From Setoptus koraiensis (taxonomy: Eukaryota; Animalia; Arthropoda), in NCBI GenBank assembly GCA_048013815.1, contig CM106586.1, positions 20,832,001 to 20,896,000 of the forward strand: a stretch of 64,000 nt of DNA. Reading direction: 5' to 3'. Shown here one piece after another: positions 1 through 64,000 of this stretch. How positions within the stretch are numbered: the stretch's first letter is position 1; each line of letters starts with the position of its first letter. A model generated the notes under the pieces. The model was not told the origin of the DNA. It made no database searches and worked only from the letters and a program-made list of their open reading frames with translations. Both the position numbers and the translations under genes were made by a program.

Positions 1-212
1 TATTTCATAAACTAACAAGCACAATTATATTTCTTGAATTACTCTTGGAATCAAACAAATAAACTCTTAATATGGATTTATTTCTTAATACATATTGCTG
101 TATGCTTAGGATAATTTTGCTCTTGACTAAATTGATATAGTTTTACGAATTCTGACGTGGCCCCATAACTAAAATAATAATATAATTTTTTCTTATAATC
201 ATATGTTTGAAC

Positions 213-2449
213 TCAAAGCTTTGTCTGACGAGGATAATACTCTTCAAGGATGCCAGGTGGTATACGACGCAACATATCTTTAGGAAACATACGTAACAAC
301 TTCCAGGCAATATTTAAAGAATCGAATACTGTCCGGTTCTCATGCATGTCCTGAGCTAGAAAACCTCTTTCAAATTTATCTAGAAACTCTAAGTAAAGCA
401 AGTCATCTGATGTTAGTGCCTCTTCACCGGCAACTTTCTTCATTGGAGCAACATCCTGGGTGGCAGTTGCGTAGCAGGCGTACATCTGATTGGACACATC
501 TGAGTGGTCTTTTCTTGTCATGCCAGGTCCAATAGCGGACTTCATGAGACGACTAAGTGAAGGTAAAACATTGATAGGTGGATAGATCTTACGACCATGT
601 AAATTACGATCAATATAGATCTGACCTTCAGTAATGAACCCTGTAGTGTCGGGAATGGGATGAGTAATGTCATCATTGGGCATAGTTAATATAGGAATTT
701 GTGTAATCGATCCTGTCCTTCCTTCTACACGGCCAGCTCTTTCATAAATTGTTGCTAAATCACTGTACATGTAGGGTGGATAACCACGACGTCCTGGAAC
801 CTCTTCGCGCGCTGATGAAATCTCACGTAGAGCGTCACAATATGATGTCATGTCCGTCAAAATGACTAAAACATGACGGCCGCACTCGTAAGCCAAAAAT
901 TCTGCTGTTGTCAAAGCAATACGAGGTGTTATTATACGTTCAAATGTTGGATCATTCGCTAAGTTGATAAACAAGCATACGTTTTCCATTGACCCATTGG
1001 CAATAAATTCATGCCTAAAAAATCTAGCAGTCTCTGATGTAACACCGATAGCGGCAAACACTATGGCAAAGTTACTCTCAGGCTTGTCACCTCCCGATGT
1101 TTCAGTTTCAGAACCGGGAGCTTTCACAAGACCAGCTTGACGACAAATTTGTGCAGCGATTTCATTGTGGGGCAGACCAGCTGCAGAAAATATGGGAATT
1201 TTCTGGCCTCTTGCAATAGAATTCATGACATCGATAGCTGAAATACCGGTTTGTATCATTTCCTGAGGATAGTTACGACTAGCAGGATTAATGGGCTCAC
1301 CATTGATATCGAGATATTTTTCTGGAGTTATTGCATCACCGCCATCAATAGGTTTACCACATCCGTTAAAGATACGTCCAAGCATGTCTTCTTCTACGGG
1401 CACCCTGAGGAGCTCGCCAGAGAATTCACACTCTGTGTTTTTGACGTCTAAGCCTGATGTTCCCTCGAAGACTTGAACGACCGCTTTGGTCCCCTTGAAT
1501 TCTAGAACTTGAGCAGTTCTGCGGCTGCCATCAGGCAGCTTAATAATAACAATTTCACCATATTGTGGAAAGCGAACCAGATCGACAACAAGTAGCGGCC
1601 CGTAAACAGATCCTATTGTTTTGTAGGTTAACCTAGGCTGAAAATCTTTGGGCGCCGACTTAGTTTCGCTGGGCTGCACTAGTGATCCTTCGCCTCGTTT
1701 AGATAAAGCCGATATTTCTGGCAATAGTTGTTGATTTACCATTTCGAGTCGATTCTCCAGTGTGTTGGACACTTTGATTTTGGAATTGATCGCGGTCAAT
1801 TCGATACCTCCACAAGATTCAGGATGGAGATAATTTTTTTCATCGATCTTAAGATTGCATGGATCGCCGGATCGTTTTCTATACGTTTCCGCACATTCTT
1901 CCATGACTGATTTGACCAAATCGGCGTCTTGTTGTCGACATCTAAGTAGTACATCTTTTTCCATAAGTCTGTAGAGCGCTTGCTCAATGAGCTGCTTGAG
2001 GAGACCCTTATACCTGTCGGTATCGCGGGTGACTTCGAGCAAACTAGATCTGGCGTCGTCGAGTAGATTTCTAATGTGTTCGCCGCGAGCTTTCAGCACC
2101 TTTAGCCTGGCCTGGTTGAGCATGTGTGAATTTTGTATTTTTCTATCCAATTCCACCTGCTTTTCCTTTTTTTCATAATATTCCATAATCTTGATGCGCT
2201 GCTCTTGCACCAGACGGCCCTTTTCGATGTTGAATTCTTCCTCGGCTTTGGCTTCTATCTCCTCGGCCTTCTCGGTGGCCTCCTGCTCGATGAAGGCCAT
2301 CATGTGATTGATCTGATATCATGGCAGATGAGACAGGTCGCTTGTTATTGTTAGAGTAATTGATAAAATAACATTGATTGGATATAGAAAAGGATGTGGT
2401 AGGTGTCATCACTTACCTGACGTTGGACGTCAGAGTCGCTCAAAGCCAT
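213..2449 (-). CDS. ATP6V1E/ATP6V1B: V-type ATPase subunit E - subunit B in-frame fusion protein (exon 1 2449-2417, intron 2416-2313, exon 2 2312-213)
   Basis: Exon 1 encodes [11 protein letters not shown] and ends CAG|gtaagt; acceptor gatatcag|ATC AAT CAC ATG gives [19 protein letters not shown] (subunit E). E runs to LLPEI (~1713). A 24-aa linker follows, then QPRLTYKT...VFEGTSG...[21 protein letters not shown]...[21 protein letters not shown] (subunit B) to the stop at 213. No stop between the two. Confidence 0.9.
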
Positions 2450-2644
2450 GGCTGTTTTTGCTTAGCTAATATTAATTAGCGTATCTACAGCAGAATTATA
2501 ACAATTTGACAATATGTTTGGTTTGTGTGAATATAAGACGATATATATGTGTATATATTTTATACGGCAATATTCTTGGGGCAATAATTATGTAAGTATA
2601 TGTATTGATGTTGTAAATATTTCTCTGTAGAGTTATAAATCGTA

Positions 2645-2928
2645 GAATGATGAAAGCTTTGCTGGCTAGTAGCGAACAAAGAGCACAAGGGGATAGAACG
2701 CTAGCGTGTGGATATCGTTCAATTGAGAACGCTATCGCACACACAAACGCACACACACACGGTCACAAGCTCGGAGGCCACAAGCGGTGACACTCGCACA
2801 GACAATCGTGCGACAGAGTACAAGTGATTGAGGGTACGCTTGTCTGTCTGTCTAGCAGGGCCACTGCACAACACAGTGTGTGTTGTCTGTGTGTCTAGAG
2901 TGTGAGTTACGCAAACACACGTACAGGG
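2645..2928. repeat. Upstream block shared with the TRIP12 5' region (copy 1)
   Basis: gaatgatgaaagcttt.ctgg..agtag.gaacaaagagc..ggggatagaa.g.tagcgtgtg...acggtcacaagct...cactcgcacagaca...tacaagtga...ggtacgcttgtctg matches 34759-35040 collinearly. Confidence 0.88.
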
Positions 2929-3576
2929 TGTCATGTTATAACCGAATTTCTGCTCAAGCACAGGTCCGATTGGCGCGCAGAAAACTCATAATGTGCAGCA
3001 CAATCTCGTCCGCCAAGCTACCCGCCCTAAACTAACATACCTCGCATATGTGCCCAAGTATTTCGGGCTCAGCGAGTCCGGCAGTTGCTGGCGGGATATG
3101 AATTGTCTCGATTGAGACACAGAGCGTCGAATGGCGAAACAAAGCTCCAATAGAAGACCGTTAAAGGCGTCGAAATGGTTCGCAAATTCAATCGAACATA
3201 CCCCTTTCACCCGCGAACGTCCCCCGCCCCACGGTACTCGCAAGCACAGTCTGAGCTCGCCTTGCTACCACCTACAGGCCAAAAAAGCATTGCACAGCCA
3301 GGCGTAAGCTATACACAATAGCCACTTGACTGGCACACCCTGTATCTCTGCACTGGGTGTAATCACACTCTTGCAGTGTTCTCGAACACAATCCGCGAGA
3401 GGCACTGGCTGCGCCTTCATGCACAATCGAGTGCAAAAAGTGTCTCGGTGAATTCTGCCCAGTTCCTGCCGATAGCGGCCTATAGCACGAATAAACGGTA
3501 GCCAATTAAGTGATGCACATATATATATTATCCGATCTAACTCTTGCCTATTGTATGACAGCGGTAAAACACTCTT

Positions 3577-5383
3577 TTATTCTGTTTTCTTTTTATTATT
3601 CTTATCGGATGACGCTTGCGCCTTCTTAGCCTTTTTGTTTCTGGCTTCACGCACGTCACTCTCATTGGGAACACAATGCAAATGTTCGGGATCAACACGT
3701 TGATGTTCGGCGCAGTGAACTAGTTGCGGTTTGTCATTTACACACATGATAATATCCTGACGATTTAGATAATATCTAGGGAAAGGCCAATAGGTGTTAC
3801 CTTGATCATCGACTGGGCAGGTGAAATGTGCTAATGCATCGCTTTTGCAACCCAAAATTTCGGCCCACTGACAACTCTTTGTTCTGTCGTCGTAAATTTG
3901 ACCTTCAACAGTGCACCTCCTGACTTCGGGCACACCAGCCTTGCATTCATAGTAGTCTATCGAACAGCTTGGCTGTCCTTGCACCGGAAATAGTCCGTAC
4001 TGCCAGCGACAACCAGGGCTCGATACGGGATTTGGTATTGTCTTATCTCCACAGGTTGTGTTCCAACGGTGTACACAATTATCTACTACTGTGTCCTTCG
4101 TTCCGTATAGCAAGCCATTTGGACACTGTTGCTCAGTGGCGTGACCATTATTACAAACATAATATTTATCACAAGCTGTGGGGTGCTCTACAGTGGTCGT
4201 GCCAGTTGGAGGACAAGGACCGTTCTTAGCGGCTGGTCTCCTCATTATGGCGGGATTTGGCTTGTTTTGAGAAGACTCTGATGGTTTCTGCTCACTTGTA
4301 AATGTTGTCTGATCACTTGTGATCGATTGCGGTGGCCTAGATGATGGTCTCTTATTCGTACTCTGTTGCTGTGACGGTTGTTGAAATTCCTCTGAGAATG
4401 CCCCACCACCGCCAGGTTCATTTGGGCTTACAGGTTTTCTACCGTTGCTGTTCTTATTAGACGGGCTTGGCTGGTAACCATAATCTTGCTTAGCTAGGTC
4501 ACCATTTTGATTGTCAATCAGCTCTTCATCTGATATGGCCGGTGGGGCTAGAGTTGATGTAGAAGATGATAAGGCAGCAACGAGATCAAAAATACTTGTC
4601 ACAGGTTGGGCGCTACCCGAATCGCCATCATTATTTTGTCTTACGGCAGGCATACCAAACTGGTTCTCACTAATGATTGGCCTCGAAGTTTGAGCTCGAC
4701 GCGAATCTATACCAATCTGAAGTTTTACTGGCGCTGGTCTTGATTGGGAGTTACGTTTCGGAGTGGGACTATCCTCAGATTGATTTTGATTGTTGTCTAA
4801 AGCGGCATCTTGTTCATTTGGCAGCTGCAAGCGAGTCGGTTGAGCCTCTGAAGCTACCGGAAACGAATCTAGTCTATCTATGGAATCATGATTTCCATCA
4901 GATTGACTTGCCGACCATTTTTGTTTAGACGGACCGTCAGAAACGAATAGAGATGCTGCCGGCTCAATCGACTCCTCAATTGTCTCTTCCTTGACTATCT
5001 TCCATCCGTTTTGCGAGTTATGATCCGCAACTGATGATTCTGGTTTTAAATTTACACTTGAACCCGCTTTGTTAATGGCTTCTAATGGAGAATGAGCTAC
5101 ATTTGTTTCAGCCTTGCTATCGTGTGCGGTAGCATATGGTGCTTGTTGATTTCCGATATCAGGATTTACCAATATTCTTATGCGGCCTTGAGATCGTTTT
5201 TTCATGCAAAACATTGAAGACGAAAAACGTTTAGAGAATGATTGTCAATCGATGCTGTAACAGGTTGTTACAACATGTTTGAAAGCTGTAAACAAACTCA
5301 CCTTGTTCTAAACTGTCCGCTGCATCATAGGCCCTTACTGCCAATGATGCAATTAATAGAAGAATTATCGATAAATCTTGCAT
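3577..5383 (-). CDS. Secreted chitin-binding protein with three peritrophin-A (CBM14) domains, obstructor/CPAP3-like, with long low-complexity N-terminal region (exon 1 5383-5302, intron 5301-5187, exon 2 5186-3577)
   Basis: Exon 1 MQDLSIILLLIASLAVRAYDAADSLEQ is a signal-peptide-like sequence with donor G|gtgagt; in-frame acceptor ctcaag|GC. Three Cys-patterned domains at the C-terminus (CDKYYVCNNG..CPNGLLY; CSIDYYECKAG..C; CVNDKPQLVHC). Confidence 0.85.
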
Positions 5384-5995
5384 ATTTAATTGTGAATTAT
5401 ACCTTATGTTGTGACACTGTGACTACTGTATCGAAATTACCAATTCTTCGCACTGAGCTGCTCCATATATTATGGTACCTATTCAATCTAACTGTTTTGA
5501 TGAACTCATTTAGAAAATAAAGCATAGTGGAGATACACATTCGTATATATGTATATACATGTCTTACTACTGATGTGTATTTGATTCTCACTCTCGATTT
5601 GCTTGGACGATTCTAAGTTAGCAATGCCATTCCTCAACAGATAAGCTAAATATGTCACCTAGTTTCTAAGTCGCATTCACTGGATCAAAGCAACACTTTA
5701 ACAACCTTTGCTGAGGATTCTCTTGACTCATACCTGTTAATGTGTTGGACAAGCTGGACGGGCAGAATAAACTGGCCATTGCTCTCAACTGGCACAACAA
5801 CGAGTTTCAGCTATATTTGTTGCTTTCTCTGACCGCTCTAATCTTAATTAGAACAAATAAAATACATACAAGTGAAAGGAACTATAAGCTTGTATCCATC
5901 ATCTGAGACGCCGAGAGCAGAAGTTAGAATTATCGTTAGTTTACGAAAGTTGTTTCTAGGTGCCTTGACCGACATGTAGAACCGTTTCATATATA

Positions 5996-5998
<3 letters not shown>

Positions 5999-6049
<51 letters not shown>
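5999..6049. repeat. (AT)n microsatellite
   Basis: About 25 AT units with one G interruption; the poly-IY ORF at 5844-6062 is an artefact of it. Confidence 0.95.
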
Positions 6050-6233
6050 GATGGATGCTCATGTATCGCTAGAGTCTAACATTTTATACCTACAGAGGTG
6101 AGGTGATATTTTATTATGGAAAGAACTGCATTAAGGGAGCAAATCAAGATAAATAAATATACAATGTACAAGGATAATTATAGTATTTATTATCCATTTA
6201 GGTTATCTTCAAGTTGGTATTCTGTTACTTGGT

Positions 6234-7007
6234 TCAGTCGAGATCAGATTCAAATGAACTATCGGCATTGGCGATGGCATGGGATGTCATGTATTCTTGA
6301 GCCTTTTGAAGGTCTAGCTTCAAAGCAAACATTACTATCTGGGTTGTAGCCTCTTTGAATAATACAGTTGATATATAATCGATGTCGTTCAATTTGATAA
6401 AATCGCCATCTTCCTCTGTCTTACAATAGAATTTGCCCTGCAGACAGCCTTGTATATAATCAACTTGAGCTCGTGAGAAGAGTGTAGTCTTGACATCTGA
6501 GTAAAGTTCCTGCATTGGTTTTCCTCTTTTTTTGTACTTGAGGAATTGTGTATGAATTTCACTCTCGACAGTGCCTTCTTTGACGCCCTTCAGATGTTGG
6601 AAGAATTTCACAGTTATTAAATATCTTAGTTGGTCCTCTGTTAAGTCTTTGACCTTTTTAATTCTTTTCAGCCGTCGCTCGAGATACTGACATTCTTGTT
6701 CAGTTAATTCTATCTTTCCTTCGTCTAATCCTCGATTGACAGTCGCTCCATTGGTGTGAACGGGTTCTCTCTGTTTTTGTTTCTTTCTAGTCTCTTTTCT
6801 TAGACATTGCTTCTTGTTGGGTGAACCTTCAGTTTCGTCTTTAATATTTTTTAGAACGCTCTCCTCGCATTTCTTAGCGCTCCTATCAATGGACGATAAT
6901 AGCTTCTTCTCTAGTTCTTGCAACGTTTTCATATTGATCCTTTTTTTGCTTGCCTCCTCCATATCTCGAGCCAATTTATTAAAGTCTATACTATCTATGG
7001 TTGCCAT
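6234..7007 (-). CDS. Hypothetical protein, 257 aa, Lys/Glu-rich N-terminal half
   Basis: ATG-initiated 774-nt ORF with protein-like composition in a genome where long ORFs are otherwise genes; no family recognised. Confidence 0.65.
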   Translation of the reverse strand: MATIDSIDFNKLARDMEEASKKRINMKTLQELEKKLLSSIDRSAKKCEESVLKNIKDETEGSPNKKQCLRKETRKKQKQREPVHTNGATVNRGLDEGKIELTEQECQYLERRLKRIKKVKDLTEDQLRYLITVKFFQHLKGVKEGTVESEIHTQFLKYKKRGKPMQELYSDVKTTLFSRAQVDYIQGCLQGKFYCKTEEDGDFIKLNDIDYISTVLFKEATTQIVMFALKLDLQKAQEYMTSHAIANADSSFESDLD

Positions 7008-7727
7008 GATTGCTTGTGATGTTACAGGTGAGCCAAGAATTATAAATTCAATTATTATGTGGTAAGAGCGAAAGAATATAGTGTGTAGCTCGGATAGTAA
7101 AAAGTATGTTTAGTGTAAGATTTATCTAGACTATAATGACGATTCTATGATTATTTTGAGGGAATTTACAATAAAGGAAGAATATGATGGCTTATGACTT
7201 TGGTAACATAGTGATGACGCCCTCGATTTCATTGTATTGATCCGATTCATGTACAACGGCTCTCTGTGCTTTAAAATGCATGCAAGAACGAAACAACAAC
7301 AAAAAAAGGTCACTTTCTGTGCCTGGTGTGGATCTTGTGTGCGTGTTTGGATCGGGCACGTAGAACATTTTAGTGTATGGTGTTTACAAACCTCTAGCTA
7401 GCCTCTGCAATGCTTCTCACATCCATGATGAACGAGGTGTGCTCTCTCGCAAATGAGCGTTCATGAGCGAGCACATTATCGTATGAGATGTTTATTTTTG
7501 AGACTAGAATATCACACACAGTATCATCGTACGATACAAGCGTATCATTTCTGAATCATCTGATCATTATTATCAACTAATATCATTTCTCATGTGTTCA
7601 ACAAGAATTTATCTTAATCCATTCACAGATTACATTGATTGTATTCCCCTCTTAATATAAACACTGTATATATTGAATAATTTATCAGGATACTAGGACA
7701 ACAACAAATAGCTCAAGCAACAACGTC

Positions 7728-8276
7728 ATGCAACCACAGCCAGCGCCTATTCCAAGTACCCCCCGACCGCAAGTCGTAACCCATAGTCGTAAGATACATG
7801 ATGCTTCACAACAACAGATTGGTCTTGGTGCAACATTTAATAGAACTAGGCCAGATAGGCGCTCATTTTCAGGTGCTGCCTTTGCTAGCGTATTCTTCGA
7901 GGGCAGGTATAGGACTTTGCGCGAATTGCACGGTTACACCTATAGTGGATTGAACGGAATCACCTCTTCGAATCTTCCTGGCGCCATTTTTCGATCATCA
8001 TTACCAGCAACACCCGTGGCAACTCCTATTCGTACTCAGCCTATGGTGCAATTTACTGAGCAAGCTATTCATAATAGATTGTGTGGCAACCAGAAATCTC
8101 CTATGACACTTCGCTCAATCTTCAATCAGACGCCCTCTAAATTTGCCCACCTACAATCTTCTCGTGCCAGAGACTTGGATTACAATGATGACACAGGCGA
8201 CATTGAGATGGATATTAACCAGAGAGCCTCTAGTTCCCCAGTTGAAATGGATTGCTCTAGTCAAAAAGATGGTTGA
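7728..8276 (+). CDS. Hypothetical low-complexity Ser/Pro/Thr-rich protein, 182 aa
   Basis: ATG-initiated ORF (caacgtcATG), divergent from the 6234-7007 gene; no family recognised. Confidence 0.55.
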   Translation: MQPQPAPIPSTPRPQVVTHSRKIHDASQQQIGLGATFNRTRPDRRSFSGAAFASVFFEGRYRTLRELHGYTYSGLNGITSSNLPGAIFRSSLPATPVATPIRTQPMVQFTEQAIHNRLCGNQKSPMTLRSIFNQTPSKFAHLQSSRARDLDYNDDTGDIEMDINQRASSSPVEMDCSSQKDG

Positions 8277-8394
8277 CAGTAACAGTAAAAGCGGAACAAC
8301 CTTGCGCAAATTGTAGGATGTACTGTATACTTAAAAGTGAACAATCAGCGAGAACTCAAAGTTCTTCGACCCACTTGGTGGATGAGTATTTTTC

Positions 8395-9425
8395 GAATGA
8401 TTTAACGCTTATTTTATCCTCAGAGCGGCGTTTTACATTTCAATAATTTCCTCGAGCTAACGCATGGTAGCCCTGACAGGCTCTGCCCCCGCGTACAACT
8501 GTACTTCACGTTTTCCTGTTGCTATTCAAATCAACTGTACAAATTTTTGTGTTTTGTCTATCTTTGCGACAGTTAACAGTTGCCGCGCAAGAGAATACGT
8601 GAGGCTGCACGCGAAGTTGCGTCAGAACAACACTAGAGCACTTGTGCGCTCTCATCTGTTTCGTTGCCCACGAGGGTAAATTGATAATAAAAGGAGACGA
8701 AAGAGTTGAAAGATTCAACTTGAAACATTTAGTGGAACACTCTATGCGTTCAGTTATGCATTTTAGCGCATTTTTGGCGCCCCAAGCGGATTTTCATTGA
8801 ACTGTGCTCATTGGCAATGGCAATTTAGCATTGAATGAGGGGGCTAGCATTTTGCACGAGGGGCTCGGCTTACACTAGAATGATTTGTGTCATGTGATCA
8901 TATTTCATTTTAGGTGCGCTCAGATACTGATGAACGGGATGAGAATGCGCACTAATAATGAAAAAGTGTGGCTCGCTGGTTGAGAAATGTGCAGATTGAA
9001 TGTAATGAGCATGTCGAGAGAAGAGCATGCCGATCAAAACGTCGTGTCGACCAGCATGTGCTGCCGACCAAAATGTAGGCACCGCTGATTATTGTATATT
9101 TGTTTACAGGCTAAGATTACCAGAATTTGCTTCAAAATGTTTCGCCAATTGAGTTGCTTATGGATGACCCCTTTGCGGTCCGGTAAGTATAGTACAATTC
9201 TTATAACTTTGAAAGTTCAACTATTAACGTGTAGACGAGTTTACCTAATAACCATGTTTTGTCTCCCTCATTCCGTCTTCCCACGATAGGTTTGAATGTC
9301 CACTTAGTTAAATCTAGCCACGAATTGCATCGCGTAACACCCTTGTTATCTCACTATGCCGGCAACAACGATGTATTCAAGCCCAACAGTTTGATTGCCC
9401 GTTTTTTCAATCAAGATATGACGCA
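8395..9425 (+). repeat. Segmental inverted duplication, copy 1 (promoter, exon 1, intron 1 and leader peptide; partner 18571-19690 on the minus strand)
   Basis: Collinear matches to the reverse complement of 18571-19690, e.g. tattttatcc..gagcggcgtt, gcccccgcgtacaactgtac, and exon 1 at 42/46 identity. Homology ends at atgacgca (9425). Confidence 0.95.
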
Positions 9426-10785
9426 GGGATGGCCGAAACCAATAATAGATTTCTTGAAGAGAGAAAATTTCACTGAGCCCACACTCATCCAAGAGAAGAC
9501 CCTACCGAAGACTATGGAGAAAAGAGATTTAGTCGGTATAGCTAGAACTGGTTCTGGAAAGACACTAGCTTTTGTCATCCCGGCAATCATGCATATTCTA
9601 GAGAAAAGACAGTCGTCCGAAGGGCGTCCATCATCACGTCAGCGAGATATCACTTGTCTTGTTCTGGCCCCAACTCGTGAATTGGCTAATCAAACGGCGG
9701 GTGTTGTTGCAAAATTTTCTACTATTAATTCACAAATCCTAGTCGGAGGACAGTCCAGGAATGTTCAGATAGACAACTTGAGAAGAATGGAGACAGACAT
9801 TGTTATAGCAACTCCAGGTAGGTTGATTGATCTGGTAGAAGACAAACAAATTGACCTTTCAAAAGTAACCTACTTAGTTCTTGATGAGGCAGACAGAATG
9901 TTGGACATGGGATTTGAGCCTCAAATTCGCTCTGTAATTAAAAATTTACCGGAGGAAAGGCAAACACTGATGTGGTCCGCAACGTGGCCAAAGGAGATAA
10001 AGAATTTGGCCGAGGATTTCATGAGGGATTATGACCACATCGCCATAGACGGTACTGAACTTAAAGCTAACCCTAATATTGAACAAATCGTGCAAGTTTG
10101 TCAGGGTTATGAAAAATTCGAAATAATGCTAGATTATATCAGAAAATTTGAAGCAGAAAATCCTGCTGTAAAGCCCAAGATACTGATATTTGCAGGTACA
10201 CAAAGGATGGTCGACCAGCTAGAATTTCAGCTGACGAAAAATTCCATTCGCGCCATATCGATGCATGGAAGACGCACTCAAATGCAAAGAGATAGAGCTT
10301 TAGAAAGTTTTAGAACAAACAGATGCCGCGTAATGGTAGCCACAGACGTCGCCGCCAGAGGCCTGGACATAAGTGATATAACGCATGTTTTCAATTATGA
10401 TTTCCCACAGACAATCGAAGACTATATCCATCGAATCGGGCGAACAGCTAGGCACTTGAATCACGGGAAGTCCGTCACTTTAATCACGGACAATGATTTT
10501 CACATTCTAGATGATCTTATCAAGGTCCTTGAGGAAACGAAACAGGAGGTACCAGCCGAACTTGCAAACTTACAATCAAGCAGTCAATCGTATCAGAGGC
10601 CTGCGAAGCGACAATATCAGAACCGTCGGTACCAGGGCCGACAATACTTCAATCAACAGTACCAGAACAGACAATATCAGGGTCGACAAAACGAGAACAG
10701 ACAATATCAGGGTCGACAAAACGAGAACAGACAATATCAGAGTCGAGATTACCAGTTCAGACAATACTCCGATGAATCGATGTAA
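9137..10785 (+). CDS. DEAD-box RNA helicase, DDX5/DDX17/Dbp2-like, with an N-terminal mitochondrial-type leader shared with OGDH (exon 1 9137-9182, intron 9183-9289, exon 2 9290-10785)
   Basis: Motifs FTEPTLIQ, GSGKT, PTRELA, TPGRL, DEAD, SAT, VAARGLDI and HRIGRTAR; TLMWSATWPKEI and LKANPNIEQIV resemble the DDX5 family. Donor G|gtaagt; in-frame acceptor cacgatag|GT. Confidence 0.9.
10630..10770 (+). repeat. Coding 15/30-bp tandem repeat (YQGRQ/NENRQ) in the helicase C-terminus
   Basis: gaacagacaatatcagggtcgacaaaacga occurs twice perfectly, with degenerate 15-bp flanking units. Confidence 0.9.
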
Positions 10786-11106
10786 ATGTAAAAGATTATA
10801 GTGAAATTTAATAAATGACTATGAAATCAAAATAAAGAATGATAGAAAATAAAAAATATTTTCTATGAACATTAATTGTTTACTTTAAGAAGCGCTATTA
10901 CTGTTAATGCGGCAGCAGCTGCTGCTGAGGCTGCTGTTGTTTTCTACTGCAGCGTTCGATTGCGGCCCAAGAGGGTTCGAACCTAAAACCGAACGCAGCG
11001 AAATGCGAACAGCAGAGACAAGTGTGACGCAATCATTTTGACTGTATATAGCAGTCAAATGGAGGTAACGGAGCTATAGACACATTTATGTTATAAATAC
11101 AAATAG

Positions 11107-14583
<3,477 letters not shown>

Positions 14584-15671
14584 GATAAGTTGTAAATTGA
14601 TCCAAGAGTATCAACGTAATAAAATTATTTTTGTTGAAAGTTAAATGAAAAAGAATATTTACAAAAAAGCCACCGTAGCAACTCATACAACCCTCAAAAT
14701 ACAGTCGTATAGAGTTGGTATAGAGTGAGCGCCAAACTTTTGCATTTTGATGGTTTTGTGGGTGCTGCGATGTTTCGGGGTCACGCGAACGACTTTTTTA
14801 ACTTTTTTTTCTTTATTCTGTAAAGGAAGAGTTCCCCCATCGATCTGGAAAGCTCTCTTTGGTGCACGCCGGGGTTTTCTTAGCGATAATCGCGTTCGAA
14901 AAAAAAAGTTCGCTGAAAAGTGTTATAAGGAAAAAGGGGACGCATCACCGGAAGTTGGAGAGTCATGTCACATCGACTGTCGAACTATGAAATTCACATG
15001 CCTCCCTGAAAAAGTTGAAAAAGGAAACATCGAAGATGGAACACATCCTTTGAGTATGGACTGTCCTATACTGTACCCTTATTAAAACGGTTTTAACATA
15101 CAGATTGGTCCATATCCGAATTCGATATAGGCTCTATCATCATCATCTTTTTCAGATTACATTTCATTGGTGCAATCTTTGCAAATATTTCCTGCTTTCT
15201 TGTAGATCCCGAAGAACATTTAACATCGAATCAGTCTAATTAGTTGTTATCTAATGAGTAGTTGTGCAATAATGAGCAAATATCATCTGAGAGAGGTAAG
15301 CCAATAGAATTTAATCATGAGGTTTACCGGTCCTCTCGATCAAGACGGCCGCGATCAGTTTCATTGCTTTCATCTCAGGGCTTAAAACACTTAATTACAT
15401 ATCGAGAAGGTCCAATATTATCGCTGGACGGTTTGTCGAGTTGATTTGACAACTAATAGACTCAAAGACTCATCATCACAGCAAAACAGTAGCTTGAATA
15501 TTATCAATCTTTTAAAGATAAAATATCAAGACGAGAAATAGTTTTATGCATGATGGACAAGAGTGAGTTAAAATCTTTTATTCAATTTCATAGAATTCTT
15601 TCAATTTCTAACATGAGACATAAGCTCCATATAGAAGTTTTTCGTATATATTGATAACTATTCATTTCTTA

Positions 15672-18600
15672 TTACAGATCCATGGTTTCATCGAGCATTT
15701 TCTTGTATTCATTCAGATGCACGCGTTTACTGCCAGTAGCCGTAGATGCTGAGACTGGCCGACCGGCGTATTTTAGGGATTTGTTGAGATCCAGATGATT
15801 GATGACACAGTCAAAGTGGGGCCATAAAAATGACCAATATCCTTGGTTTTTATGCTCTTCCTGCGCCCAACATATTTCTTGAGCGTCTCCGTATTTCAAC
15901 AGTTCTTCCTTGACAAGATCGAACGGGAAGGGCGCTAACTGCTCTAAACGAATGATCGCAATTTCGTTTTCCAAATTTCTTGTTGCACGCTCTTTGGCTA
16001 TATCATAGTAAACTTTTCCGGAGCAGAATATAACTTTTTTCACTCGATTAGCTTGTTTTTCACACTCTGGATCGGGTATGAGACGTTTAAAATGAGTACC
16101 TTCAGTTATTTCATCAAAATTGGATCGAACGTCAGGATGACGTAAAAGAGATTTCGGAGTGAAAACGATGAGCGGTTTTCTGAATGGCAATGCCACCTGG
16201 CGTCTCAGCACGTGAAATATGTTAGCAGGAGTTGAACAATTAACAATTAGCATGTTTGTGTCGTGTAATTGATGCATTGCGAAGTTTTCATCCATATCCG
16301 GCATCTTGTCATAGCATGAATTTGTCAGCTGCAAAAATCTTTCTGGTCTTGCACTTGAATGCTCTGGTCCCATGCCTTCCATACCATGAGGCAGCAGCAT
16401 AACTAAGCCACTTTGTCGCACCCACTTAGCTTGGCCACTGCTAACAAATTGATCGATTATACATTGAGCTGTATTCATGAAGTCGCCAAACTGAGCCTCC
16501 CATATGACTAAGGCATTCGGATTTGTCATAGAGAAGCCCAATTCGAATCCTAAAACACCATACTCCGATAGAGAACTATTGCTTACAGTGTAAGGTGCTT
16601 GATCGGGCCATAAATGACATAGTGGTCGGTACGTGGTTTTGTCAATCGTTTGATGGTGGAGAACATGATGTCTATGACTGAATGTTCCTCTTTCAACATC
16701 TTGTCCACTCAGTCTAACATGAGTGCCTTCTTTAAGTAGTGATCCGAAGGCCATAGCTTCCGCTAGAGCCCAATCGAATTTTCTAGATGAAACCATGTCC
16801 ATTCTAGATTTTAAGACCCTTCTCAAACCTGGATGAATATTAAAATTGCCTGGAGGGGGTGAGCTGAATACCCGTCCAACGTGATCTAGTATGCTCTCTT
16901 TGACTCCGGTAGGAGGACACACATACTGGTCTCTAGTATCAAAGAAACCCTTCCAAGGTGAATCGAGCCAATCTTTGTTGAAGAAGGTTGTGTCGCTCTC
17001 TGCGTTTTTATAGGCCTCTTGTAGAATATTTTCGTATTTGTTCTTAACATCTTCTATCTCTTCTTTGTCGACAATACCCTCATCTAATAATTTCTTTGAA
17101 TACTTATCCATGACAGGTACTTGTTTTCTTATTTTGGTGTACATAATCGGTTGGGTGAACATGGGTTCATCAACCTCATTGTGTCCATTGCGACGATAAC
17201 AGACTAAATCAATAACACAGTCCTTTCCAAATCTTTCTCTCCATTCTGCAGCAACATTGCATACGTGGACGACCGCTTCAGGATCATCTGAATTAACATG
17301 AAATATAGGTGCACCAACGACACGAGCTACGTCAGTACAGTACGGAGATGATCTAGCAACACGTGGGTCTGTGGTGAAACCGATTTGGTTGTTAACGATG
17401 ATGTGTATAGTTCCATGTGTTGAATAATCCGGAAGGTCACTCAAGTGAAATGTTTCATAAACGACTCCTTGGCCTGAACAGGCAGCGTCACCGTGTAACA
17501 ATATACTCATGACCTTTTTACCTTGGACATCGCCTCGATAAAATTGTTCTGCTCTGGTCTTTCCTTGAACCACGGGATCAACAGCTTCTAAATGGGAGGG
17601 GTTCGCAACAACCGACAGTTTTATGTTCTTGTTGGTCACACGGTTAACTCGCTCAAGACACAAACCTAAATGATATTTCACGTCGCCTGACCCTTCGTCT
17701 GCTGGTGCAAGTCCACTAAATTGCGCAAAAATATCCTCAAGCGGTTTACGACACACATTCGCAATGACGTTGAGTCTACCTCTATGAGGCATACCCATGT
17801 TGAAACTTTCAACGCCCAATTCACTAGATCTATCTATTACTGTTTTCATTGCCGGTATCAACACTTCACAACCTTCAAGTCCGAAACGTTTCTCTGATGA
17901 CCATTTTTTAGCTAAAAATTCTTCAAATTTGTGAGACCTCACCAATCTTGCTAGCAGAACGCGCTTCTGTTCTTTCGTCAAGTCTGCGATTCCAGGTGTT
18001 TCGAAATGTTCCTTCAGCCAGAACAATTGCTCTGGACTACTAATGAACATATATTCAACACCAATGGTTGAACAATAAGCGTTTTCCAGTCGTTTCAATA
18101 TTTCTTGCAATGTTAGTACAGACTGATTACCGCCGATATAAGTGCTCTCAGGTAATTTAAAGTTCCTAAACATATCTTCGTTTTTCAATTTGAAATGTCG
18201 CAAAACAATCTCCGGTTTATTGGGCAGACCATCTTTTACTGGTGAGTATATATTAGCTGGTTTTAAATTTAACGGATCTAGGTTGGCAGCTAAATGTCCG
18301 CGCATTTGATAGGCCCGAATGATAGCCTGCACTGAAAGATGATCATCGATCTCTCTCAGGCCAGATATATCGTCGCCTTCTTGATGGTGAGTTTTGGTTC
18401 TCTGATGTAAAGATTGCTGCAATTGCTGTTGCTGATTTAGCGTCGAGTCTAGTTCCTCGTCTTGCTCCTCATTTCTAAAGTATTCGTCCCATGATTTGTG
18501 TACGGAGCTAGGATCGGCGAGCCACAATCTGTACATTTCCTCAACGTAAACTAATGATGACCCGTTAACTTGCGTCATCTCCCGACTGAACATACGGGTA

Positions 18601-18859
18601 ATCAAACTGTTGGGCTTGAATACATCGTTGTTGCCGGCATGGTGAGATAACAAGGGTGTTATGCGATGCAATTCGTGTCGAGATTTAGTTAAATGGGCAT
18701 TTAAACCTATTATAGGAAGACGGAATGAGGAAGACAAAACATGGTTATTAGGTAAACTCGTCTACACGTTGATAGTTGAACTTTCAAAGCAATAAAAATT
18801 GTACTATACTTACTGGACCGCAAAGGGGTCATCCCTAGGCAGCTCAATTGGCGAAACAT
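15672..18859 (-). CDS. OGDH: 2-oxoglutarate dehydrogenase E1 component, mitochondrial (exon 1 18859-18814, intron 18813-18707, exon 2 18706-15672)
   Basis: [85 protein letters not shown]. Donor A|gtaagt; in-frame acceptor cctataatag|GT. Confidence 0.96.
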
Positions 18860-19690
18860 TTTCAAGCAAATTCTTGTAATCTGAGCCCGTGAACAAATAT
18901 ATAATAATCAGTAATAATTTATTTAAATAACCTAAAACCAATGACAACAAGGTTGTTCACTCATTGATAGAGACTGTACTGAATGAGTAATACTGTGCGA
19001 GTAGGTCATTCGAGGGATTTTTCATAATTAGTGCGCATTCTCACCTAACTTCTCAGTGCCATTTATCAGCATCTGAGCGCACTTAAAATGAAATATGGTC
19101 ACATGACACAGATCATTCTAGTGTGAATCGAGCCCCCCCGTACAAGATGCTAGCCCCCTCTTTCAATGCCAAATTGCCATTGCCAATGCGCACAGTTCAA
19201 CATAAATCCGCTAGGGGCGCTAATAACGCGCTAAAATACATAACTGAACGCACACAGTGTTCCGCTAAATGTTTCAAGTTGAATCTTTCAACTCTTTCGT
19301 CTCCCTTTATTATCAACTCACCCTTGTGTGCAGATAAACAGATGAGAGCGCACAACTGCTCAAGTGTATTTCTGACGCAACTTCGCATGCAGTCTCACGT
19401 ATTCTGTCGCACAACAGCTGCAAACACACAAACACACAGACGCACAACGCACTAACGTTTATACAGTTGGCTCAAAAAGCAACAGGATAACGTGTACAGT
19501 TGTACGCGGGGGCAAAATCCGATGCAGCCCCTACGCGTCAGCGAGTCTCAACAAATATTCACTGTGATTGCACACTGAACGCACGCAGCACACATGCCAC
19601 AAGCAGTAATCTCGTAGAAAGCGCGTAAGTTGGCGGAAATAATTGAAATTTGTAACGCCGCTCAACGGATAAAATAGTCGTTGGATCACA
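18571..19690 (-). repeat. Segmental inverted duplication, copy 2 (partner 8395-9425)
   Basis: See copy 1. Contains the OGDH promoter, exon 1, the 107-nt intron and the leader; about 90 bp extra near 19530-19620. Confidence 0.95.
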
Positions 19691-20229
19691 GAAAAATTTT
19701 TTGACCGCTCACAAGTTGTCAGTGCGCCGTAAACCTCACTCCGAGTTCGTAGTCTTGCTGTCTATTCACTACGGCGTATGCAGTGCACTGCCAATAATTT
19801 ATGCGGTTCCAATCTCACAATCTTGTCAGAAGAATTCCCATTTTATTCATGTCAAAAACTGCCATATCACAGTTACATGAGGTCATTAGTCACCATGAGT
19901 ACACCAGAAACTTGACTATTTCTAGGTATCCTTTGCTAATAATTTAGCTAAGACCAATGAACCCGTTTGAAGATCAGCTTGCTCCTGATATCGACAATAG
20001 ATTATGTAACACAATTTGTGTCAGATTGTTCAAACTACGCGCCGTCTATTCTCACGCCATGTCTTATTTTCATGACATGTAGACATGCAGAAAGAATTCA
20101 ACACCTGCACGTGTCGCTACTACTTTCCAAAACGGACTTCATCGGTGCTCAATGAAGTGTCCAATTTATTTAGCAAACAGAAAATAATAGTTAGTTAACT
20201 GTTTCAATCGAATGGTAACAACTGAAGCT

Positions 20230-20827
20230 ATGCCTAAGTTTGCATTGGAAGTGAACTGTAGACTGGAGAATGTCACCGACCTCAAGCCTGGTGATACAGA
20301 CGATCATGATTACAGATTCAAATTCTTGTGTTCTAATTGCGGAGAAAAGTCCCTGACGTGGCAAACAGTCAATTTAAATGTAAGTTTCCAACTAGTTGAA
20401 GTGTGAAATATGATTAAATTGTTTCAAAATACACCCTGTGTGACTCATTAATGTGCAAAACATTTCTATTCTACCACTTTCATGATAGAACAAATATGAA
20501 TCTGAGGGCAGTCGAGGTGAAGCTAACTACTCGGCCAAATGTAAGAACTGTTCTAGACAGCAGACATTAACCATGATAGAGGGATCTTCACAAGCCTATA
20601 CAGACCTTGACAGCGAAAAATTTAAAGCTATACTTGTGATTGATTGTCGAGGAATGGAACCTATCGACTACAGTCCAACTAATGACATGGTATGCCAATC
20701 AACACAGTCATCAAAACTATTTCAATCTGTTAATCTTGAAGACGGCGATTGGGTAGATTATGATGATACCGCCAATGTCTCTGTCGGTATTTATGACATC
20801 GAAAGTCGTTTTGTCAAAATAAAGTAA
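20230..20827 (+). CDS. CZIB: CXXC motif-containing zinc-binding protein (C1orf123/DUF866) (exon 1 20230-20379, intron 20380-20488, exon 2 20489-20827)
   Basis: MPKFALEVNCRLENVTDL...CSNCGE...|NKYESEGSRGEANYSAKCKNCSR...DCRGMEPIDY...DWVDYDD...VGIYD matches the family pattern; phase-0 GT-AG intron. Confidence 0.88.
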
Positions 20828-22277
20828 CGACGGATGCACATGCGTGGAAGTGCGAGCGTGTTGCAATATAGCGTTTACCTTCTATAGGTGAGGCACCATA
20901 GCCACAATGACGAAATGATAACTCTGGAAATGAGCCACACCCTCGGTGTAGGATGTAACATCTCAAAGGCTCGGTACTTTGAAACTTTCTAGTTCAGCAC
21001 GCATTCTCTGGAGAGGCCATATATGAGTTGGTAAAAGGTTACGCGAGTCCACTGGTACTTGTCGCTTTTGTTCTCTCGGTCCAAAATCGAATCTTTCTGT
21101 GATCGAAATTTCTTCAGTTTTCAATTTGAAAGTTCGTCCGGCGATCTCTCATCTGTAGGCTATTTCTTTGAGATAGCTGATTTTAAACTCAATGGATTCA
21201 GATGTCGAGCTCTTGTTAGTAGAGAGACAACCATTGATCTATCCCCATGACTAGGATCTTGCTGAACATATTTTAGCGATTGTAGAACCACTTAAAGGCC
21301 ATATTTACATCACTCGAGCGACAGCTCGACAATTCCGTTTTGTGTGGGTGTTACAATCAACTAATTTCAATTCCACCATGAGATTGTTACGAATGAGCTA
21401 CGATGCATATCGCGCTGGGCACACACCCATCATTACACCTTATTCGCTGTCTTTTTGTCTTCAATCGGGCCGTAGTTAGAAGTGGGTATCCTCGGATATC
21501 TATTGAATTCAACGGATGTCCATGGGCATCTCTATTCATTCATGTTTATTCAAGAGATTCAAACGACGAATATCACATATGAATAGTCATTTCGTGGATA
21601 CTGAGCCCGAGGGTTATTCATGCTATCCACATTCATACATTGTAACTGACCGTTAGTGCCTGTGTCAACGGTCTCCATATCAAAATTTGTACGAATTGTT
21701 TTCATGTTATCAAATGTTATTGCAGCGAGTATGAGAGGAACATGCAAGGGAGCGCCATATTGCTCTTTATTAAATCATCTGCATACAATCATGTCATTGT
21801 GCAACAATCTGAATTTCACAGCTTTCGCGTTTTACAAGGCGTTAACAACGCCTCTAGTTTTGCTTCGAATTTAGAGTTATTTGTAGTGAAAAGAGAATAA
21901 AATGGTAAAATGGTTGATATTCACCACGCGATTGGTCAGCATTTCCGTTTACACCCGTCTTGTGATAAATACTCAGATGAATATTCATCAAGTATCCACT
22001 CATGAACTATTCATCAATTAAAAATATTCGAATCTCGCGCACATTTCTTCTGAGATAATGTGCTTCGTTTCAATGTTCTGTACTGACACACACCTCATAT
22101 TGAATAGTTGAATAATATTACTGATATCATGTATTATTTCATTAATCAAATATATATTGATTTACAAAAGCAACAGAATTAATAATAGCAACAATAGTAG
22201 GAGCTATAGCAACAAAAATCACACTGACAATAACAAGACCGAACCAGTCGACTCGTTTTTCTCAGGAAAGTTTCAAG

Positions 22278-24655
22278 ATGGGCAAATTTATACCTATCAT
22301 AAAAAAGGATAATGTAGCAGACTATTTACCTGAAATTGAACCAGACGATGCAATATTGGAATGCCCCTCATTAGTGACGCCATTACTCATCATGAAAGCC
22401 AACATTTGGCCTCCCAAAGCTCCGCCTGAGGACGAAGGGTCGGCAAAAGAGACTGTTGCGCAAAATGAACAGCAAGTACAACAAGAACCTACAAGCAAAA
22501 TTACAAATAGCCTTGTAAGAGCTACCACAGTGGCCAGTCTAACAAACCCTCACCAGATTAAGCCCATACTGGCCATACCTGACTATCATAGATCATCTGC
22601 AGGATCTTTTCTTATTGGTCTAGGAGTCAGTAGAGCAAATGAATGGATTATCAAAGATAACATCAGAAAAACCAAGCGTGCTATCAGAAAAGAAGAGAAT
22701 TGCTCTGATTTCATCGCAGAGCTCGAACGTCTAAATGATCAGTTGCGCCAAACTGTAACTAACAACAAGCCTTTTACTTTTTCGTTGATCAAATGTCCGC
22801 GCTGTGAGTTTAAAACAGAATCTCCAGTTGTTCTAGAAGGTCATATGAACTATCCTCACGTAACTCCTAAACGCGAGTATACGTGCAATTGGTGCGTTTT
22901 TAAAACCAAAGACGCTAAACAAATGACTTTCCATAATCATCTCACTCATAGGAGAAGATGCTATATTGACCCACCAATGCAATTGCATGAGTGTCCTTAT
23001 TGTCCTTATGAGTCGAATTCGAAGGCAAAATCTTTGTCTCACATAGCTAGGTGTTTGAAAACATTTTCAGAATCTAGGAATCAAGCAACATTAGATGAAA
23101 CAGATTATCCCGCCGTGACTTCAAAACCTATCAACAAAGAAGACGTAAAGATTTACGAAGAAACTCTTCAAGCCATCCGATTAGCTGCCTATAATCCAAA
23201 TCAACATATGTTACCTGGTCACTCATTGCAATCTGGACCTCAGAAACTGCTTGTTGTTCCAAGAGCAACGGTCAATAATCACAGCTTTATTTCAACAAGT
23301 AATGCTGACGGATTACTGAGCCAGAATGTTGGAAGTGTCTCAAATGGAGAACCATTTCGTATCATTGGAGGGAAGATAGGTCAAAATGTTGCAACTTACT
23401 TGTCTAAAAACTATCCTAGGAGGCCTCCATCCAATTCTGTTCCAATCATCAGTTCCTGTAAGTATGAGTCTGCTACTCTTTTACTAAATTTTTTACCTGA
23501 TATAATGACTGACTTAATCATTGTTGTCCACCCCCTATCACAGTGCCTGGATCGTCGGCGCAGTTATTACAAATGTTCGCACCTAGCAAAAATACTATCA
23601 ATAAAAGTGGCAACCTTAACATTCTACAGCATCCTAGGGTCAAACCATCTAATTTCAATAATGCCAGGTCCTTGTTGAATGCCAATGCATCACTAATGAT
23701 GCCTCCCAAGAGTAGCATCATAAATGACCAAATGAGCTTAGCTAGAAAAGTTCCATACAATTCTAAATCATCACAGAATCTGAAAGAAACCATGTTAATA
23801 AAACAGAATACTAATGATCCAACGGCGCCTGTGAATTTTATGAACAGCAATATACACCTATCAGCTTCGAAGAGCGCTACATTCGTCATTTGTGAGATTT
23901 GTGACGGCTATATCAAAGATCTTGAGCAATTGAAGACTCACATGCAATGGATTCATAAGGTAAGGGTGAAGTTCTAACTGCTAACATAAAACATTTGAAG
24001 AAGTGTCCATTCTGATGATTATTTATCCACCACCCTTCGACTACCATATAGGTGAAAATACATCAGAAGATGCTAGAGTCTCGACCGCCTTTGAACTGTC
24101 AAAAGTGTCAATGGAGGTTCTTCACCGATCAAGGTTTAGAACGTCACTTATTGGGGGCTCATGGATTAGTAACCTCCAACATGCAGGAACAAGTAGAACA
24201 AAATACAGACTCTGGACGGTGTACCGTGTGTGGTAGAGCTTATGCTAACAAATTAGTCCAACACATGAAAGAGGTAACTATTTGACCTGTACATTCAACC
24301 TGTACGCTACACAATAATTGACTCGAACATGAGTTTTGACACTTCTTCTTCATTACTCTTACATCATGTATCATCTTAGGTGCACAAATCGAACCTCAAG
24401 CCAGCTCACCTCTCGTACAAGTGTACAGTATGCTCAGCAACTTTCAACTTGTATAGATTATTTGAAAATCACGTGTACAGTGTTCATAGCGACAGTGTAA
24501 AGCGATCAAGCAACGAAACTGAGGTTAAAAATCCAACAGCCACCAAAAAAACAAAAGTTGATTTTTCAAAGAATGCGTCCGTGGCCGCGGTAAATGCCGT
24601 TATTGCTGACCGCCAAAACGATGCAAATAGTAATAACATTCAAGCTACTGTTTAG
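22278..24655 (+). CDS. MEP-1: C2H2 zinc-finger protein MEP-1 homolog (NuRD/Mec-associated); exons 22278-23457, 23544-23959, 24052-24273, 24380-24655
   Basis: ICEICDGYIKDLEQLKTHMQWIHK|VKIH...RPPLNCQKCQWRFFTDQGLERHLLGAHGLVTS...KPAHLSYKCTVC matches insect MEP-1 as recalled. Three frame-preserving GT-AG introns. An acceptor (ttctcag) just before the ATG suggests further upstream exons. Confidence 0.85.
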
Positions 24656-25013
24656 CTGTGATGACAATGAATCTTTGAGTATATTAATTGTTAAATCAAC
24701 TCGACGAAGTCCCAATCGATAATGTTAGACCTTCTCAATATGTGATTTTAGGCCAATGTAATGAAATTAACGAGATTGATTGCGGCTATCTTGTTCAAGG
24801 GGATCGCTTCATCGAATCTTTGTTGTCAAGTCGCCGTGGAAACTATATGATTAAATTTTATTCGCTTGTGTGTCTCAGATCATATCAAACACTTTGATTG
24901 CGAACATTTCTTCATTATTGCATAAGTACTCAGTACCATACAACCGATTTGATTTTGCTGACATAGTAATCGCAACACAAATATAAACGTACCTCGAATC
25001 ATGCTGATTATCA

Positions 25014-25959
25014 CTAGTAATTTTCATCATCATACTCATCATCGTCATCGTCCATATCGTAACCTAAATCGTCTACATAAAATTCATCTATATCTGAGTT
25101 CCTAGTTTTGTGCTGAATACAGTACTCTTCCAAAGTTGTTGGTACTACTACATTGTCTTTGTCAGCTTCCGCCCTGCTAGCTGCGACTTGTTTCCTGATA
25201 ATATTTTCATACTCTGTATCTTTACCTCCTGACTCTCTCCATTTCCTATACATTACGGAGGCATCAACATTTGCGGGGGAGTATGTATTTGGCTCGTTCA
25301 GAAGGGAGATCACGCTTAATAATACAGTTCTGAGAATCGATATGAAATACAAAATTGGTTGGATAATTAGTTACAAGATATAGGTAATAAATGTGTTGCT
25401 GAAGATATGATGGCGTATGAGATAGAAGAATGACCTGACAGAGTGAAGCAGCTTTCGTGAAAGAACCGAGAGATAGAGTTCTGAGTGTTTAAACGATAAA
25501 CAGTAAATTGTGGTAGAATTTCCTTCAAACTAGACAATGAAATAATGTAACAAAAGCATAGCAGTAGAAGGCGAATTTAGCCAAGCAGGAAAGAGATCAT
25601 TTAGAATGGCTATCTTACCTGACGTTCTGTGTTGGGTTCCATCGTTCGCAGGGTAATTCGCCACTCTGAGGATCATCAATTGGTGGATGTAGTATTGAGA
25701 TGCATAGGTCACCGTTTTCATAAACATTTGGATGCCAGACCTTGGTCAGAAACTTGACTGTAGGAGGCGAGTAAGGATAATCGTGAGGAAATTTCATGTT
25801 GGCTTTAAAGTAGCCACCCTCATATAAGGTAGATGGTGGTCCAAAAATGGCTACTTCCCATTCGAATAAATTGTCCTCATTGACTAATTTGACACGAAAT
25901 CCTTCCACTGGTTCTTCTTGTAAACTTTTCACTTCCAGCATCAAAGTTCTAAGTGCCAT
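25014..25959 (-). CDS. UBE2R2: Ubiquitin-conjugating enzyme E2 R (Cdc34 family) (exon 1 25959-25619, intron 25618-25330, exon 2 25329-25014)
   Basis: LMLEVKSLQEEPVEGF, WHPNVYENGDLCISILHPPIDDPQSGELPCERWNPTQNVR|TVLLSVISLLNEPN and an acidic tail; phase-2 intron. Confidence 0.93.
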
Positions 25960-26067
25960 AGTAATTGATTGACTTAAATAAGGTGATAATTTTTGTAATT
26001 CTCTGAAATAAACAATGACGTTTGTGGCGTAGTAGTCATGATGTTCTAACTACTTTATGACCGCAGA

Positions 26068-26763
26068 TAGGGTGTAATTGGACTTCTTATATACTTTCTG
26101 TGCACTCGCACATAGACATTTTTTTGCGTATGTACTCTGCACACTGCGGCTACAACGCGATTCGTCGAAAGGGCACAAAGTTTGCGCAGGGGGTATAATC
26201 TTTGAAGTTTCACCAGCTTGTGTGTGTTTGTATCCCCCTTCGTCTATGGACATAGTTTTCTCTTCACGGAATCAATAGTGCATTTTTCAAATTCTCGCGG
26301 TATGCGTACACGTATAGCCTGTATACAACTGCTTCGACTGTGCAATGCACTTCGAACATTCGAGACACTGAGCGCACAATATCGACCAAATTAGGCACAA
26401 ACACAATTTTTAGCTTTCTGTGTACAACAACTCGCACAGATAGTATAGGGTGTCCCAGCAAGTGCGTAATTTCTATTGATTATGCTACGCTGCCTTTGAC
26501 AGTATATTTTGCGCTCAACCAGAGATGACGCCATAAATGCACAGTTCGTATGCTTACGTTTATGACGTCGGTGGTGGTTTACTAATTTTGCGAGCACTGT
26601 GCAACATCCACCAGACACATATCAGGCCTAGAAATTGGAGCACAGGCTTTGCAACTCCACACTCTGTGCTGTGTGCCTAACACGGTGCCATACAGACTGC
26701 GTACTTGATATTATCAAGTTGATATAGACAGACCTCTATGGGATGTGAGATTACACCCAGTAC
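26068..26763. promoter_or_regulatory. Promoter cassette copy upstream of UBE2R (left motif 26068-26130, core 26374-26446, right motif 26746-26763)
   Basis: gggtgtaat...atactttctgtgcactcgcacat; a 73-nt core 58/73 identical without gaps to the reverse complement of 48491-48563; gagattacacccagta in the opposite orientation. Confidence 0.7.
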
Positions 26764-27950
26764 AAGATGATGTATGTGATTGAGCATTGATGGCATAAAA
26801 CATTTTCAGTAGTTCAAGTAATAGTATGTCTCTATTATTAGCGGCTGATAAACAATTGACTAGCAAATTTGAATTGGTTAGGAAGAAAGAGAGAAACCTT
26901 GGCAGTAGACAAAATGTTGTTGCACTCTTCGATCGATAAACATGTAGACATTTAATAAGTTTACAGTGGGCGGTACTTCTTGTTAGCCAAGTCGTGCCAA
27001 TAGCCTGACTGCCTAAATAATCATTATCATTGGTAACAAGCCTTTTTCACTATGTGTGAAACTTGTTGACGTGACATAAACCTATTGGGCCTATTAATAC
27101 TGGACATTTATAAGCATTATCATGAACTGAGCACCCTATGGCACAGCTAAATATTAGCCACTTTATTTACTTACTTATTCAAGCAGGCATTTGTAATTTT
27201 CTACAACTCATTCAGCTATGAAAAGTATGTTAAGGAAATGGATTGTAGCCTCATCACTGTCGTTGCCATAGTCGAGTTCACATGATGCCTGCCTTACCAA
27301 AATGGCAAAGCACCGTTTGTTCTGCCTTTCTTTGCAACCTGTCTGTCAAGGTTAGCGAGCTTGATAAAGGTAAAACAACAAAACGCAACGGATCACAATT
27401 GAGCAAGTCTTGTTGTATTGTTGTAAGCTGGTATCGTATCAATTGAAGGAACCTGACTTCCAAGTCTCTATTTTAGCCTACAACTTTCCTCTGCGTTACT
27501 TCCTTGATTCACGGTAATAATCTTTATATTAGAGTGTATTTAGAGATAATGTAAGGTACTACTTGTTACGTGCTCTGGCACAACTAGTAAGCTATCAAGA
27601 AAGTTACAAATCCTAACGGTTTTCTTGCCTTAGAAAGCAACCTTCAACTTGGTCGACGAGCAGAGAAATTTCAAGTTCAAGCTTGAATATTTTGAGCTAT
27701 ACTGAATGGAAAAGCTTGTAACTGTCGTGAGTGACTTGTTTTCACCAGACCATGTCAGGACGCAGAGTTGTAACGAAATACAATTAGACGGATAATACTT
27801 GATTGACAGTGCGTTTTCAACTTATTGATTATTTATTTCATACAGCATGATGAGTAATATAATCGGAGAATATATATTCAAATGACATAGCTAGTGGTGC
27901 ATTATTCAATAATTATTATTTGTCTTTTAAGCATATTCTTGAAAACTTCT

Positions 27951-30900
27951 TCAAGACAAATGGAAAGAGTTCCTTCCTTCGTTAGTTGATAATCGAAGTT
28001 TACACCTCATGATTTCGCATGAGCTATATTCTGGTAACTTGAGGTAATTGACACAGGTCATTACGCTAGGCAAGAAGTCGTCTGGATTCTCTCCTGGCTC
28101 AAGTGTTTTCCTGACGATAGTGAGAGGAGGCGATAGACTTTTTAAGCCACCAAATGGGAGTCGAGGTGATCCAGTGATAAATTGTAGGAATTTCCTTTGT
28201 TCATCGCTATTGTAAGAACTAAGTATCTCGAATAAATACTTTATCTGGATGCTCTCATGCGAAAATCCATGATCAGTCTTACAAGATTCCATTAACATTC
28301 TAACGTCCCAACTTTGATAGCCGGAACCGCAGAATAGTGAATCCAACTCTTCAGGATAGAATATTCGTAAATGATGTATCGGGAAAATAGATTCGAAGCC
28401 CGCCCTGAAGGCATCCATTTGACGACGAACGCCCTCAGTGAGAGTCCAATAGCGATGCAGTTTCACATATTGATCTAGATTTTCTAGTTTTGTAATCACA
28501 TCTTTACCACCTTTTTTGAGTTCAATGGATGAATATCCTGGTAGTGTAAAATCAATATTTAAATCTTCGATAGGACAGCCGTCCAATGTGAGAACCTCGG
28601 GACTAATATTGGCAAACAAGTCATCGGTAAATGTTGCAGAGCTATTGGTGATACTGCCAAGTTCTTGTCTTAGTTTATCCATGCTTTTAGCAGTGGTAAT
28701 AGTTGGATTATTTGAGCGGTTGAAATCATTGACATCTCTTTCTTGGTGGTTGATCATAATATTTCTTAATTCTGCTATACGATGCATCTGGAATAGGGAT
28801 CGTGACATAGTTGGGTCAATATGGGCCATATCTGATAAATCTAGCGATGCTTCTTGAGATAGCATCCACTTATAGAAGGGTTGACTGAAGGGTATATCAA
28901 TCTGAAATAGATGATGAAATTCACATAAACAGGAAATTCAAGATTAGTCTTTAGTAAGTAACAATTTAGATATGTATCGATTCGAAATCTACTGAATTTG
29001 AACTTACCATACGAGAATCCATCAATGCTTTGGCCATAAACTTGCCGAGAAGCTTGAAACGATTTCTTATCTTCGATACGTTGCCTATCTTTGCATTCCT
29101 AGCAAGAGGAGCAGGGAAGAGACCATTCGGTGAGTACATGTACTTCTTTTCATGGTCCATCTTAGGTGGGATCAACTGTTTCTGTTTTGTCTGATATGAT
29201 TGGTGGCTACTATTCTTATTATAATGACTATTTGAGTTATTGTTATTGAACTCATTATGATTATCGCGCGATGGTTCCCTAATGTCATCTAGATTGCTGA
29301 TTGTGTTATCAGCATTGAGCAGGGACACCGATGAAGACTCTTTTCCTTCACCGTGTTCATTAGATGGAACTAGAGGTGCGGACGCAGATACTACCTCACC
29401 TCTCCACAACTCCAGATCAGCTCGTTGCATCTCTCGTGACACAAGAGCATAAAATTCCAATGTTGGACCAAGACCTGTTCCAACTTCGTTCTCATACTGA
29501 ATATCCAAAACTGTTTTAGAGTTGGTGAGCTCGTTTAGAATTATCTCAGATTGGCGGAATAGATCGTCTCGGCTTACGGTCTTTCGACGTCTGTCTAGGC
29601 GTGGTGCGGCACGTTCATCTGAATTGCTCAACTCAGGGGTGCTATCCAATAGTCGTTGCAGTGCCCTGTCTCTATCAAAACTAGTAACGTAAAATAGTAA
29701 GTGCCGAGATTCGAAAGGTATCAAAAATGGACACGAGTACGCTAGCTGAGGCAACCAACTAGGAAGGTTCCCTGTCATAATAACTAATGGATCTTGGAGT
29801 TGTCTTGTGACCTTCGCTGCCAATTTTGAGTTAATAAACTCACTAGATGGTATAGCTGGGTGAGTCACAAAGCTAATGCAGTTTCTGTAAAACCATGACC
29901 AGTGCCTATTGATTCCAAAAATGGCTCTTAATAAGACAATTATTTCTATCGACGAGTCATGGACAGTTACATTCGGAGGTAATCTTGGACATAGATATTG
30001 GTCGATCGGAGAGGATACATTAGGGGTCTTTCCGTCGATCCAAAGTTCATCTTTCTTCCTGGTTACTGGACTTCTATGGTGATGAGAGGTAGCTAAGGTG
30101 GAGGACGAGTTTCTGATGCTATGACGCCGACCACAAGTAGTGGTAGAGGATGGAGACTGTTGCTGAACACTGCTTCCCGAAGCTATAGACTGACCCTGGT
30201 ACGGAACCGAAGCTATAGATTGCCCCTGGTACGGAACAGAAGCTAAAGACTGCCCCTGGTACGCAACTGAAGCTATAGACTGCCCCTGGTACGCAACTGA
30301 AGCTATAGACTGCCCCTGGTACGCAACCGAAGCATCATAAGTGGCATCTTGAAAATGCACTGGGTTCAATCTAAGATCTGAAGGGTTAGACTGATTTGAA
30401 GTCATCATTGAGTGAGCTCCCAAGCCACCTCTCATGTTGGAACTTCTTTTTTGCTGGTACATCTGGGAGTTAGAAGGAATAGACATGTTTGAATTTGCGG
30501 ACATTGATGAGGACTGATTACTGGTAGATGATTGGTCGGTGTAAGGCCTGTAATATATAACGTGAGTTTCAGTCCACATGTTGGAATTACCAACCACAGG
30601 TATATCCGAATCTTCAATATCCAAACCGTCGCCATTATCCGATAAGTTACTAAATTGTCTTATTGCTTGGTAAACAGTCATATTGTAGGGAAGAACATGT
30701 TCTCCGATGGATAATTGCAGCCGATGTCGTCCTTGAGGCTGCGTCATAACGACCATACTATCATCGAGATCGTCATCAGAATTATTATCATCCGAGTTGT
30801 CAGCGCTGTCGCGCATCTTGGCATAACCCCGTACAGTCAAGTATTTTTCTATAGCTTGAACTACAGCCAAAGGATCAATTTTGACTGGGCCTCCTCTCCA

Positions 30901-33900
30901 TCGTCTCAAATTATTACATTGAGGGTGACGCTGCAGATTACATTTCAACTGATGTGTGTTGAAAAATTTTAGAGCAGACACACCTCTTATATTGCCGTTA
31001 CCTAAACCGAAGAAGTCGTGGACTCTAACAGGGAATTGCTCGAGCTGGGAGATACAGGCATTTAGCTTCGCTACCAGTGCGGAAAATGGTGCTGTGTCCA
31101 TTTTGAGTTCTTGCTCATCGAGGAATAGTAGCATATGGCTGGGATCCTGAGACAACCCAAGAAACACTGATAAGAATGCTCGGATGCGATTGTCTCTGTG
31201 TGATGTGCCGTCTTGACCCTGGTAATTGTCTCCTTGACTTGGTTGGGGGCATTCTAGACTTGTCAAAAATTTAGTCAGTTTGGATACTAATCCACTATGT
31301 ATCAACTCGAATGAAGAAATATCACCTTCTAGTAAGACAGATTTAAGCTGCCTCAAAGCCTCCACAGTGCTAACTTGATCTTCTAGCATTTCCAAGGCGC
31401 AGGTCAATTTGTTCAATGTATCCATCGCAGGGTGCGGATCTTGAGAATTGATCGATGGAAAAGAGTCGCTAGTATTCAAAGATGACTCATGAGTCGAGTA
31501 TTTCTCTTCAAAAGCTAACGCCTGCTTAGCGACCCATTCTAGAACTCTCTCTTTTGTGTTGTTGATCGAAGGGTTAGTTCTTCCGAGGCTGGTGGAGCAC
31601 GAGCTACCAGCGCAGGCATTATCAGCAGGCAATGAGAGACAGTTGGTTCCGCGAGATGTTGAAGCGCTGTTAGCCGATGGTACGGAACTACTGCCTAAGC
31701 TGGCTCTATTTCCCCACCGACTCCACCTAGCTGGATGCAAGTTCGCTAATATATGTCTTCCTGTCGGAGGGTAAACTTGTGTGCTTTGGCTGAATCTGTG
31801 CTGTCCAGGATTAGTCGGGGAGAATGACGTAGCAGTATCAATTAGAATGTTTGAAAGATTAGATGATTGGTTGCAAATCGATTGGGCTGGAGCAGACGGT
31901 GATGACTGCTTTGCCAGATTCCTAAATTGATGCATAACTCCTTCGCGACGGAAGTAAATGGAAAATACGTCAGGTAGTTTATCCATTAATACCACAGCCA
32001 TTTGAATAGCACCAACAACTATTCTTTGATCTGATGAAGCTAACATAGTTGCTATATGTCCTGATACAGCATGATTCTTTAGTAGCACACGTAATAATTC
32101 AGTGGGAGTATAATAAACAATTCTTAACAGAGCACGTAAGCACTTATAACGCACTGAAGGTCCTGCTGAGCTGCTATATATTTCATATAGAATTCCAAAC
32201 AAAGAGCTAACAAAGTTATGCAGTATATCTTGGTTTTTCTTAATGTAAGCGATGCGTGGATCAGATTTCTGGCTAGGGTTGATATGTTGGTTATTAGAGT
32301 CCGCTGAAACGCTAGAAGTTGCTGGCTGGTAGTTAACTTTCCTATGTATGGGGCGAGACATCCCTGTGTCTTCATTGATTTGTTGCATGGTAGTGAAATC
32401 GATGCTGTACGTTTTACCCATAGTTACCAGACTAACATCCTCGTCTCCGGCACGATGGGCACTATCTATAACGTTGTTATCGATGCAATTGTACCTGTGC
32501 CAATTGCCCCTATCATCTTTCCACTGCCAAACCACAGACTCCTGTTGAGTCGAGCCTCCTCTACTAATCAATTGATCGATTGCGAACATACCATCTTCCG
32601 GAAGACGAGGCATCAGTTCAGCTATTAATGATGTTATTTCATAAAGTTCTTGTGGACTTCGGTTGACCAATTCAACATGCTCTACATTTTTAGCGTTCGC
32701 AGTGCAATTGGGTGATGATATAGAGTCTGTTAGAGAGGACGTGATAGAAATAACTGCAGATGTACCAACGTCCGATGAACTGTTTGAATTTACGATAGAT
32801 TGACTCGTCGTGTTCGTACTAGAGCTCTTAAATCCTACAAGAAGATATCGCAGCGTAGAAACTATATCTGAGGATAATAATTGAATAGCAATATCTGGGC
32901 AGCTGTGACACATGACTGCCAACATTCTGATGATCATAACAAATGTGCTAGTACTGATAATGGATGGAGTCGCTAGCAAAAGCTGCCCAAAGTTGACTAG
33001 CAGATTGTTACCCGCTACTTCCATCAGTATGTTTGGATCGCATTGATAATGTTCAATCAATCTAGAGAAGGCAAGACAGATGCTCTCCACGCTTTTCTTA
33101 TCCGTGTGTGTCAGGTGAGAGCTTAGTGTTGGTAAAGATTCTTGAATCTGAGGAAACTCCTCGATAGTAATATTTTGACAACAGTTCGCGGCAATGGCTA
33201 ATGCTGATCTTTGTGCATTAATGGAGAAAAAGTCCAAATATGTGAGGCAAGCTGAAACACCCTTCGCATTCAAGATAGCCTTGCTATGGCGACGCGAAAG
33301 CATCTCCAGAGCTGTCAGTGATTGTTCGGCCACATCCATACATTGTATTGCTTGAAGTTTTTCTAAAAAACTTGGAACAGCCTCAACTACAACTGACGCA
33401 GACCTTGGTAGGGATTCCATCATGTATGTTAGAGCTCGACAAGCATGATTCATAATATCAAAATTGTGTTCCATATTAAGAAGTTGGATTAATGAAGGCA
33501 CGGCTTGCTTCACAGGAAATCCAGCCAATGTATCCTCATTGCCCATGACAAGTAGTTGACACATTTCCATCACAGATTGGAGTTGTTGGCCCTCATCACC
33601 ATGAGTTTGGAGCCCTTGAACTAGCTGATGTGCCTTGCTAGATGAGCTAGAGCCGATAGTACGATGTAAAAGAGTCTGCATCCTGGGTCCTAAAGCACCA
33701 AGGAGGTGTGTCGGGACTCCTCTAGCCTCGAGGATGGCCTGCAATCGGCCCATTTCAACTTCATCGGGTTCATTGTCGCCAGTCACCATAGAAACTGCAG
33801 CGAAGGAAGGGATTGCATTAATTCCTGTAGCTTGATTATCTGTTGTTGCTGCTGCTGCAGTTGATGATGAGGCTGATGTTGAGGGAATTGACAAGGACGA

Positions 33901-34485
33901 TGACTGGGTGTTGCTGTGAGATGGACTATTCTTTGAGCTAGAAGAATAGTCCATCTCCCCTAAGTGGGCGCGAGACCTTTTACGAGGTGGCTCAATTGCA
34001 CTCGACGTCGGGCCTGAAGTTGAGGCTTTGTTTATGGTTTTGCTTTGTGAGGGCAAGTCTAGCACACTAGAACTAGTGTGAGACCTCGCACTTGCTGATT
34101 TACGATTCTGTTTACTACTAGCCGTCGGGGGGCCTGTGATTGTAGCTGTCTTAGTTGGGGCTCCTGATGACGATGAGCCACTAGTGCTAGATGCAGTATT
34201 ATTATTGCAAATAATTGGGACACTCAATGAACTGGTAGTGGTGCTGCTGCTGGTGCTAGTGGTGCTGCTAGTAATTACGCTGGCATTTACTGAAGACGAA
34301 TTAATAATCCTATTGCCACCCGATTCCGGAATCGCTACAATTGTTGATTGTTGTCCGCTTTGCGAGTCGCTATTGTTTGAGGATGATGTGGATTGCTGCG
34401 GATGTTGTTGGTTGCGATGGTGCTGCTGCTTCTGTAATTCAGACTGGCGACGCAACGCCCTTGAACGCGATCTGGTTACGATCAT
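27951..34485 (-). CDS. TRIP12: HECT E3 ubiquitin ligase TRIP12/Ufd4 homolog (exon 1 34485-29008, intron 29007-28902, exon 2 28901-27951)
   Basis: ARM-repeat region (MGRLQAILEARGVP...QQLQSVMEMCQLLVMGNEDTLAGF), WWE domain (WQWKDDRGNWHRY) and HECT domain (YENEVGTGLGPTLEFY...LPSVMTCVNYLKLPEYSS). Phase-0 intron ATG|gtaagt...tttcag|ATT. Confidence 0.95.
30179..30333 (-). repeat. Coding 30-bp minisatellite, 5 copies, (ASVAYQGQSI)n inside TRIP12
   Basis: gaagctatagactgcccctggtacgcaact is repeated 5 times with 1-3 substitutions per copy. Confidence 0.95.
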
Positions 34486-34758
34486 GAAGAGCGTCGTGCA
34501 GCCCTTATTTCAAATGTTTTATAGATAATAATATATGAGGATATCATAGATATTGTATACTATCATAAAGATATATTATTTGCAATATTATTTATATATT
34601 TATACATATACAGAATTCTATCCAATATGTTCAGCTAGTGCATATGTAGATATATATTATGTATATATATATTCTACAGTATTATATCTATGTTTGTATG
34701 TATATATATATATAATAATAATATTATAAATATGTGTATATGTATATCGTACGACGAA

Positions 34759-35040
34759 GAATGATGAAAGCTTTCCTGGTGAGTAGTGAACAAAGAGCAA
34801 GGGGGATAGAATGTTAGCGTGTGTAGTATTGGAAACGCACTCGCACACACACACACACAGACGGTCACAAGCTTAAAGCCCACAAATCAAAACACTCGCA
34901 CAGACAAACACATGAAAGAGTACGCTACTATACAAGTGACTTTAGGTACGCTTGTCTGCTTGTGCGTCAATAGCACACTAGTAAGCCAGGTCTGTTAGTC
35001 TGTGTATGTTGGTCTAAAGTGTTAGTTACACACATAGGGT
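34759..35040. repeat. Upstream block shared with the V-ATPase E 5' region (copy 2)
   Basis: Same orientation and similar position relative to a minus-strand ATG as 2645-2928. Confidence 0.88.
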
Positions 35041-35245
35041 AAAAAAAGCAAGCAATGAGCAATGCAGCCCGTCGGGTGTAACAAATATCTGAGACAAATA
35101 CTATTGTGGAACCTACCGTGCCCTTCACAGTTCATTATTGGCACAGAAACAGTATACTCTTTATAGGCTGCACAGAGAGCTTTTGTGTTAGTTTTGTGCG
35201 TATGTGTGTTTCGTTTTTGAATGTCCCCGTAGTTCACAAACTCCG

Positions 35246-35467
35246 CACTGGGTGTAATCAAACTTTTGTAATGTTCTCTGTGCGACGCACATAGCCCTTT
35301 TTGTGCGTGCGCACTCTTCAATTATACAGCACATTGCATTTAATGCGCATATAGATCGCTGGCACAAGACCAACTAAATTACGCACAAACACGTTTTTCA
35401 GCCCAGCATGTATAAAATTACGCACAACTCACACCACAAAGGTCTGTATCATATTATTTCACCCAGT
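35246..35467. promoter_or_regulatory. Promoter cassette copy in the TRIP12/CLPB head-to-head interval
   Basis: cactgggtgtaatca at 35246; core gcacaagaccaactaaattacgcacaaacacg at 35362 (33/41 identical to 26374); degenerate right end ttatttcacccagtac near 35454. Confidence 0.7.
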
Positions 35468-36218
35468 ACTGTTAACAGACGCATGCAACATTGCAAGTAT
35501 AGGGCGATTGTCTATAATTTGTAGAGCAAAATTTTTACTTACGGACCTCTCTCATACGACGGGTCGAGAATCAAACTCACTTTAGATCGGATTTTTCTTG
35601 CGGGGTGTGTCAGGCACCGTCTCTGATGCACCCCGAGGAATTCAGTACCTGTCCTAGTTCTTTTGTTTTTCCGCTTGGCGGCTATTTCTGATATCTCCTA
35701 AGGAGGCTTCTCATTCGTTATCTCTTATCATACTTGCGTGAATTTAGTTTCATGCTAGTGGGGTGCAAAACAAGTAACTTTAGGCACTTTGCGATCGCAA
35801 CATTTCTTCTAGATATCGCCCCAATGATAAGAAATCGTTTTATCAGCTTTGCTGTGGTGATATCACTAGGTGTTCTTTATTTGTTCTTTTCAATTGGTTC
35901 AATTCAGTTTTTCATCGAAATGGAGAAATCTTAATATCACAGGTCACCCTATCTAGTTAGTTGTTTTACGAAACTACTACATACGCGGAGGATGGTCAAA
36001 AGAAAAACATTCGCAGTTCAAGTCTCCCTCCTCATGCGCCGTATAAGCTCACAGTGTTGATGCATGTAAGAAATCATGTGTTACGCACAGCAGTCAGAAG
36101 TTCTGACTCACAACACAACAGAACCACCACAGACGCAACGGCATGGAAAATTCATGTAACGTTATGTATCAAGTACAACTATTTTGTTGCATCAACTTGT
36201 CAATTCCTCCAATCAGTG

Positions 36219-37979
36219 ATGTTACCAGTTAGGCTAAGCAAAATCATTAATACACAATCAACACTGCGCTTCCTCAAAAATTATTCTTACTGGCGAGCCT
36301 CTCAATGTCGGATTAGATATCCTCACCACGATGATTACAAACATGGAGACCAGAATGCCGAGGAATCGCGTCGTAACTTTGGATCAATTAAACTGGCCTT
36401 GATTTCGCTGTCGATTTTCTCGCAAAATATCACGGATGACTCAACTAATCCAGTGAAAGAAGAGTTGGCTTCTAAGCTCCGTAAGGCTGTTCACGAGGGA
36501 GATTTCGACACAGTTAATAATTTATTGAAAAAATGTACGGTTAATGAGGTGAATGCTCGCCACAAATTGGGCTGGCAGGCCTTGCATGTCGCAGCTATCA
36601 ACGGAAACGCCAGAATGTGCGAACTGTTATTGAAAAATGGAGCCAGAATAGATGACATCGATCACTATAGAAACCCAAGAGAATTGGCACGAAAATCACA
36701 GATGTCTCCGGCATTGATTGAGTTTGCTCGATCAACAGAGTTCAACCCGCATTTGGCACAAGTGAACTTTCATGGTTGCACCGCTCTTCACTATGCCATG
36801 CTAGCAAATGATTTGAGCACCGTCAAAGTCCTTGTTGACAGTGGAGCAAATCCGCTGGTAGAGAATGACCTCGGGCACAAACCAATAGATTACGCCGATG
36901 ATCCTGTCGTTGAGGCATATCTGGATAATTACTCTCACCAATTTATAGTCAAACAGGCGGAACGTGAAGCCGAAGAGAAAAGACTCTATCCTTTGGAAAA
37001 ACGAATCAAAGAAGTTCTGGTAGGTCAAGATGCAGCAATCTCAACTGTTGCCGCAACAATACGTCGGAAGGAAAATCGTTGGTTCGATAAAGATCATCCT
37101 CTCGTTTTTCTGTTTCTAGGCTCATCTGGCATAGGGAAGACCGAACTGGCAAAGCAAATCGCTAAATATTTACATAAAGATGACAAGAAGGCTTTCATTC
37201 GCTTGGACATGTCTGAATATCAGGAAAAACATTCAGTTGCTCGGATGATCGGCAGTCCGCCTGGTTACATTGGCCACAATGAGGGTGGGCAGCTGACAGA
37301 TGCTTTGACAAAATGTAAGAATGCAGTGGTACTTCTTGATGAGATTGAGAAGGCACATCCTGACGTTCTAACAATACTCTTACAACTCTTCGATGAGGGA
37401 CGTTTGACCGATGGCAAGGGTAAAACAATCGAATGTAAGGATGCTATATTCATCATGACATCCAATCTGGCCAGTGAAGATATTGCTGAGCACGCTCTAC
37501 AATTGCGCAACGAAGAGATGCAGAAGAAAAACATTAACAAGGCAGAAGATGGTATCCAAGAGCAAGTTACGATATCCAAGCACTTTAAGGACACTATCGT
37601 CAGACGGATTCTCAAACGTCATTTCAAGCGGGATGAATTTCTTGGCCGAATCAATGAAATGGTCTACTTTCTGCCATTTTCGCAGAGCGAACTCAGAGAA
37701 CTAGTCACAAGAGAGTTGAATCATTGGAAGAAACTTGCGCAGACCGAGCATTCGGTAGATTTAACTTGGCATGAGAGAGTAGTCGATGTTATGTGCAAAG
37801 GTTATGATGTACACTACGGTGCAAGATCACTTAAACACGAGATAGAAAGGCGCATAGTCAACCAATTATCGGAAATTTCTCACCTACTAAAGAAAGGATC
37901 AGCAGTCCATCTAACTGCCGACGAGTCTGAACTCATAAAACTGACAATTGCTCCGACGATGCGAGAGCGAAAGAAATAG
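36219..37979 (+). CDS. CLPB: Mitochondrial disaggregase CLPB/Skd3 (ankyrin repeats plus one AAA+ module), intronless
   Basis: Presequence-like MLPVRLSKIINTQSTLRFLK; ankyrins (GWQALHVAAING, GCTALHYAML); Walker A GSSGIGKT; RLDMSEYQEKH; Walker B VVLLDEIEKAH; GARSLK. Start placed at the first plausible ATG (36219). Confidence 0.92.
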   Translation: MLPVRLSKIINTQSTLRFLKNYSYWRASQCRIRYPHHDDYKHGDQNAEESRRNFGSIKLALISLSIFSQNITDDSTNPVKEELASKLRKAVHEGDFDTVNNLLKKCTVNEVNARHKLGWQALHVAAINGNARMCELLLKNGARIDDIDHYRNPRELARKSQMSPALIEFARSTEFNPHLAQVNFHGCTALHYAMLANDLSTVKVLVDSGANPLVENDLGHKPIDYADDPVVEAYLDNYSHQFIVKQAEREAEEKRLYPLEKRIKEVLVGQDAAISTVAATIRRKENRWFDKDHPLVFLFLGSSGIGKTELAKQIAKYLHKDDKKAFIRLDMSEYQEKHSVARMIGSPPGYIGHNEGGQLTDALTKCKNAVVLLDEIEKAHPDVLTILLQLFDEGRLTDGKGKTIECKDAIFIMTSNLASEDIAEHALQLRNEEMQKKNINKAEDGIQEQVTISKHFKDTIVRRILKRHFKRDEFLGRINEMVYFLPFSQSELRELVTRELNHWKKLAQTEHSVDLTWHERVVDVMCKGYDVHYGARSLKHEIERRIVNQLSEISHLLKKGSAVHLTADESELIKLTIAPTMRERKK

Positions 37980-38484
37980 TCGTAGAATGCGCGATTTCAA
38001 GTTGCTGATTTCTCATGAGCAGGAAATCAAAATAGTCACATTCGGGATTCTAATCGATATTAGGAAAAACCAATCGTTTCGTGACGACTCAATTGTTACC
38101 TTGATGATCAATTCATCAAACAGAAAAGAATGTATAAAAATAATAAACAAGAGCTATTCCGTCTACTATTTATACTAAACTGACATTATTATTTGTGTTC
38201 ATTTGTCAACATTTGCAACATTATCGAGTTGATTCAATACCTTATTTACCTAGGAAGATGTCTATGACGCACGACAACTCTTCTTTGCCAACTTTTCTTG
38301 TTGTTCATTCTAGCGAAGAATTCCAATTCTCGCGACCATATAAATGATGTTCAGAAATATGTTTGCATCATTCATCAGTCTGCATTGACATAGATTGTAT
38401 TAATATATCAGCTACTCATACTGGTGAAGAAAAACTTCAAAAATCGTATCACTCTCATATAAAAGAAACTAAACAAATCCTCAG

Positions 38485-38637
38485 ATGCATATCTGGAAAT
38501 ATTTGGTCATCCTCATCATGGTGATCTCCATTCTGGCGCCGTATGCTATGGTCGAGGCAGGCGGTGGAAAGGGTAAAAAAGGAGGAATGGGTAAAGCAGG
38601 AAAGGGTAAAGGAGGCAAAGGTGGAAAGAAGGGTTAA
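38485..38637 (+). CDS. Small secreted Gly/Lys-rich peptide precursor, 50 aa (absent from the ORF track)
   Basis: MHIWKYLVILIMVISILAPYAMVEA-GGGKGKKGGMGKAGKGKGGKGGKKG then TAA TAA. Hydrophobic signal-like segment, AATAAA overlapping the stop, branch-point/acceptor-like ctaaac...tcctcag directly before the ATG. Confidence 0.75.
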   Translation: MHIWKYLVILIMVISILAPYAMVEAGGGKGKKGGMGKAGKGKGGKGGKKG

Positions 38638-39006
38638 TAAAGTAAGCGCGAATCAATTAGCATGTTAATCAAGAGATGCAAGAAACCTATCATGTCAAAC
38701 AGATAAACTTCGATTAAAATTGAAACTTCTCATGATGGTATTAATCTAGCATTGTATACATTTCTCAAGTCATCTTTTCTAGTTGCGATCTAGTCGACGG
38801 TGTTGAACATCATTATCCACCATAATCAGATTGCTCTGATTTATTTTGCTTACATTGCCATAAGTTCGAAACCCGATATTTGTTGTCAACTGACACCTGT
38901 ATGATGTTTATTCACCACGTATGCTATGTAAAGGCTGACGTGACCAGCTGATTTGCTCATAAATTTTAGGAGATTCATCTAAATCAAAATACACCCGTGT
39001 GATAAA

Positions 39007-39585
39007 GGGGGTATCGACTTTTCGGAGCAGAAAAATCGAGATTTCCCAATTTTAAGTCTCCTACACGGTAGGTCATGCCAGACATGATGGCGGAATTTAT
39101 TTCCGGAACTGACCACCAGGTAGTGTTATATCGGAAAAAGAATGCGCCCAGTTAGTACACGGATATACTACAGCAGCGCGCACTTTTTCGCACTTTTCTC
39201 CAAACTTGAAATCACTCACTATTTGCGGTATTTCTCTCTAACTGTTGAACCCAAGAGCATGAATTTTTCACACGATATACTCTAGGGCGGCCTCTATCGT
39301 CTGAACTAAAATCAATTGCAAATTCGCACCCAATCGCTCACACTGTGCATACAAAAGCGCTGACTCATAGAGTGCATATAGGAACGAATAGTGAGCGATT
39401 TCATGTTTGGAGATAAGTGCGCGCTGCCACAGTATATCCGCGTAACTGTACGCGTTCTTCCACAGGTGTACCTGGTGGTCAGTTCCGGAAACAAATTTCG
39501 CCATCATGTCTGGCATGACCCACCGTGTAAGAGACTCAAAATAGCAAAATCTCGATTTTTCCACCCCAAAAAGTCGGAAAGCCCC
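39007..39585. mobile_element. Non-autonomous foldback element (MITE-like) with ~200-bp imperfect inverted arms
   Basis: Arms at ~39007-39225 and ~39385-39585. Two perfect 22-bp inverted pairs (39071-39092/39499-39520 and 39101-39122/39469-39490). Termini GGGG...CCCC flanked by taaa/ttaa. Confidence 0.85.
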
Positions 39586-40333
39586 TTAAGTAATTGGACA
39601 GTGGGAAGAAATTAATGCCTCTTCCCTGAGCGCAGAACATAGAAAAGCCAGGACTGCGCACGAGGGGTAGGCAGTATTTTTTTCCGACTGTTCAAAGACT
39701 TAATCATACGGGTGTAGAATAAAATACAACTACCTGTTGAGAGCGTATCCTTGAAGAGAGCTCACGATTTGCTACACGTTTCAACTCACAATGACGCCAT
39801 CAGTCCAATAAAACTAATCCAAATTTCAAGACATTAGAAAAAAGAAGCAAGATTCTCCTAGTTCGTCGAATAAGAATTATTAGATCGTAGGGGGGTTACG
39901 AACGTAGATCTTTATATAAGCTGAAAATAAAAAAAAAAAGTGTCAACTATTTACAATATGGTTGGTTGATTGGTTGGTTTTTTGGTCCTGCCGAATGCAC
40001 TGTCAAGACTAGCACTCACAGGAGCGCAATCTGCTTTTATAGCCTCCGCAACGCATTTGGCAGGTCGGCGTGTCTGCCAAAAAACGCTTCTGGGCATGCG
40101 CAAGGCCTAGAAAAGACCAAAATATTCCAGAAACGAAAAATAGAACGGGTAAACGTTTATCCGGTTCGGACTCAACTCGCCGAGATCTACAAGAATAGAC
40201 CCACTAGAAGAAAATCTGAGAATTTATACTCCCTAGGTTACTCTGTTAGTGAAATAACAGAATAATTTGAGATTTTGAACCACAGATTTGATCTCTCAAG
40301 TAACTTGACTTTGGAAGACGATAATCACTTCTC

Positions 40334-41633
40334 ATGGCCCTCAGAGGCCTAAAGGTCATCGAAGTGGCTGGTCTGGCCCCAGCACCTTTCTGTGGGATGA
40401 TATTGAGTGATTTTGGTGCTGATGTTATACGAATAGAGCGGGTAAGTGGTGCGTTAGCATGAAAAAGTGATGAATCTTAACTGATGATTTATTGATTTAC
40501 ACAAACCACTCAATCCATTTTGTTTTCACTGCAGCCAGGATATTTTCAATTGGATTCATTAAAGCGTGGCAAAAGAACTGCTTCCATTGATCTGAAAAAT
40601 GAGAGGGGGAAGACTATCTTCCAAAGATTATGCACAAACTCCGATGTGCTCATCGAACCTTTTCGACCCGGGGTTATGGAACGTTTAGGTTTAGGGCCTT
40701 CATCATTGATGGATTTGAATAAACGCCTTATATATGCCAGATTATCTGGTTTCGGTCAACAGGGTGAGTACTAAACAAGGGTTCAAAGTGGCCTCTTTTG
40801 ATTCTGTTTTCTCATGTTTGGATTTTTTTTTTCGCTCAGGAAACTATGCAAATAAAGCTGGTCACGATCTTAATTATTTGGCCATATCTGGAGTGCTCTC
40901 ATTGATGTCCGGAAACGGCAAACCAACAGCACCTATCAATATGTTGGCCGACTTTGCAGGAGGGGGACAAGCATGTGCCTTGGGCATACTGACAGCCTTA
41001 TATGAAAGAAATACCTCTGGCCTGGGCCAGTTGATCGATGTCAGTATGGTCGAGGGCGCTAGATACGTTTCTAGCTACATGTGGCATACACAAAAGCCCG
41101 ATGCGCCTGCTTCCAGTTACATTTGGCCAAACAAGGGTGAGAAAGAGGCCAATCTTCTGGATGGGGGAGCTCCATTTTATACTGTATATAAGACTAAAGA
41201 TGGAAGATGGTTATCTGTAGCAGCTATAGAGCCTCAGTTTTATAAAGTGTTGCTTGGTGTTCTTGAGCTAAATGACAAAGAATTTTCCCAGTTCGAAATC
41301 GATCAATGGCCCGATCAGAAGAAAAAATTTTCCAGTATCTTTGCAACGAAATCGCTACATGATTGGACTAAAATATTCAGCGGTCATGATGCATGTGTCG
41401 AACCAGTACTTGAAATTGATGAGGCCGAAGAACATGACAAACAAAATGCGAGGCCATCTTTCTTAGACGATCATACGCCTAAACCTGCGCCATTACTGAG
41501 TAGGACTCCGGCGAAGCCCTCTTTGGTGGAGTCTAGATCTGGTGAACATACAGCTTCAGTATTGAAGGAGTTCGGTTATCTAGACAAGGAAATCGAGGAG
41601 CTCTCAAAAGATAAAGTTATTTACTGTGACTAG
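40334..41633 (+). CDS. AMACR: Alpha-methylacyl-CoA racemase (CoA-transferase family III); exons 40334-40441, 40535-40763, 40840-41633
   Basis: [36 protein letters not shown]|PG...[19 protein letters not shown]...[12 protein letters not shown]|[21 protein letters not shown]...[10 protein letters not shown]...[18 protein letters not shown]; frame-preserving introns. Confidence 0.93.
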
Positions 41634-42508
41634 AGTAAAGAGACACATTGGTGACGACCCATAATTGTAGTGTTGGTCGTTCTTTGAAAGCAAAAAGTTT
41701 TAGTAATAATCCTTGGTGCTTTCTCGGCAGTTTATTTGGTGTCCAAAGCAGTAATTTTATAATTCTAACTGCACAGAGCCTTAGAGTAGCGTTACATGTC
41801 TATACTATCTTCTTGTTTGAATTTTCAGTTGCATCTTTAGATCTTTCCTTCAGATCACCTAGTCTATTGTGATCGCATCCATCTCGATGCAACACACGGA
41901 AAGTTGGCATAATAGAGACCCGTTAAATAGAGGGCATCAAAAGTAATCTATGATAAATGAAATAAATAAAGAGTCCCATACTTTATTGTATAACTGAGCT
42001 ATGTAGACAGTAACACATATACATAATCAAGGCGTGTATATGTGTGACCTGTCATGTTACCACAAGTTCTATAAAAATTCTCTCTTCAAGCATTTCAAAT
42101 GAGTTCTGGTCATTGTTCAATTCTTTACAAAATCTATTCAGATCTTCGAATGAAAGATCCGAAGTTTGTCAGTGTTAAACATCCTGGGCGTAAACACTGA
42201 TTACCTGATTTATTGTTCATGTAAATACTCAGACTGTTTGTCCTAAACCTCATGACATGTACAGAACAGAATTCTCACTATTTCCTGAAGCCATTGTCCA
42301 CTAAAAGGGTACAATCTGTATTCTCGAAAATACCGTCTATACAACTATCGTTAGTTCGTTGCTATCTTTTTTCTCTCCTTCATCCGTACTGACGCGATAC
42401 TAACTTCGGCATACTACGGTTGTGATCGTCGATTTTTTCGAATACCAATTTAAGTATTGTTTATCGTTACGTAATCAACAAGATTTAACTCGAATGTATT
42501 AAACTATT

Positions 42509-44746
42509 ATGGGTCCTCAAGTACCTAAGGGAGTATTGATTGCCCATCGCATCTATTTATTATCAACGAGCTTTGTGATACTAACGGCAGTGACATCCAA
42601 TACTCTGGTTCAAATTTGTTTATGTGGACAAGCAAAATATAGTACGAGAGCTGTACATAATAACCTTAAGACCAATGTATCTACTGTGCAATCAGAATCT
42701 AACGAAACAGTGCCGATAATCAGTTATAGCAACAATCCATTCACAAGTAGTGGTTCTGCAAGTCTCAGTTCAAATATACAAACGCTAAATCAGCAACAAC
42801 AGACTCGTTCAACAGAGCAAGATTTGATCGATGATTCAGCCCCTCCATCCTTGTTGGGGACTTCTCTTGAATCGATAGTTGGCAAGAGCAAATTATCTGA
42901 CACGCGATTCAAGAATTATCAGTCGGGTGTTCCTAAAAATGAGGGCCTGACAGTATGGTCGATACATTACGATGAAGATTCATCTACCGGAACCAGTGTT
43001 TCATCAAAAGCGCCTTTCGAGACCACTACCACGTCCTATAATTTCCTGAACAACCTCACATATTTCGATGATGATAAAGTTGCTGCAAAAGGTGTTAAAA
43101 ATGATAACAACAGTGGCACAACAACTAATTCGAATCAGCTATTGTGGAACTTGATTCAGACTAATAATAAAGATTATGATCGTTCCCCTTCGAAACTGAG
43201 TGGTAACTCAATCTTGCCATTGGAAAACTACAAACAAACAAGTTACCCTTTAAGATTAAGAGATCACTTATCTACTGTGATAACAAATTCTGCTCCATCT
43301 GCTAACGCAATTGAGGGTGGCCAAGGAGGTTCCGGTTCTTCATACAGCCATGAACCATTGAAAGTAGTTAATTCACGCATAGATTCGTATAACAATCAAG
43401 CAACTAGATACAGTAACGTCATAAGCACTTCCGGTCTGAAAAATGGCCAACAACAAAGACGGAGAAAACGGAAGAGGCCAGTGTCATCGAATCATCATGT
43501 CGATGCTGATTTCAACTATGATCAATACTACAAAAAGCAATCTGATAGTAAATATGATCAAGATACCAACAATCGTGACACAAGCTATGCCAATTTTTAC
43601 GCTCCCGAAGCAACCTCAACTAACAGAAACAAACATAGATCAGCTTACTACAACAAGAATGATGGTCAACCAATTATAGAATCGTATCAGATAGACAATC
43701 ATGATGACATTGGCGATTATGACACCGATACTACACAAGATGATGCATCGCCAGCGAGTCAGCTAAATAAGTTGAATAAAAAATTTTATCATTCGCCTGA
43801 TTATGACCAAATTGGTGGTTCCAAGTATCAAAAGACATCCAATATTAGACCCTATATTTCAAGTGTAACAGCCGATAACTTACGTTATCGTCCCTATGAA
43901 TCTTTGTATCATAAAGATGAAGGTTATCCCATCGCAGATAGCATATATTCTGGTAAAGGCAGAGATTCAGTTTATCCACCTTATAATCAATATAATTCTG
44001 CTTCCATGATACAATCCTATCATGAGCCATCATCGAAACTAGACCGTCATCATTACGATTACATACCGCCTCGGCTAGTTTCTTCCTCGAATGGAGACTA
44101 TGCAATAAGCGCAAAAGCTAGAGATTACATGCAAATGCTACCGGCTAAACATGCCACAATACATATACATAAGTCGGTAGCCAGCAAAAAGAAAAGCTAC
44201 GATAAATACATTTGGCCTTTGGTTGGAGGAGCAGTTGTTCTACTACTCGGCTTTCTCATCCTATCAAACATTCTACTATCTTTGCCACTCTTGGCATTAG
44301 GTGCTCAATCATTGTTTGGTGGTGGAGGTGGTCAACAACAATTGATACCTGTCTACAATATATCACAAGCTGCGAGGCCAACTGGCCGTAAAAAGAGACG
44401 GCGTCGTCGAAAGCGAGAAGCAAAAGCAGATATCCTGAAATTAGGTGATGGTGTCGATGTCAGGGAATTGCTGAAACAAATTCAACAAGCTATCGAGAAG
44501 GTGACCAGCGATGGTAATCAGCAACACGACAATAGTATTATGACCGATATAAGCAACAAAGGAATACGTCTGATGAGGCAGGCTATGATGTTTGTTCAAC
44601 CTGTTGATAACGTAACAATGAATCTTCCGTTGAATGCACTTTACTATGGTACGGCCAACAACAATCCTATTTCAATTCCAAACGCCAGTCCACCTCAGAT
44701 GGCCTCAAATGTTAACACTGGTTCTAAACTGGGATTTTGCATGTAG
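42509..44746 (+). CDS. Uncharacterised 745-aa precursor: N-terminal hydrophobic segment, long Ser/Asn/Tyr/Asp-rich region, one hydrophobic helix, polybasic (furin-like) sites
   Basis: ATG-initiated 2.2-kb ORF with IYLLSTSFVILTAVTS, YIWPLVGGAVVLLLGFLILSNILLSLPLLALG, RRRKRKR and GRKKRRRRRKRE. Confidence 0.75.
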   Translation: MGPQVPKGVLIAHRIYLLSTSFVILTAVTSNTLVQICLCGQAKYSTRAVHNNLKTNVSTVQSESNETVPIISYSNNPFTSSGSASLSSNIQTLNQQQQTRSTEQDLIDDSAPPSLLGTSLESIVGKSKLSDTRFKNYQSGVPKNEGLTVWSIHYDEDSSTGTSVSSKAPFETTTTSYNFLNNLTYFDDDKVAAKGVKNDNNSGTTTNSNQLLWNLIQTNNKDYDRSPSKLSGNSILPLENYKQTSYPLRLRDHLSTVITNSAPSANAIEGGQGGSGSSYSHEPLKVVNSRIDSYNNQATRYSNVISTSGLKNGQQQRRRKRKRPVSSNHHVDADFNYDQYYKKQSDSKYDQDTNNRDTSYANFYAPEATSTNRNKHRSAYYNKNDGQPIIESYQIDNHDDIGDYDTDTTQDDASPASQLNKLNKKFYHSPDYDQIGGSKYQKTSNIRPYISSVTADNLRYRPYESLYHKDEGYPIADSIYSGKGRDSVYPPYNQYNSASMIQSYHEPSSKLDRHHYDYIPPRLVSSSNGDYAISAKARDYMQMLPAKHATIHIHKSVASKKKSYDKYIWPLVGGAVVLLLGFLILSNILLSLPLLALGAQSLFGGGGGQQQLIPVYNISQAARPTGRKKRRRRRKREAKADILKLGDGVDVRELLKQIQQAIEKVTSDGNQQHDNSIMTDISNKGIRLMRQAMMFVQPVDNVTMNLPLNALYYGTANNNPISIPNASPPQMASNVNTGSKLGFCM

Positions 44747-44949
44747 AATGTTGTTCGTGGCTTCGCCTAAATAAGTAAACTATTTGATTGTAAACTAATA
44801 GCGCTGAATCAATGATCATTTTATTAATTAAAATTGCCTCGACAAGTAATTTTTTACAATAATCATGATGCCTAGGATTGGCATACTGTATACAAGGAGA
44901 CGAGTCAGAATGAATTTATTTGCATAATCAATTGAATGAATTCTCATTA

Positions 44950-45648
44950 CTAGGAGATGGTTCCTTCAGCCAGGTCAATAATTTTTGGTAAATGTATCTG
45001 CTTCCTTAACAGCTCATTCTGAGTCCAAAGCAATAATTTGATTAATGTAACCAGACGGGGCTTTGGAGTGGTGATTGATCCATTTCTTTGGATTTTTAGT
45101 ATGATATTATTTATCTCGGATGCTAATTTTTGACGGTGAGAAATCTGCAGTAGCTCGGCATATGGACTGGTGTCTGGTTTGTCGAATGCCAACAATACCA
45201 TAGTGCGCTCTAATTCGCTTATCTGGGTCTCAGATTCAACATTGACCAGGTTACTGACATAGTCCAAGACTTCGTTGATTTTTTGTTTACGAATAAGTTC
45301 TTTCAGATGTTGTAATTGAAGTTTAAAGTAGATGTCTTTATGATTAGCGAATATTTCAGGATAATATTTATTGATCAATGCCTCGCCACTTAGGATTTCG
45401 CCATCCTCAAGCCTCGTCTTAATTTGCACCCGCCTGTCTAACAACTCTGGATCTTCACCTGCAGCAGGGCAATCTTCTTGTTCTAGATGTTCCATGTCTA
45501 TTCCGGCTTCTTCTTTGAATTTTTCAGCTGCCTCCTTGAACCCCTCGTGTATCAAGTAGTCCATTATAATCTTATTCATCTCAATGCGATTTATAGATAT
45601 CGAATCCAACTGACTGAACCACTGTTGTTTATTGGGTTGTGACTGCAT
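44950..45648 (-). CDS. GID8: GID8/TWA1 subunit of the CTLH E3 ligase (LisH-CTLH-CRA)
   Basis: MNKIIMDYLIHEGFKEAAEKFKEEAG (LisH), YPEIF...IYFKLQLQHLKELIR (CTLH), ELERTMVLLAFDKPDTSPYAELL...RQKLASEIN...PRLVTLIKLLLWTQNEL (CRA). First ATG at 45648. Confidence 0.88.
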   Translation of the reverse strand: MQSQPNKQQWFSQLDSISINRIEMNKIIMDYLIHEGFKEAAEKFKEEAGIDMEHLEQEDCPAAGEDPELLDRRVQIKTRLEDGEILSGEALINKYYPEIFANHKDIYFKLQLQHLKELIRKQKINEVLDYVSNLVNVESETQISELERTMVLLAFDKPDTSPYAELLQISHRQKLASEINNIILKIQRNGSITTPKPRLVTLIKLLLWTQNELLRKQIHLPKIIDLAEGTIS

Positions 45649-46210
45649 TGTATGATGCACCTCGTGGCAAAATTATGAATTTGGATTGTTTTGTGAAAAT
45701 ATAGGGGATCTGAGCTTGATCTGTAAGGTCTTATGAAATTGACCAACATTCACCAACTGCTGGTAAACAGAGAGATACAAATGGTTGTTCAGAATAAATA
45801 AGCATGTAATAGTAGTAGTGATAGATCTTTGATAAACATAATTGTGAAGAATAATAGTTGTTGTATGTTAGTCGATTATGTTGAAACAGATTGTTTTTTC
45901 CATACCAGTAAACGTAGAATATCCTACCACTTACAATTGTTTGGCAATAAAAACTGCTCTCATGTCCGCAGATTTGTCGAGAATCAGCCGGTAGTGCAGA
46001 TTTTCCTCTCTTTTTGTTTGTGTTTTGCAACTGCAGATAACTGACGGTGCAGCTCATCCTGCAGTTATCGGAAGCTGTAGTGTGCCTATGTGTCACAACT
46101 TATTGCATTTTTACTAGCAAAGAAATCACGAATTGGTCAGTATTTGTTTACCATTACATATTTTTTTACTCAAAACTTCCAGATCATCAATCATAGGATC
46201 AATCTTAATC

Positions 46211-47122
46211 ATGGAGGCCACATCTGAGATTTGGATCAATGCGATGGCTTCAGTTCTTTTCATAAGTGCAGCCCCAGCTCTATTATTGATAATATTGCCT
46301 ATAGATCATAGAGTGGAACACCAGATGCATCTGAAAAAACTGCTTGCTATAGCTGCCGGCTGTCTACTTGGAGATGCTTTTCTCCACCTTATACCACAAT
46401 CGAGAGAAAACTCGGAGGACCATCACGACCATGAACATGAACATCATGATCATCATCATGACCACGATCACGGCCACAACCACGGTCATGGCCATAGTCA
46501 TAGTCACGGCCATGGCCATGGGCACTCTCATGATATGTCAGGTCTGAAAATTTTGTCCGGAATGATGGTATTTCTTATCATGGAGAAGCTTATCTATGCC
46601 ATCAAACCTCATCTAGGACACGATCATTCCCATGGGACTGAAAAAGCAAAGAAAAAGAAAAACGATGATTACAAGGGGATCCAAGTATCTGGATGGTTGA
46701 ATTTGACAGCAGACTTCCTGCATAATTTCACCGATGGATTAGCTATTGGAGCATCTTTTTTGGCTGGCAACAAGGTTGGACTCAGTACATCATTTGCTAT
46801 ATTCTTGCATGAGGTTCCTCATGAGATTGGAGACTACGCTATTCTGATTCAATCAGGTTGTACCAAAAAGAAAGCGATCTTACTACAATTAGTGACTGCG
46901 CTCGGTGCATGCTCTGGGACCCTGCTGAGTCTTTATTTGGGCTCATTAGGTGACGAGACAAGTTCCTGGGTTTTACCATTCACCGCTGGAGGCTTTATCT
47001 ACATAGCTACTGTCCATCTCATTCCACAACTGAAAAGTTCCAACTTTAGACAAACCATCTGGGAGCTGGCAGGTATAGTTGGGGGAGTGGGCATTATGTA
47101 CTCAATGGCGCTCCTCGAATAA
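46211..47122 (+). CDS. SLC39A7: ZIP (SLC39) zinc transporter, ZIP7/KE4/Catsup-like, intronless
   Basis: LFISAAP, AAGCLLGDAFLHLIP, His-rich loop, GWLNLTADFLHNFTDGLAIGASF, HEVPHEIGDYAILIQSGC, WVLPFTAGGFIYIATV. Confidence 0.88.
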   Translation: MEATSEIWINAMASVLFISAAPALLLIILPIDHRVEHQMHLKKLLAIAAGCLLGDAFLHLIPQSRENSEDHHDHEHEHHDHHHDHDHGHNHGHGHSHSHGHGHGHSHDMSGLKILSGMMVFLIMEKLIYAIKPHLGHDHSHGTEKAKKKKNDDYKGIQVSGWLNLTADFLHNFTDGLAIGASFLAGNKVGLSTSFAIFLHEVPHEIGDYAILIQSGCTKKKAILLQLVTALGACSGTLLSLYLGSLGDETSSWVLPFTAGGFIYIATVHLIPQLKSSNFRQTIWELAGIVGGVGIMYSMALLE

Positions 47123-47214
47123 ATATGCGACAGTTTAATGCACTATTGATTAAAAACATAACTCGATATACTCCTTTACAATTCATACTGAAATGTGACT
47201 TTAATTTTAGAATA

Positions 47215-48192
47215 CTACATCTCAAAATCAATGTACTTTGAGTCGAACCTATGCACACGGACGTAACCGTCCTCTCCGCCACTCGCATATCCATAACCAT
47301 CAGGGTGAAATGCAAGAGAATTGATTGGACCGAAATGACCTTTTACACGAGCAAATTCTTCTTCATATATCATGTGGAAAAATCTAGCTTCAAATTTACC
47401 AGACTGCGTTGCTGTTGTCGTGACCTCCATCGCCTCTTGACCACCTCCCACAACCACATGTTCTCTGATAGGCGATATGGCAGCGGAATTTACTGGCCTG
47501 TCTGTCTGGTATGTTTTTAGTTTATCCAGTGTTTCCATATCGAACAATTTGGCTGTTCTATCTTTGCTTGCAGTTATAAACATGGTGCAATCTTGGCTCG
47601 CTTGTAAATCAGTTAATGCTGAAGAGTGAGCTTGAGGACTAACAACAAGTTGCTCACCTGGATTTCTTATATCCCATTTAATCAGAGTTCCAGACTCGTT
47701 ACCTGTTACAAATGTTCTGTCTAAAGGTCCCCAAAGAGAACAGGTCGGTTTCTCTTTTTTCTCTAGTTCATGCTTGAATGCTGCGTTGTCCTCGTGTAGA
47801 TGTGAAGGGTCATTAATGTCTATAATAACTAATTTGGGGTTGACATTCATGGTACTATCCGTTGTATAAAGGACTTGTTTTCCTGAGAAGCTGAAAGAAC
47901 AACTCCTGGTTGCATTTTTGGTTTCAACCCTAGAAATTAGTTTGCCTGTTTCGGCGTCCCAAATAAATAAAGCCTCAGAACCGGCACCGATGACCGTTGT
48001 TGTGGAATAGTCGACGTCAATCGACCAGACTACACCGTTCGGTACTGAGTAATTGCCGATACGTTGTCCTGTTTGAGAATACCACACACTTGGAATAGTA
48101 TCCTTAGCAGCACTAAAAATCAGATCTCCGTCGGCATTGAATCGAATTTTCGTTATAGCTCTGGTGTGACCGTGTAGAGCTAGAGGCTTCAT
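47215..48192 (-). CDS. EIF3I: Eukaryotic translation initiation factor 3 subunit I (WD40); CDS intronless, with a 5'UTR intron at 48305-48221
   Basis: MKPLALHGHTRAITKIRFNADGDLIF...DRPVNSAAISP..HVVVGGGQEAMEVTTT...FEARFFH..EEEFARVKGHFGPINSLAFHPDG..YASGGEDGYVRVH. Confidence 0.95.
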   Translation of the reverse strand: MKPLALHGHTRAITKIRFNADGDLIFSAAKDTIPSVWYSQTGQRIGNYSVPNGVVWSIDVDYSTTTVIGAGSEALFIWDAETGKLISRVETKNATRSCSFSFSGKQVLYTTDSTMNVNPKLVIIDINDPSHLHEDNAAFKHELEKKEKPTCSLWGPLDRTFVTGNESGTLIKWDIRNPGEQLVVSPQAHSSALTDLQASQDCTMFITASKDRTAKLFDMETLDKLKTYQTDRPVNSAAISPIREHVVVGGGQEAMEVTTTATQSGKFEARFFHMIYEEEFARVKGHFGPINSLAFHPDGYGYASGGEDGYVRVHRFDSKYIDFEM

Positions 48193-48464
48193 ATTGTATT
48201 TCTATTTCCTGGCCTTTATCCTAGAGAATACAGAATAATTTTCTTTGTATATATATTGTATTTTATATAAATCAACAAGAGCGCTTATCTTTAATTTGGC
48301 CTTACTTGGTGTAATCTCGCTTATTTAATACTGCCTGTGCACACGCACATAAACTTATTGGGTACTTCCGCTGTGCTCTCATAGTCAGCATTTTTTCATT
48401 GTTGAATTACGCGCCATGAGGTTTCAAAAATGAGATCAACTGACAAGGTAGGCTAACGCAAATC

Positions 48465-48670
48465 GTACTGGGTGTAATAACAGTTCTTGCATACTTTCTG
48501 TGCGAGTTTTTGTGCACACAAAGCTGGAGTTCATGTCTGTGCGTAATTTAGTCAATTTTGTGCATGCCATCTGAATGTATTTTGTACTATTCGTCTATAT
48601 GGATAAAGCACAAGGAGGTTTTTTGTGCGTGGGCACAGACAGTATGAAAGAAGTGAGATTACACCCAGTA
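48465..48670. promoter_or_regulatory. Promoter cassette with inverted ~38-bp ends in the eIF3i/PSMC4 bidirectional promoter
   Basis: tactgggtgtaataacagttcttgcatactttctgtgc (48466) versus the reverse complement of the right end, tactgggtgtaatctcacttctttcatactgtctgtgc (ends 48670). Confidence 0.75.
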
Positions 48671-48787
48671 AGCCAGGATTGCAGACTCACATCATTATTA
48701 TTAATTTCTAAACATTATTGAGCCGGGACAGACGTCTTTTATTTTGAAAGATTATTTAGGAACAAGGCCAGGAAACAAACATACAAA

Positions 48788-50068
48788 ATGGTTAGTTGCA
48801 CTTAAATACATACCTTTTCGATACATTGTTTCTCAATATGATTCTCATGACATTCTTCTCACCATGACTCTAAACAGAAACCACTAACTCTACATGGACC
48901 AGATGTTTGCGGATCTGATATCGACGATCTCTATATAAAATATAAGAAACTACAAAGACAGTTGGAATTTTTGCAGGTGCAAGAAGAATATATCAAGGAT
49001 GAACAAAAAAACTTGAAAAAAGAATACCTCCATGCCCAAGAAGAGGTCAAGCGTATTCAGAGCGTACCTTTAGTCATTGGTCAATTCCTAGAGGCTGTCG
49101 ACGCTAACACAGGTATCGTTGGCTCTACAACAGGTAACAACTATTATGTTCGCATATTGTCCACTATAGATAGAGAATTATTGAAACCATCAGCAAGTGT
49201 TGCGTTGCACAAGCATTCCAATGCTGTTGTTGACGTGCTACCTCCTGAGGCCGACTCTAGCATAACTATGTTGAGACCCGATGAAAAACCCGATGTCACT
49301 TATGCTGACATTGGTGGTTTGGACATACAAAAGCAAGAGATAAGAGAGGCCGTTGAATTACCTTTGACTCATTTTGAACTGTACCAACAAATCGGTATTG
49401 ACCCTCCCCGTGGTGTACTTATGTATGGACCTCCCGGTGTTGGTAAAACAATGTTGGCAAAAGCTGTTGCACATCATACAACAGCCTCATTCATTAGGGT
49501 TGTCGGGTCAGAGTTTGTGCAAAAATATCTAGGAGAAGGTCCTAGAATGGTTAGAGATGTCTTTAGGCTGGCCAGGGAGAACGCACCATCAATCATATTC
49601 ATAGACGAAATAGATGCTATCGCCACACGTAGATTTGATGCTCAGACTGGCGCTGATCGTGAAGTGCAACGAATATTACTCGAGTTATTAAACCAAATGG
49701 ATGGTTTTGATCAAACTACAAATATCAAGGTTATTATGGCAACAAATAGAGCTGATACACTTGATCCAGCTCTATTGCGTCCTGGTAGATTAGATCGTAA
49801 AATAGAATTTCCTATGCCTGATCGTAGACAGAAACGATTGATATTCTCTACAATTACCGCCAAGATGAACTTAAGTGATGAAGTAGACCTTGAAGATTAT
49901 GTAGCAAGACCCGATAAGCTTTCTGGTGCGGACATTAACGCCATTTGTCAGGAGGCTGGCATGCATGCCGTTCGCGAGAATCGTTACGTGATCTTACCAA
50001 AGGACTTTGAGAAAGGCTATAAGAACAATACTAAGAAGAACGAATCAGAACACGAGTTTTACAGGTGA
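48788..50068 (+). CDS. PSMC4: 26S proteasome AAA-ATPase Rpt3 (exon: ATG only 48788-48790; intron 48791-48877; exon 48878-50068; 5'UTR intron 48668-48759)
   Basis: [71 protein letters not shown]|gttagt...ctaaacag|AAA is in frame. Confidence 0.95.
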
Positions 50069-50412
50069 TGATATAGATTGATTCGTGAATAAAAATGTTT
50101 CAGATCGGGCGCTTTAATAGATTTTATTCCCGCTTATCTCATTATCGTCTGTACAATTCAACATATTTTATTTTCTTGTGCACAAAAACCGCTGAATTAA
50201 TTGCAAAGAGGCGAGACTCGGTGTTGAAGTGAATAAATTTAGATTCCCTTACTCGATTACACCTGTCTCAGTCAATAGTGTTAAATCCACGCGCTAGATG
50301 TCATTGTATTGCACGCCCACTCATGTGTTTTGTGCTTGTTGTAATTCAAGACAAGTGCATTCATGTAATCTCTCGAATATCGCTATCTCGACTTTGGATT
50401 ATCGTGCACTAA

Positions 50413-52377
<1,965 letters not shown>

Positions 52378-53353
52378 TCGTTTGTTGTTGTTTTTTTATA
52401 ATATTATCATTTTACATGGTCACCTCTTATAAATAGGGCTTCTTGTCCATTCGTGGATACATACATTTGCTATATCCCACTATTATAGAGTCCAGCGATA
52501 CTCGGGAGAGGCAAAATCACCACAACTGAGAATCAGTAAGAGGCAAACAATCAAATACATCATAGTGGTTTTTTTCATGTCTTAATCTTTCAAGTGCATA
52601 TCCTTCATGAATTGCCTTGTAGGCTCTACAAACACACACATTACTTCCTACAGATAGTTCTTCCTCACCTTATGTTTACACTACTAGTGATAATAATCAA
52701 TAATTGGGCTCAGCAAATAAACCACATGATTATCGCACTCGTCCTCTCTTTTGTTTACCTGTTTGAATACAATTAGTCCTGTTAACTTATACACAATAGA
52801 GAAACAGTAGTGGTAATTGCTCATATCCTACACAGTGTGTTTTTATAAATAAATCTAGTTAGGTTAGCACTCTCGTTTCACAAAAGTCCCTCCTGGTTTC
52901 GTCCCAATAGATGACATACCTCTACAGGCATAGTTGTTATCTTGATCGAGCATCAACAAATTGATACAGACAGGTATACAGTTTTGTATTATTCCATTGT
53001 TGGCTGACAAAATATTGATGTGGTGGCATAAGTAGGAGGCTAGTGTATTGAAGAGATAGCACTTTTTAACGAGTTGCCAATCATGGCTCAGGATCACTGT
53101 TCACACGAGATGGTCAGAGATACAATAAGAAAACTTATGTGTGATGGTTTCAGGTATTCTTCTCCTCGGCGATTAGTGGGTAAACGACTACCAACTAGAG
53201 CACTGCGCAAAAGGTAAATGAAGCATTCAATGGATATGAATCAATTAGAGAGTTAATAGTCAGTTCATTTGGAAGCATTTACCATTTATTTGCTACCAGA
53301 GGTGAAGTAGTTTGAATAGAGAGCGATTGAGTGGCATGCCAATCATTTTTTCA

Positions 53354-53386
<33 letters not shown>

Positions 53387-56300
53387 TTCTCTTCGCAGCA
53401 TCAGCAGCATCAACAACTCCGTCACCCGTCCTCTTTGTCAAATAATTTCAACATGCCAAACTCAGCAGTAGGTCGAAATCAGAGCGAAAGATAATTATTA
53501 TTAAGTTCACGATTATCATTTCTTGCCAATTATCAGCCACCAATTTATACCATCATTTGAGATAGTGATTATTTTGCAGGTTGTCTGCTTTGGATATTTT
53601 TTTCAGATTTGGACAATAAAAGCAGCATCCAAAAGTGGATTTTTCGAAGAGATTCAATCAATTTTCACCTTAGAATTGACTATTATGGTATTCTGTTCAA
53701 GTTGTTGCCTTCTCAACTGCCCCTGTTCAAGAATACAGTTTAGTCAAATGAGAAAGTCCTCTAGATTATCGCAGTTGTGATATATAGTACAAATGACCAT
53801 TTTGAATGGTCATCTTGGAGACAATTTTGATTAGTGATTAGTAGTGGTTGGAGAAGGTGATTCATTGTGTTCCATTTGTTGCTGAATATTATTGCTTATC
53901 GCGCGCTATCTATTGATAATAATCATTATTTTGACCATGCCTGGCACTTATCACTCACTCTAACCAGATAAATAGTTGAAGTGTCACACTCGGTCGCCTA
54001 TTGGTACATATATTCAAATTTATCAGCAACAACAAACTGTTCAAATAGTGTGTATAGGTACTTGAGTAACAACAACAACTATGTTTTTGTTGTCGATTAG
54101 AATGTTACTATCAACATTTTGCATACAGCAAACCAAAGCGAGTTGTTATTGTGTTCATTGTTTAAGAAAACAAAAAGGCAAGGAAACAACCGATGATTGT
54201 TGAACACACTCTTGTCACACATATGAATTAACTCAATCATCAATTATGTTAACCAATAGCGGTAGTTGTTGTTGTTGTTGTTGTTGTCGTTGTTATACAC
54301 TCAAGAAGTTCTCTGCGAACTACTTCTGGCCACTAGTTGTTATGTGTGTCCTGATAATCTATTTAATAATATATTATTGTCGCCAATGTGGTCATTGTCG
54401 ATGATGGCCACTTGATTGTACAAACAACTGCTGGATCAAACCAGCGAAAGAGGGACAGATTATCTTTCCTGTCATTAGTTGTGACGAAAAACTGCTGAAA
54501 TTCTGTATGCTTCATATCTTTATCATATGAGAGCTGTTGTCAACTAACAATTGTGACATGTCATCTGATCCAAGTGTCGTTATTAAATGTGTTGTTGCAA
54601 AAGATGAGATTTAGAGATAAATGAGCCACCAGATTATTCCTCTTATATTGCAGCACTATTGTTGTTCGACGAAATGATAATGTTGGACAGATTGGCGAAA
54701 AAGAGAATATGTTCCATCGATGTGATTTTAAAGGAACGATTCAGGCCTAAAGCGAATAGCGTACCTATATTTGTATAGGTTTGGTCGTCAAATTACAGCA
54801 ATCTAATCAATATTAAATTAACAACATTAAGATGTCAATATTGGCAACAACAATAGCCCCCAAGCAATCACATAAACGTAGTGCATGTATAGTACAATGC
54901 AAACAACGTTTGTGATAATTGTGTCAATCATCGTGCAACCTAGCAAATGTATGAAAACGTTATATATGCCACAAACCGATTGTTGTTTGTAGCGGGGTCA
55001 CCATTATCGCGGCCCGAAATCGTACAGTTGTTGTTGCAATTGTGAGAGAGACAGTCTAGAGTTCGCGAGCAAGCATTCAGTGTATCATCGGTTACAATTG
55101 ATGTCCGGCCAGGTGAAACTGAACACGCCAGTTGGAGAGAATCGAGCGGTAATTTGTAATATCTTTTATTATCTACAATATGGATGCATGAAGAAGAGTC
55201 TTCTGTGTGGCTATTGACTGGATTTGGATGCTATTTAACAAGGAATAACAAAAGAACTGCTTTGAGCCGGATTATTCCGTGGAGATGGAAGAATTTCCAT
55301 CTATATATATATACATACATACCACACGATCTATTTACTTAACTAAAATTACTTGATTTTTCAATTGAACAGAAACACAACATCAGCAACAAGATTGCTT
55401 GTTAAATGTGTTGAGTGGATAATTCGAACTGTACAGCAAGAAAACACTAAAGAGAAACAACAATTTGATTGGTTACATAATGACTGGCAGTGAAGCTGCA
55501 GCAGCAGTTGCATCAACAATGGCATTCACACACACATACACCAACATTCAAGAGGATGAATGAACCTATTAAGGAATCTCTCTAAAGAATCATGCAGCTA
55601 GACACACAATTGTAGAGAGAATTATCAGTCAATTATGATTATTAGTAGGGACTCAGAATTTACCAGCCAACTCGATGGCTTCTCTTATCTAACATGAATG
55701 AATGGCGATTATATCTTCTTTCTTGCTCATGTCGATTTGTTAATAATTCCTGTGTAAACACACACACGCACACCACATGACAGGTGATGATGAAGAGACT
55801 TAATTTGTTGTTGCCCACAAAGTACTAAACTAAGAAATTCCATGTTAGACTAGCAGGCGCCAAAAGAATATCGTTTAGTGGAAAGATTCGCCTTATCATT
55901 GGTTTGAAAAGGCTGCCTGTCAATTACTGAAAGTCGCAACCAAAAATGTATTACATAATTTTAGTTTTCGCACACACACACACACACACACACACAATAT
56001 GTTTCCACCGTGTAACCATTTTGATTGAATGGCGTGTACGGTGCCTCAAACTACGGCACCAGCAACCCGAATCCACTGAATGAGTGACTGACCATCGTTG
56101 ATGGCTGTCAAGCCAGCTGAGATTAGAGGCGACCAATCAATCAGTATCAAGTTAATAATCATATTATCAATTTGTATCGTAAGCGCTGTATGACTGCTTG
56201 CTCCGATCAATTGATAGATTTGCATTCAAATCCGACGAGTGTTCGCGGATAATTCTTGTTCTTGTTGTTGCGGTTGAGCCAGCATCGAATCAGCTGCCTC

Positions 56301-58102
56301 TATTTCATTGTTGTTGCTGTTGTTGTCAGCAGAATGGCAACTGTTGTCTGACAACAACAGTTGTGAGCTGGATTTTCGCTCTTGGATTGTTGTTAATACA
56401 TGCGTTTCAATATGAATTGTGTTTATATAGGAGCTATTTGCGCCCAATGTGTAGGCGTTTGTGTAATGCATTTTTCATTGGACTAACTATTGTGCAAACG
56501 GGCACGTATTAGCTTAGTTTACTCTAGTAGATGGACTCTTTTTGGAGGCTATCATCCCAATTACTTGATTGCGATAATTTCATCACATTGCATCACACAA
56601 TAGTTATAGATTGTGCGCCTTGACATGAGTCACTGTCGAGTTTTCATGGCTAAATAAGCGCAGCATCGTTATCGAGAACAAAGTTTGTTTGTTTTGTGCA
56701 CAGATTCACAAATACAATCAACTTGTATGTTGATTTGTGCACAATGTGCATAGTTTGTTCGAGCTCTCAATAGAGCACGGTAGAGATTATCGGCACAGTA
56801 TCGCACAATGCCCCAGTTAACCTGTACATAATGTGCGCATTGTTGTAACAAGTATTTTATTATGTAATTTGGGGGCTTTATTATCTTGATTTTTTGTACT
56901 TGACAGTGCACATTCGTGCCTAGTAGAGAGACACATCACTTGAAGCTGCTGGGCGAGCTCACAATGAGCGACAGACGAGCTGGTTGCTGGCGATTATAAG
57001 CGAACAGTTTATGCTTCGGCCCTAATTCATTTTGACTCGATTCCGGTTGCCGGCGCTAACAATCCGACAACAACAACAACTGGCTTGTCTCACATTTGAT
57101 CACTCATTAGAGACAATTAGTTCACCCACTCACACAATCAACGCGATTGTGACTTGATGAGTCAATTTGCCTAATTATTGTTGTTGTTGTTTCTTCAATT
57201 ATGCGCGCGCGCGCGCGCGAGAGAGTTTAAATCAACTAATGAGTTTCTTGTGTCTATCTCACCAAAACACACACACACACACAATTGAATGGCCTCATTT
57301 GGTTGGCTGTTGTTGTGCCGCTGGTGTGTCATACACATTAACAAGTGGTATTCTCACAACAGCCAGCACAGTAACTACAATACGGTGACTAGTATAGTAT
57401 AGTTGGGATGTTGGCGCGCCCATCACTAAATTGTGTGTCAACTGCGAGACACAATTAGTTGGTGAGTAGTTTCGTGGTCCCTTTATAGGCCAATCAAGTT
57501 GCTCGTTGTCGGCACACGCACACGCACACACTCAACCAGAGTCATGCTGGCCAACATTGCGTAACAGGGGCAACCCATTGGAGCCAACTTGACATACTAT
57601 AATTGCAGCATTCTGTTCCGCCGCGTTCCGTTCTGGTTAGTAGATTTGGCAGCGGCGGCAGCGGCAGCAATCGGGCAAAAACGGCAACCACAAAACAAAG
57701 ACGATTAACTTAATTGCATTATAGTGTGCGCGCGACTAGTCGTTCCGTCCTCCGTCCTTCCCCCTCCGGCCCCCGACATGAGTCTTTGCTGGCCGAACCC
57801 CTTAAATAGAGGTATTAGTAGTAGTGGCCGGCCGTAGAAGTGGGGCCCGCTGACAGAAGCGCCGGCATCATGGCCGCCGAACAGCGAGGCCCGCAGAAGC
57901 GGCTTTTGCGACGACAACAACATGGCGCTTGAATCACTTATCACGCAACCATTAACTATCAAGACCATTAGCCTCGTTGCTGACTGCTGGCCATACTAAT
58001 GCCGACATTGTTTATGCTGTTGCGCCGATGGACACACAGACACAACATGGCCGACATGCAAGGCACAGTAACTGTAAACGGTACTGGCTGCGACACTTGT
58101 TT

Positions 58103-58180
58103 ACAACTGCAACTACAACTGCAACTGCAACTACAACTACAACGACAACGACAACGACAACGACAACTACAACTACAACT
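58103..58180. repeat. Hexamer tandem repeat (caactr/caacga)n
   Basis: About 13 units of caactg/caacta/caacga. Confidence 0.9.
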
Positions 58181-59712
58181 AGCCGTGCAACTAGCTCGCT
58201 AAGCTAGCTAGTTGCAGTTGGCCTATAACTGTTAGTGGCGCTGTCGTCGCTGTTGAACGCTGTTGGCGCCGCCACCATTACACACCATTACAGCCAACAT
58301 GCCACCACGATATGATATGACGCAAGATATAAATATTATTATTTATAATCATGAGATTAATGCACTTGTGCAATTGCACTTATCTGTCCTCTGTCGTCTG
58401 TCGGCTGCTCGTTGGCTGGGCCGCTCGGTTGCCGGTCCGTTGCAGTTTTGCTGGCTGTTGTAGTCTTGTTGGCCTGTGTAGGGCAACGCAGCATATCAAT
58501 CTGTTCAATTATGAACTGGCGGCCATGTATTTCGGTTTGGGGTGCGCTCATTCGTGAACACGCCGCAATGAGGCCGCAATGGGGCCGCAATGGGGCTCAG
58601 CGTTACTTAACGTTACGTCGTGCTCGTCCGATGTTGCTGGCCATCGTGGCGACGCAAAACAGATTTGCTGTCGTTGCCGGAGACGCAATTTATCAGTGGC
58701 CAAGTTGCGCACAAATCTCACATACAAACAATTGTGCAAGCAATTGTTTGCGACCAACAATCGACAGGCTGGCGTCAGCCAAGTATGTGGCATCAGCAAG
58801 GTCCAGTTGGTCGCAGTGATTGCGACCACCGGACAGCTCGAAAACATGCTAATCGATGTCGCTTGCCAAGTGGCTCGCCGGCGATCCAGAGCCTGGCTTG
58901 TGGGGCCAGAGGTGGCCGATGCATCGATGGAAGCATCGTCGGTGTCGGTATTCCGACAACAAGACGCACAAGTTTGTGCGAGGCTGGTGCAGTTCAGGCG
59001 GCCCTAGCGGCGTTGCCACAAGACAAATTTTGTCCGCGATCCAACAATCGCTCGATGGTGGCAACACTGGTCAAAAATGCTTGTGTCGTGGTGGAGGCCC
59101 CCTGGCGTCGAGCCCGACCGTTGGCAGTTGGCCGGCACTTGGCTGGCAGTTTGCTGGCAGTTGACGGGCAGTTTGCTGGCAGTTGGAGGGGCGCGCATGC
59201 GCCCGGCTGCAAATTGCAACGCCAGAATGTTGCCTATCTAACATTTGGCGGGCATTTGGCTCAATTATTGGGCTCGCGTTTGTGTGGCGAGTCGCCACTC
59301 CAATAAGCTAGCCTCTGTGGCACAATAATCAAGTGTGAGAGTGCGCAGTGAGCGCGCAGCTATTAGTTATCAAGCAAAGTGATGGCAAAGTGTGTGTGTG
59401 TGTGCCGAGAGAGTGGTACTATAATGCTAACTGCGAACTGCTCCACTTACTGAACATAATAGGACAGCGTGTGCGCGCACATTGATTTTTTGAGCACTTT
59501 AGAGGCTCATAGGAGCCATTTAGAGCGAACGCGGGGGAAGGGGGGCGCGAATTTGTGGAATAAAACAAATTGATCGAACGCAAAACGAGATTCGATTCGC
59601 GCGCGACACACAACAAAGCGACCGCGTCGAACGTCGAACGACCAACGTTTTCTGTGCCACTTTCGTGCAGCACACACACGCCAGATCGCATCGAATAAAG
59701 TGGCAGTAGCTC

Positions 59713-59720
59713 TATATAAG
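59713..59720 (+). promoter_or_regulatory. Candidate TATA box of the homeobox gene
   Basis: TATATAAG 79 nt upstream of the ATG at 59792, in GC-rich surroundings. Confidence 0.5.
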
Positions 59721-59791
59721 CCGGCCAGCAAGCGTCTCGACAAACGGAAATTGGGCAAATCTAGTTTTTATTGTCGCATCAACCGCATCAA

Positions 59792-60166
59792 ATGCTGCTC
59801 AATCCGGCAGGCATATCGCCGCTCCGTTGTGTAGCCTCTATTTACGACACCAGCGCCGCCAATATGACGCACGCACAAGCAGCAACAAACAAGCAACACG
59901 ACGGCCACGACGACCACCACGAGCACGAGCATGAGCATGAGCAACAAGAAATCATCGACATCAGCGCCGAGCAAGCGGCCGTGACAAGTGGCGCTGGCGC
60001 GAAAAAAAGCAGCAAGACCCGCAACAACATGAAGAGCAGCCGCACCATATTCACCAGTTATCAGGTGCGCGAGCTAGAGGAGGCCTTCGTCGAGTCTCAT
60101 TATCCCGACGTGTACGCCAGAGAGATTCTGTCGCAGAAGACCCAGTTGCCCGAGGACAGAATTCAG
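59792..60166 (+). CDS. Vsx: Paired-like (PRD class) homeobox gene, Vsx/Chx10-type, first coding exon only
   Basis: [42 protein letters not shown], followed by CAG|gtgagt at the usual PRD-class intron position before VWFQNRR; closest recalled match is the Vsx homeodomain ([42 protein letters not shown]). Confidence 0.8.
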
Positions 60167-60850
60167 GTGAGTAGCACATGCCCACCGGGGCCCGCATACC
60201 TGCCGATGCTGCGTCCGATGCTGCATTTGTGCACATATATGTGCCTAGTTGTGCACACGTCTGTGCACAGATACGCGTACAGATCTATCGATGTGCTCAG
60301 ATCGAGGGGCCCTCGCGGCCTCTGGGCCGCTTGGCGGCGCGCATCCTAATTGCCTGTCTGATTTATTTATTATTATTTATTTTATCGGCGGCGCGCGCGC
60401 TCGGCGTTTTGTGCATTATATCGCATTGTATTATATTGTAAATCATCATCATTATTATTACATATGCGCCGTTATCATTAATGTCGTCGGCCGTTGGCGG
60501 TTGGCATTATTCAATGCGAGCAGCGCCGGCCGCATCAATTGCGTGTGTGCGGCGCGCTCAAACTTGTGTGTGTGTGCGGCGCGCCGCTTGTCAATTGTTG
60601 ACCTATAATAATTGCGATCAATCATCGGGGGGGGGGGGCCGTAACCGTGCATGATTACCAGCGTGCACGGTCGCGCCAAAACGCACAGAATGCAGCAGCG
60701 CTGTATGCTAATGTGCCCCGGATATAATGATAGATAATTTTGATATAATTGATTGTGCGCGCTTGTTGAGTGCGGGCGTGTATGGGGCTCGCAGTTGCGC
60801 AATCTATTAATTACCATCTTTATCATTATCATTGCCGCAAAACAACGCAT

Positions 60851-60886
60851 GGGCGTATCAACAAGCACGTGCTTGTTGATACGCCC
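60851..60886. repeat. Perfect 36-bp palindrome centred on CACGTG
   Basis: gggcgtatcaacaagcac|gtgcttgttgatacgccc is its own reverse complement. Confidence 0.97.
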
Positions 60887-60992
60887 GCCACAGTCGCTGG
60901 CTGCGTGTCGGGGCGCAACAACCAGCCAGCGCGCCAGTCGACAGATTTGCACTTCCACCGGCACAGAAGTCAAACTGGCTCTTGATTTTCTC

Positions 60993-61104
60993 GCACGCTG
61001 GCGCGCTGGCACGCTGGCACGCTGGCACGCTGGCACGCTGGCACGCTGGCACGCTGGCACGCTGGCACGCTGGCACGCTGGCACTCTGGCACTCTGGCGC
61101 GCTG
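60993..61104. repeat. 8-bp tandem repeat (gctggcac)n, ~14 units
   Basis: Directly visible; produces the spurious CQRASVPA and WHAGTLAR ORFs. Confidence 0.95.
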
Positions 61105-61556
61105 CCACGAGTGGCGCAATCGGCAAATTGGGCCCCGCCGGCGAGCCCCTGATGAAGTGATACACGCCATGGCTACGTGCGCGCCAGTGTGTTTGTGTGT
61201 GCACGAGTACGCGCGAGCACACCATCGATATAAACAAATAACCAACACGTGTAGACCCCGACAAGAATTGATCGCGGGCGCCTCGTTACGCGCCAGCACG
61301 TGCTGCAGCAGCGTGCGTTTATCTCGATTTGTCCCGTCTCTTTGTGTGTGTATGCTCGATTAAGGCATCGCCGAGCAAGATTCCAAACAATTGATCTCGG
61401 GCCCACTTATTGCGCAAACATGTATGTACGGCGGCCTCTCTAGACGCACGCTCTACAATAACAACGAGCGCCCGCAATGATTAGCAATGAGGCGACGGGC
61501 CCCAGTTCAAATTTCAACAACTTTACAGCGAAACAGACTAGCCATGTCGCTCTAAC

Positions 61557-61557
<1 letters not shown>

Positions 61558-61595
<38 letters not shown>
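61558..61595. repeat. (CA)n microsatellite
   Basis: About 19 CA units. Confidence 0.95.
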
Positions 61596-61597
<2 letters not shown>

Positions 61598-64000
61598 TTG
61601 TAGTCAGAGATATCGCGACGATCGCTCGCTCGCAGTCTCAATATCGCGCAACGACAACAGCCACTGTCAAACGGCCGCTGAGCCATTGACAATATATGAC
61701 GCGGGCATCATTAAATAGATGATTGACTACTGTCGGAGCCGCGCCAGAAATACGTGCTCATCGAGCGCTTATTATTGTTGTAATGGTAGTAGTAGTAGTT
61801 GTTGTCGTTGTTGTTGTTGTTGCTGCTGCTGTTGTTGTTGCGTAACGCTGTGGCGTTGAGTTGGCTGGCTGGTTATTGCCGTCGTCATCGTTGTGTGATC
61901 GAGATGTCGGCCAATAATGTAGGCACCATAAAAAGCTGTCTGCAGCCACGTCATCATGTGCCAATCTATGTCACTATAGTTCACGTGACTAATAATACGT
62001 ACATTCGGCCAACAAAGCCCACAAAGGCACACTGACAAACTCAATAACGTATATTGCAATCCTTGTAAACCTCATATATATGTTTATATGGCGTGTGTGT
62101 GTGTGTGCGCGCGCCAACATGATGAGTTTAATTTATCAAAGATAAACAATAAATTCACACAATTATTAACTTGACGCCGCTTGCGTCTAGGCTCTAGTTG
62201 GCCCCTGTCACCAGTTGGCTGCTGCTGCCGCTGAGCTGCCAACTACAACGCCAACAAGAAGAATAGTTTTAACTGGGCAAACTTGCCCGAATTGAGCTCC
62301 AAAATTGGGTGAGAAGTCAACAAAACCTTCGGGCGCCCATTTGGCCCATTAGCCAGACCCAAACAGTGCGGACAGTTAATAATGCAGCTAGTGTCCGCCA
62401 GAATGGAGATGGCACGATGACATGATGGTGACACTAACGGCCTCTCGGTACACTAGCATCGCTAAATTGATGATGTGAATGCATGTCCAAAAGCCAATTG
62501 GCGCACCGTCGGCATAGAGAGGCCAAAAAGAAGCGTGCCGGAGCATCGTCGCCAGCACTTTCATACAAAGTGCAAAGAAGTGTGCAAGTTTCGCCAGCAA
62601 AATTAATAATCTATATACAAGGCAAATCCCATTGTTGTGGTGGATGTAAAGTGTGGTTATACAATAATGATGACTCCTACTACGCCAGCCAATATACACG
62701 CCAATGCACACATATTGTAATAATAATACGTATGGGTGTTGATAACAGCAGTCAGTATTGGTATCAGCTAGTGATATTAATCGTCCAACGCTAGTAATAA
62801 TGGTCTCATTTACAGCACACCAAACACTGGCAATAAATTACCTAAAAAGCTCATATTCTATTAGGCAGATTGACTGAGCCCTTTGAGATTTCTCTAGTTA
62901 CGTAATGAGAAGGACAGTGCTTGTAGTGTTAGTTGCCCTACTCAACAAAGGCCAAACAGTTTGTTATTGCAAACCGTAGAAGTGATACTAAATATATATA
63001 TATATAATACGCTGTAAATGCTGGTACATTATGTTTTGTGTCTATTGTCTAGGCCACACAATAGAGTGAAATGGATCTCAGTGCCTCAAATAAATAGCCG
63101 TTTGACATTAATAACACCAGATAATTTGTGTATTGTTGGCCAACATCAAACTTTTTCTCTCTCTTGAACTAATCGATTGTTCGACCAAACAATTCTACGG
63201 CATATTCGATAGATTACTTCATCGCCTTCATTCTACGACCGTGAAAGCAAGAAGTGAAGCAATTAGTTTTTTTTATCCTCATCTCTTATCTCTCACTCCA
63301 CTACATCTGATCTGCTCTACTTATTATTATTGCCTGATTAAATCCACGCTTGTTGGTGTGAGTGACTAATGCTGCGCAACTAATTAGTATAATCGGTGTC
63401 TACACAGTTGAAAAGAGAATTAATAATAACAACAATTACCATGGCTCAAAACGATTAGGGCAGAATCATTCACTTACTAGTAGGTCTGTTTGTGATATAG
63501 GCCGCAAGAATGCACTCGTGACTCTCTACACATGAGTGATTAGGTCCTAATATGCTTGTGAATATTAGGCGTGCTAATGGACTGTCCTGCATTCGATACG
63601 TCGCCTTTTTCTAATAGCACTATGAGATTCTACCCGACAACTCTTCAGATATGTGAGATAAATAACCCAGATTATACCATTATTAACATCCGAAAAGTTC
63701 ATTGCATCGTAGGGAGGTTGCGAACGTACTTCTTTAGATTTAGAGAATGGCCTAGCAGATGCACTTCCGTCATTTGAACTTGTTACATTCATAGAGTATC
63801 AAAGAATCAATCAGCACGATGAAAAATATCATAGGTAGCCCTTCGGCTGACCACAACTGCCTACTGCCCGAGCAGTCGTTTTCAATCATCCAAATCCTGT
63901 TGGAATGGTGGATTTTTCGTGTTAATGACTCGTTCAGTGTTCGGCATTCTAACATGGTGGTGACAAAGTATTCACCGTGGTGAGATTCGCGCCTCTATCT

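What the first reader, a model, noticed from the sequence alone, without database searches (positions are those of the whole stretch)
213..2449. Natural in-frame fusion of V-ATPase subunit E to subunit B
Seen: one reading frame encodes a nearly complete subunit E, a 24-aa Met-free linker ([24 protein letters not shown]), then a complete but visibly divergent subunit B. E's usual C-terminal tail is replaced, and B has no ATG of its own at the junction. Known: eukaryotic E and B are separate genes, both are present in three copies per V1, and the E C-terminal head docks on the N-terminal crown of B in V-ATPase structures. Inference: the fusion geometry (E C-terminus to B N-terminus) and 1:1 stoichiometry are structurally compatible, so this could be a functional covalently tethered stator-B subunit or a chimeric paralog.
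Basis: partly seen in the sequence, partly recalled or inferred. Interest (0 to 1): 0.9.

Follow-up and report, generated by a model that had tools for sequence, protein, structure and literature searches.

The report
Mite V-ATPase E–B fusion gene
In gall and rust mites (Eriophyoidea), two normally separate parts of the cell's proton pump, stator subunit E and head subunit B, are made as one conserved, expressed 80-kDa protein.

Summary
On the minus strand, a two-exon gene (CDS 2449-2417 and 2312-213, with a 104-nt intron) encodes 710 aa. It consists of V-ATPase subunit E (aa 1-214), a 21-aa linker, and subunit B from its conserved QPRL start (aa 236-710).

It is not an assembly or annotation artefact:
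- A spliced, mRNA-derived contig covers the whole ORF with no other joint.
- Twenty-three full-length orthologues (83-98% identity) come from independent assemblies. They include Fragariocoptes setiger (Phytoptidae) and Aceria tosichella (Eriophyidae), so the fusion probably predates crown Eriophyoidea.
- Selection is strongly purifying in all three parts (omega about 0.02-0.03), and linker length is held at 17-21 aa.
- No stand-alone eriophyoid E or B appeared in the protein searches. A whole-genome search was not possible.

Among 1.84 billion representative proteins, only this cluster matches full length. I also found an unrelated, uncultured bacterial family with the same E-to-B architecture and a similar linker.

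Most likely the protein serves as both E and B, with each peripheral stalk tied covalently to its own B.

One feature is unexplained: B, but not E, changed sharply on the eriophyoid stem and has stayed nearly fixed since.

I found no report of the fusion in the literature searched; public records call it "subunit B".

The parts
2450..2570 (-). 5' UTR (part of exon 1)
   Evidence: The mRNA-derived contig of run X3 reaches 2570. The ATG is at 2449-2447.
2417..2449 (-). CDS exon 1: 11 codons, [11 protein letters not shown] (N-terminus of subunit E)
   Evidence: Sequence read; joined CDS translated. It matches the N-terminus of all full-length orthologues and of stand-alone E.
2313..2416 (-). Intron 1 (104 nt, GT..AG, phase 0), at the ancestral first-intron position of the E gene
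   Evidence: Skipped by the RNA-derived contig. The Dinothrombium stand-alone E gene has an intron after the same codon 11. The close relative L001 has a 100-nt intron at the same place. Fragariocoptes and the eriophyid-like orthologues lack it.
1704..2312 (-). Subunit E body (aa 12-214): long N-terminal helix plus C-terminal alpha/beta head, ending at ...LLPEISAL
   Evidence: Pfam PF01991, 2.7e-65. phmmer to human E1 chain 6wlz_J: query 1-198 against chain 15-212, 9e-63. AF2 secondary structure: H2-91, H95-113, then a strand/helix domain. Alignment A2.
1641..1703 (-). 21-aa linker [21 protein letters not shown] (aa 215-235), replacing E's 11-aa tail and B's ~26-aa N-terminal extension
   Evidence: Translation and alignment to stand-alone E and B. 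Length is 17-21 aa in all 24 orthologues; the first half is conserved and the second half variable. AF2 pLDDT is below 50 across ORF residues 195-219. dN/dS is 0.03-0.04 in close pairs.
216..1640 (-). Subunit B (aa 236-710): N-terminal beta-barrel, nucleotide-binding domain, C-terminal helical domain
   Evidence: Pfam PF02874, PF00006 and PF22919. phmmer to human B2 6wlz_D: 221-694 against 41-508, 1.7e-238. Foldseek TM (target) 0.93-0.94, rmsd 2.2-2.7 A to human, rat and bovine B chains. Start translated.
213..215 (-). Stop codon
   Evidence: ORF list; CDS translation.
48..212 (-). 3' UTR, with AATAAA at 82-77 about 29 nt before the contig's end
   Evidence: The RNA-derived contig ends at 48. 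Minus-strand sequence read.

Best explanation
This is a real, transcribed and strongly conserved gene of eriophyoid mites. It encodes V-ATPase peripheral-stalk subunit E and head subunit B as one 710-aa (80 kDa) polypeptide.

**Shown:**
- the architecture;
- the single spliced mRNA;
- the gene's presence in both sampled eriophyoid families;
- purifying selection on E, linker and B.

**Inferred:**
- The protein is the mites' only source of E and B.
- It enters V1 uncleaved, three copies per complex. The E head sits on the N-terminal crown of its own B, while the E N-terminal helix still pairs with G and reaches down to C, H and a.
- The roughly 20-aa flexible linker takes the place of the B N-terminal peptide through which stalks normally dock on B. 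A non-covalent contact has become a covalent one, with fixed 1:1 stoichiometry.
- Free V1 normally keeps its EG stalks, so the tether should not block regulation by reversible V1/Vo dissociation.

**Origin:** the 5' end is the old E gene, because its first intron sits at the ancestral position. The B coding sequence was joined downstream, with loss of E's stop and tail and of B's start. Retroposition and rearrangement plus deletion cannot be told apart, because this lineage lost nearly all introns.
For: **Architecture.** Pfam finds E followed by the three B domains in one ORF. phmmer against PDB sequences matches human E1 and B2 chains. The AF2 model has mean pLDDT 79 and pTM 0.68, a disordered linker, and a B part with TM 0.93-0.94 to solved B chains.

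**Transcript.** The 2417-nt contig of run X3 lies on 48-2312 and 2417-2570. It skips only the GT..AG intron.

**Conservation.**
- Twenty-three full-length fused orthologues are 83-98% identical. They include NCBI KAG9511159.1 (Fragariocoptes, Phytoptidae) and UniProt A0A6G1SLF9 (Aceria tosichella, Eriophyidae).
- Orthologous genes sit on independent contigs of 5-105 kb.
- Nei-Gojobori dN/dS for window vs L001 is 0.022 overall: E 0.048, linker 0.027, and B with 0 non-synonymous against 88 synonymous changes. For L005 vs L006 it is 0.027.
- Linker length is 17-21 aa in all orthologues.

**Phylogeny.** Fused E and fused B each form one clade inside acariform/trombidiform mites.

**No sign of separate copies.**
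- No stand-alone B above 77% identity follows the fused hits.
- No stand-alone E exceeds 67% identity, and none falls in or next to the fused clade.
- The nearest unnamed E hits come from samples other than those that gave the fused genes fetched.

**Geometry.** The EG head binds the N-terminal end of B (PMC6131620). In the related A-ATPase, stalks bind through the N-terminal ~20 residues of B (PMC3470569).

**Convergence.** Five bacterial E-B fusion proteins, 58-70% identical to the query P0259, have 16-28-aa linkers. One sits in a complete V/A-ATPase operon.

**Origin.** The Dinothrombium E gene has its first intron after the same codon 11.
Against: - No whole-genome search for stand-alone E or B could be run. 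The protein searches list only the best 120 hits, and a canonical-looking eriophyoid E or B could be hidden lower down.
- There is no protein-level evidence. Cleavage in the linker, or an internal start, would yield separate subunits.
- The transcript evidence is one assembled contig, not individual long reads, so a minor B-only transcript cannot be excluded.
- AF2 returned no inter-domain error map or coordinates, so cis docking of the E head on its own B was not tested.
- The B-specific burst of change on the stem would also fit a paralogue that took on a new role.
Confidence: 0.7

Rival explanations
1. Polyprotein: the gene is translated as E-linker-B, then cut in the linker. Ordinary separate E and B subunits assemble, and the fusion only couples their expression 1:1.
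For: The linker is predicted to be disordered and accessible. Its first half is conserved and carries a K-R pair in 23 of 24 sequences.
Against: Fragariocoptes has TKTGETG with no K-R. V1 subunits are cytosolic, away from dibasic-site convertases (general knowledge). Linker length is held at 17-21 aa, and bacterial fusions hold a similar length. That is expected of a tether, not of a cleavage site. Removing B's N-terminal docking peptide would weaken stalk binding if the chain were cut (PMC3470569, inference).
Confidence: 0.12
2. Extra chimeric paralogue: canonical E and B genes exist elsewhere in eriophyoid genomes, and the fusion has a specialised or new role.
For: The stem branch of B is very long: 1.52 substitutions per site, against about 0.2 or less for every other branch. 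Fifty of 366 otherwise invariant B positions are replaced. Absence of stand-alone copies was not tested genome-wide.
Against: No eriophyoid stand-alone E or B appeared in two searches of 5.8 billion proteins, although F. setiger and A. tosichella sequences are in that database. The fusion retains the ancestral E gene's first intron position, so it is the original E locus and not a retrocopy of E. dN/dS is about 0.01 in B across the crown group. The B motifs searched for are present.
Confidence: 0.13
3. Separate products from one locus: alternative splicing, an internal promoter or internal translation initiation gives normal E and normal B.
For: An in-frame ATG|GTAAAT lies near the end of E. 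The contig evidence cannot exclude minor isoforms.
Against: The mRNA-derived contig shows no joint other than the 5' intron. The codons after ATG|GTAAAT still encode conserved E sequence ([12 protein letters not shown]). The first Met downstream of E is aa 321, which would remove most of B's N-terminal barrel. Orthologues keep the ORF continuous.
Confidence: 0.04
4. Artefact: a misassembly or merged gene model of two neighbouring genes.
For: Nothing in this gene points to it. The A. lycopersici genome paper does warn that transcript contigs often merged neighbouring genes into apparent chimeras in that compact genome. One beetle protein found here (P0334, E+A) looks like a merged gene model.
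Against: A single uninterrupted ORF occurs in 24 independent sequences from NCBI, UniProt, JGI, ENA and Logan assemblies. DNA-like contigs of other runs cover the junction. There is no stop codon, no start codon and no intergenic DNA between E and B.
Confidence: 0.01

Closest known systems
Canonical eukaryotic V-ATPase subunits E (Vha26 / ATP6V1E / Vma4) and B (Vha55 / ATP6V1B / Vma2)
   Same: Same Pfam families and folds. E part: 60-67% identical to arthropod E. B part: 73-76% identical to metazoan B, TM 0.93-0.94 to solved B chains. The degenerate nucleotide-site motif SAAGLPHN is present, as in the stand-alone B sequences aligned.
   Different: Here they form one polypeptide from one gene. 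E's 11-aa C-terminal tail, B's ~26-aa N-terminal extension and B's start codon are replaced by a 17-21-aa linker. B also carries about 50 substitutions at positions invariant in 11 other metazoan B proteins.
Bacterial V/A-type ATPase E-B fusion proteins found here (P0259, P0393-P0396; uncultured, nearest stand-alone B from Planctomycetes / Vicinamibacterales MAGs)
   Same: Same order (E then B), same junction (end of the E head to the start of the B barrel), and a similar linker length of 16-28 aa. They are encoded in a V/A-ATPase operon: d-I-K-F-[E-B]-D-A.
   Different: The event is independent. The B part is only ~50% identical to the mite's, the organisms are prokaryotic, and there is no intron. 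I do not know of a description of this family. It has only five divergent metagenomic members, none characterised.
Non-covalent EG-B attachment in A- and V-ATPases (Kish-Trier & Wilkens 2009, as cited in PMC6131620 and PMC3470569)
   Same: The same two surfaces are brought together: the C-terminal globular head of the EG stalk and the N-terminal end of B.
   Different: In known enzymes the contact is non-covalent and uses the free N-terminal ~20 residues of B (shown for the A-ATPase). In the mites that peptide is replaced by a covalent link.

Membership tests
V-ATPase subunit E (Pfam PF01991) | Sequence match to the family model above the curated threshold | tested here: met
   220 bits against a cutoff of 24.2, profile positions 1-196 of 199. 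9e-63 to human E1.
V-ATPase subunit E (Pfam PF01991) | Long N-terminal helix followed by a C-terminal alpha/beta globular head | tested here: met
   AF2 model: helices 2-91 and 95-113, then a strand/helix domain 117-202, with pLDDT mostly 75-87.
V-ATPase subunit E (Pfam PF01991) | Separate ~226-aa polypeptide with its own stop codon and C-terminal tail | tested here: not met
   There is no stop. The tail FGRNPNRKFDD is replaced by the linker.
V-ATPase subunit E (Pfam PF01991) | Forms a heterodimer with subunit G and binds C, H and a-NT | not testable with these tools
   The N-terminal 90 residues are nearly invariant among orthologues, which fits a retained partner. No binding test was possible.
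V-ATPase subunit B (non-catalytic A/B-family member) | N-terminal beta-barrel, nucleotide-binding domain and V/A-type C-terminal domain | tested here: met
   PF02874 (51 bits), PF00006 (252 bits) and PF22919 (100 bits). Foldseek TM (target) 0.93-0.94 to human, rat and bovine B.
V-ATPase subunit B (non-catalytic A/B-family member) | B-type rather than A-type: no barrel-sandwich insertion (PF16886), and the motif SAAGLPHN in the nucleotide-binding domain (degenerate P-loop, by general knowledge) | tested here: met
   No PF16886 hit. SAAGLPHN is at ORF residue 373; the residues are shared with the stand-alone B proteins aligned and are near-invariant among the 24 orthologues, with one AASLPHN in Fragariocoptes. 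The best PDB matches are all B chains.
V-ATPase subunit B (non-catalytic A/B-family member) | Own start codon and free N-terminal extension | tested here: not met
   B begins at QPRL with no Met. The first Met is 85 residues further on.
Bacterial E-B fusion family (P0259 group) | Common descent of the fusion event | tested here: not met
   The mite E and B parts nest inside mite E and B clades. The bacterial B part is ~50% identical, and the proteins sit in a prokaryotic operon. The resemblance is convergent.

The most novel reading that the evidence does not exclude
In all eriophyoid mites the fused protein is the only E and the only B, so every V-ATPase has its three peripheral stalks covalently welded to the A3B3 head. 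The tether replaced the B N-terminal docking peptide. It also set off a one-time remodelling of B (about 50 changes at positions otherwise invariant across animals) that has stayed fixed through crown eriophyoid evolution. An uncultured bacterial lineage reached the same solution independently. Stalk-to-head attachment therefore never needs to be broken during the catalytic or regulatory cycle of rotary V/A-ATPases.
Probability: 0.5. Interest if true: 0.78.

Novelty: new variant of a known kind. Interest (0 to 1): 0.68.

Why it matters
Rotary ATPases are textbook multi-subunit machines, and eukaryotic E and B are described as separate gene products.

A natural, anciently fixed covalent link between the stator stalk and the catalytic head gives structural biologists a ready-made test. 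It asks whether the stalk-head joint ever has to open during rotation, assembly or reversible V1/Vo dissociation. It also shows how much slack the joint needs: about 20 residues, in mites and bacteria alike.

It is a clean animal example of a fusion between proteins that touch each other, in the lineage with the smallest known arthropod genomes (PMC7738191).

It also matters in practice. Public records label these proteins 'subunit B' or 'subunit B, partial'. Orthology pipelines will therefore report E as missing, or B as aberrant, in eriophyoid genomes.

The B-specific burst of substitutions after the fusion could serve as a model for co-adaptation after a change in quaternary architecture.

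Tried and rejected
**Misassembly or merged model: rejected.**

**Use of the ATG|GTAAAT donor to end E on another exon: rejected.** The RNA-derived contig has no such joint, and the downstream codons are conserved E sequence.

**Ancestral adjacency of E and B followed by deletion of the spacer: no support.** In Dinothrombium the two genes are on different contigs with unrelated neighbours. One outgroup does not settle the point.

**Dibasic cleavage site in the linker: weakened.** The K-R pair is absent in Fragariocoptes.

**Search for stand-alone E or B in this genome: not possible.**
- Only the 64-kb window is readable.
- The scan's notes mention only V-ATPase D elsewhere.
- The supplements of the A. 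lycopersici genome paper hold no V-ATPase terms.
- The two nearest unnamed stand-alone E proteins came from samples other than those that gave the fused genes fetched.

**Literature: nothing found.** Seven full-text searches (eriophyoid / Eriophyidae / Eriophyoidea with V-ATPase, fusion or gene fusion; fused E and B as a single polypeptide) found no description of the fusion. Term searches inside two eriophyoid genome papers also found none.

**Structure prediction: limited.** It confirmed the folds and a disordered linker. It returns no coordinates or inter-domain error, so cis docking of the E head on B could not be judged.

**Other long B-containing proteins among the representatives:**
- P0241 is a tubulin-cofactor-D + B chimera.
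- P0334 is a beetle E + A annotation.
- P0266 is a D + B protein.
None is an E-B fusion, and the first two look like merged gene models.
Full report
**What is in the sequence**

The feature lies on the minus strand. ORF 213-2303 (696 aa) carries Pfam vATP-synt_E (PF01991, residues 4-199, 220 bits). This is followed by ATP-synt_ab_N, ATP-synt_ab and ATP-synt_VA_C, the three domains of V/A-type A/B subunits. The A-specific insertion domain is absent.

Upstream, an ATG at 2449 opens an 11-codon exon ([11 protein letters not shown]) that ends at a GTAAGT donor. Joining 2449-2417 to 2312-213 gives a 2133-nt CDS with a single stop, encoding 710 aa of 80.0 kDa.

I aligned the protein to stand-alone mite, insect and horseshoe-crab E and to stand-alone mite and insect B.
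- E is retained through '...LLPEISAL' (aa 214). Its usual 11-residue tail (FGRNPNRKFDD) is lost.
- B begins at its conserved 'QPRLTYKT' (aa 236). It lacks the ~26-residue N-terminal extension and the start Met.
- Between them lie 21 residues, [21 protein letters not shown].
- The first Met after E is aa 321, deep inside B's N-terminal barrel.

One small correction: three of its 24 'linker' residues (SAL) still align with E.

**It is transcribed as one mRNA**

I laid the contigs of four public runs on window 1-3600. Run X3 gave one 2417-nt contig lying on 48-2312 and 2417-2570. It skips exactly 2313-2416, with CT..AC on the plus strand, which is GT..AG on the gene's strand.

A contig lacking the intron must derive from spliced RNA. 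It covers the 5' UTR, E, linker, B and the 3' UTR with no other joint. An AATAAA at 82-77 lies about 29 nt before the contig's end.

Other runs gave contigs that run unbroken across the junction (1-2305 in X2, 1-2229 in X5). X2 also holds contigs that cover the intron, as DNA would.

The limit of this evidence is that it rests on an assembled contig, not on single long reads. A minor B-only transcript cannot be excluded.

**It is conserved across eriophyoid mites**

A search of 5.8 billion proteins returned 23 full-length proteins with the same four Pfam domains, 100% coverage and 83-98% identity. Two carry names.
- KAG9511159.1, 'V-type proton ATPase subunit B, partial', is from Fragariocoptes setiger (family Phytoptidae).
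- UniProt A0A6G1SLF9, 'V-type proton ATPase subunit B', is from Aceria tosichella (family Eriophyidae).

The rest come from independent Logan, JGI, ENA and MGnify assemblies, on contigs of 2.7-35 kb. The window's organism is therefore an eriophyoid mite.

In the trees, the window plus its 98%-identical relative (P0001), Fragariocoptes, and a 21-member clade containing Aceria form three basal lineages. The fusion thus probably predates the crown group sampled.

The alignment has a mean column identity of 90%. Against the 22 more distant orthologues, the window's parts compare as follows.

| Part | Median identity |
|---|---|
| B | 91% |
| E | 74% |
| Linker | 49% |

The linker's length is held at 17-21 residues. 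Its first half (S/T-K-R/T-G-E-x-x-L-V) is conserved, and its second half is free to vary.

**Selection**

Nei-Gojobori estimates on codon alignments are below.

| Pair | dS | dN | omega, whole gene | omega, E | omega, linker | omega, B |
|---|---|---|---|---|---|---|
| Window vs L001 | 0.41 | 0.009 | 0.022 | 0.048 | 0.027 | 0 (0 non-synonymous, 88 synonymous changes) |
| L005 vs L006 | 0.80 | 0.021 | 0.027 | 0.043 | 0.041 | 0.012 |

More distant pairs are saturated at synonymous sites. Both halves and the linker are under strong purifying selection. This is not a decaying chimera.

**Is it the only E and B?**

This could be tested only partly.
- In the first search, no stand-alone B more than 77% identical followed the fused hits.
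- A search with the E part alone returned 2217 proteins. The best were 60-67% identical, and none was named as eriophyoid.
- In a tree of those 120 best stand-alone E proteins plus the 24 fused E parts, the fused sequences form one clade (support 100). Its sister group is other acariform mites, and nothing stand-alone falls inside or beside the clade.
- The two nearest unnamed E proteins come from samples other than those that gave the fused genes fetched.
- The fused gene keeps an intron after codon 11. That is the position of the first intron of the stand-alone Dinothrombium E gene. The fused gene is therefore the original E locus, not a retrocopy of E.

These results make a second E or B unlikely, but they do not exclude one. 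The tools cannot search the rest of this genome, and each protein search lists only 120 hits.

**How it most likely works**

Published work places the C-terminal globular head of the EG stalk on the N-terminal end of B (review PMC6131620, citing NMR work). In the related A-ATPase, the stalks bind the catalytic head through the N-terminal ~20 residues of B (PMC3470569). The fusion joins exactly these two ends and removes exactly that N-terminal segment of B.

The AlphaFold2 model was built from 59 aligned sequences and has mean pLDDT 79 and pTM 0.68.
- It predicts the long E helix and the E head.
- It predicts a low-confidence stretch (pLDDT below 50) across ORF residues 195-219, which covers the end of E and most of the linker.
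- It predicts a normal B. The B part superposes on human, rat, bovine and yeast B chains with target TM 0.90-0.94.

I infer that the linker is a flexible tether. It lets each E head sit on its own B crown and turns a non-covalent docking into a covalent one, with built-in 1:1 stoichiometry. E and B are both present three times per V1.

By general knowledge of V-ATPase regulation, free V1 retains its EG stalks. The tether should therefore not interfere with reversible V1/Vo dissociation.

Docking in cis, absence of cleavage and assembly with G are inferences. None was tested.

**An independent precedent**

An exhaustive phmmer scan of 1.84 billion representative proteins found only one cluster matching the query end to end, the mite cluster.

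Checking the longer B-containing hits by Pfam turned up P0259 (680 aa), with a weak E match ahead of B. Its sequence has the typical end of a prokaryotic E followed by a B start. A search with P0259 found four more full-length relatives, 58-70% identical to it. All carry PF01991 plus the B domains.

Two members lie in V/A-ATPase operons.
- L010 has the order d(AC39)-I-K-F-[E-B]-D-A.
- L009 has the same order, but its contig ends just after D.

Their linkers are 16-28 residues. The nearest stand-alone B proteins are from Planctomycetes and Vicinamibacterales MAGs.

This is a convergent fusion of the same two ends with a similar tether length. It supports the view that the arrangement is mechanically acceptable.

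**Origin**

In Dinothrombium, E and B lie on different contigs with unrelated neighbours. Nothing there suggests the fusion arose from old neighbours by loss of a spacer.

The Dinothrombium E gene has four introns and the B gene three. The fused gene has only the first E intron in the window's lineage and in L001. It has none in Fragariocoptes or the eriophyid-like clade.

Eriophyoids lost most introns (PMC7738191). The intronless B half therefore cannot distinguish retroposition of a B cDNA into the end of E from rearrangement plus deletion.

**An unexplained feature**

In the B tree, the fused clade sits on a stem of 1.52 substitutions per site. Every other branch is about 0.2 or less, and crown branches are short. 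In the E tree, the stem is an ordinary 0.27.

| Subunit | Positions invariant in stand-alone proteins | Replaced in all 24 fused proteins |
|---|---|---|
| B (11 stand-alone metazoan B) | 366 | 50 (14%), 46 of them by one fixed residue |
| E (16 stand-alone arthropod E) | 71 | 3 (4%) |

The B replacements are spread over all domains, at 11-18% per domain. B, one of the most conserved animal proteins, was thus remodelled once on the eriophyoid stem and has stayed nearly fixed since, while E was not. Possible causes are co-adaptation to the tether, change in subunit A, or loss of other partners. I could not test them.

**Novelty**

The sequences are public but labelled 'subunit B'. Seven full-text searches and term searches in two eriophyoid genome papers found no description of the fusion.

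I rate it a new variant of a known kind. It is a standard V-ATPase with a changed subunit architecture, fixed across an old and species-rich mite lineage.

**Verdict**

| Claim | Confidence |
|---|---|
| Real, expressed, selected fusion gene | about 0.95 |
| Full mechanism (sole source, uncleaved cis tether) | about 0.7 |

Interest: 0.68.

Noticed in passing
L009:5487-7529 (P0259); L010:9001-11052 (P0395); also P0393, P0394, P0396: A small family of uncultured-bacterial V/A-ATPase proteins (678-689 aa) fuses subunit E to subunit B through a 16-28-aa linker. In L010 the operon order is d(AC39)-I-K-F-[E-B]-D-A. This is convergent with the mite fusion, and I do not know of a description of it.
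   Followed up: partly
P0423, P0425, P0427; P0266: Prokaryotic proteins of ~950-1050 aa carry the A-specific PF16886 domain plus A/B domains and match B over about two thirds of the query. They may be A-B fusions. P0266 (669 aa) is ATP-synt_D followed by B. Their reality was not checked.
   Followed up: no
window 216-1640 (B part) versus 1704-2312 (E part): There was a B-specific burst of substitution on the eriophyoid stem: branch 1.52 against 0.27 for E, and 50 of 366 otherwise invariant B positions replaced against 3 of 71 in E. Near-stasis followed. The cause is unknown.
   Followed up: partly
window 2313-2416; L001:993-1092; L003 (Dinothrombium E gene): The only intron of the fused gene sits after codon 11, exactly where the first intron of the stand-alone Dinothrombium E gene lies. 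The window's lineage and its 98% relative keep it. Fragariocoptes and the eriophyid-like clade have lost it. It is a marker for ordering intron loss within Eriophyoidea.
   Followed up: partly
window 2277-2316, run X2 (loose end at 2316): Run X2 holds a second, related copy in which an exon-1-like sequence (MALTDADVQR...) abuts exon 2 with no intron. This is probably another eriophyoid species in the same sample, or an intronless allele.
   Followed up: no
window 3577-5214 (minus) and L002:17979-19698: The next ORF upstream (545 aa) ends in a Cys-rich region that looks like a chitin-binding domain. That reading is by eye only; no Pfam search was run on it. In Fragariocoptes a CBM_14 gene also lies near the fused gene, though in a different orientation. 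This may be remnant microsynteny.
   Followed up: no
P0334 (Holotrichia oblita KAI4453197.1) and P0241: Annotated eukaryotic proteins combine E with a partial A subunit (P0334), or tubulin cofactor D with B (P0241). They look like merged gene models, not real fusions.
   Followed up: no

What the first reader, a model, noticed from the sequence alone, without database searches (positions are those of the whole stretch)
8395..10785. DDX5-like helicase carries the same promoter, exon 1, intron 1 and mitochondrial-type leader as OGDH
Seen: 8395-9425 is an inverted copy of 18571-19690. Both genes have a 46-nt exon 1 (42/46 identical), a 107-nt phase-1 intron and a 61-aa leader (49/61 identical; MFRQLSCL(W/G)MTPLRS..). 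Homology stops at MTQ. In OGDH that is immediately before the conserved NG.S..YVEEMY start of the mature enzyme. In the helicase it is immediately before the Q-motif, where the aromatic residue normally ~17-18 residues upstream of the motif's Phe is absent. Known: DDX5/Dbp2 helicases are nuclear; OGDH needs an Arg/Ser/Leu-rich presequence. Inference: a chimeric gene in which a p68-type helicase was retargeted to mitochondria and co-regulated with OGDH by 5'-end capture. Direction OGDH to helicase is favoured but unproven.
Basis: partly seen in the sequence, partly recalled or inferred. Interest (0 to 1): 0.88.

Follow-up and report, generated by a model that had tools for sequence, protein, structure and literature searches.

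The report
OGDH borrowed a mitochondrial helicase's 5' end
In this eriophyoid-mite genome about 1 kb (upstream DNA, first exon, intron and a 61-residue mitochondrial-type leader) is shared by a DEAD-box helicase and the Krebs-cycle enzyme OGDH, but the leader belongs to the helicase family and OGDH is the gene that copied it.

Summary
Window 8395-9425 (+) is an inverted copy of 18571-19690 (-) at 87-92% identity. Both genes have a 46-nt exon 1 (42/46), a 107-nt GT..AG phase-1 intron and a 61-aa leader (49/61). Homology stops exactly at MTQ.

One gene is a 5'-capture chimera, but it is OGDH, not the helicase.
- **Helicase clade.** The helicase sits in a 100/100-supported clade of 42 DDX5-derived helicases. 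Its sister is the Fragariocoptes setiger paralogue.
- **Leader is ancestral.** Full-length clade members share M(F/L)R.L N-termini and a conserved block, R.FS.EMTA|DWPE.IK.FL.KE.I..PT.IQEKTLP. The duplication breakpoint lies inside this block.
- **OGDH orthologues differ.** All 113 OGDH orthologues examined, including about 20 from eriophyoids, have unrelated leaders.
- **Cleavage motif.** R.F(S/G/N/T), in 35/39 clade members, is an R-3-type presequence cleavage motif.

An independent DNA run holds both copies at equal depth. One contig from another run shows the helicase-type leader with the 107-nt intron removed.

Use of the captured exon by OGDH mRNA was not shown. Import was not tested.

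Other unchecked notes from this scan report many similar 5'-end captures elsewhere in this genome.

The parts
8395..8965 (+). Non-coding upstream block of the helicase gene, copied to 19018-19690 (weaker similarity out to about 8309/19797); presumed distal promoter or enhancer
   Evidence: 81.8-87% identity; stops in all frames and no codon periodicity of the differences; no Rfam family
8966..9084 (+). 119-nt stretch with no counterpart in the OGDH copy (106 unrelated nt at 18912-19017)
   Evidence: read laying joint 'skips 106, 119 letters between'
9085..9136 (+). Proximal promoter and short 5'UTR of the helicase (TATATTT at 9094-9100); the spliced contig starts near 9115
   Evidence: 46/52 identical to 18860-18911; X8 contig record 17 begins 22 nt upstream of the ATG
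9137..9182 (+). Helicase exon 1, 46 nt, encoding [15 protein letters not shown] plus 1 nt
   Evidence: the N-terminus matches the clade consensus M(F/L)R(H/N/Q)L
9183..9289 (+). Helicase intron 1, 107 nt, phase 1, GT..AG; shown removed in one contig
   Evidence: X8 record 17 with helicase-type letters skips exactly 107 nt and runs on into the helicase body
9290..9425 (+). Rest of the 61-aa leader (..ARFFNQDMTQ) with the R-3-type motif RFFN; end of the duplicated segment
9426..10785 (+). DEAD-box helicase core, motifs Q, I, Ia, Ib, II (DEAD), III (SAT), IV, V, VI all present, plus an R/Q/Y-rich tail (15-nt repeats at 10605-10776)
   Evidence: Pfam DEAD 1.2e-48 and Helicase_C 1.3e-30; motifs; best PDB matches DDX17 1e-102 and Dbp2 4e-95; repeats
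18571..18706 (-). OGDH: captured leader part of exon 2 (..[10 protein letters not shown]), fused in frame to [13 protein letters not shown]
   Evidence: closer to the clade consensus R.FS.EMT than the helicase's own copy
18707..18813 (-). OGDH: captured intron, 107 nt, GT..AG intact, 99/107 identical to the helicase intron
   Evidence: splicing of this copy not shown
18814..18859 (-). OGDH: captured exon 1 encoding [15 protein letters not shown] plus 1 nt
18860..19690 (-). OGDH: captured 5'UTR/proximal promoter (18860-18911), unrelated 106 nt (18912-19017), then the captured upstream block with an ~88-nt insertion
15672..18570 (-). Mature 2-oxoglutarate dehydrogenase E1, 79% identical to Fragariocoptes setiger OGDH
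   Evidence: Pfam 2-oxogl_dehyd_N, E1_dh, Transket_pyr, OxoGdeHyase_C; homologues

Best explanation
The helicase at 9137-10785 belongs to an old DDX5/DDX17-derived paralogue clade; its only named member is from an eriophyoid mite. Members of this clade carry an N-terminal mitochondrial-type presequence ending in an R-x-F-(S/G/N/T) cleavage motif. It is therefore most likely a mitochondrial matrix RNA helicase whose leader is native to it. In the lineage of this genome, about 1.0-1.4 kb of the helicase's 5' end was duplicated in inverted orientation about 9 kb away. The piece comprised the intergenic upstream DNA, core promoter, 5'UTR, exon 1, the 107-nt intron and codons 16-61. It fused in frame to OGDH exactly where the mature enzyme begins, replacing OGDH's own promoter-proximal region and presequence. 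OGDH is now presumably transcribed from a helicase-type promoter, spliced at the copied intron and imported with a helicase-type presequence. If cleavage occurs at TRMF|S, only about 6 helicase-derived residues (SREMTQ) remain on the mature enzyme. Shown: the duplication, its extent, the in-frame junction, donor versus recipient, both copies present in independent DNA, and a spliced helicase-type contig carrying the leader. Inferred: mitochondrial import, the cleavage site, use of the captured exon by OGDH mRNA, and co-regulation.
For: Duplication and anatomy. Donor is the helicase: all full-length top homologues (P0002-P0040, P0044; 50-59% identity) carry 35-80-aa leaders starting M(F/L)(R/K)(H/N/Q)L. 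They carry the block R.FS.EMTA|DWPE.IK.FL.KE.I..PT.IQEKTLP, and the breakpoint lies inside it. The tree gives a 100/100 clade of 42 with the window helicase sister to F. setiger P0012 (98/83), while F. setiger's canonical DDX5 (P0049) sits in the other clade. In F. setiger and in metagenome genomic contigs the leader and helicase form one uninterrupted ORF. OGDH orthologues (113, about 20 of them eriophyoid) have unrelated leaders. HMM of helicase-orthologue leaders: window helicase 24.8 bits, window OGDH 20.3, best other OGDH 6.4, and the best of 2000 composition-preserving shuffles reaches 19.8. Presequence features: 92% of clade leaders have at most one acidic residue in the first 30 aa and a net charge of +3 or more, the same as true OGDH presequences (96%/92%) and unlike canonical DDX5 N-termini (52%/73%). 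R.[FYLI][STAGN] occurs 7-10 residues before WP in 35/39. The OGDH copy is intact: ATG, GT..AG and an open frame over 61 codons despite 21 substitutions, dN/dS 0.49. A contig in X8 carries helicase-type letters, lacks the 107-nt intron and runs on into the helicase body, whereas DNA run X1 (depth about 115) shows no such joint. Both copies are at equal depth in X1 and both junctions are bridged.
Against: No contig in X5, X7 or X8 covers the OGDH-type leader; OGDH contigs stop at 18388/18458. Use of the captured exon 1 by OGDH is therefore not demonstrated. No dedicated predictor (TargetP, MitoFates) or import assay was available. The conserved R.FS.EMT block could owe part of its conservation to the helicase fold (the region just before the Q motif) rather than to cleavage. 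dN/dS rests on only 7 synonymous and 14 non-synonymous changes. Most clade members are unnamed metagenome or Logan proteins, so 'eriophyoid-specific' rests on one named species plus the absence of high-scoring hits from other sequenced mites. The sister F. setiger leader has lost the R.FS motif.
Confidence: 0.78

Rival explanations
1. One reading: the leader is OGDH's native presequence and a nuclear p68-type helicase captured it, becoming retargeted to mitochondria.
For: OGDH is an obligate matrix enzyme that needs a presequence, and canonical DDX5/Dbp2 are nuclear (established knowledge). Homology ends just before OGDH's conserved mature start.
Against: Helicase orthologues 50-59% identical already carry a homologous leader and the motif spanning the breakpoint. 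None of 113 OGDH orthologues has anything similar; the best scores 6.4 bits against 20-25 bits for the window leaders. The two copies are about 90% identical in DNA, so the event is far younger than the helicase clade.
Confidence: 0.03
2. The copy in front of OGDH is an unused relic. OGDH is transcribed from another promoter or first exon, or translated from an internal Met, so the shared module has no role in OGDH expression or import.
For: No transcript evidence for the OGDH-type exon 1 or splice in the one read-laying run available. The intron and upstream DNA are as conserved as the coding leader, which is compatible with near-neutral decay.
Against: The junction is in frame. The ATG, both splice sites and 61 codons remain open after about 10% divergence, and dN/dS is 0.49. 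No other N-terminal extension is visible: the ORF upstream of MTQ consists only of the copied leader. Every OGDH orthologue has a presequence. An upstream mini-ORF at about 19850 read by eye would be out of frame with the acceptor.
Confidence: 0.12
3. Assembly artefact: a mis-joined or duplicated helicase 5' end was placed in front of OGDH.
For: Short repeats can be misplaced. In X1 the repeat interior is covered only by 151-553-nt unitigs.
Against: The copies differ at about 10% of sites. In an independent sample (X1) both types occur at equal depth. A 7.9-kb contig carries the OGDH body plus 58 nt of OGDH-type leader with several diagnostic letters, and a 7.0-kb contig bridges the distal end.
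Confidence: 0.02
4. The leader is not a mitochondrial presequence, for example another targeting signal or a helicase-specific N-terminal extension.
For: Import was not tested. Conservation of S.EMTADWP could be structural. The protein-atlas search on residues 1-90 of orthologue P0005 returned only DEAD-box helicase clusters, nothing bearing on targeting.
Against: Composition and the R-3 motif match true OGDH presequences. If OGDH uses it as its only N-terminal extension, it must be import-competent (inference).
Confidence: 0.1

Closest known systems
Chimeric genes formed by partial duplication that capture a neighbour's promoter and 5' exons (described in Drosophila and rice; my own knowledge, and PMC3673630 by title and abstract only)
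   Same: DNA-level copy of promoter, first exon and intron fused in frame to another gene; the parent gene is kept intact nearby.
   Different: The recipient here is not a new duplicate but what looks like the essential OGDH gene, with no second copy seen. Its own 5' end was replaced. The duplication is inverted and lies 9 kb away rather than in tandem.
Borrowed mitochondrial presequences of plant genes transferred from the mitochondrion to the nucleus (rice rps11 with atp2/coxVb-type presequences, rps14 within sdh2; my own knowledge, not checked here)
   Same: A presequence, with its intron, is re-used from another nuclear gene for a mitochondrial protein.
   Different: Those genes had no presequence before. 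OGDH already had one and swapped it. This case is in an animal, and the promoter was copied too.
DDX5/DDX17/Dbp2 (p68/p72) DEAD-box helicases
   Same: Best sequence matches (DDX17 1e-102, Dbp2 4e-95); all core motifs present; low-complexity Arg-rich C-terminal tail.
   Different: Forms a separate, long-stemmed clade beside canonical DDX5, which F. setiger also has. The N-terminal region before the Q motif is replaced by a presequence-like leader. The tail is RQY-rich rather than RGG.
Known mitochondrial DEAD-box helicases (yeast Mss116, human DDX28, plant PMH1/PMH2; my own knowledge)
   Same: The presumed working analogy: a nuclear-encoded DEAD-box helicase imported through an N-terminal presequence to act on mitochondrial RNA or ribosome assembly.
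   Different: Not a member of these families by sequence: Mss116 is not among the 60 best PDB matches, while DDX17, Dbp2 and DDX3X are. This looks like an independent recruitment from the DDX5 lineage.
Change of mitochondrial targeting after duplication, e.g. GLUD2 (PMC2478720) and relocalised human paralogues (PMC2790464); both cited by title and abstract only
   Same: Paralogues differing in N-terminal targeting information.
   Different: Those cases evolve by point substitutions or alternative starts, not by wholesale replacement of the 5' module.

Membership tests
DEAD-box RNA helicase (superfamily 2) | Motifs Q, I (AxTGSGKT), Ia (PTRELA), Ib (TPGR), II (DEAD), III (SAT), IV, V (ARGLD), VI (HRIGRTAR) in order | tested here: met
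   All found at residues 79, 100, 143, 190, 214, 245, 314, 371 and 396; Pfam DEAD and Helicase_C
DDX5/DDX17/Dbp2 subfamily | Closest to DDX5/17/Dbp2 among DEAD-box proteins | tested here: met
   PDB phmmer: DDX17 347.7 bits, Dbp2 322.6, next DDX3X 266; database names DDX5/DDX17/DBP2
DDX5/DDX17/Dbp2 subfamily | Orthology: groups with the species' canonical DDX5 rather than beside it | tested here: not met
   Separate 100/100 clade of 42 with stem length 0.67. F. setiger has both a clade member (P0012) and a canonical DDX5 (P0049). It is a paralogue lineage.
DDX5/DDX17/Dbp2 subfamily | Canonical N-terminal segment with an aromatic residue 4-5 residues before (F)P upstream of the Q motif | tested here: not met
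   Clade has ..R.FS.EMTADWP..; M/E stand at the canonical aromatic positions
Cleavable mitochondrial matrix presequence | N-terminal, 20-60+ aa, net positive, nearly free of acidic residues | tested here: met
   Window leaders: one acidic residue in the first 30 aa, net charge +3/+4, first acidic residue at position 27. The clade matches the OGDH positive controls
Cleavable mitochondrial matrix presequence | R-2/R-3 processing motif, R-x-(F/Y/L)-(S/A) (MPP plus Icp55; established knowledge) | tested here: met
   RFFN (helicase) and RMFS (OGDH copy); 35/39 clade members at a fixed distance from WP
Cleavable mitochondrial matrix presequence | Amphipathic helix | tested here: inconclusive
   Maximum hydrophobic moment over 11-residue windows: 0.59 (helicase) and 0.44 (OGDH copy), against medians of 0.63 for OGDH controls and 0.58 for canonical DDX5. 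The measure does not discriminate
Cleavable mitochondrial matrix presequence | Directs import and is cleaved | not testable with these tools
   Needs localisation or N-terminomics
5'-capture chimeric gene (recipient = OGDH) | Copied segment is contiguous with orthologue-conserved sequence in the donor but not in the recipient | tested here: met
   The breakpoint lies inside the helicase clade's conserved block; OGDH orthologues align only downstream of it
5'-capture chimeric gene (recipient = OGDH) | In-frame fusion with start codon and splice sites intact | tested here: met
5'-capture chimeric gene (recipient = OGDH) | The chimeric transcript is made | tested here: inconclusive
   Only a helicase-type spliced contig was found; the OGDH 5' end is not covered in the low-depth runs X5, X7 and X8, whose kind is unrecorded
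Mss116 / DDX28-type mitochondrial helicases | Sequence membership | tested here: not met
   Not among the 60 best PDB matches at E below 1e-48

The most novel reading that the evidence does not exclude
This is one instance of a genome-wide process in this streamlined mite genome. Genes would repeatedly replace their promoter, 5'UTR and first codons with inverted or direct copies of a neighbour's 5' module, so that presequences of mitochondrial proteins are swapped wholesale. Examples would be OGDH from the helicase here, and POLG from OPA3 according to another unchecked note. That would make local 5'-module duplication a major route of promoter turnover after genome compaction. The OGDH chimera would also serve as a natural import assay showing that eriophyoid mites recruited a DDX5 paralogue as a mitochondrial RNA helicase.
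Probability: 0.3. Interest if true: 0.8.

Novelty: new member of a known kind. Interest (0 to 1): 0.55.

Why it matters
It corrects the direction of the event: an essential Krebs-cycle enzyme, not a helicase, had its promoter and targeting peptide replaced by a copy from a gene 9 kb away. This is a clean animal example of presequence and promoter swapping at the DNA level, with the donor kept next door and the breakpoint mapped to the codon. If OGDH really relies on the copied leader, nature has already done the reporter experiment showing that the helicase leader imports proteins into mitochondria. That in turn would define a previously undescribed, mite-specific mitochondrial DEAD-box helicase derived from the nuclear DDX5 lineage. 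Together with unchecked notes of similar captures elsewhere in this genome, it points to a testable question: how do extremely compacted genomes renew promoters?

Tried and rejected
- **Rfam** on 7000-21000 at E up to 1: only a chance miRNA-like hit at 10893-10954. No RNA gene explains the conserved upstream block.
- **Coding potential of the upstream block:** stops in every frame in at least one copy and no 3-nt periodicity of differences. Rejected as a hidden gene.
- **Synteny with F. setiger:** helicase and OGDH lie on different contigs with unrelated neighbours, so no ancestral arrangement could be inferred.
- **JGI metagenome contigs** searched for the spliced exon1-exon2 junction of either copy: no match.
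- **The protein-atlas search** on an orthologue's first 90 residues: only generic DEAD-box hits, nothing on targeting.
- **Earlier scan notes** searched for a second OGDH or a canonical DDX5 in this genome: none found, which proves nothing.
- **Literature:** the two eriophyoid genome papers found do not mention helicases, promoters, or inverted or chimeric duplications of this kind.
- **Hydrophobic-moment test:** did not separate controls.
- **Possible upstream acceptor:** 'ttgtttacag' at 9100-9109 was considered as a 5'UTR-intron acceptor. The AG is not conserved in the OGDH copy and the spliced contig starts at about 9115, so a TATA-proximal start is more likely. Unresolved.
Full report
**1. 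The observation**

The repeat is real and far beyond chance. The repeat finder reports inverted arms 9085-9425/18571-18911 (341 nt, 90%), 8572-8863/19134-19425 (292 nt, 87%) and 8860-8937/19059-19136 (78 nt, 88%). A blastn self-comparison joins them into 8484-8965/19018-19514 (E 1e-139) and 9085-9425/18571-18911 (E 1e-130). The pairwise alignment shows weaker similarity out to about 8309/19797, which is most of the intergenic DNA upstream of the helicase.

Gene models read from the sequence:

| Feature | Helicase (+) | OGDH (-) |
|---|---|---|
| ATG | 9137 | 18859 |
| Exon 1 (46 nt) | 9137-9182 | 18859-18814 |
| Intron (107 nt, GTAAGT..ATAG, phase 1) | 9183-9289 | 18813-18707 |
| Exon 2 | from 9290, stop at 10785 | 18706-15672 |

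Identities:

| Segment | Identity |
|---|---|
| Exon 1 | 42/46 |
| Intron | 99/107 |
| Leader part of exon 2 | 120/136 |
| 52 nt before the ATG | 46/52 |
| Upstream block | 86.6% |
| Leader protein | 49/61 aa |

Homology stops at MTQ. After it the helicase continues GWPKPIIDFLKRENFTEPTLIQ and OGDH continues [13 protein letters not shown].

**2. What the genes are**

The helicase ORF has the Pfam domains DEAD (1.2e-48) and Helicase_C (1.3e-30). The other gene has the four OGDH E1 domains. All nine DEAD-box motifs are present. The best solved-structure matches are DDX17 (1e-102) and Dbp2 (4e-95), then DDX3X; Mss116 is not among the best 60.

The nearest OGDH proteins come from eriophyoid mites: Fragariocoptes setiger at 79% and Aceria tosichella at 75%. 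Both genes are nearly intronless, as expected for that group (PMC7738191, abstract). The window therefore comes from an eriophyoid-type mite.

**3. Whose leader is it?**

- **Homologues carry the leader.** The helicase's best homologues (P0002-P0040 and P0044, 50-59% identical, 421-532 bits) score clearly above canonical DDX5/17 (about 360-390 bits).
- **Shared leader features.** Every full-length member has a 35-80-residue N-terminal leader. It starts M(F/L)(R/K)(H/N/Q)L, for example MFRHILKL, MFKHLIKV and MFRQLAIL, against MFRQLSCL here.
- **Conserved block.** The leaders end in R.FS.EMTA|DWPE.IK.FL.KE.I..PT.IQEKTLP.
- **Breakpoint position.** The duplication breakpoint (MTQ|GWP) lies in the middle of that block. 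The helicase is colinear with its orthologues on both sides of the breakpoint.
- **OGDH orthologues.** These align only from (N)(G/A)SS.VY(V/I)EEMY onward. Their leaders are all different.

An HMM was built from 38 orthologue leaders, with no window sequence included. Its scores:

| Sequence | Bits |
|---|---|
| Window helicase leader | 24.8 |
| Window OGDH leader | 20.3 |
| Best of 113 other OGDH leaders | 6.4 |
| Best of 2000 shuffles of the OGDH leader | 19.8 |
| Next best shuffle | 14.3 |

A maximum-likelihood tree gives a 100/100 clade of 42 leader-bearing helicases. The window protein is sister to F. setiger P0012 (98/83). F. setiger's canonical DDX5 (P0049) sits with the other mites' DDX5 in the other clade.

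In F. setiger and in metagenome contigs of another member (P0005), the leader and helicase form one uninterrupted ORF on genomic DNA.

The two copies in this window are about 90% identical in DNA, so the event is much younger than the clade. The donor is therefore the helicase and the recipient is OGDH. The OGDH copy (RMFSREMTQ) is closer to the clade consensus R.FS.EMT than the helicase's present sequence (RFFNQDMTQ). This fits a snapshot of the helicase leader taken at the time of copying.

**4. Is the leader a mitochondrial presequence?**

No dedicated predictor was available, so I compared simple features with controls.

| Group | At most one acidic residue in first 30 aa | Net charge +3 or more | Median position of first acidic residue |
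|---|---|---|---|
| Helicase-clade leaders | 92% | 92% | 28 |
| 113 OGDH presequences | 96% | 92% | 21 |
| 75 canonical DDX5/17 N-termini | 52% | 73% | 11 |

R-x-(F/Y/L/I)-(S/T/A/G/N) occurs 7-10 residues before WP in 35 of 39 clade members. The script counted 34; P0009's RYFS was missed because of an earlier WP. This is the R-3 form of the matrix processing motif (established knowledge: MPP cleavage plus Icp55 trimming).

The hydrophobic-moment measure did not discriminate between groups.

One further argument is by inference. OGDH is an obligate matrix enzyme. If the helicase-type leader is its only N-terminal extension, the leader must be import-competent.

**5. Reality in DNA and RNA**

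- **DNA run X1.** This run comes from a different sample and study than the presumed source. OGDH-type contigs with 0 differences chain from 17800 to 19990. A 7919-nt contig carries the OGDH body plus 58 nt of OGDH-type leader, and a 7041-nt contig bridges the distal end. Helicase-type contigs (13-26 differences) lie at similar depth (92-117 against 108-123). This is not a collapse or a mis-join.
- **Run X8.** A 531-nt contig (depth 12.6) carries helicase-type letters, skips exactly the 107-nt intron and continues into the helicase body. Its loose end is the reverse complement of 9426-9455. It starts about 22 nt upstream of the ATG. X1 shows no such joint, so this is a spliced helicase transcript that includes the leader.
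- **What is missing.** No contig in X5, X7 or X8 covers the OGDH-type leader. Their OGDH contigs stop at 18388 and 18458. Use of the captured exon by OGDH is therefore not shown.

**6. State of the OGDH copy**

The ATG, both splice sites and the 61-codon frame are intact after 21 substitutions (7 synonymous, 14 non-synonymous). dN/dS is 0.49, with dS 0.21. The intron (7.5% divergent) and the upstream block (13%) have diverged about as much as the coding leader, so constraint on the leader is weak, as is usual for presequences. The upstream block is non-coding and matches no Rfam family.

**7. Context**

F. setiger has the helicase and OGDH on different contigs with unrelated neighbours. The present helicase, kinase and OGDH arrangement and the capture are therefore lineage-specific as far as can be seen.

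Other unchecked notes of this scan list many 5'-end captures in the same genome: POLG/OPA3, MPND/Fip1, URM1, DCTN5/TAF3 and PABP. Within this window a self-blast finds further non-coding paralogous pieces at 74-87% identity near gene ends:

- 2641-2846 and 34755-34958
- 39005-39223 and 39387-39587
- 15328-15512 and 24625-24806
- 48301-48353 and 48620-48672

These are leads for a general process, not evidence.

**8. Verdict**

- **Observation:** confirmed.
- **Interpretation:** partly supported. A 5'-capture chimera exists, but it is OGDH.
- **The helicase's leader:** native to a previously undescribed DDX5-derived clade, probably mitochondrial.
- **Kind of event:** known (chimeric genes by partial duplication; borrowed presequences in plants). 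This instance is new and unusually clean.
- **Interest:** moderate. It would be higher if the genome-wide pattern holds.

Noticed in passing
window 48190-48790: Short inverted repeats (66 nt at 80%, 53 nt at 87%, 40 nt at 80%) lie between the head-to-head eIF3i-like gene (ATG at 48192, minus strand) and the Rpt3/PSMC4-like gene (ORF from 48962). This is the place of another first-reader note about a shared 5' end. The similarity is much weaker than in the helicase/OGDH pair.
   Followed up: partly
window 2641-2846 and 34755-34958: Direct 74% similarity over about 210 nt between two upstream regions 32 kb apart. It is CA-rich and matches another first-reader note on V-ATPase E and TRIP12.
   Followed up: no
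window 15328-15512 and 24625-24806: Inverted 76% similarity over about 190 nt. One copy lies just downstream of the OGDH stop, in the tail-to-tail spacer with the kinase gene. It may be a dispersed non-coding module or a small repeat family.
   Followed up: no
window 39005-39223 and 39387-39587: A 77-86% inverted repeat of about 200 nt with a spacer of about 160 nt: a palindromic intergenic structure.
   Followed up: no
window 8455-8610 (helicase upstream block): Run X8, which holds the spliced helicase contig, also holds a 172-nt helicase-type contig (depth 6.7) in the far-upstream block. Run X5 holds an unspliced helicase-type contig that runs from intron 1 through the whole upstream region into the neighbouring gene. 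This may be an upstream transcript, read-through or DNA in those libraries; it is unexplained.
   Followed up: no
window 10605-10776: The helicase C-terminus is a run of 15-nt (5-aa) repeats encoding (N/G)RQYQ units. Orthologues instead have RGY-, DRGY- or acidic low-complexity tails, so the tail is rapidly evolving.
   Followed up: partly
window 8673-8730 / 19270-19330: The longest perfectly conserved stretch of the non-coding upstream block (GGAGACGAAAGAGTTGAAAGATTCAACTTGAAACATTTAG) contains a short palindrome, AGTTGAA-AGA-TTCAACT. It is a candidate transcription-factor site.
   Followed up: no
L001 10001-11368 and L003/L004 6001-7533: Helicase-clade orthologues in F. setiger and in a metagenome-derived compact eukaryotic genome are single-exon. 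The 107-nt intron after codon 15 is therefore either a retained ancestral intron or a gain in the window's lineage.
   Followed up: partly

Follow-up and report, generated by a model that had tools for sequence, protein, structure and literature searches.

The arthropod initiator is TCAGT, and the first T of a TATA box usually lies at −31/−30 relative to the transcription start site (+1). Drosophila promoters built on the Ohler 1 and Ohler 6 motifs show dispersed initiation and loose motif positions, and the consensus sequences that Ohler gave in 2002 reportedly read YGGTCACACTR and KTYRGTATWTTT. At housekeeping genes of this fly the two motifs form an ordered and oriented module, with Ohler 6 at −60 to −41 and Ohler 1 at −20 to −1 (PMC2728527).

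Here we describe a module of about 55–75 bp that recurs upstream of housekeeping genes in the genome of an eriophyoid mite, in which genes are compact and nearly intronless. The analysis covered one 64-kb window (the whole stretch of DNA to which all coordinates refer) and ~28 kb of the closest available relative. To our knowledge no arthropod genomes are smaller than those of eriophyoids, in which spacers measure ~0.5 kb, and we found no eriophyoid mite promoter motif in the literature searched. The module comprises three boxes at constant spacing: an upstream palindrome, TGTGC-N4-GCACA (box 1); a TATA-like RGTAT..AAGAAG (box 2), which takes the canonical form TATATAAG only in the copy upstream of a UBC E2 gene; and GATTACACCCAGT (box 3), in which the nearly invariant 8-bp ATTACACC directly abuts CAGT.

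Like the Drosophila module, the mite module unites two motifs in a set order and orientation at housekeeping genes, and the likeness extends to sequence in an RGTAT core upstream and in the agreement of GATTACACC with GGTCACACT at 6/9 positions. However, the consensus sequences are not matched, the downstream box agreeing at those 6/9 positions and the upstream box only in RGTAT. The mite spacing is moreover rigid and shorter (~18 bp centre to centre), the palindromic and TATA-like boxes are additions, and the mite copies are kin by descent. In the Ohler module the start follows immediately after the downstream motif, and the same may hold for the downstream box of the mite. An AT-rich box upstream of CAGT, in a directional arrangement ~110 nt before the ATG, also recalls an ordinary TATA/initiator promoter. 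Unlike in such a promoter, in every copy the first T of the mite box lies at −24 from the A of CAGT, a canonical TATA is missing from 4/5 copies, and the ATTACACC before CAGT is nearly invariant, which is nothing that a plain initiator needs.

Recurrence and constant architecture of the module

A first-pass annotation of this DNA had described a recurrent directional promoter element, and the motif is indeed enriched. In the window ATTACACC matches at 10 places where 1.87 would be expected, a number reached in 0/100 shuffles; the 15-mer GAGATTACACCCAGT has 7 matches with no more than three mismatches (1.55 expected); and, tandem repeats aside, the most strongly over-represented dispersed 9-mers are ATTACACCC, ACACCCAGT and GATTACACC, at 15–20 times expectation. 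A profile scan of the window (nhmmer) defined a family of five full copies of ~75 bp each (Table 1), among which the long-version copy was aligned over 48464-48537, whereas the supposedly strong copies at 3351 and 26746 proved to be partial only, 3351-3383(-) and 26744-26762(+) having just the 3' box and a TATA-like region. When a profile made from four full copies was searched for the fifth, each full copy was recovered by the other four with E values of 3e-8 to 3e-14. The ATTACACC matches at 21432 and 50729 are chance-like, the latter lying inside the GPI ORF.

In 5/5 full copies GCACAG is followed, after 19 nt, by ATTACACC, with no indels, and the terminal 12–13 bp are the best-conserved stretch among copies. 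Similarity between copies is block-wise, and some spacer positions that vary among copies are kept between orthologues. Full and partial copies are all non-coding, in DNA where ORFs fill ~63% of the first 52 kb, and no copy was found in introns, 3' regions or convergent spacers of the window. The gene-nearest copies all point toward their gene, and the module ends 105 nt before the ATG in UBC (25959), 109 nt before it in eIF3i (48192) and 116 nt before it in PSMC4 (48788). The gene-ward orientation that had been claimed is seen at UBC, TRIP12, eIF3i, PSMC4, V-ATPase E, CLPB and GPI; for the partial copy at 26750(+) no downstream ORF was found. Three of the module carriers are ubiquitin-proteasome genes (n = 3).

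The module is restricted to this lineage in the material searched, zero copies having turned up in ~89 kb of DNA from four further eriophyoid species. A scan of JGI metagenome contigs gave no match and is uninformative.

Table 1. Module copies and associated features in the window
Coordinates	Strand	Feature	Evidence
3346..3383	-	Partial copy, TATA-less version + GTGATTACACCCAGTGC, V-ATPase E	87% identity over 38 bp to 35241-35278
26064..26140	-	Full module, UBC E2 gene	nhmmer E 1.5e-17; leave-one-out E 3e-11
26388..26447	+	Long-version arm, 5' part only (AAATTAGGCACAAACA ... CTCGCACAGATAGTAT)	without ATTACACC box
26737..26765	+	Partial copy, TATA-like region + GAGATTACACCCAGTA	motif and profile scans
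35244..35318	-	Full module, TRIP12, left arm of 35-kb unit	nhmmer E 7e-17
35319..35372	.	Centre of 35-kb unit	homologous to 48-kb unit centre (alignment)
35373..35467	+	Degenerate long-version arm facing CLPB, ends in ATTTCACCCAGTA	aligns with 48549-48464(-)
48301..48374	-	Full module, eIF3i, outer left arm of eIF3i-PSMC4 palindrome	nhmmer E 1e-19
48392..48431	.	Conserved core of eIF3i-PSMC4 spacer, outside motif	90% identity vs 25-45% elsewhere in spacer
48464..48549	-	Long-version copy, left arm of 48-kb unit	nhmmer E 1e-15
48601..48672	+	Full module, PSMC4, right arm of 48-kb unit	nhmmer E 1.4e-19
50255..50263	+	Weak GATTACACC, upstream of GPI	TCAGT 8 nt later

Conservation of the copies in the related species

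Three loci of the related species (L001, L004 and L005) were compared with the window. Unconstrained spacer DNA is 20–53% identical between the two mites, and the module copies stand out from it as islands of 85–100% conservation, with other arms at 79–88%. The TRIP12 copy is identical at 70/75 positions (93%), and the next 45 bp past CAGT at 38%. Judged from these alignments, the module copies are clearly under purifying selection. Since the UBC and TRIP12 copies predate the split and are still alike, their likeness has been maintained and not merely inherited.

The UBC copy has the 3' box ATTACACCCTAT, without CAGT; the related species matches its TATA box and palindrome throughout (100%) and has 2 changes in its ATTACACC box. 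Facing away from this copy is the 5' part of a long-version arm, whose conservation in the related species amounts to 85% and which lies in a stretch (26374-26446) that matches 48563-48491 with 79% identity over 73 bp (blastn). The partial copy beyond it keeps its box in the related species, where an 8-bp insertion precedes CAGT and the TATA box is better, and the DNA downstream of it (26790-27680) is 82–96% conserved. The V-ATPase E copy lies ~900 nt upstream of the ATG (2449) and is nearest in sequence to the TRIP12 copy; the upstream regions of these two genes have in common the 3' box and a 216-bp block, 2641-2846 matching 34755-34958.

The weak copies listed in the first-pass annotation fared unevenly. 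The CLPB sequence is a real, if degenerate, arm. The GPI site is poorly conserved, with 6/9 positions kept in the related species (nearby, 50285-50320 is strongly conserved), and from its sequence its membership of the family appears doubtful. The site at 21949 is a marginal match, and no Pfam family was found in the adjacent ORF that had been called MEP-1.

Paired copies in the TRIP12–CLPB and eIF3i–PSMC4 spacers

Two units of ~200 bp with opposed copies had been claimed, and they do correspond over their full length: an alignment of 35244-35470 with 48463-48673 in reverse complement spans the whole of both units (~225 bp), each of which is bounded by inverted repeats with CAGTA at their ends. 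In the 48-kb unit the two arms are 87% complementary over 38 nt (the right arm at 48633-48670), the arms of the 35-kb unit form a weaker inverted repeat, and hairpin folding of the unit gives z = −6.2. No partner lies at unit distance from the single copies at UBC, eIF3i and V-ATPase E. Flanking TA dinucleotides, also claimed, are present on both sides of the 48-kb unit (48466/48670), but the 35-kb unit is flanked by CA...TA in the window and by TA...TA only in the related species. Opposed copies that end in CAGTA produce TA...TA automatically.

The 35-kb unit lies between the TRIP12 ORF, which starts at 34485, and the CLPB ORF, which runs from 35961. Its centre is 88% and its CLPB arm 79% conserved in the related species, which carries an intact ATTACACCCAGT in that arm; conservation falls to ~31% about 55 bp beyond the arm (from ~35521).

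The eIF3i–PSMC4 spacer is a nested 600-bp palindrome that extends to both ATGs, such that the two genes carry inverted copies of one another's core promoter, 5' UTR and even first codons. The eIF3i copy is paired with 48620-48685 in an inverted repeat of 66 nt (80% complementary), and the long-version copy, with its motif at 48471(-), is a second, internal minus-strand copy upstream of eIF3i. Head-to-head housekeeping genes 0.5–1.5 kb apart are also found at mammalian bidirectional promoters of the GABP/YY1 type, and the centre of the mite spacer carries candidate sites of both kinds, namely an ETS-like CGGAAGT in the aligned block ~48360-48443, just left of the conserved core, and a YY1-like ATGGCG on the minus strand within the core. 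The inverted copying of core promoters, 5' UTRs and first codons is, however, a difference, and we know of no ordinary bidirectional promoter with such inverted copies.

The related species has none of the three copies found in this spacer, so that the module at this locus is either dispensable there or recently gained; a mobile element fits this absence as well as promoter turnover does. In three copy pairs homology reaches past the supposed element ends, to differing extents, into 5' UTRs and even start codons, and extended flanking homology is seen in four pairs. Such homology beyond the boxes supports descent of the copies by duplication.

Function and origin of the module

A lineage-specific core-promoter grammar, which the first-pass annotation had offered as the alternative to a mobile element, fits the evidence best, given the constant spacing, position, gene-ward orientation and conservation islands. 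We put at roughly 55% the probability that the module is a composite core promoter of this mite lineage, serving housekeeping genes and copied between genes. TGTGC-N4-GCACA would then be the probable site of a dimeric factor, GATTACACCCAGT may be a factor site adjoining an initiator-like CAGT, and transcription would begin at CAGT or a few bases after it. A start near CAGT would give 5' UTRs of ~105–116 nt for UBC, eIF3i and PSMC4. Promoter plus leader segments of various lengths would have been duplicated among unrelated genes, often by inverted duplication that left a palindromic spacer between divergent genes, and the ~225-bp units with their TIR-like ends would be bidirectional promoters, the inverted ends being two outward-facing core promoters. 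Against a core promoter stands the TATA-like box, which is 24 nt before the A of CAGT when 30–31 is usual; if it is a TATA box at all, transcription should start a few bases downstream of that A.

Transposition offers another account of origin, one that is compatible with promoter function and that we regard as possible though doubtful: the ~225-bp unit would be a (former) non-autonomous DNA transposon, a MITE with TA target duplication exapted as a bidirectional promoter, its terminal inverted repeats being outward-facing promoters and the single copies half-elements or solo ends. Stowaway/Tc1-mariner-type MITEs have TA duplications. As in promoter-resident MITEs (mimp, PMC3599309; Stowaway), the unit is short and TA-flanked, has inverted ends and hairpin potential, recurs in promoters, and is present at one locus and absent there in a relative; mimp elements at Fusarium effector genes (PMC3599309) are a precedent for residence in promoters. 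The end-to-end homology of the two units stops at CAGTAC on both sides, the terminal 12–13 bp are the best conserved in the family, the inverted ends are extensive (38 nt and 66 nt) with a strong hairpin score, TA is found on both sides at the 48-kb unit and, in the related species, at the 35-kb unit, and the 48-kb unit is missing from that species together with the nearby single copy. However, the TA belongs to the conserved CAGT(A/G), some copies having CAGTG, and so gives no independent evidence of target duplication. Nor is there a clean empty site, the relative having ~330 bp of unrelated sequence against ~317 bp in the window; local alignment scores at this locus are no better than those of shuffles, and neutral DNA being saturated, a clean empty site may no longer be recognisable. 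The ends of the mite unit are themselves promoter boxes, the copies in the window occur only near promoters, and homology past the ends varies in extent from pair to pair, which points to segmental copying and not to a fixed-end element. The two arms of one unit also differ, one being the short and the other the long version, and, with the TRIP12 and UBC copies predating a split that has left neutral DNA saturated, there is no sign of a recent burst. With TA within CAGTA, no empty site and homology beyond the ends, the MITE-derived, TA-duplicating origin first put forward was not established. Similarly possible though doubtful is a bidirectional promoter cassette that is itself mobile. Such a foldback element, ~225 bp long and flanked by TA, would have outward-firing core promoters as its inverted ends, and by insertion between genes, or by inverted duplication, it would supply or replace housekeeping promoters.

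That the module is a transcribed leader exon, ending ACACCCA/GTAAG and spliced to gene-specific second exons, with the promoter further upstream, we consider improbable. GTAAGG/GTAAGC directly follows the motif at eIF3i and PSMC4, an acceptor-like YTTAG/GA lies 60–90 nt downstream in both genes and both species, and it is between donor and acceptor that the two palindrome arms resemble each other least; a repeated element with two copies ending in a good 5' splice site also recalls introners and spliced leaders. However, the splice donor that had been noted at the end of the motif is confined to these 2/6 copies, the others reading GTGCGG, GTGCAG, GTACAA and GTACGA. The UBC copy lacks a donor altogether, and its internal canonical TATA box would need a separate explanation. 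In the related species eIF3i has no donor upstream of the acceptor-like site. RNA contigs of the mite are available at a depth of ~2 (three raw-read RNA runs contained zero reads from the mite), and one of them covers the 5' end of PSMC4. This contig (run X1; depth 2) starts 70 nt downstream of CAGT, is continuous over 48738-48789 and is then correctly spliced at the ATG intron, from 48789 to 48877; it runs unspliced through the proposed acceptor, reaching 22 nt upstream of it, with no joint and no loose end. The available evidence gives no sign of trans-splicing. Likewise improbable is independent convergence, in which unrelated promoters each evolved identical factor sites without copying. 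The block-wise similarity and the copy-specific spacer positions kept between orthologues speak for it, but several pairs have significant similarity outside the boxes, including the unit centre and the 5' UTRs.

A three-box module as rigid as this one, in 55–75 bp, would offer a handle on how transcription is specified in very little DNA. The module is common to unrelated housekeeping genes and is maintained by selection, yet at one locus it has been gained or lost between related species. Its copies would be candidate constitutive promoters for genetic tools yet to be developed in eriophyoids, which are crop pests. Were the copying to prove general, it would represent an unusual course of promoter evolution, either through capture by inverted duplication or through a mobile element that carries promoters.

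Recurrence and architecture of the module

ATTACACC, the core of the 3' box, has 10 matches in the window against 1.87 expected, and a 15-mer allowing up to three mismatches has 7 against 1.55 expected, which bears out the recurrent motif described in the first-pass annotation. Tandem repeats aside, no dispersed 9-mers in the window are more strongly over-represented than the words of this motif. When the copies are aligned, five have ~55-75 bp in common and three boxes can be recognized: the palindrome TGTGC-N4-GCACA (box 1), a TATA-like RGTAT..AAGAAG that reads TATATAAG at the UBC gene (box 2), and GATTACACCCAGT (box 3). The gap from GCACAG to ATTACACC is exactly 19 nt in all five full copies. 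A profile search of the window returned these five with E values of 1e-15 to 1e-20, and leave-one-out profiles built from the other four copies recovered each of them (E 3e-8 to 3e-14). Shuffling and the leave-one-out results rule out chance or low complexity as the source of the recurrence. The palindromes have diverged from perfect symmetry (73-87%), and their layout is found again in an independent assembly of the related species, the closest available eriophyoid relative; this rules out an assembly artefact.

Copies of the module, partial sites and opposed units
Feature	Position	Strand	Location
Full copy	26064-26140	-	Upstream of UBC E2 gene
Full copy	35244-35318	-	Upstream of TRIP12
Full copy	48301-48374	-	Upstream of eIF3i
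Second eIF3i copy	48464-48537	-	Upstream of eIF3i
Full copy	48601-48672	+	Upstream of PSMC4
Site with part of the module	3351-3383		
Site with part of the module	26388-26447		
Site with part of the module	26744-26762		
35-kb unit	35244-35470		TRIP12/CLPB spacer
48-kb unit	48463-48673		eIF3i/PSMC4 spacer

The copy nearest each gene start points at that gene, as had been claimed, although direction alone is weak evidence since three of the loci are divergent-gene spacers, where either direction faces a gene. From the end of the motif to the ATG is 105 nt at UBC, 109 nt at eIF3i and 116 nt at PSMC4, and ~760 nt at TRIP12 and ~900 nt at V-ATPase E. None of the copies lies within a long ORF, though long ORFs cover 63% of the examined sequence.

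The eIF3i ORF (47215-48192, minus strand) has as its best named relatives Aceria tosichella (67%) and Fragariocoptes setiger (66%), both eriophyoid mites. The first-pass annotation set the motif against Drosophila elements, but the host is a mite. Genes in the window are densely packed and mainly single ORFs, in agreement with the streamlined genomes that PMC7738191 reports for eriophyoid mites. Domains of V-ATPase subunits E and B occur in a single uninterrupted 696-aa ORF (213-2303; Pfam). An 8-bp tandem array (CACGCTGG-type) occupies 60990-61080 in a GC-rich region at 58-62 kb, and a 30-bp periodic repeat lies within the TRIP12 ORF (30194-30320). Scanning the window for Rfam families and tRNAs produced no match, so the module drives no known small RNA, and an snRNA-type (PSE plus TATA) promoter was set aside on the same ground.

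Conservation and turnover among eriophyoid mites

The related species was sampled by three contigs of one public run (L001, L004 and L005). Its proteins are 79-98% identical to those of the window and its unconstrained spacer DNA only 20-53% identical, so neutral DNA is saturated between the two. The TRIP12 copy is nevertheless identical at 70 of 75 positions, whereas the 45 bp directly after CAGT fall to 38%. In the UBC copy the palindrome and TATA box are perfectly kept, and the ATTACACC box, already atypical, carries two changes. Identity is 85% in the arm at 26388-26447, 88% in the centre of the 35-kb unit and 79% in the CLPB arm, where ATTACACCCAGT is still intact in the related species; the 26750 copy is retained with an 8-bp insertion before CAGT. 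Judged from this comparison, the conserved module islands are evidently under purifying selection. Since the UBC and TRIP12 copies predate the split of the two species yet are still alike, their likeness is maintained by common function and does not just reflect recent origin.

Two other stretches are conserved nearby. Between the 26750(+) copy and the TRIP12 stop codon, ~900 bp of non-coding DNA without an ORF (26790-27680) are 82-96% conserved; they could belong to a long 3' UTR of TRIP12 or to a non-coding transcript expressed from the 26750 copy. Upstream of GPI the best-conserved element is not the weak GATTACACC copy but ATCCACGCGCTAGATGTCATTG (50285-50320), which may be a promoter element of another kind.

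All three module copies are missing from the related species' eIF3i-PSMC4 spacer, where identity is 25-45% and local alignment scores lie within the shuffle range. The conserved part is a central block, aligned over ~48360-48443 and 90% identical at 48392-48431; within the aligned block we read two putative sites, CGGAAGT (ETS-like) and ATGGCG (YY1-like). When the related-species spacer was compared with the window by blastn and by global and local alignment, neither a clean empty site nor a significant match outside this block was found; the related species has ~330 bp and the window ~317 bp for the same stretch, and the copies may have been gained in the one species or lost in the other. Of the words sampled from window 46000-51900, runs X3-X7 contain 54-97%. 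The spacer (window 48190-48790; L001 5999-6870) is a nested palindrome throughout, and in both species PSMC4 opens with the start of eIF3i (ATG, intron, MKPL.LHG-type codons). The ATG-proximal intron of eIF3i itself is kept in the related species and absent from the window species, which indicates a precise intron loss.

Among four more distant eriophyoid species (L002, L007/L008, L009 and L010), no copy was found in ~89 kb, which takes in two orthologous PSMC4-eIF3i spacers (L002 and L010), and k-mer counts at these loci gave no comparable recurrent motif of their own. On the sequences compared, the module is restricted to the mite lineage of the window. A metagenome scan with a 23-base pattern of the module returned zero matches.

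Core promoter, inverted element or leader exon

Selective conservation, fixed spacing and placement before gene starts are what the core-promoter grammar offered as an alternative in the first-pass annotation would predict, and we take as most likely (probability about 0.55) the reading of the module as a composite focused core promoter. A factor would bind the palindrome TGTGC-N4-GCACA, the AT-rich box would support a TBP-like interaction, and a sequence-specific factor would occupy ATTACACC directly before the start site, by analogy with Motif 1/M1BP. In Drosophila housekeeping promoters Motif 1/M1BP lies at -20..-1 and Ohler 6 further upstream (PMC2728527). In order, orientation and gene class the module fits an ordered housekeeping promoter module, but it differs from the Ohler 6/1 pair in sequence and from canonical TATA/Inr in spacing, so that it belongs to neither. 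One misfit with a focused promoter is the distance of 24 nt from the start of the TATA-like box to the A of CAGT, where 30-31 nt would be expected; transcription may begin a few bases past CAGT, or this box may be something other than a TATA box. Nothing relevant was found in literature searches with the motif string or on promoter motifs of eriophyoids and chelicerates, and no description of an eriophyoid promoter motif was found.

The opposed ~200-bp units are genuine: the 35-kb unit and the reverse complement of the 48-kb unit align over their full length (~225 bp), centre included, and on either side their similarity ends at CAGTAC. The 48-kb unit folds as a hairpin (z = -6.2), its arms being 87% complementary over 38 nt. 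Inverted complementary ends, a hairpin and homology that stops at CAGTAC do resemble a MITE, as had been proposed, but an origin from such an element is unproven, and each feature can also be explained by promoter function. On that account, two core promoters facing outward form the inverted ends; the flanking TA combines the final base of CAGT with the favoured next base, so that opposed copies yield TA...TA automatically; and gene-specific transcripts would start at the sharp ends. Other pairs of copies share homology of widely differing extents, unlike copies of an element whose ends are fixed. A nested 600-bp palindrome that extends to the ATGs contains the eIF3i and PSMC4 copies, and in the related species the palindrome extends into the first intron and first eight codons; the V-ATPase E and TRIP12 copies have the 3' box in common plus a 216-bp block further downstream; and 26374-26446 matches 48563-48491. 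Such variable extents point to repeated copying of promoter and leader segments. The module resembles promoter-resident MITEs such as the Fusarium mimp elements (PMC3599309), but of the defining transposon features neither an empty site in the related species nor copies away from promoter regions of the window were found.

The first-pass annotation also had the motif close a leader exon at a splice donor, a reading we consider unlikely. GTAAG follows the motif at eIF3i and PSMC4 only; elsewhere the next bases are GTGCGG, GTGCAG, GTACAA or GTACGA, and the UBC copy is without any GT. The RNA evidence consists of five low-depth contigs of run X1. One of them covers the 5' end of PSMC4: the ATG intron (48789 to 48877, GT..AG) has been spliced out of it, and at the proposed acceptor it reads straight through for a further 22 nt upstream, showing neither a joint nor an unmatched tail; at a depth of ~2 this argues weakly against a leader intron. 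In addition, the related species lacks a donor ahead of the corresponding acceptor-like site in eIF3i. Three raw-read RNA runs under the same species label, which is probably not the mite's (we guess a host plant), contained no mite reads.

Copied and inverted segments in the window

Two local cases of inverted promoter/5' duplicates were confirmed, eIF3i/PSMC4 and DDX5-like helicase/OGDH. The latter is a ~1-kb inverted copy (8388-9425 versus 19697-18571, 76-90% identity) that covers the 5' regions and initial coding parts of both the helicase gene and OGDH, which lies 10 kb away. In the 5' region of TRIP12, a block at 34880-35198 is 91-100% identical to the related species, compared with 84-90% in coding DNA, and its 216-bp core (34755-34958) recurs upstream of V-ATPase E (2641-2846) at 74% identity. 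This block has neither a long ORF nor an Rfam match, and a structured-RNA reading was dropped because its folding energy is ordinary (z -0.1 to -2.3); it could be a common 5' UTR exon or regulatory block.

A 190-bp repeat in inverted orientation (15328-15512 versus 24806-24625, 76% identity), located in the 3'-end spacers downstream of OGDH and of UBC, could be a true dispersed repeat or a MITE with no relation to the promoter module. The spacer before the CoA-transferase gene holds a 220-bp inverted repeat (39005-39223 versus 39587-39387, 78% identity, arms ~160 bp apart) and may be another palindromic spacer.

If palindromic promoter sharing is general, the cassette would be one instance of a genome-wide way to make or replace promoters.

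What the first reader, a model, noticed from the sequence alone, without database searches (positions are those of the whole stretch)
48170..48900. PSMC4 (Rpt3) has the 5' end of its head-to-head neighbour eIF3i
Seen: in sense orientation the two genes share a 49-nt leader ending in the donor (43/49 identical), a 5'UTR intron of 85 vs 92 nt, and a second exon with exactly 28 nt before ATG (25/31 identical including ATG). The first codons are MKPLALHG (eIF3i) and M|KPLTLHG (PSMC4); 4 of the 5 nucleotide differences there are synonymous. PSMC4 has an extra intron right after the ATG. Known: MKP(I/L)LL(Q/H)GH is the conserved eIF3i N-terminus, whereas Rpt3 N-termini are unrelated and variable. 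Inference: an inverted duplication gave Rpt3 the eIF3i promoter, leader and first 8 residues; the post-ATG intron may be an ancestral eIF3i intron since lost from eIF3i itself.
Basis: partly seen in the sequence, partly recalled or inferred. Interest (0 to 1): 0.85.

Follow-up and report, generated by a model that had tools for sequence, protein, structure and literature searches.

The report
Proteasome gene re-headed by neighbour eIF3i
In a gall-mite genome the essential proteasome ATPase gene Rpt3 now begins with a flipped copy of its head-to-head neighbour eIF3i's 5'UTR, start codon, first intron and first seven codons, which shows how a mirror duplication can re-head a housekeeping gene and move an intron between unrelated genes.

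Summary
The core inference also holds. The window comes from an eriophyoid (gall/rust) mite. Rpt3 and eIF3i lie head-to-head in all five related eriophyoid loci that could be checked. Only the window and its one close relative (L002) have an Rpt3 that starts M|KPL(A/T)LHG behind an intron placed right after ATG.

That post-ATG, phase-0 intron is an old eIF3i feature. The Rpt3 intron is homologous to the L002 eIF3i intron.

- The "49-nt leader" is the terminal arm of a dispersed module of about 205-700 bp. It carries a TATA-like box and CAGT, is specific to the window's lineage and is absent from L002.
- The "5'UTR intron" contains no ATG in any of four copies, whereas real introns here carry 1-6. 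It is therefore probably unspliced 5'UTR.

No RNA evidence could be obtained. The scan has noted the same kind of event at other head-to-head pairs in this genome. I confirmed a second case in this window (a DEAD-box helicase and OGDH).

Verdict: a real feature, and a new variant of chimeric-gene formation.

The parts
47215..48192 (-). eIF3i coding sequence, a single exon of 325 aa plus stop. It starts MKPLALHGH with no intron after ATG and is the donor of the mirrored 5' end.
   Evidence: Translation. Pfam PF24805 EIF3I matches full length, E 1e-137. Homologues.
48193..48229 (-). eIF3i proximal 5'UTR block: 28 nt plus the invariant T.TAGGA. It is homologous to 48751-48787.
   Evidence: Identity in this block is 62-85% among all four copies (window and L002).
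48303..48353 (-). Solo 'arm' of the dispersed module on the eIF3i side: TGTGCG..GCACAG, a TATA-like box, then ..ATTACACCAAGT. The putative start site is the A of CAAGT/CAGT at 48306.
   Evidence: 86% identical to the right arm of the 48466-48670 module. 87% to the Rpt3-side arm but 40% or less to either L002 copy. Family alignment.
48360..48443 (.). Single-copy central block of the shared intergenic region. It is well conserved with L002 and contains CGGAAGT and GCGCCATG motifs. It is the likely shared upstream regulatory core and is not part of the duplication.
   Evidence: Alignment of the window with L002, columns about 385-512. The transcription-factor reading of the motifs is from memory and was not tested.
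48466..48670 (+). Complete 205-nt copy of the dispersed module, with 38-nt terminal inverted arms (48466-48503 and 48633-48670). The right arm lies directly before the Rpt3 5'UTR. It has a TATA-like box at 48643-48650 and CAGT at 48666-48669.
   Evidence: Inverted pair I2/I3. Aligns end to end with 35246-35468 and shares ends and an internal block with 26067-26762. No homologue in L001-L009.
48671..48787 (+). Rpt3 5'UTR region copied from eIF3i. It contains no ATG.
   Evidence: 5'UTR homology z = 5.5 to window eIF3i and 5.4 to L002 eIF3i. ATG depletion.
48788..48790 (+). Rpt3 start codon, captured from eIF3i. It is followed directly by the donor GTTAGTTG.
   Evidence: Sequence. L002 eIF3i and L002 Rpt3 share an identical ATG|GTTAGTTGTCC.
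48791..48877 (+). Captured intron: 87 nt, GT..AG, phase 0. It is homologous to the ancestral post-ATG intron of eIF3i.
   Evidence: Intron homology z-scores are 4.5 (to L002 eIF3i) and 3.2 (to L002 Rpt3); L002 eIF3i against L002 Rpt3 gives 7.0. An intron at the same position is found in F. setiger and B. obovatus eIF3i.
48878..48898 (+). Seven captured codons, KPLTLHG (KPLALHG in L002). The junction to native Rpt3 sequence follows at [12 protein letters not shown].
   Evidence: In L002 the 20 nt are identical between the two genes.
48878..50068 (+). Main Rpt3/PSMC4 exon, 396 codons plus stop. It is intact and highly conserved.
   Evidence: Translation. Pfam AAA, Prot_ATP_ID_OB_C and AAA_lid_3. 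Homologues named 26S proteasome regulatory subunit 6B.
50416..52377 (+). Phosphoglucose isomerase ORF. It is a synteny anchor: the order PGI-Rpt3-eIF3i is shared with L002 and F. setiger.
   Evidence: Pfam PGI, E 4e-246. Gene tables of L002 and L005.

Best explanation
**What it is.** In the common ancestor of the window's mite and its close relative (L002), a DNA segment from the 5' end of eIF3i was copied in inverted orientation across the shared head-to-head intergenic region. It replaced the 5' end of the neighbouring single-copy Rpt3/PSMC4 gene. The segment carried the proximal upstream/5'UTR sequence, the ATG, the ancient phase-0 intron right after the ATG, and the first seven codons (KPLALHG). 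It was fused in frame just before the native ...PD(V/I)xGSDIDDLY.

**How Rpt3 now starts.** Rpt3 is translated from the captured ATG after the captured intron is spliced out. It therefore gained an intron in a lineage that otherwise sheds introns.

**Later changes.**
- The two mirrored arms exchanged sequence by gene conversion. Different tracts are most alike in each species.
- The window's eIF3i precisely lost the donor intron.
- The window's Rpt3 lost an intron in the Walker-A region that L002 still has.
- In the window's lineage only, a dispersed module with terminal inverted arms came to lie in front of both copies. Each arm has a TATA-like box 24 nt before CAGT. These arms probably now supply the core promoters.

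**Shown.** The homology, the direction, the timing, the intron history, and the lineage-specific nature of the arm.

**Inferred.** Use of the splice sites and the ATG, the duplication mechanism (fold-back or template switch at a divergent promoter), the gene conversion, and promoter activity of the arms.
For: **The repeat is real.**. Shuffle tests give 79 against 20 +/- 3 overall, and 61 against 18 +/- 3 without the arm.

**Organism.** An eriophyoid mite: the best named eIF3i hits are Aceria tosichella (67%) and Fragariocoptes setiger (66%), and the tree agrees.

**Synteny.** Rpt3 and eIF3i are head-to-head in L002, L003, L005, L006 and L007. They are not linked in Brevipalpus.

**Rpt3 N-termini elsewhere.** They begin MQVAAAPLP.., MAMKVLPAME.., MLSVANAS.. 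and MTGDSD... None of 120 database Rpt3 proteins has KPLxLHG, while 99/120 eIF3i proteins start M[KR]P...

**L002.** It has the same chimera, M|KPLALHGPD. Its 20 coding nt and its donor are identical to those of its own eIF3i, which still carries the intron.

**The intron is old in eIF3i.** A post-ATG intron is present in F. setiger (L005:5805-5931) and in B. obovatus.

**The introns are homologous.** z = 3.2-7.0.

**No other start.** There is no alternative in-frame start for Rpt3.

**The exon boundary is conserved.** AG|AAACCACTA is kept between the window and L002 while the intron interior has diverged.

**Neutral divergence.** The window and L002 differ at 29.5% of four-fold sites. Set against that, the Rpt3-side 5'UTR of the window is closer to eIF3i copies (z 5.4-5.5) than to its own orthologue (z 1.0), which points to later conversion.

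**Recurrence.** There is a second inverted 5'-end sharing in the same window.
Against: - There is no transcript evidence. Four RNA runs carrying the species label gave zero reads, and no transcript-derived protein with this N-terminus is in the protein database. Use of the captured ATG and of the intron rests on reading-frame logic and conservation in one relative.
- Only one close relative is available, so timing and conversion are inferred from four sequences and short blocks.
- Brevipalpus Rpt3 has ..TLHTP.. near the same place, a weak resemblance to TLHGP. The T is derived in the window (L002 has A) and other eriophyoids lack the motif, so I take it as chance.
- The upstream limit of the original duplication is blurred, by the later module in the window and by turnover in L002.
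Confidence: 0.85

Rival explanations
1. Both genes have a short transcribed leader exon ending at ..ACACC(C/A)A|GTAAG, a spliced 5'UTR intron of 85/92 nt, and a 28-nt second exon. The arm is a leader exon rather than a core promoter.
For: - Both copies have good GTAAG donors and a pyrimidine-rich ..TAG|GA acceptor.
- T.TAGGA is invariant in all four copies from the window and L002.
- The interior is much less conserved than the flanks.
- L002 copies have other plausible donors (GTGAGC at -152, GTAAGC at -179) upstream of the same acceptor.
Against: - None of the four stretches contains an ATG. The expectation is 1.6-2.5 each, with a joint P of about 3e-4 if they are independent. The five real post-ATG introns carry 1-6.
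- The same arm at other loci is followed by weak or absent donors: CCCTAT, GTGCGG, GTACAA, GTACTG.
- The Rpt3-side 'leader' would contain an ATG (48644-48646) opening an out-of-frame upstream ORF.
- The arm carries a TATA-like box 24 nt before CAGT.
Confidence: 0.3
2. Rpt3 does not use the mirrored start. The copied ATG, intron and seven codons are a relic. The real N-terminus comes from an unrecognised upstream exon spliced to 48878, or from a non-AUG start.
For: - There is no RNA or peptide evidence.
- Most animal Rpt3 proteins start MEEIG.., which this gene lacks.
- A small ATG..GTAGG unit exists at 48431-48453.
Against: - The 48431 unit is not conserved as coding or as a donor in L002.
- No MEEIG-like or eriophyoid-type N-terminal exon is visible in the 600-nt intergenic region.
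- The ATG|GTTAGTTG donor and the AG|AAACC acceptor are both conserved in L002, while neutral sites differ by about 30%.
- Other eriophyoid Rpt3 N-termini are short and variable (6-36 residues before DDLY), so a replaced head is tolerable.
Confidence: 0.08
3. There was no private duplication. The resemblance comes from independent insertions of the same dispersed element next to both genes, plus shared constraints on start-codon context.
For: The arm that makes up the strongest block (66 nt, 80%) is a dispersed element. The window holds 3 modules and 2 solo arms.
Against: - The homology continues beyond the sharp end of the element, through the 5'UTR, the ATG and 21 coding nt. It remains highly significant without the arm.
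- L002 has the mirrored ATG, intron and codons but no arm at all.
- The 28-nt block motif AAGGCCAGGAAA is private to the pair.
Confidence: 0.03
4. The direction was the reverse: eIF3i took its 5' end from Rpt3.
For: Within one genome the repeat is symmetrical and gives no direction.
Against: - MKPLALHGH and the post-ATG intron belong to eIF3i in outgroups that lack the linkage or the repeat.
- Rpt3 in other eriophyoids and in Brevipalpus has neither.
Confidence: 0.02

Closest known systems
Chimeric genes formed by partial duplication with fusion or recruitment (reviewed by Katju 2012, PMC3449122; classic Drosophila and C. elegans cases)
   Same: A DNA-level copy of part of one gene, including its regulatory 5' end, is joined in frame to unrelated coding sequence. 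Direction is established with outgroups, as that review requires.
   Different: - No extra paralogue is created. The copied head replaces the head of the resident, single-copy, essential neighbour.
- The copy is inverted across a shared divergent promoter, only 0.3-0.6 kb away.
- It carries a complete intron into the recipient.
Duplicated 5' region of human BRCA1 (BRCA1 pseudogene / NBR2 next to a bidirectional promoter)
   Same: There is a partial duplication of a gene's 5' end and promoter region beside a bidirectional promoter. The two homologous copies remain prone to recombination (PMC8268747).
   Different: - The BRCA1 copy is a pseudogene plus a non-coding partner tens of kb away, not an in-frame new head on an essential protein-coding gene.
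- Details of orientation and extent are from memory and were not checked here.
Intron gain by transfer from another gene (one of the proposed routes of spliceosomal intron gain)
   Same: Rpt3 acquired a spliceosomal intron whose sequence and position derive from a pre-existing intron of another gene.
   Different: - The intron came as a passenger of a 5'-end duplication, together with its flanking exon sequence, not by insertion into an existing exon.
- It happened in a clade known for massive intron loss (PMC7738191).
Promoter-bearing miniature inverted-repeat elements, or portable bidirectional promoter modules
   Same: The 205-696-bp module has terminal inverted arms of about 40-55 nt and is dispersed at 78-87% identity. 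It has TA next to most ends, lies in divergent promoters, and is absent from the orthologous site of the sister.
   Different: - No transposase-bearing parent, clean target-site duplication or empty site was shown.
- Promoter activity is untested.
- The resemblance of the arm end to mariner-type terminal repeats is from memory only.

Membership tests
Chimeric gene by partial duplication of a neighbour's 5' end | Donor and recipient share a colinear DNA segment beyond chance | tested here: met
   Shuffle tests (79 against 20 +/- 3; 61 against 18 +/- 3 without the dispersed arm).
Chimeric gene by partial duplication of a neighbour's 5' end | Outgroups show which copy is ancestral and that the recipient's state is derived | tested here: met
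   - The eIF3i start and post-ATG intron are present in Brevipalpus, F. setiger and L002.
- Rpt3 in four other eriophyoid loci and in Brevipalpus differs.
Chimeric gene by partial duplication of a neighbour's 5' end | The fusion is in frame and the recipient ORF is intact and conserved | tested here: met
   The same junction is kept in L002, at 29.5% four-fold-site divergence.
Chimeric gene by partial duplication of a neighbour's 5' end | The chimeric transcript and protein are made | not testable with these tools
   Read laying on four RNA runs gave 0 reads. No matching transcript-derived protein was found.
26S proteasome subunit Rpt3/PSMC4 (orthologue, not a spare copy) | AAA ATPase with proteasomal OB domain, best hits named subunit 6B, conserved synteny | tested here: met
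   Pfam, hits, and PGI-Rpt3-eIF3i order in L002 and L005. The absence of a second copy elsewhere in the genome was not tested.
eIF3 subunit I | Full-length match to the EIF3I WD40 family with the conserved M(K/R)P..L.GH start | tested here: met
   PF24805, E 1e-137, covering residues 1-325. N-termini.
   - GT..AG is present in the window.
- The L002 copies have no GT at the aligned site, only other donors further upstream.
- 0 ATG in four copies, against 1-6 in true introns.
- No RNA data.
Tc1/mariner-like MITE (for the dispersed module) | Terminal inverted repeats, dispersed copies, TA target-site duplication, empty site in a relative | tested here: inconclusive
   - Terminal inverted repeats and dispersed copies: met.
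- TA follows ..CCCAG at 5 of 8 ends.
- L002 lacks the element, but a clean empty site cannot be aligned.
TATA plus initiator core promoter (for the arm) | TATA-like box at a fixed distance upstream of an initiator at which transcription starts, pointing at a gene | tested here: inconclusive
   - There is a TATA-like box 24 nt before the A of CAGT.
- All copies point at downstream ORFs, and all three full modules lie in head-to-head intergenic regions.
- ATG-free zones begin just after the box.
- Start sites were not mapped.

The most novel reading that the evidence does not exclude
This gall-mite lineage may have a recurrent, possibly still active, mutational mode. In it, a divergent promoter is 'mirrored': one gene's 5' end (upstream region, start codon, first codons, even an intron) is copied in inverted orientation onto its head-to-head or nearby partner. 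The arms are then kept alike by gene conversion.

Such a mode would repeatedly re-head essential housekeeping genes and shuttle introns and targeting peptides between unrelated genes. It would also leave inverted repeats that could flip the promoter spacer. The eIF3i-Rpt3 pair would be one dated example. The helicase/OGDH pair in this window and the other pairs noted by the scan would be further ones.
Probability: 0.45. Interest if true: 0.85.

Novelty: new variant of a known kind. Interest (0 to 1): 0.68.

Why it matters
- **Replacement in an essential gene.** Rpt3 is an essential, extremely conserved proteasome ATPase. This case shows that even its start codon and N-terminus can be swapped for a neighbour's through a small mirror duplication, without an intermediate spare copy.
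- **A clear case of intron transfer.** A spliceosomal intron moved between unrelated genes. The donor later lost it, so within one genome the evidence of origin survives only in the recipient. This happened in a clade famous for intron loss.
- **Shared 5' ends.** The translation factor and the proteasome subunit now have near-identical proximal 5'UTRs and start contexts. This may couple their expression.
- **A possible genome-wide process.** A second case in this window, and several others noted across the genome, suggest a lineage-specific process acting at divergent promoters. That process can now be tested and dated by comparing relatives.

Tried and rejected
- **RNA evidence.** The single read-laying run, on four polyA/oligo-dT runs carrying the same species label as a DNA holder, gave zero reads. 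The label is probably that of the host plant. No further call was allowed.
- **Exact-protein look-up.** The window's eIF3i is not on record.
- **Rfam.** No RNA family was found anywhere in the window. I dropped the idea that the arm is a spliced-leader or snRNA-type gene. The arm also sits directly upstream of genes and ends in variable, mostly weak donors.
- **Earlier findings by sequence.** Nothing found.
- **A small upstream unit (48431-48453, ATG..GTAGG) as an alternative first coding exon of Rpt3.** Rejected, because L002 has a stop there and no donor.
- **The ..TLHTP.. of Brevipalpus Rpt3 as evidence that TLHGP is native.** Rejected, because L002 has ALHGP and the other eriophyoids lack the motif.
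- **Inverted repeats in other eriophyoid intergenic regions (L003, L005).** None found, so the mirror is not a general property of this gene pair.
- **First test of the helicase/OGDH note.** I compared the helicase with the adjacent downstream gene and found nothing. The true partner is the minus-strand gene at 15675-18737.
Full report
**Observation**

The region holds a true inverted repeat.
- Arms 48288-48353 / 48620-48685 are 66 nt and 80% complementary. Arms 48190-48229 / 48751-48790 are 40 nt and 80% complementary.
- In sense orientation the two 5' regions align colinearly from just upstream of GCACAG to the ATG.
- Shuffling gives 20.4 +/- 3.1 against an observed score of 79. Without the dispersed arm, and with the Rpt3 intron removed, a 72-nt match through 5'UTR, ATG and 21 coding nt scores 61 against 18.0 +/- 3.1.
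- Rpt3 has an in-frame stop 27 nt upstream of its main exon and no other usable in-frame ATG.

**Organism and gene order**

- eIF3i (325 aa, one exon) and Rpt3 (1 + 396 codons) are confirmed by Pfam and by homologues.
- The best named eIF3i relatives are the eriophyoid mites Aceria tosichella and Fragariocoptes setiger, at 66-67% identity. One Logan contig (L002) is 97% identical.
- The genome is intron-poor, as described for eriophyoids (PMC7738191).
- Rpt3 and eIF3i are head-to-head in L002, L003, L005 (F. setiger), L006 and L007. PGI lies behind Rpt3 in L002, L005 and the window.
- In Brevipalpus obovatus the two genes are unlinked.

**Direction of the copy**

- 99 of 120 eIF3i homologues begin M[KR]P[ILVM]x[LIM]xG.
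- None of 120 Rpt3 homologues has [KR]PLxLHG in its first 80 residues, and 65 begin with an MEEIG-like motif.
- The other eriophyoid Rpt3 genes, although head-to-head with eIF3i, start MQVAAAPLP.., MAMKVLPAME.., MLSVANAS.. and MTGDSD.. as continuous ORFs. Their intergenic regions have no inverted repeat.
- Only the window and L002 have M|KPL(T/A)LHG followed by the native ..PD.xGSDIDDLY.

**The intron**

This is correct.
- eIF3i has a phase-0 intron immediately after ATG in B. obovatus (215 nt), in F. setiger (L005:5805-5931) and in L002 (107 nt).
- In L002 the donor (ATG|GTTAGTTGTCC), the last part of the intron and the next 20 coding nt are the same in eIF3i and Rpt3.
- Global alignments with shuffles show that the three introns are homologous: z = 7.0 for the two L002 copies, 4.5 for window Rpt3 against L002 eIF3i, and 3.2 for the two Rpt3 orthologues.
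- An eIF3i tree places F. setiger basal. The window+L002 pair (100/98) is sister to a large clade (100/99) whose eIF3i genes all start MRP.. without the intron. The intron was therefore lost twice, once in that clade and once, recently, in the window.
- The capture by Rpt3 falls on the stem of window+L002.
- L002 Rpt3 also has a 127-nt intron after GPPGVGK that the window lacks.

**Signs of later exchange**

- The window and L002 differ at 41 of 139 four-fold sites, so neutral orthologous sequence should be about 70% identical.
- The window's Rpt3-side 5'UTR is nevertheless as close to the eIF3i copies (z 5.4-5.5) as these are to each other, and it is far from its own orthologue (z 1.0).
- In the 40-nt block before ATG it is 85% identical to L002 eIF3i but only 62% to L002 Rpt3.
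- In L002 the intron-end and coding block is identical between the paralogues.
- I read this as gene conversion between the arms after the split, affecting different tracts in each lineage. The blocks are short, so this remains an inference.

**The 'leader'**

- The strongest block is not private to the pair. The motif ATTACACCCAGT and its roughly 55-nt context recur in the window.
- The stretch 48466-48670 is a complete 205-nt module with inverted terminal arms. It aligns end to end with 35246-35468, and it shares ends and an internal block with 26067-26762. Solo arms lie at 48303-48353 and 3351-3383.
- All three modules sit in head-to-head intergenic regions, and every arm points at an ORF.
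- Similarity stops sharply at CAGT.
- No homologue exists in about 70 kb of related loci, including the orthologous intergenic region of L002. At the aligned places the window's two arms are 87% alike, but each is 40% or less like either L002 copy.
- The arm is therefore a younger layer, specific to the window's lineage. It is either a MITE-like element or a portable promoter module. Its presence at the same offset in front of both mirrored 5'UTRs is best explained by conversion between the pre-existing arms.
- Each arm has a TATA-like box 24 nt before the A of CAGT. From memory, CAGT resembles the arthropod initiator.

**The '5'UTR intron'**

- The four stretches between the putative donor and the invariant ..TAG|GA (85, 92, 123 and 151 nt) contain no ATG. 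The expectation is 1.6-2.5 each, with a joint P of about 3e-4 if they were independent.
- The five genuine post-ATG introns contain 1-6 ATGs.
- Upstream ATGs reappear just above these stretches.
- The Rpt3-side 'leader' would itself contain an ATG.
- At other loci the arm is followed by poor donors.
- I therefore favour (about 0.6-0.7) transcripts that start near CAGT and keep this stretch as 5'UTR. The conserved TAGGA and the low interior conservation keep the intron reading alive (about 0.3).

**Mechanism**

- Shown: a DNA-level copy, because it includes an intron and upstream sequence and so cannot be a cDNA. It is inverted, lies within 0.6 kb, is in frame, has a single origin (the same junction in both species), and replaced the recipient's own head.
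- Inferred: a fold-back or template-switch event at the divergent promoter, followed by occasional conversion.
- The replaced Rpt3 segment lies in a region that is short and variable among eriophyoids (6-36 residues before DDLY). This probably made the swap tolerable.
- The main consequence is likely regulatory: near-identical proximal 5'UTR and start context for a translation factor and a proteasome subunit.

**Comparison with what is known**

- This belongs with chimeric genes formed by partial duplication (PMC3449122).
- It recalls the duplicated 5' region beside the BRCA1 bidirectional promoter (PMC8268747).
- It differs in three ways. It replaces the head of a resident essential gene rather than creating a new paralogue. 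It is a compact mirror across the shared promoter. It transfers an intron that the donor then lost.
- The scan has flagged the same kind of event at other pairs in this genome: PAN3/Sirt1 (followed up by another agent with the same reading), TAF6/p47, URM1, AP-4/E2F and eIF1/YTHDF. I did not test those.
- In this window I did confirm a second case. A DEAD-box helicase (9259-10782, +) and OGDH (15675-18737, -) share about 1.1 kb of upstream DNA as an inverted repeat at 82-91% identity, and their first 56 residues at 79%.

**Limits**

- No RNA or peptide evidence was available.
- Only one close relative is available.
- The nature of the dispersed module is unresolved.

**Verdict**

The leader and 5'UTR-intron details probably are not. 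It is a new variant of a known kind, with added interest as one instance of an apparently recurrent process in this genome.

Noticed in passing
window 8385-9400 (+) and 18596-19697 (-): A second inverted 5'-end sharing. About 1.1 kb at 82-91% identity joins the upstream regions and starts of a DEAD-box helicase (9259-10782, +) and 2-oxoglutarate dehydrogenase E1 (15675-18737, -). Their first 56 residues are 79% identical (E 1e-25), and the rest is unrelated.
   Followed up: partly
window 26067-26762, 35246-35468, 48466-48670; solo arms 3351-3383 and 48303-48353: A dispersed module with inverted terminal arms of about 40-55 nt (TGTGCG..GCACAG, a TATA-like box..ATTACACCCAGT) and a shared internal block (..CTGTGCGTAATTTAGT..). 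All full copies lie in head-to-head intergenic regions. It is absent from related eriophyoid loci. It may be the element of note s1-321370.
   Followed up: partly
window 39003-39588: A large near-palindrome. It has 120-nt arms at 86% complementarity, a further 30-nt pair inside, and about 220-nt arms at 78% by BLAST. It lies in an ORF-poor stretch between 37979 and 40734. Its content was not examined.
   Followed up: no
L002:5316-5442 (minus-strand Rpt3); the corresponding site in the window is about 49450: The close relative has a 127-nt intron right after GPPGVGK (Walker A) in Rpt3, which the window lacks. This is an intron presence/absence difference between taxa with 97% identical eIF3i.
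   Followed up: partly
window 48360-48443: A single-copy central block of the eIF3i-Rpt3 intergenic region. It is much better conserved with L002 than neutral sites are. It contains CGGAAGT and GCGCCATG, which from memory resemble ETS-like and YY1-like sites. A CGGAAGT also occurs in the F. setiger intergenic region.
   Followed up: no
window 58000-62000: G+C rises to 0.53 against about 0.40 elsewhere. Several overlapping ORFs lie on both strands here. Not examined.
   Followed up: no
runs X8, X11-X13: RNA runs listed under the same species label as a DNA run holding 77% of the words gave no reads at all on two housekeeping genes. The label is probably that of the host plant, with the mite as bycatch in the DNA runs.
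   Followed up: no
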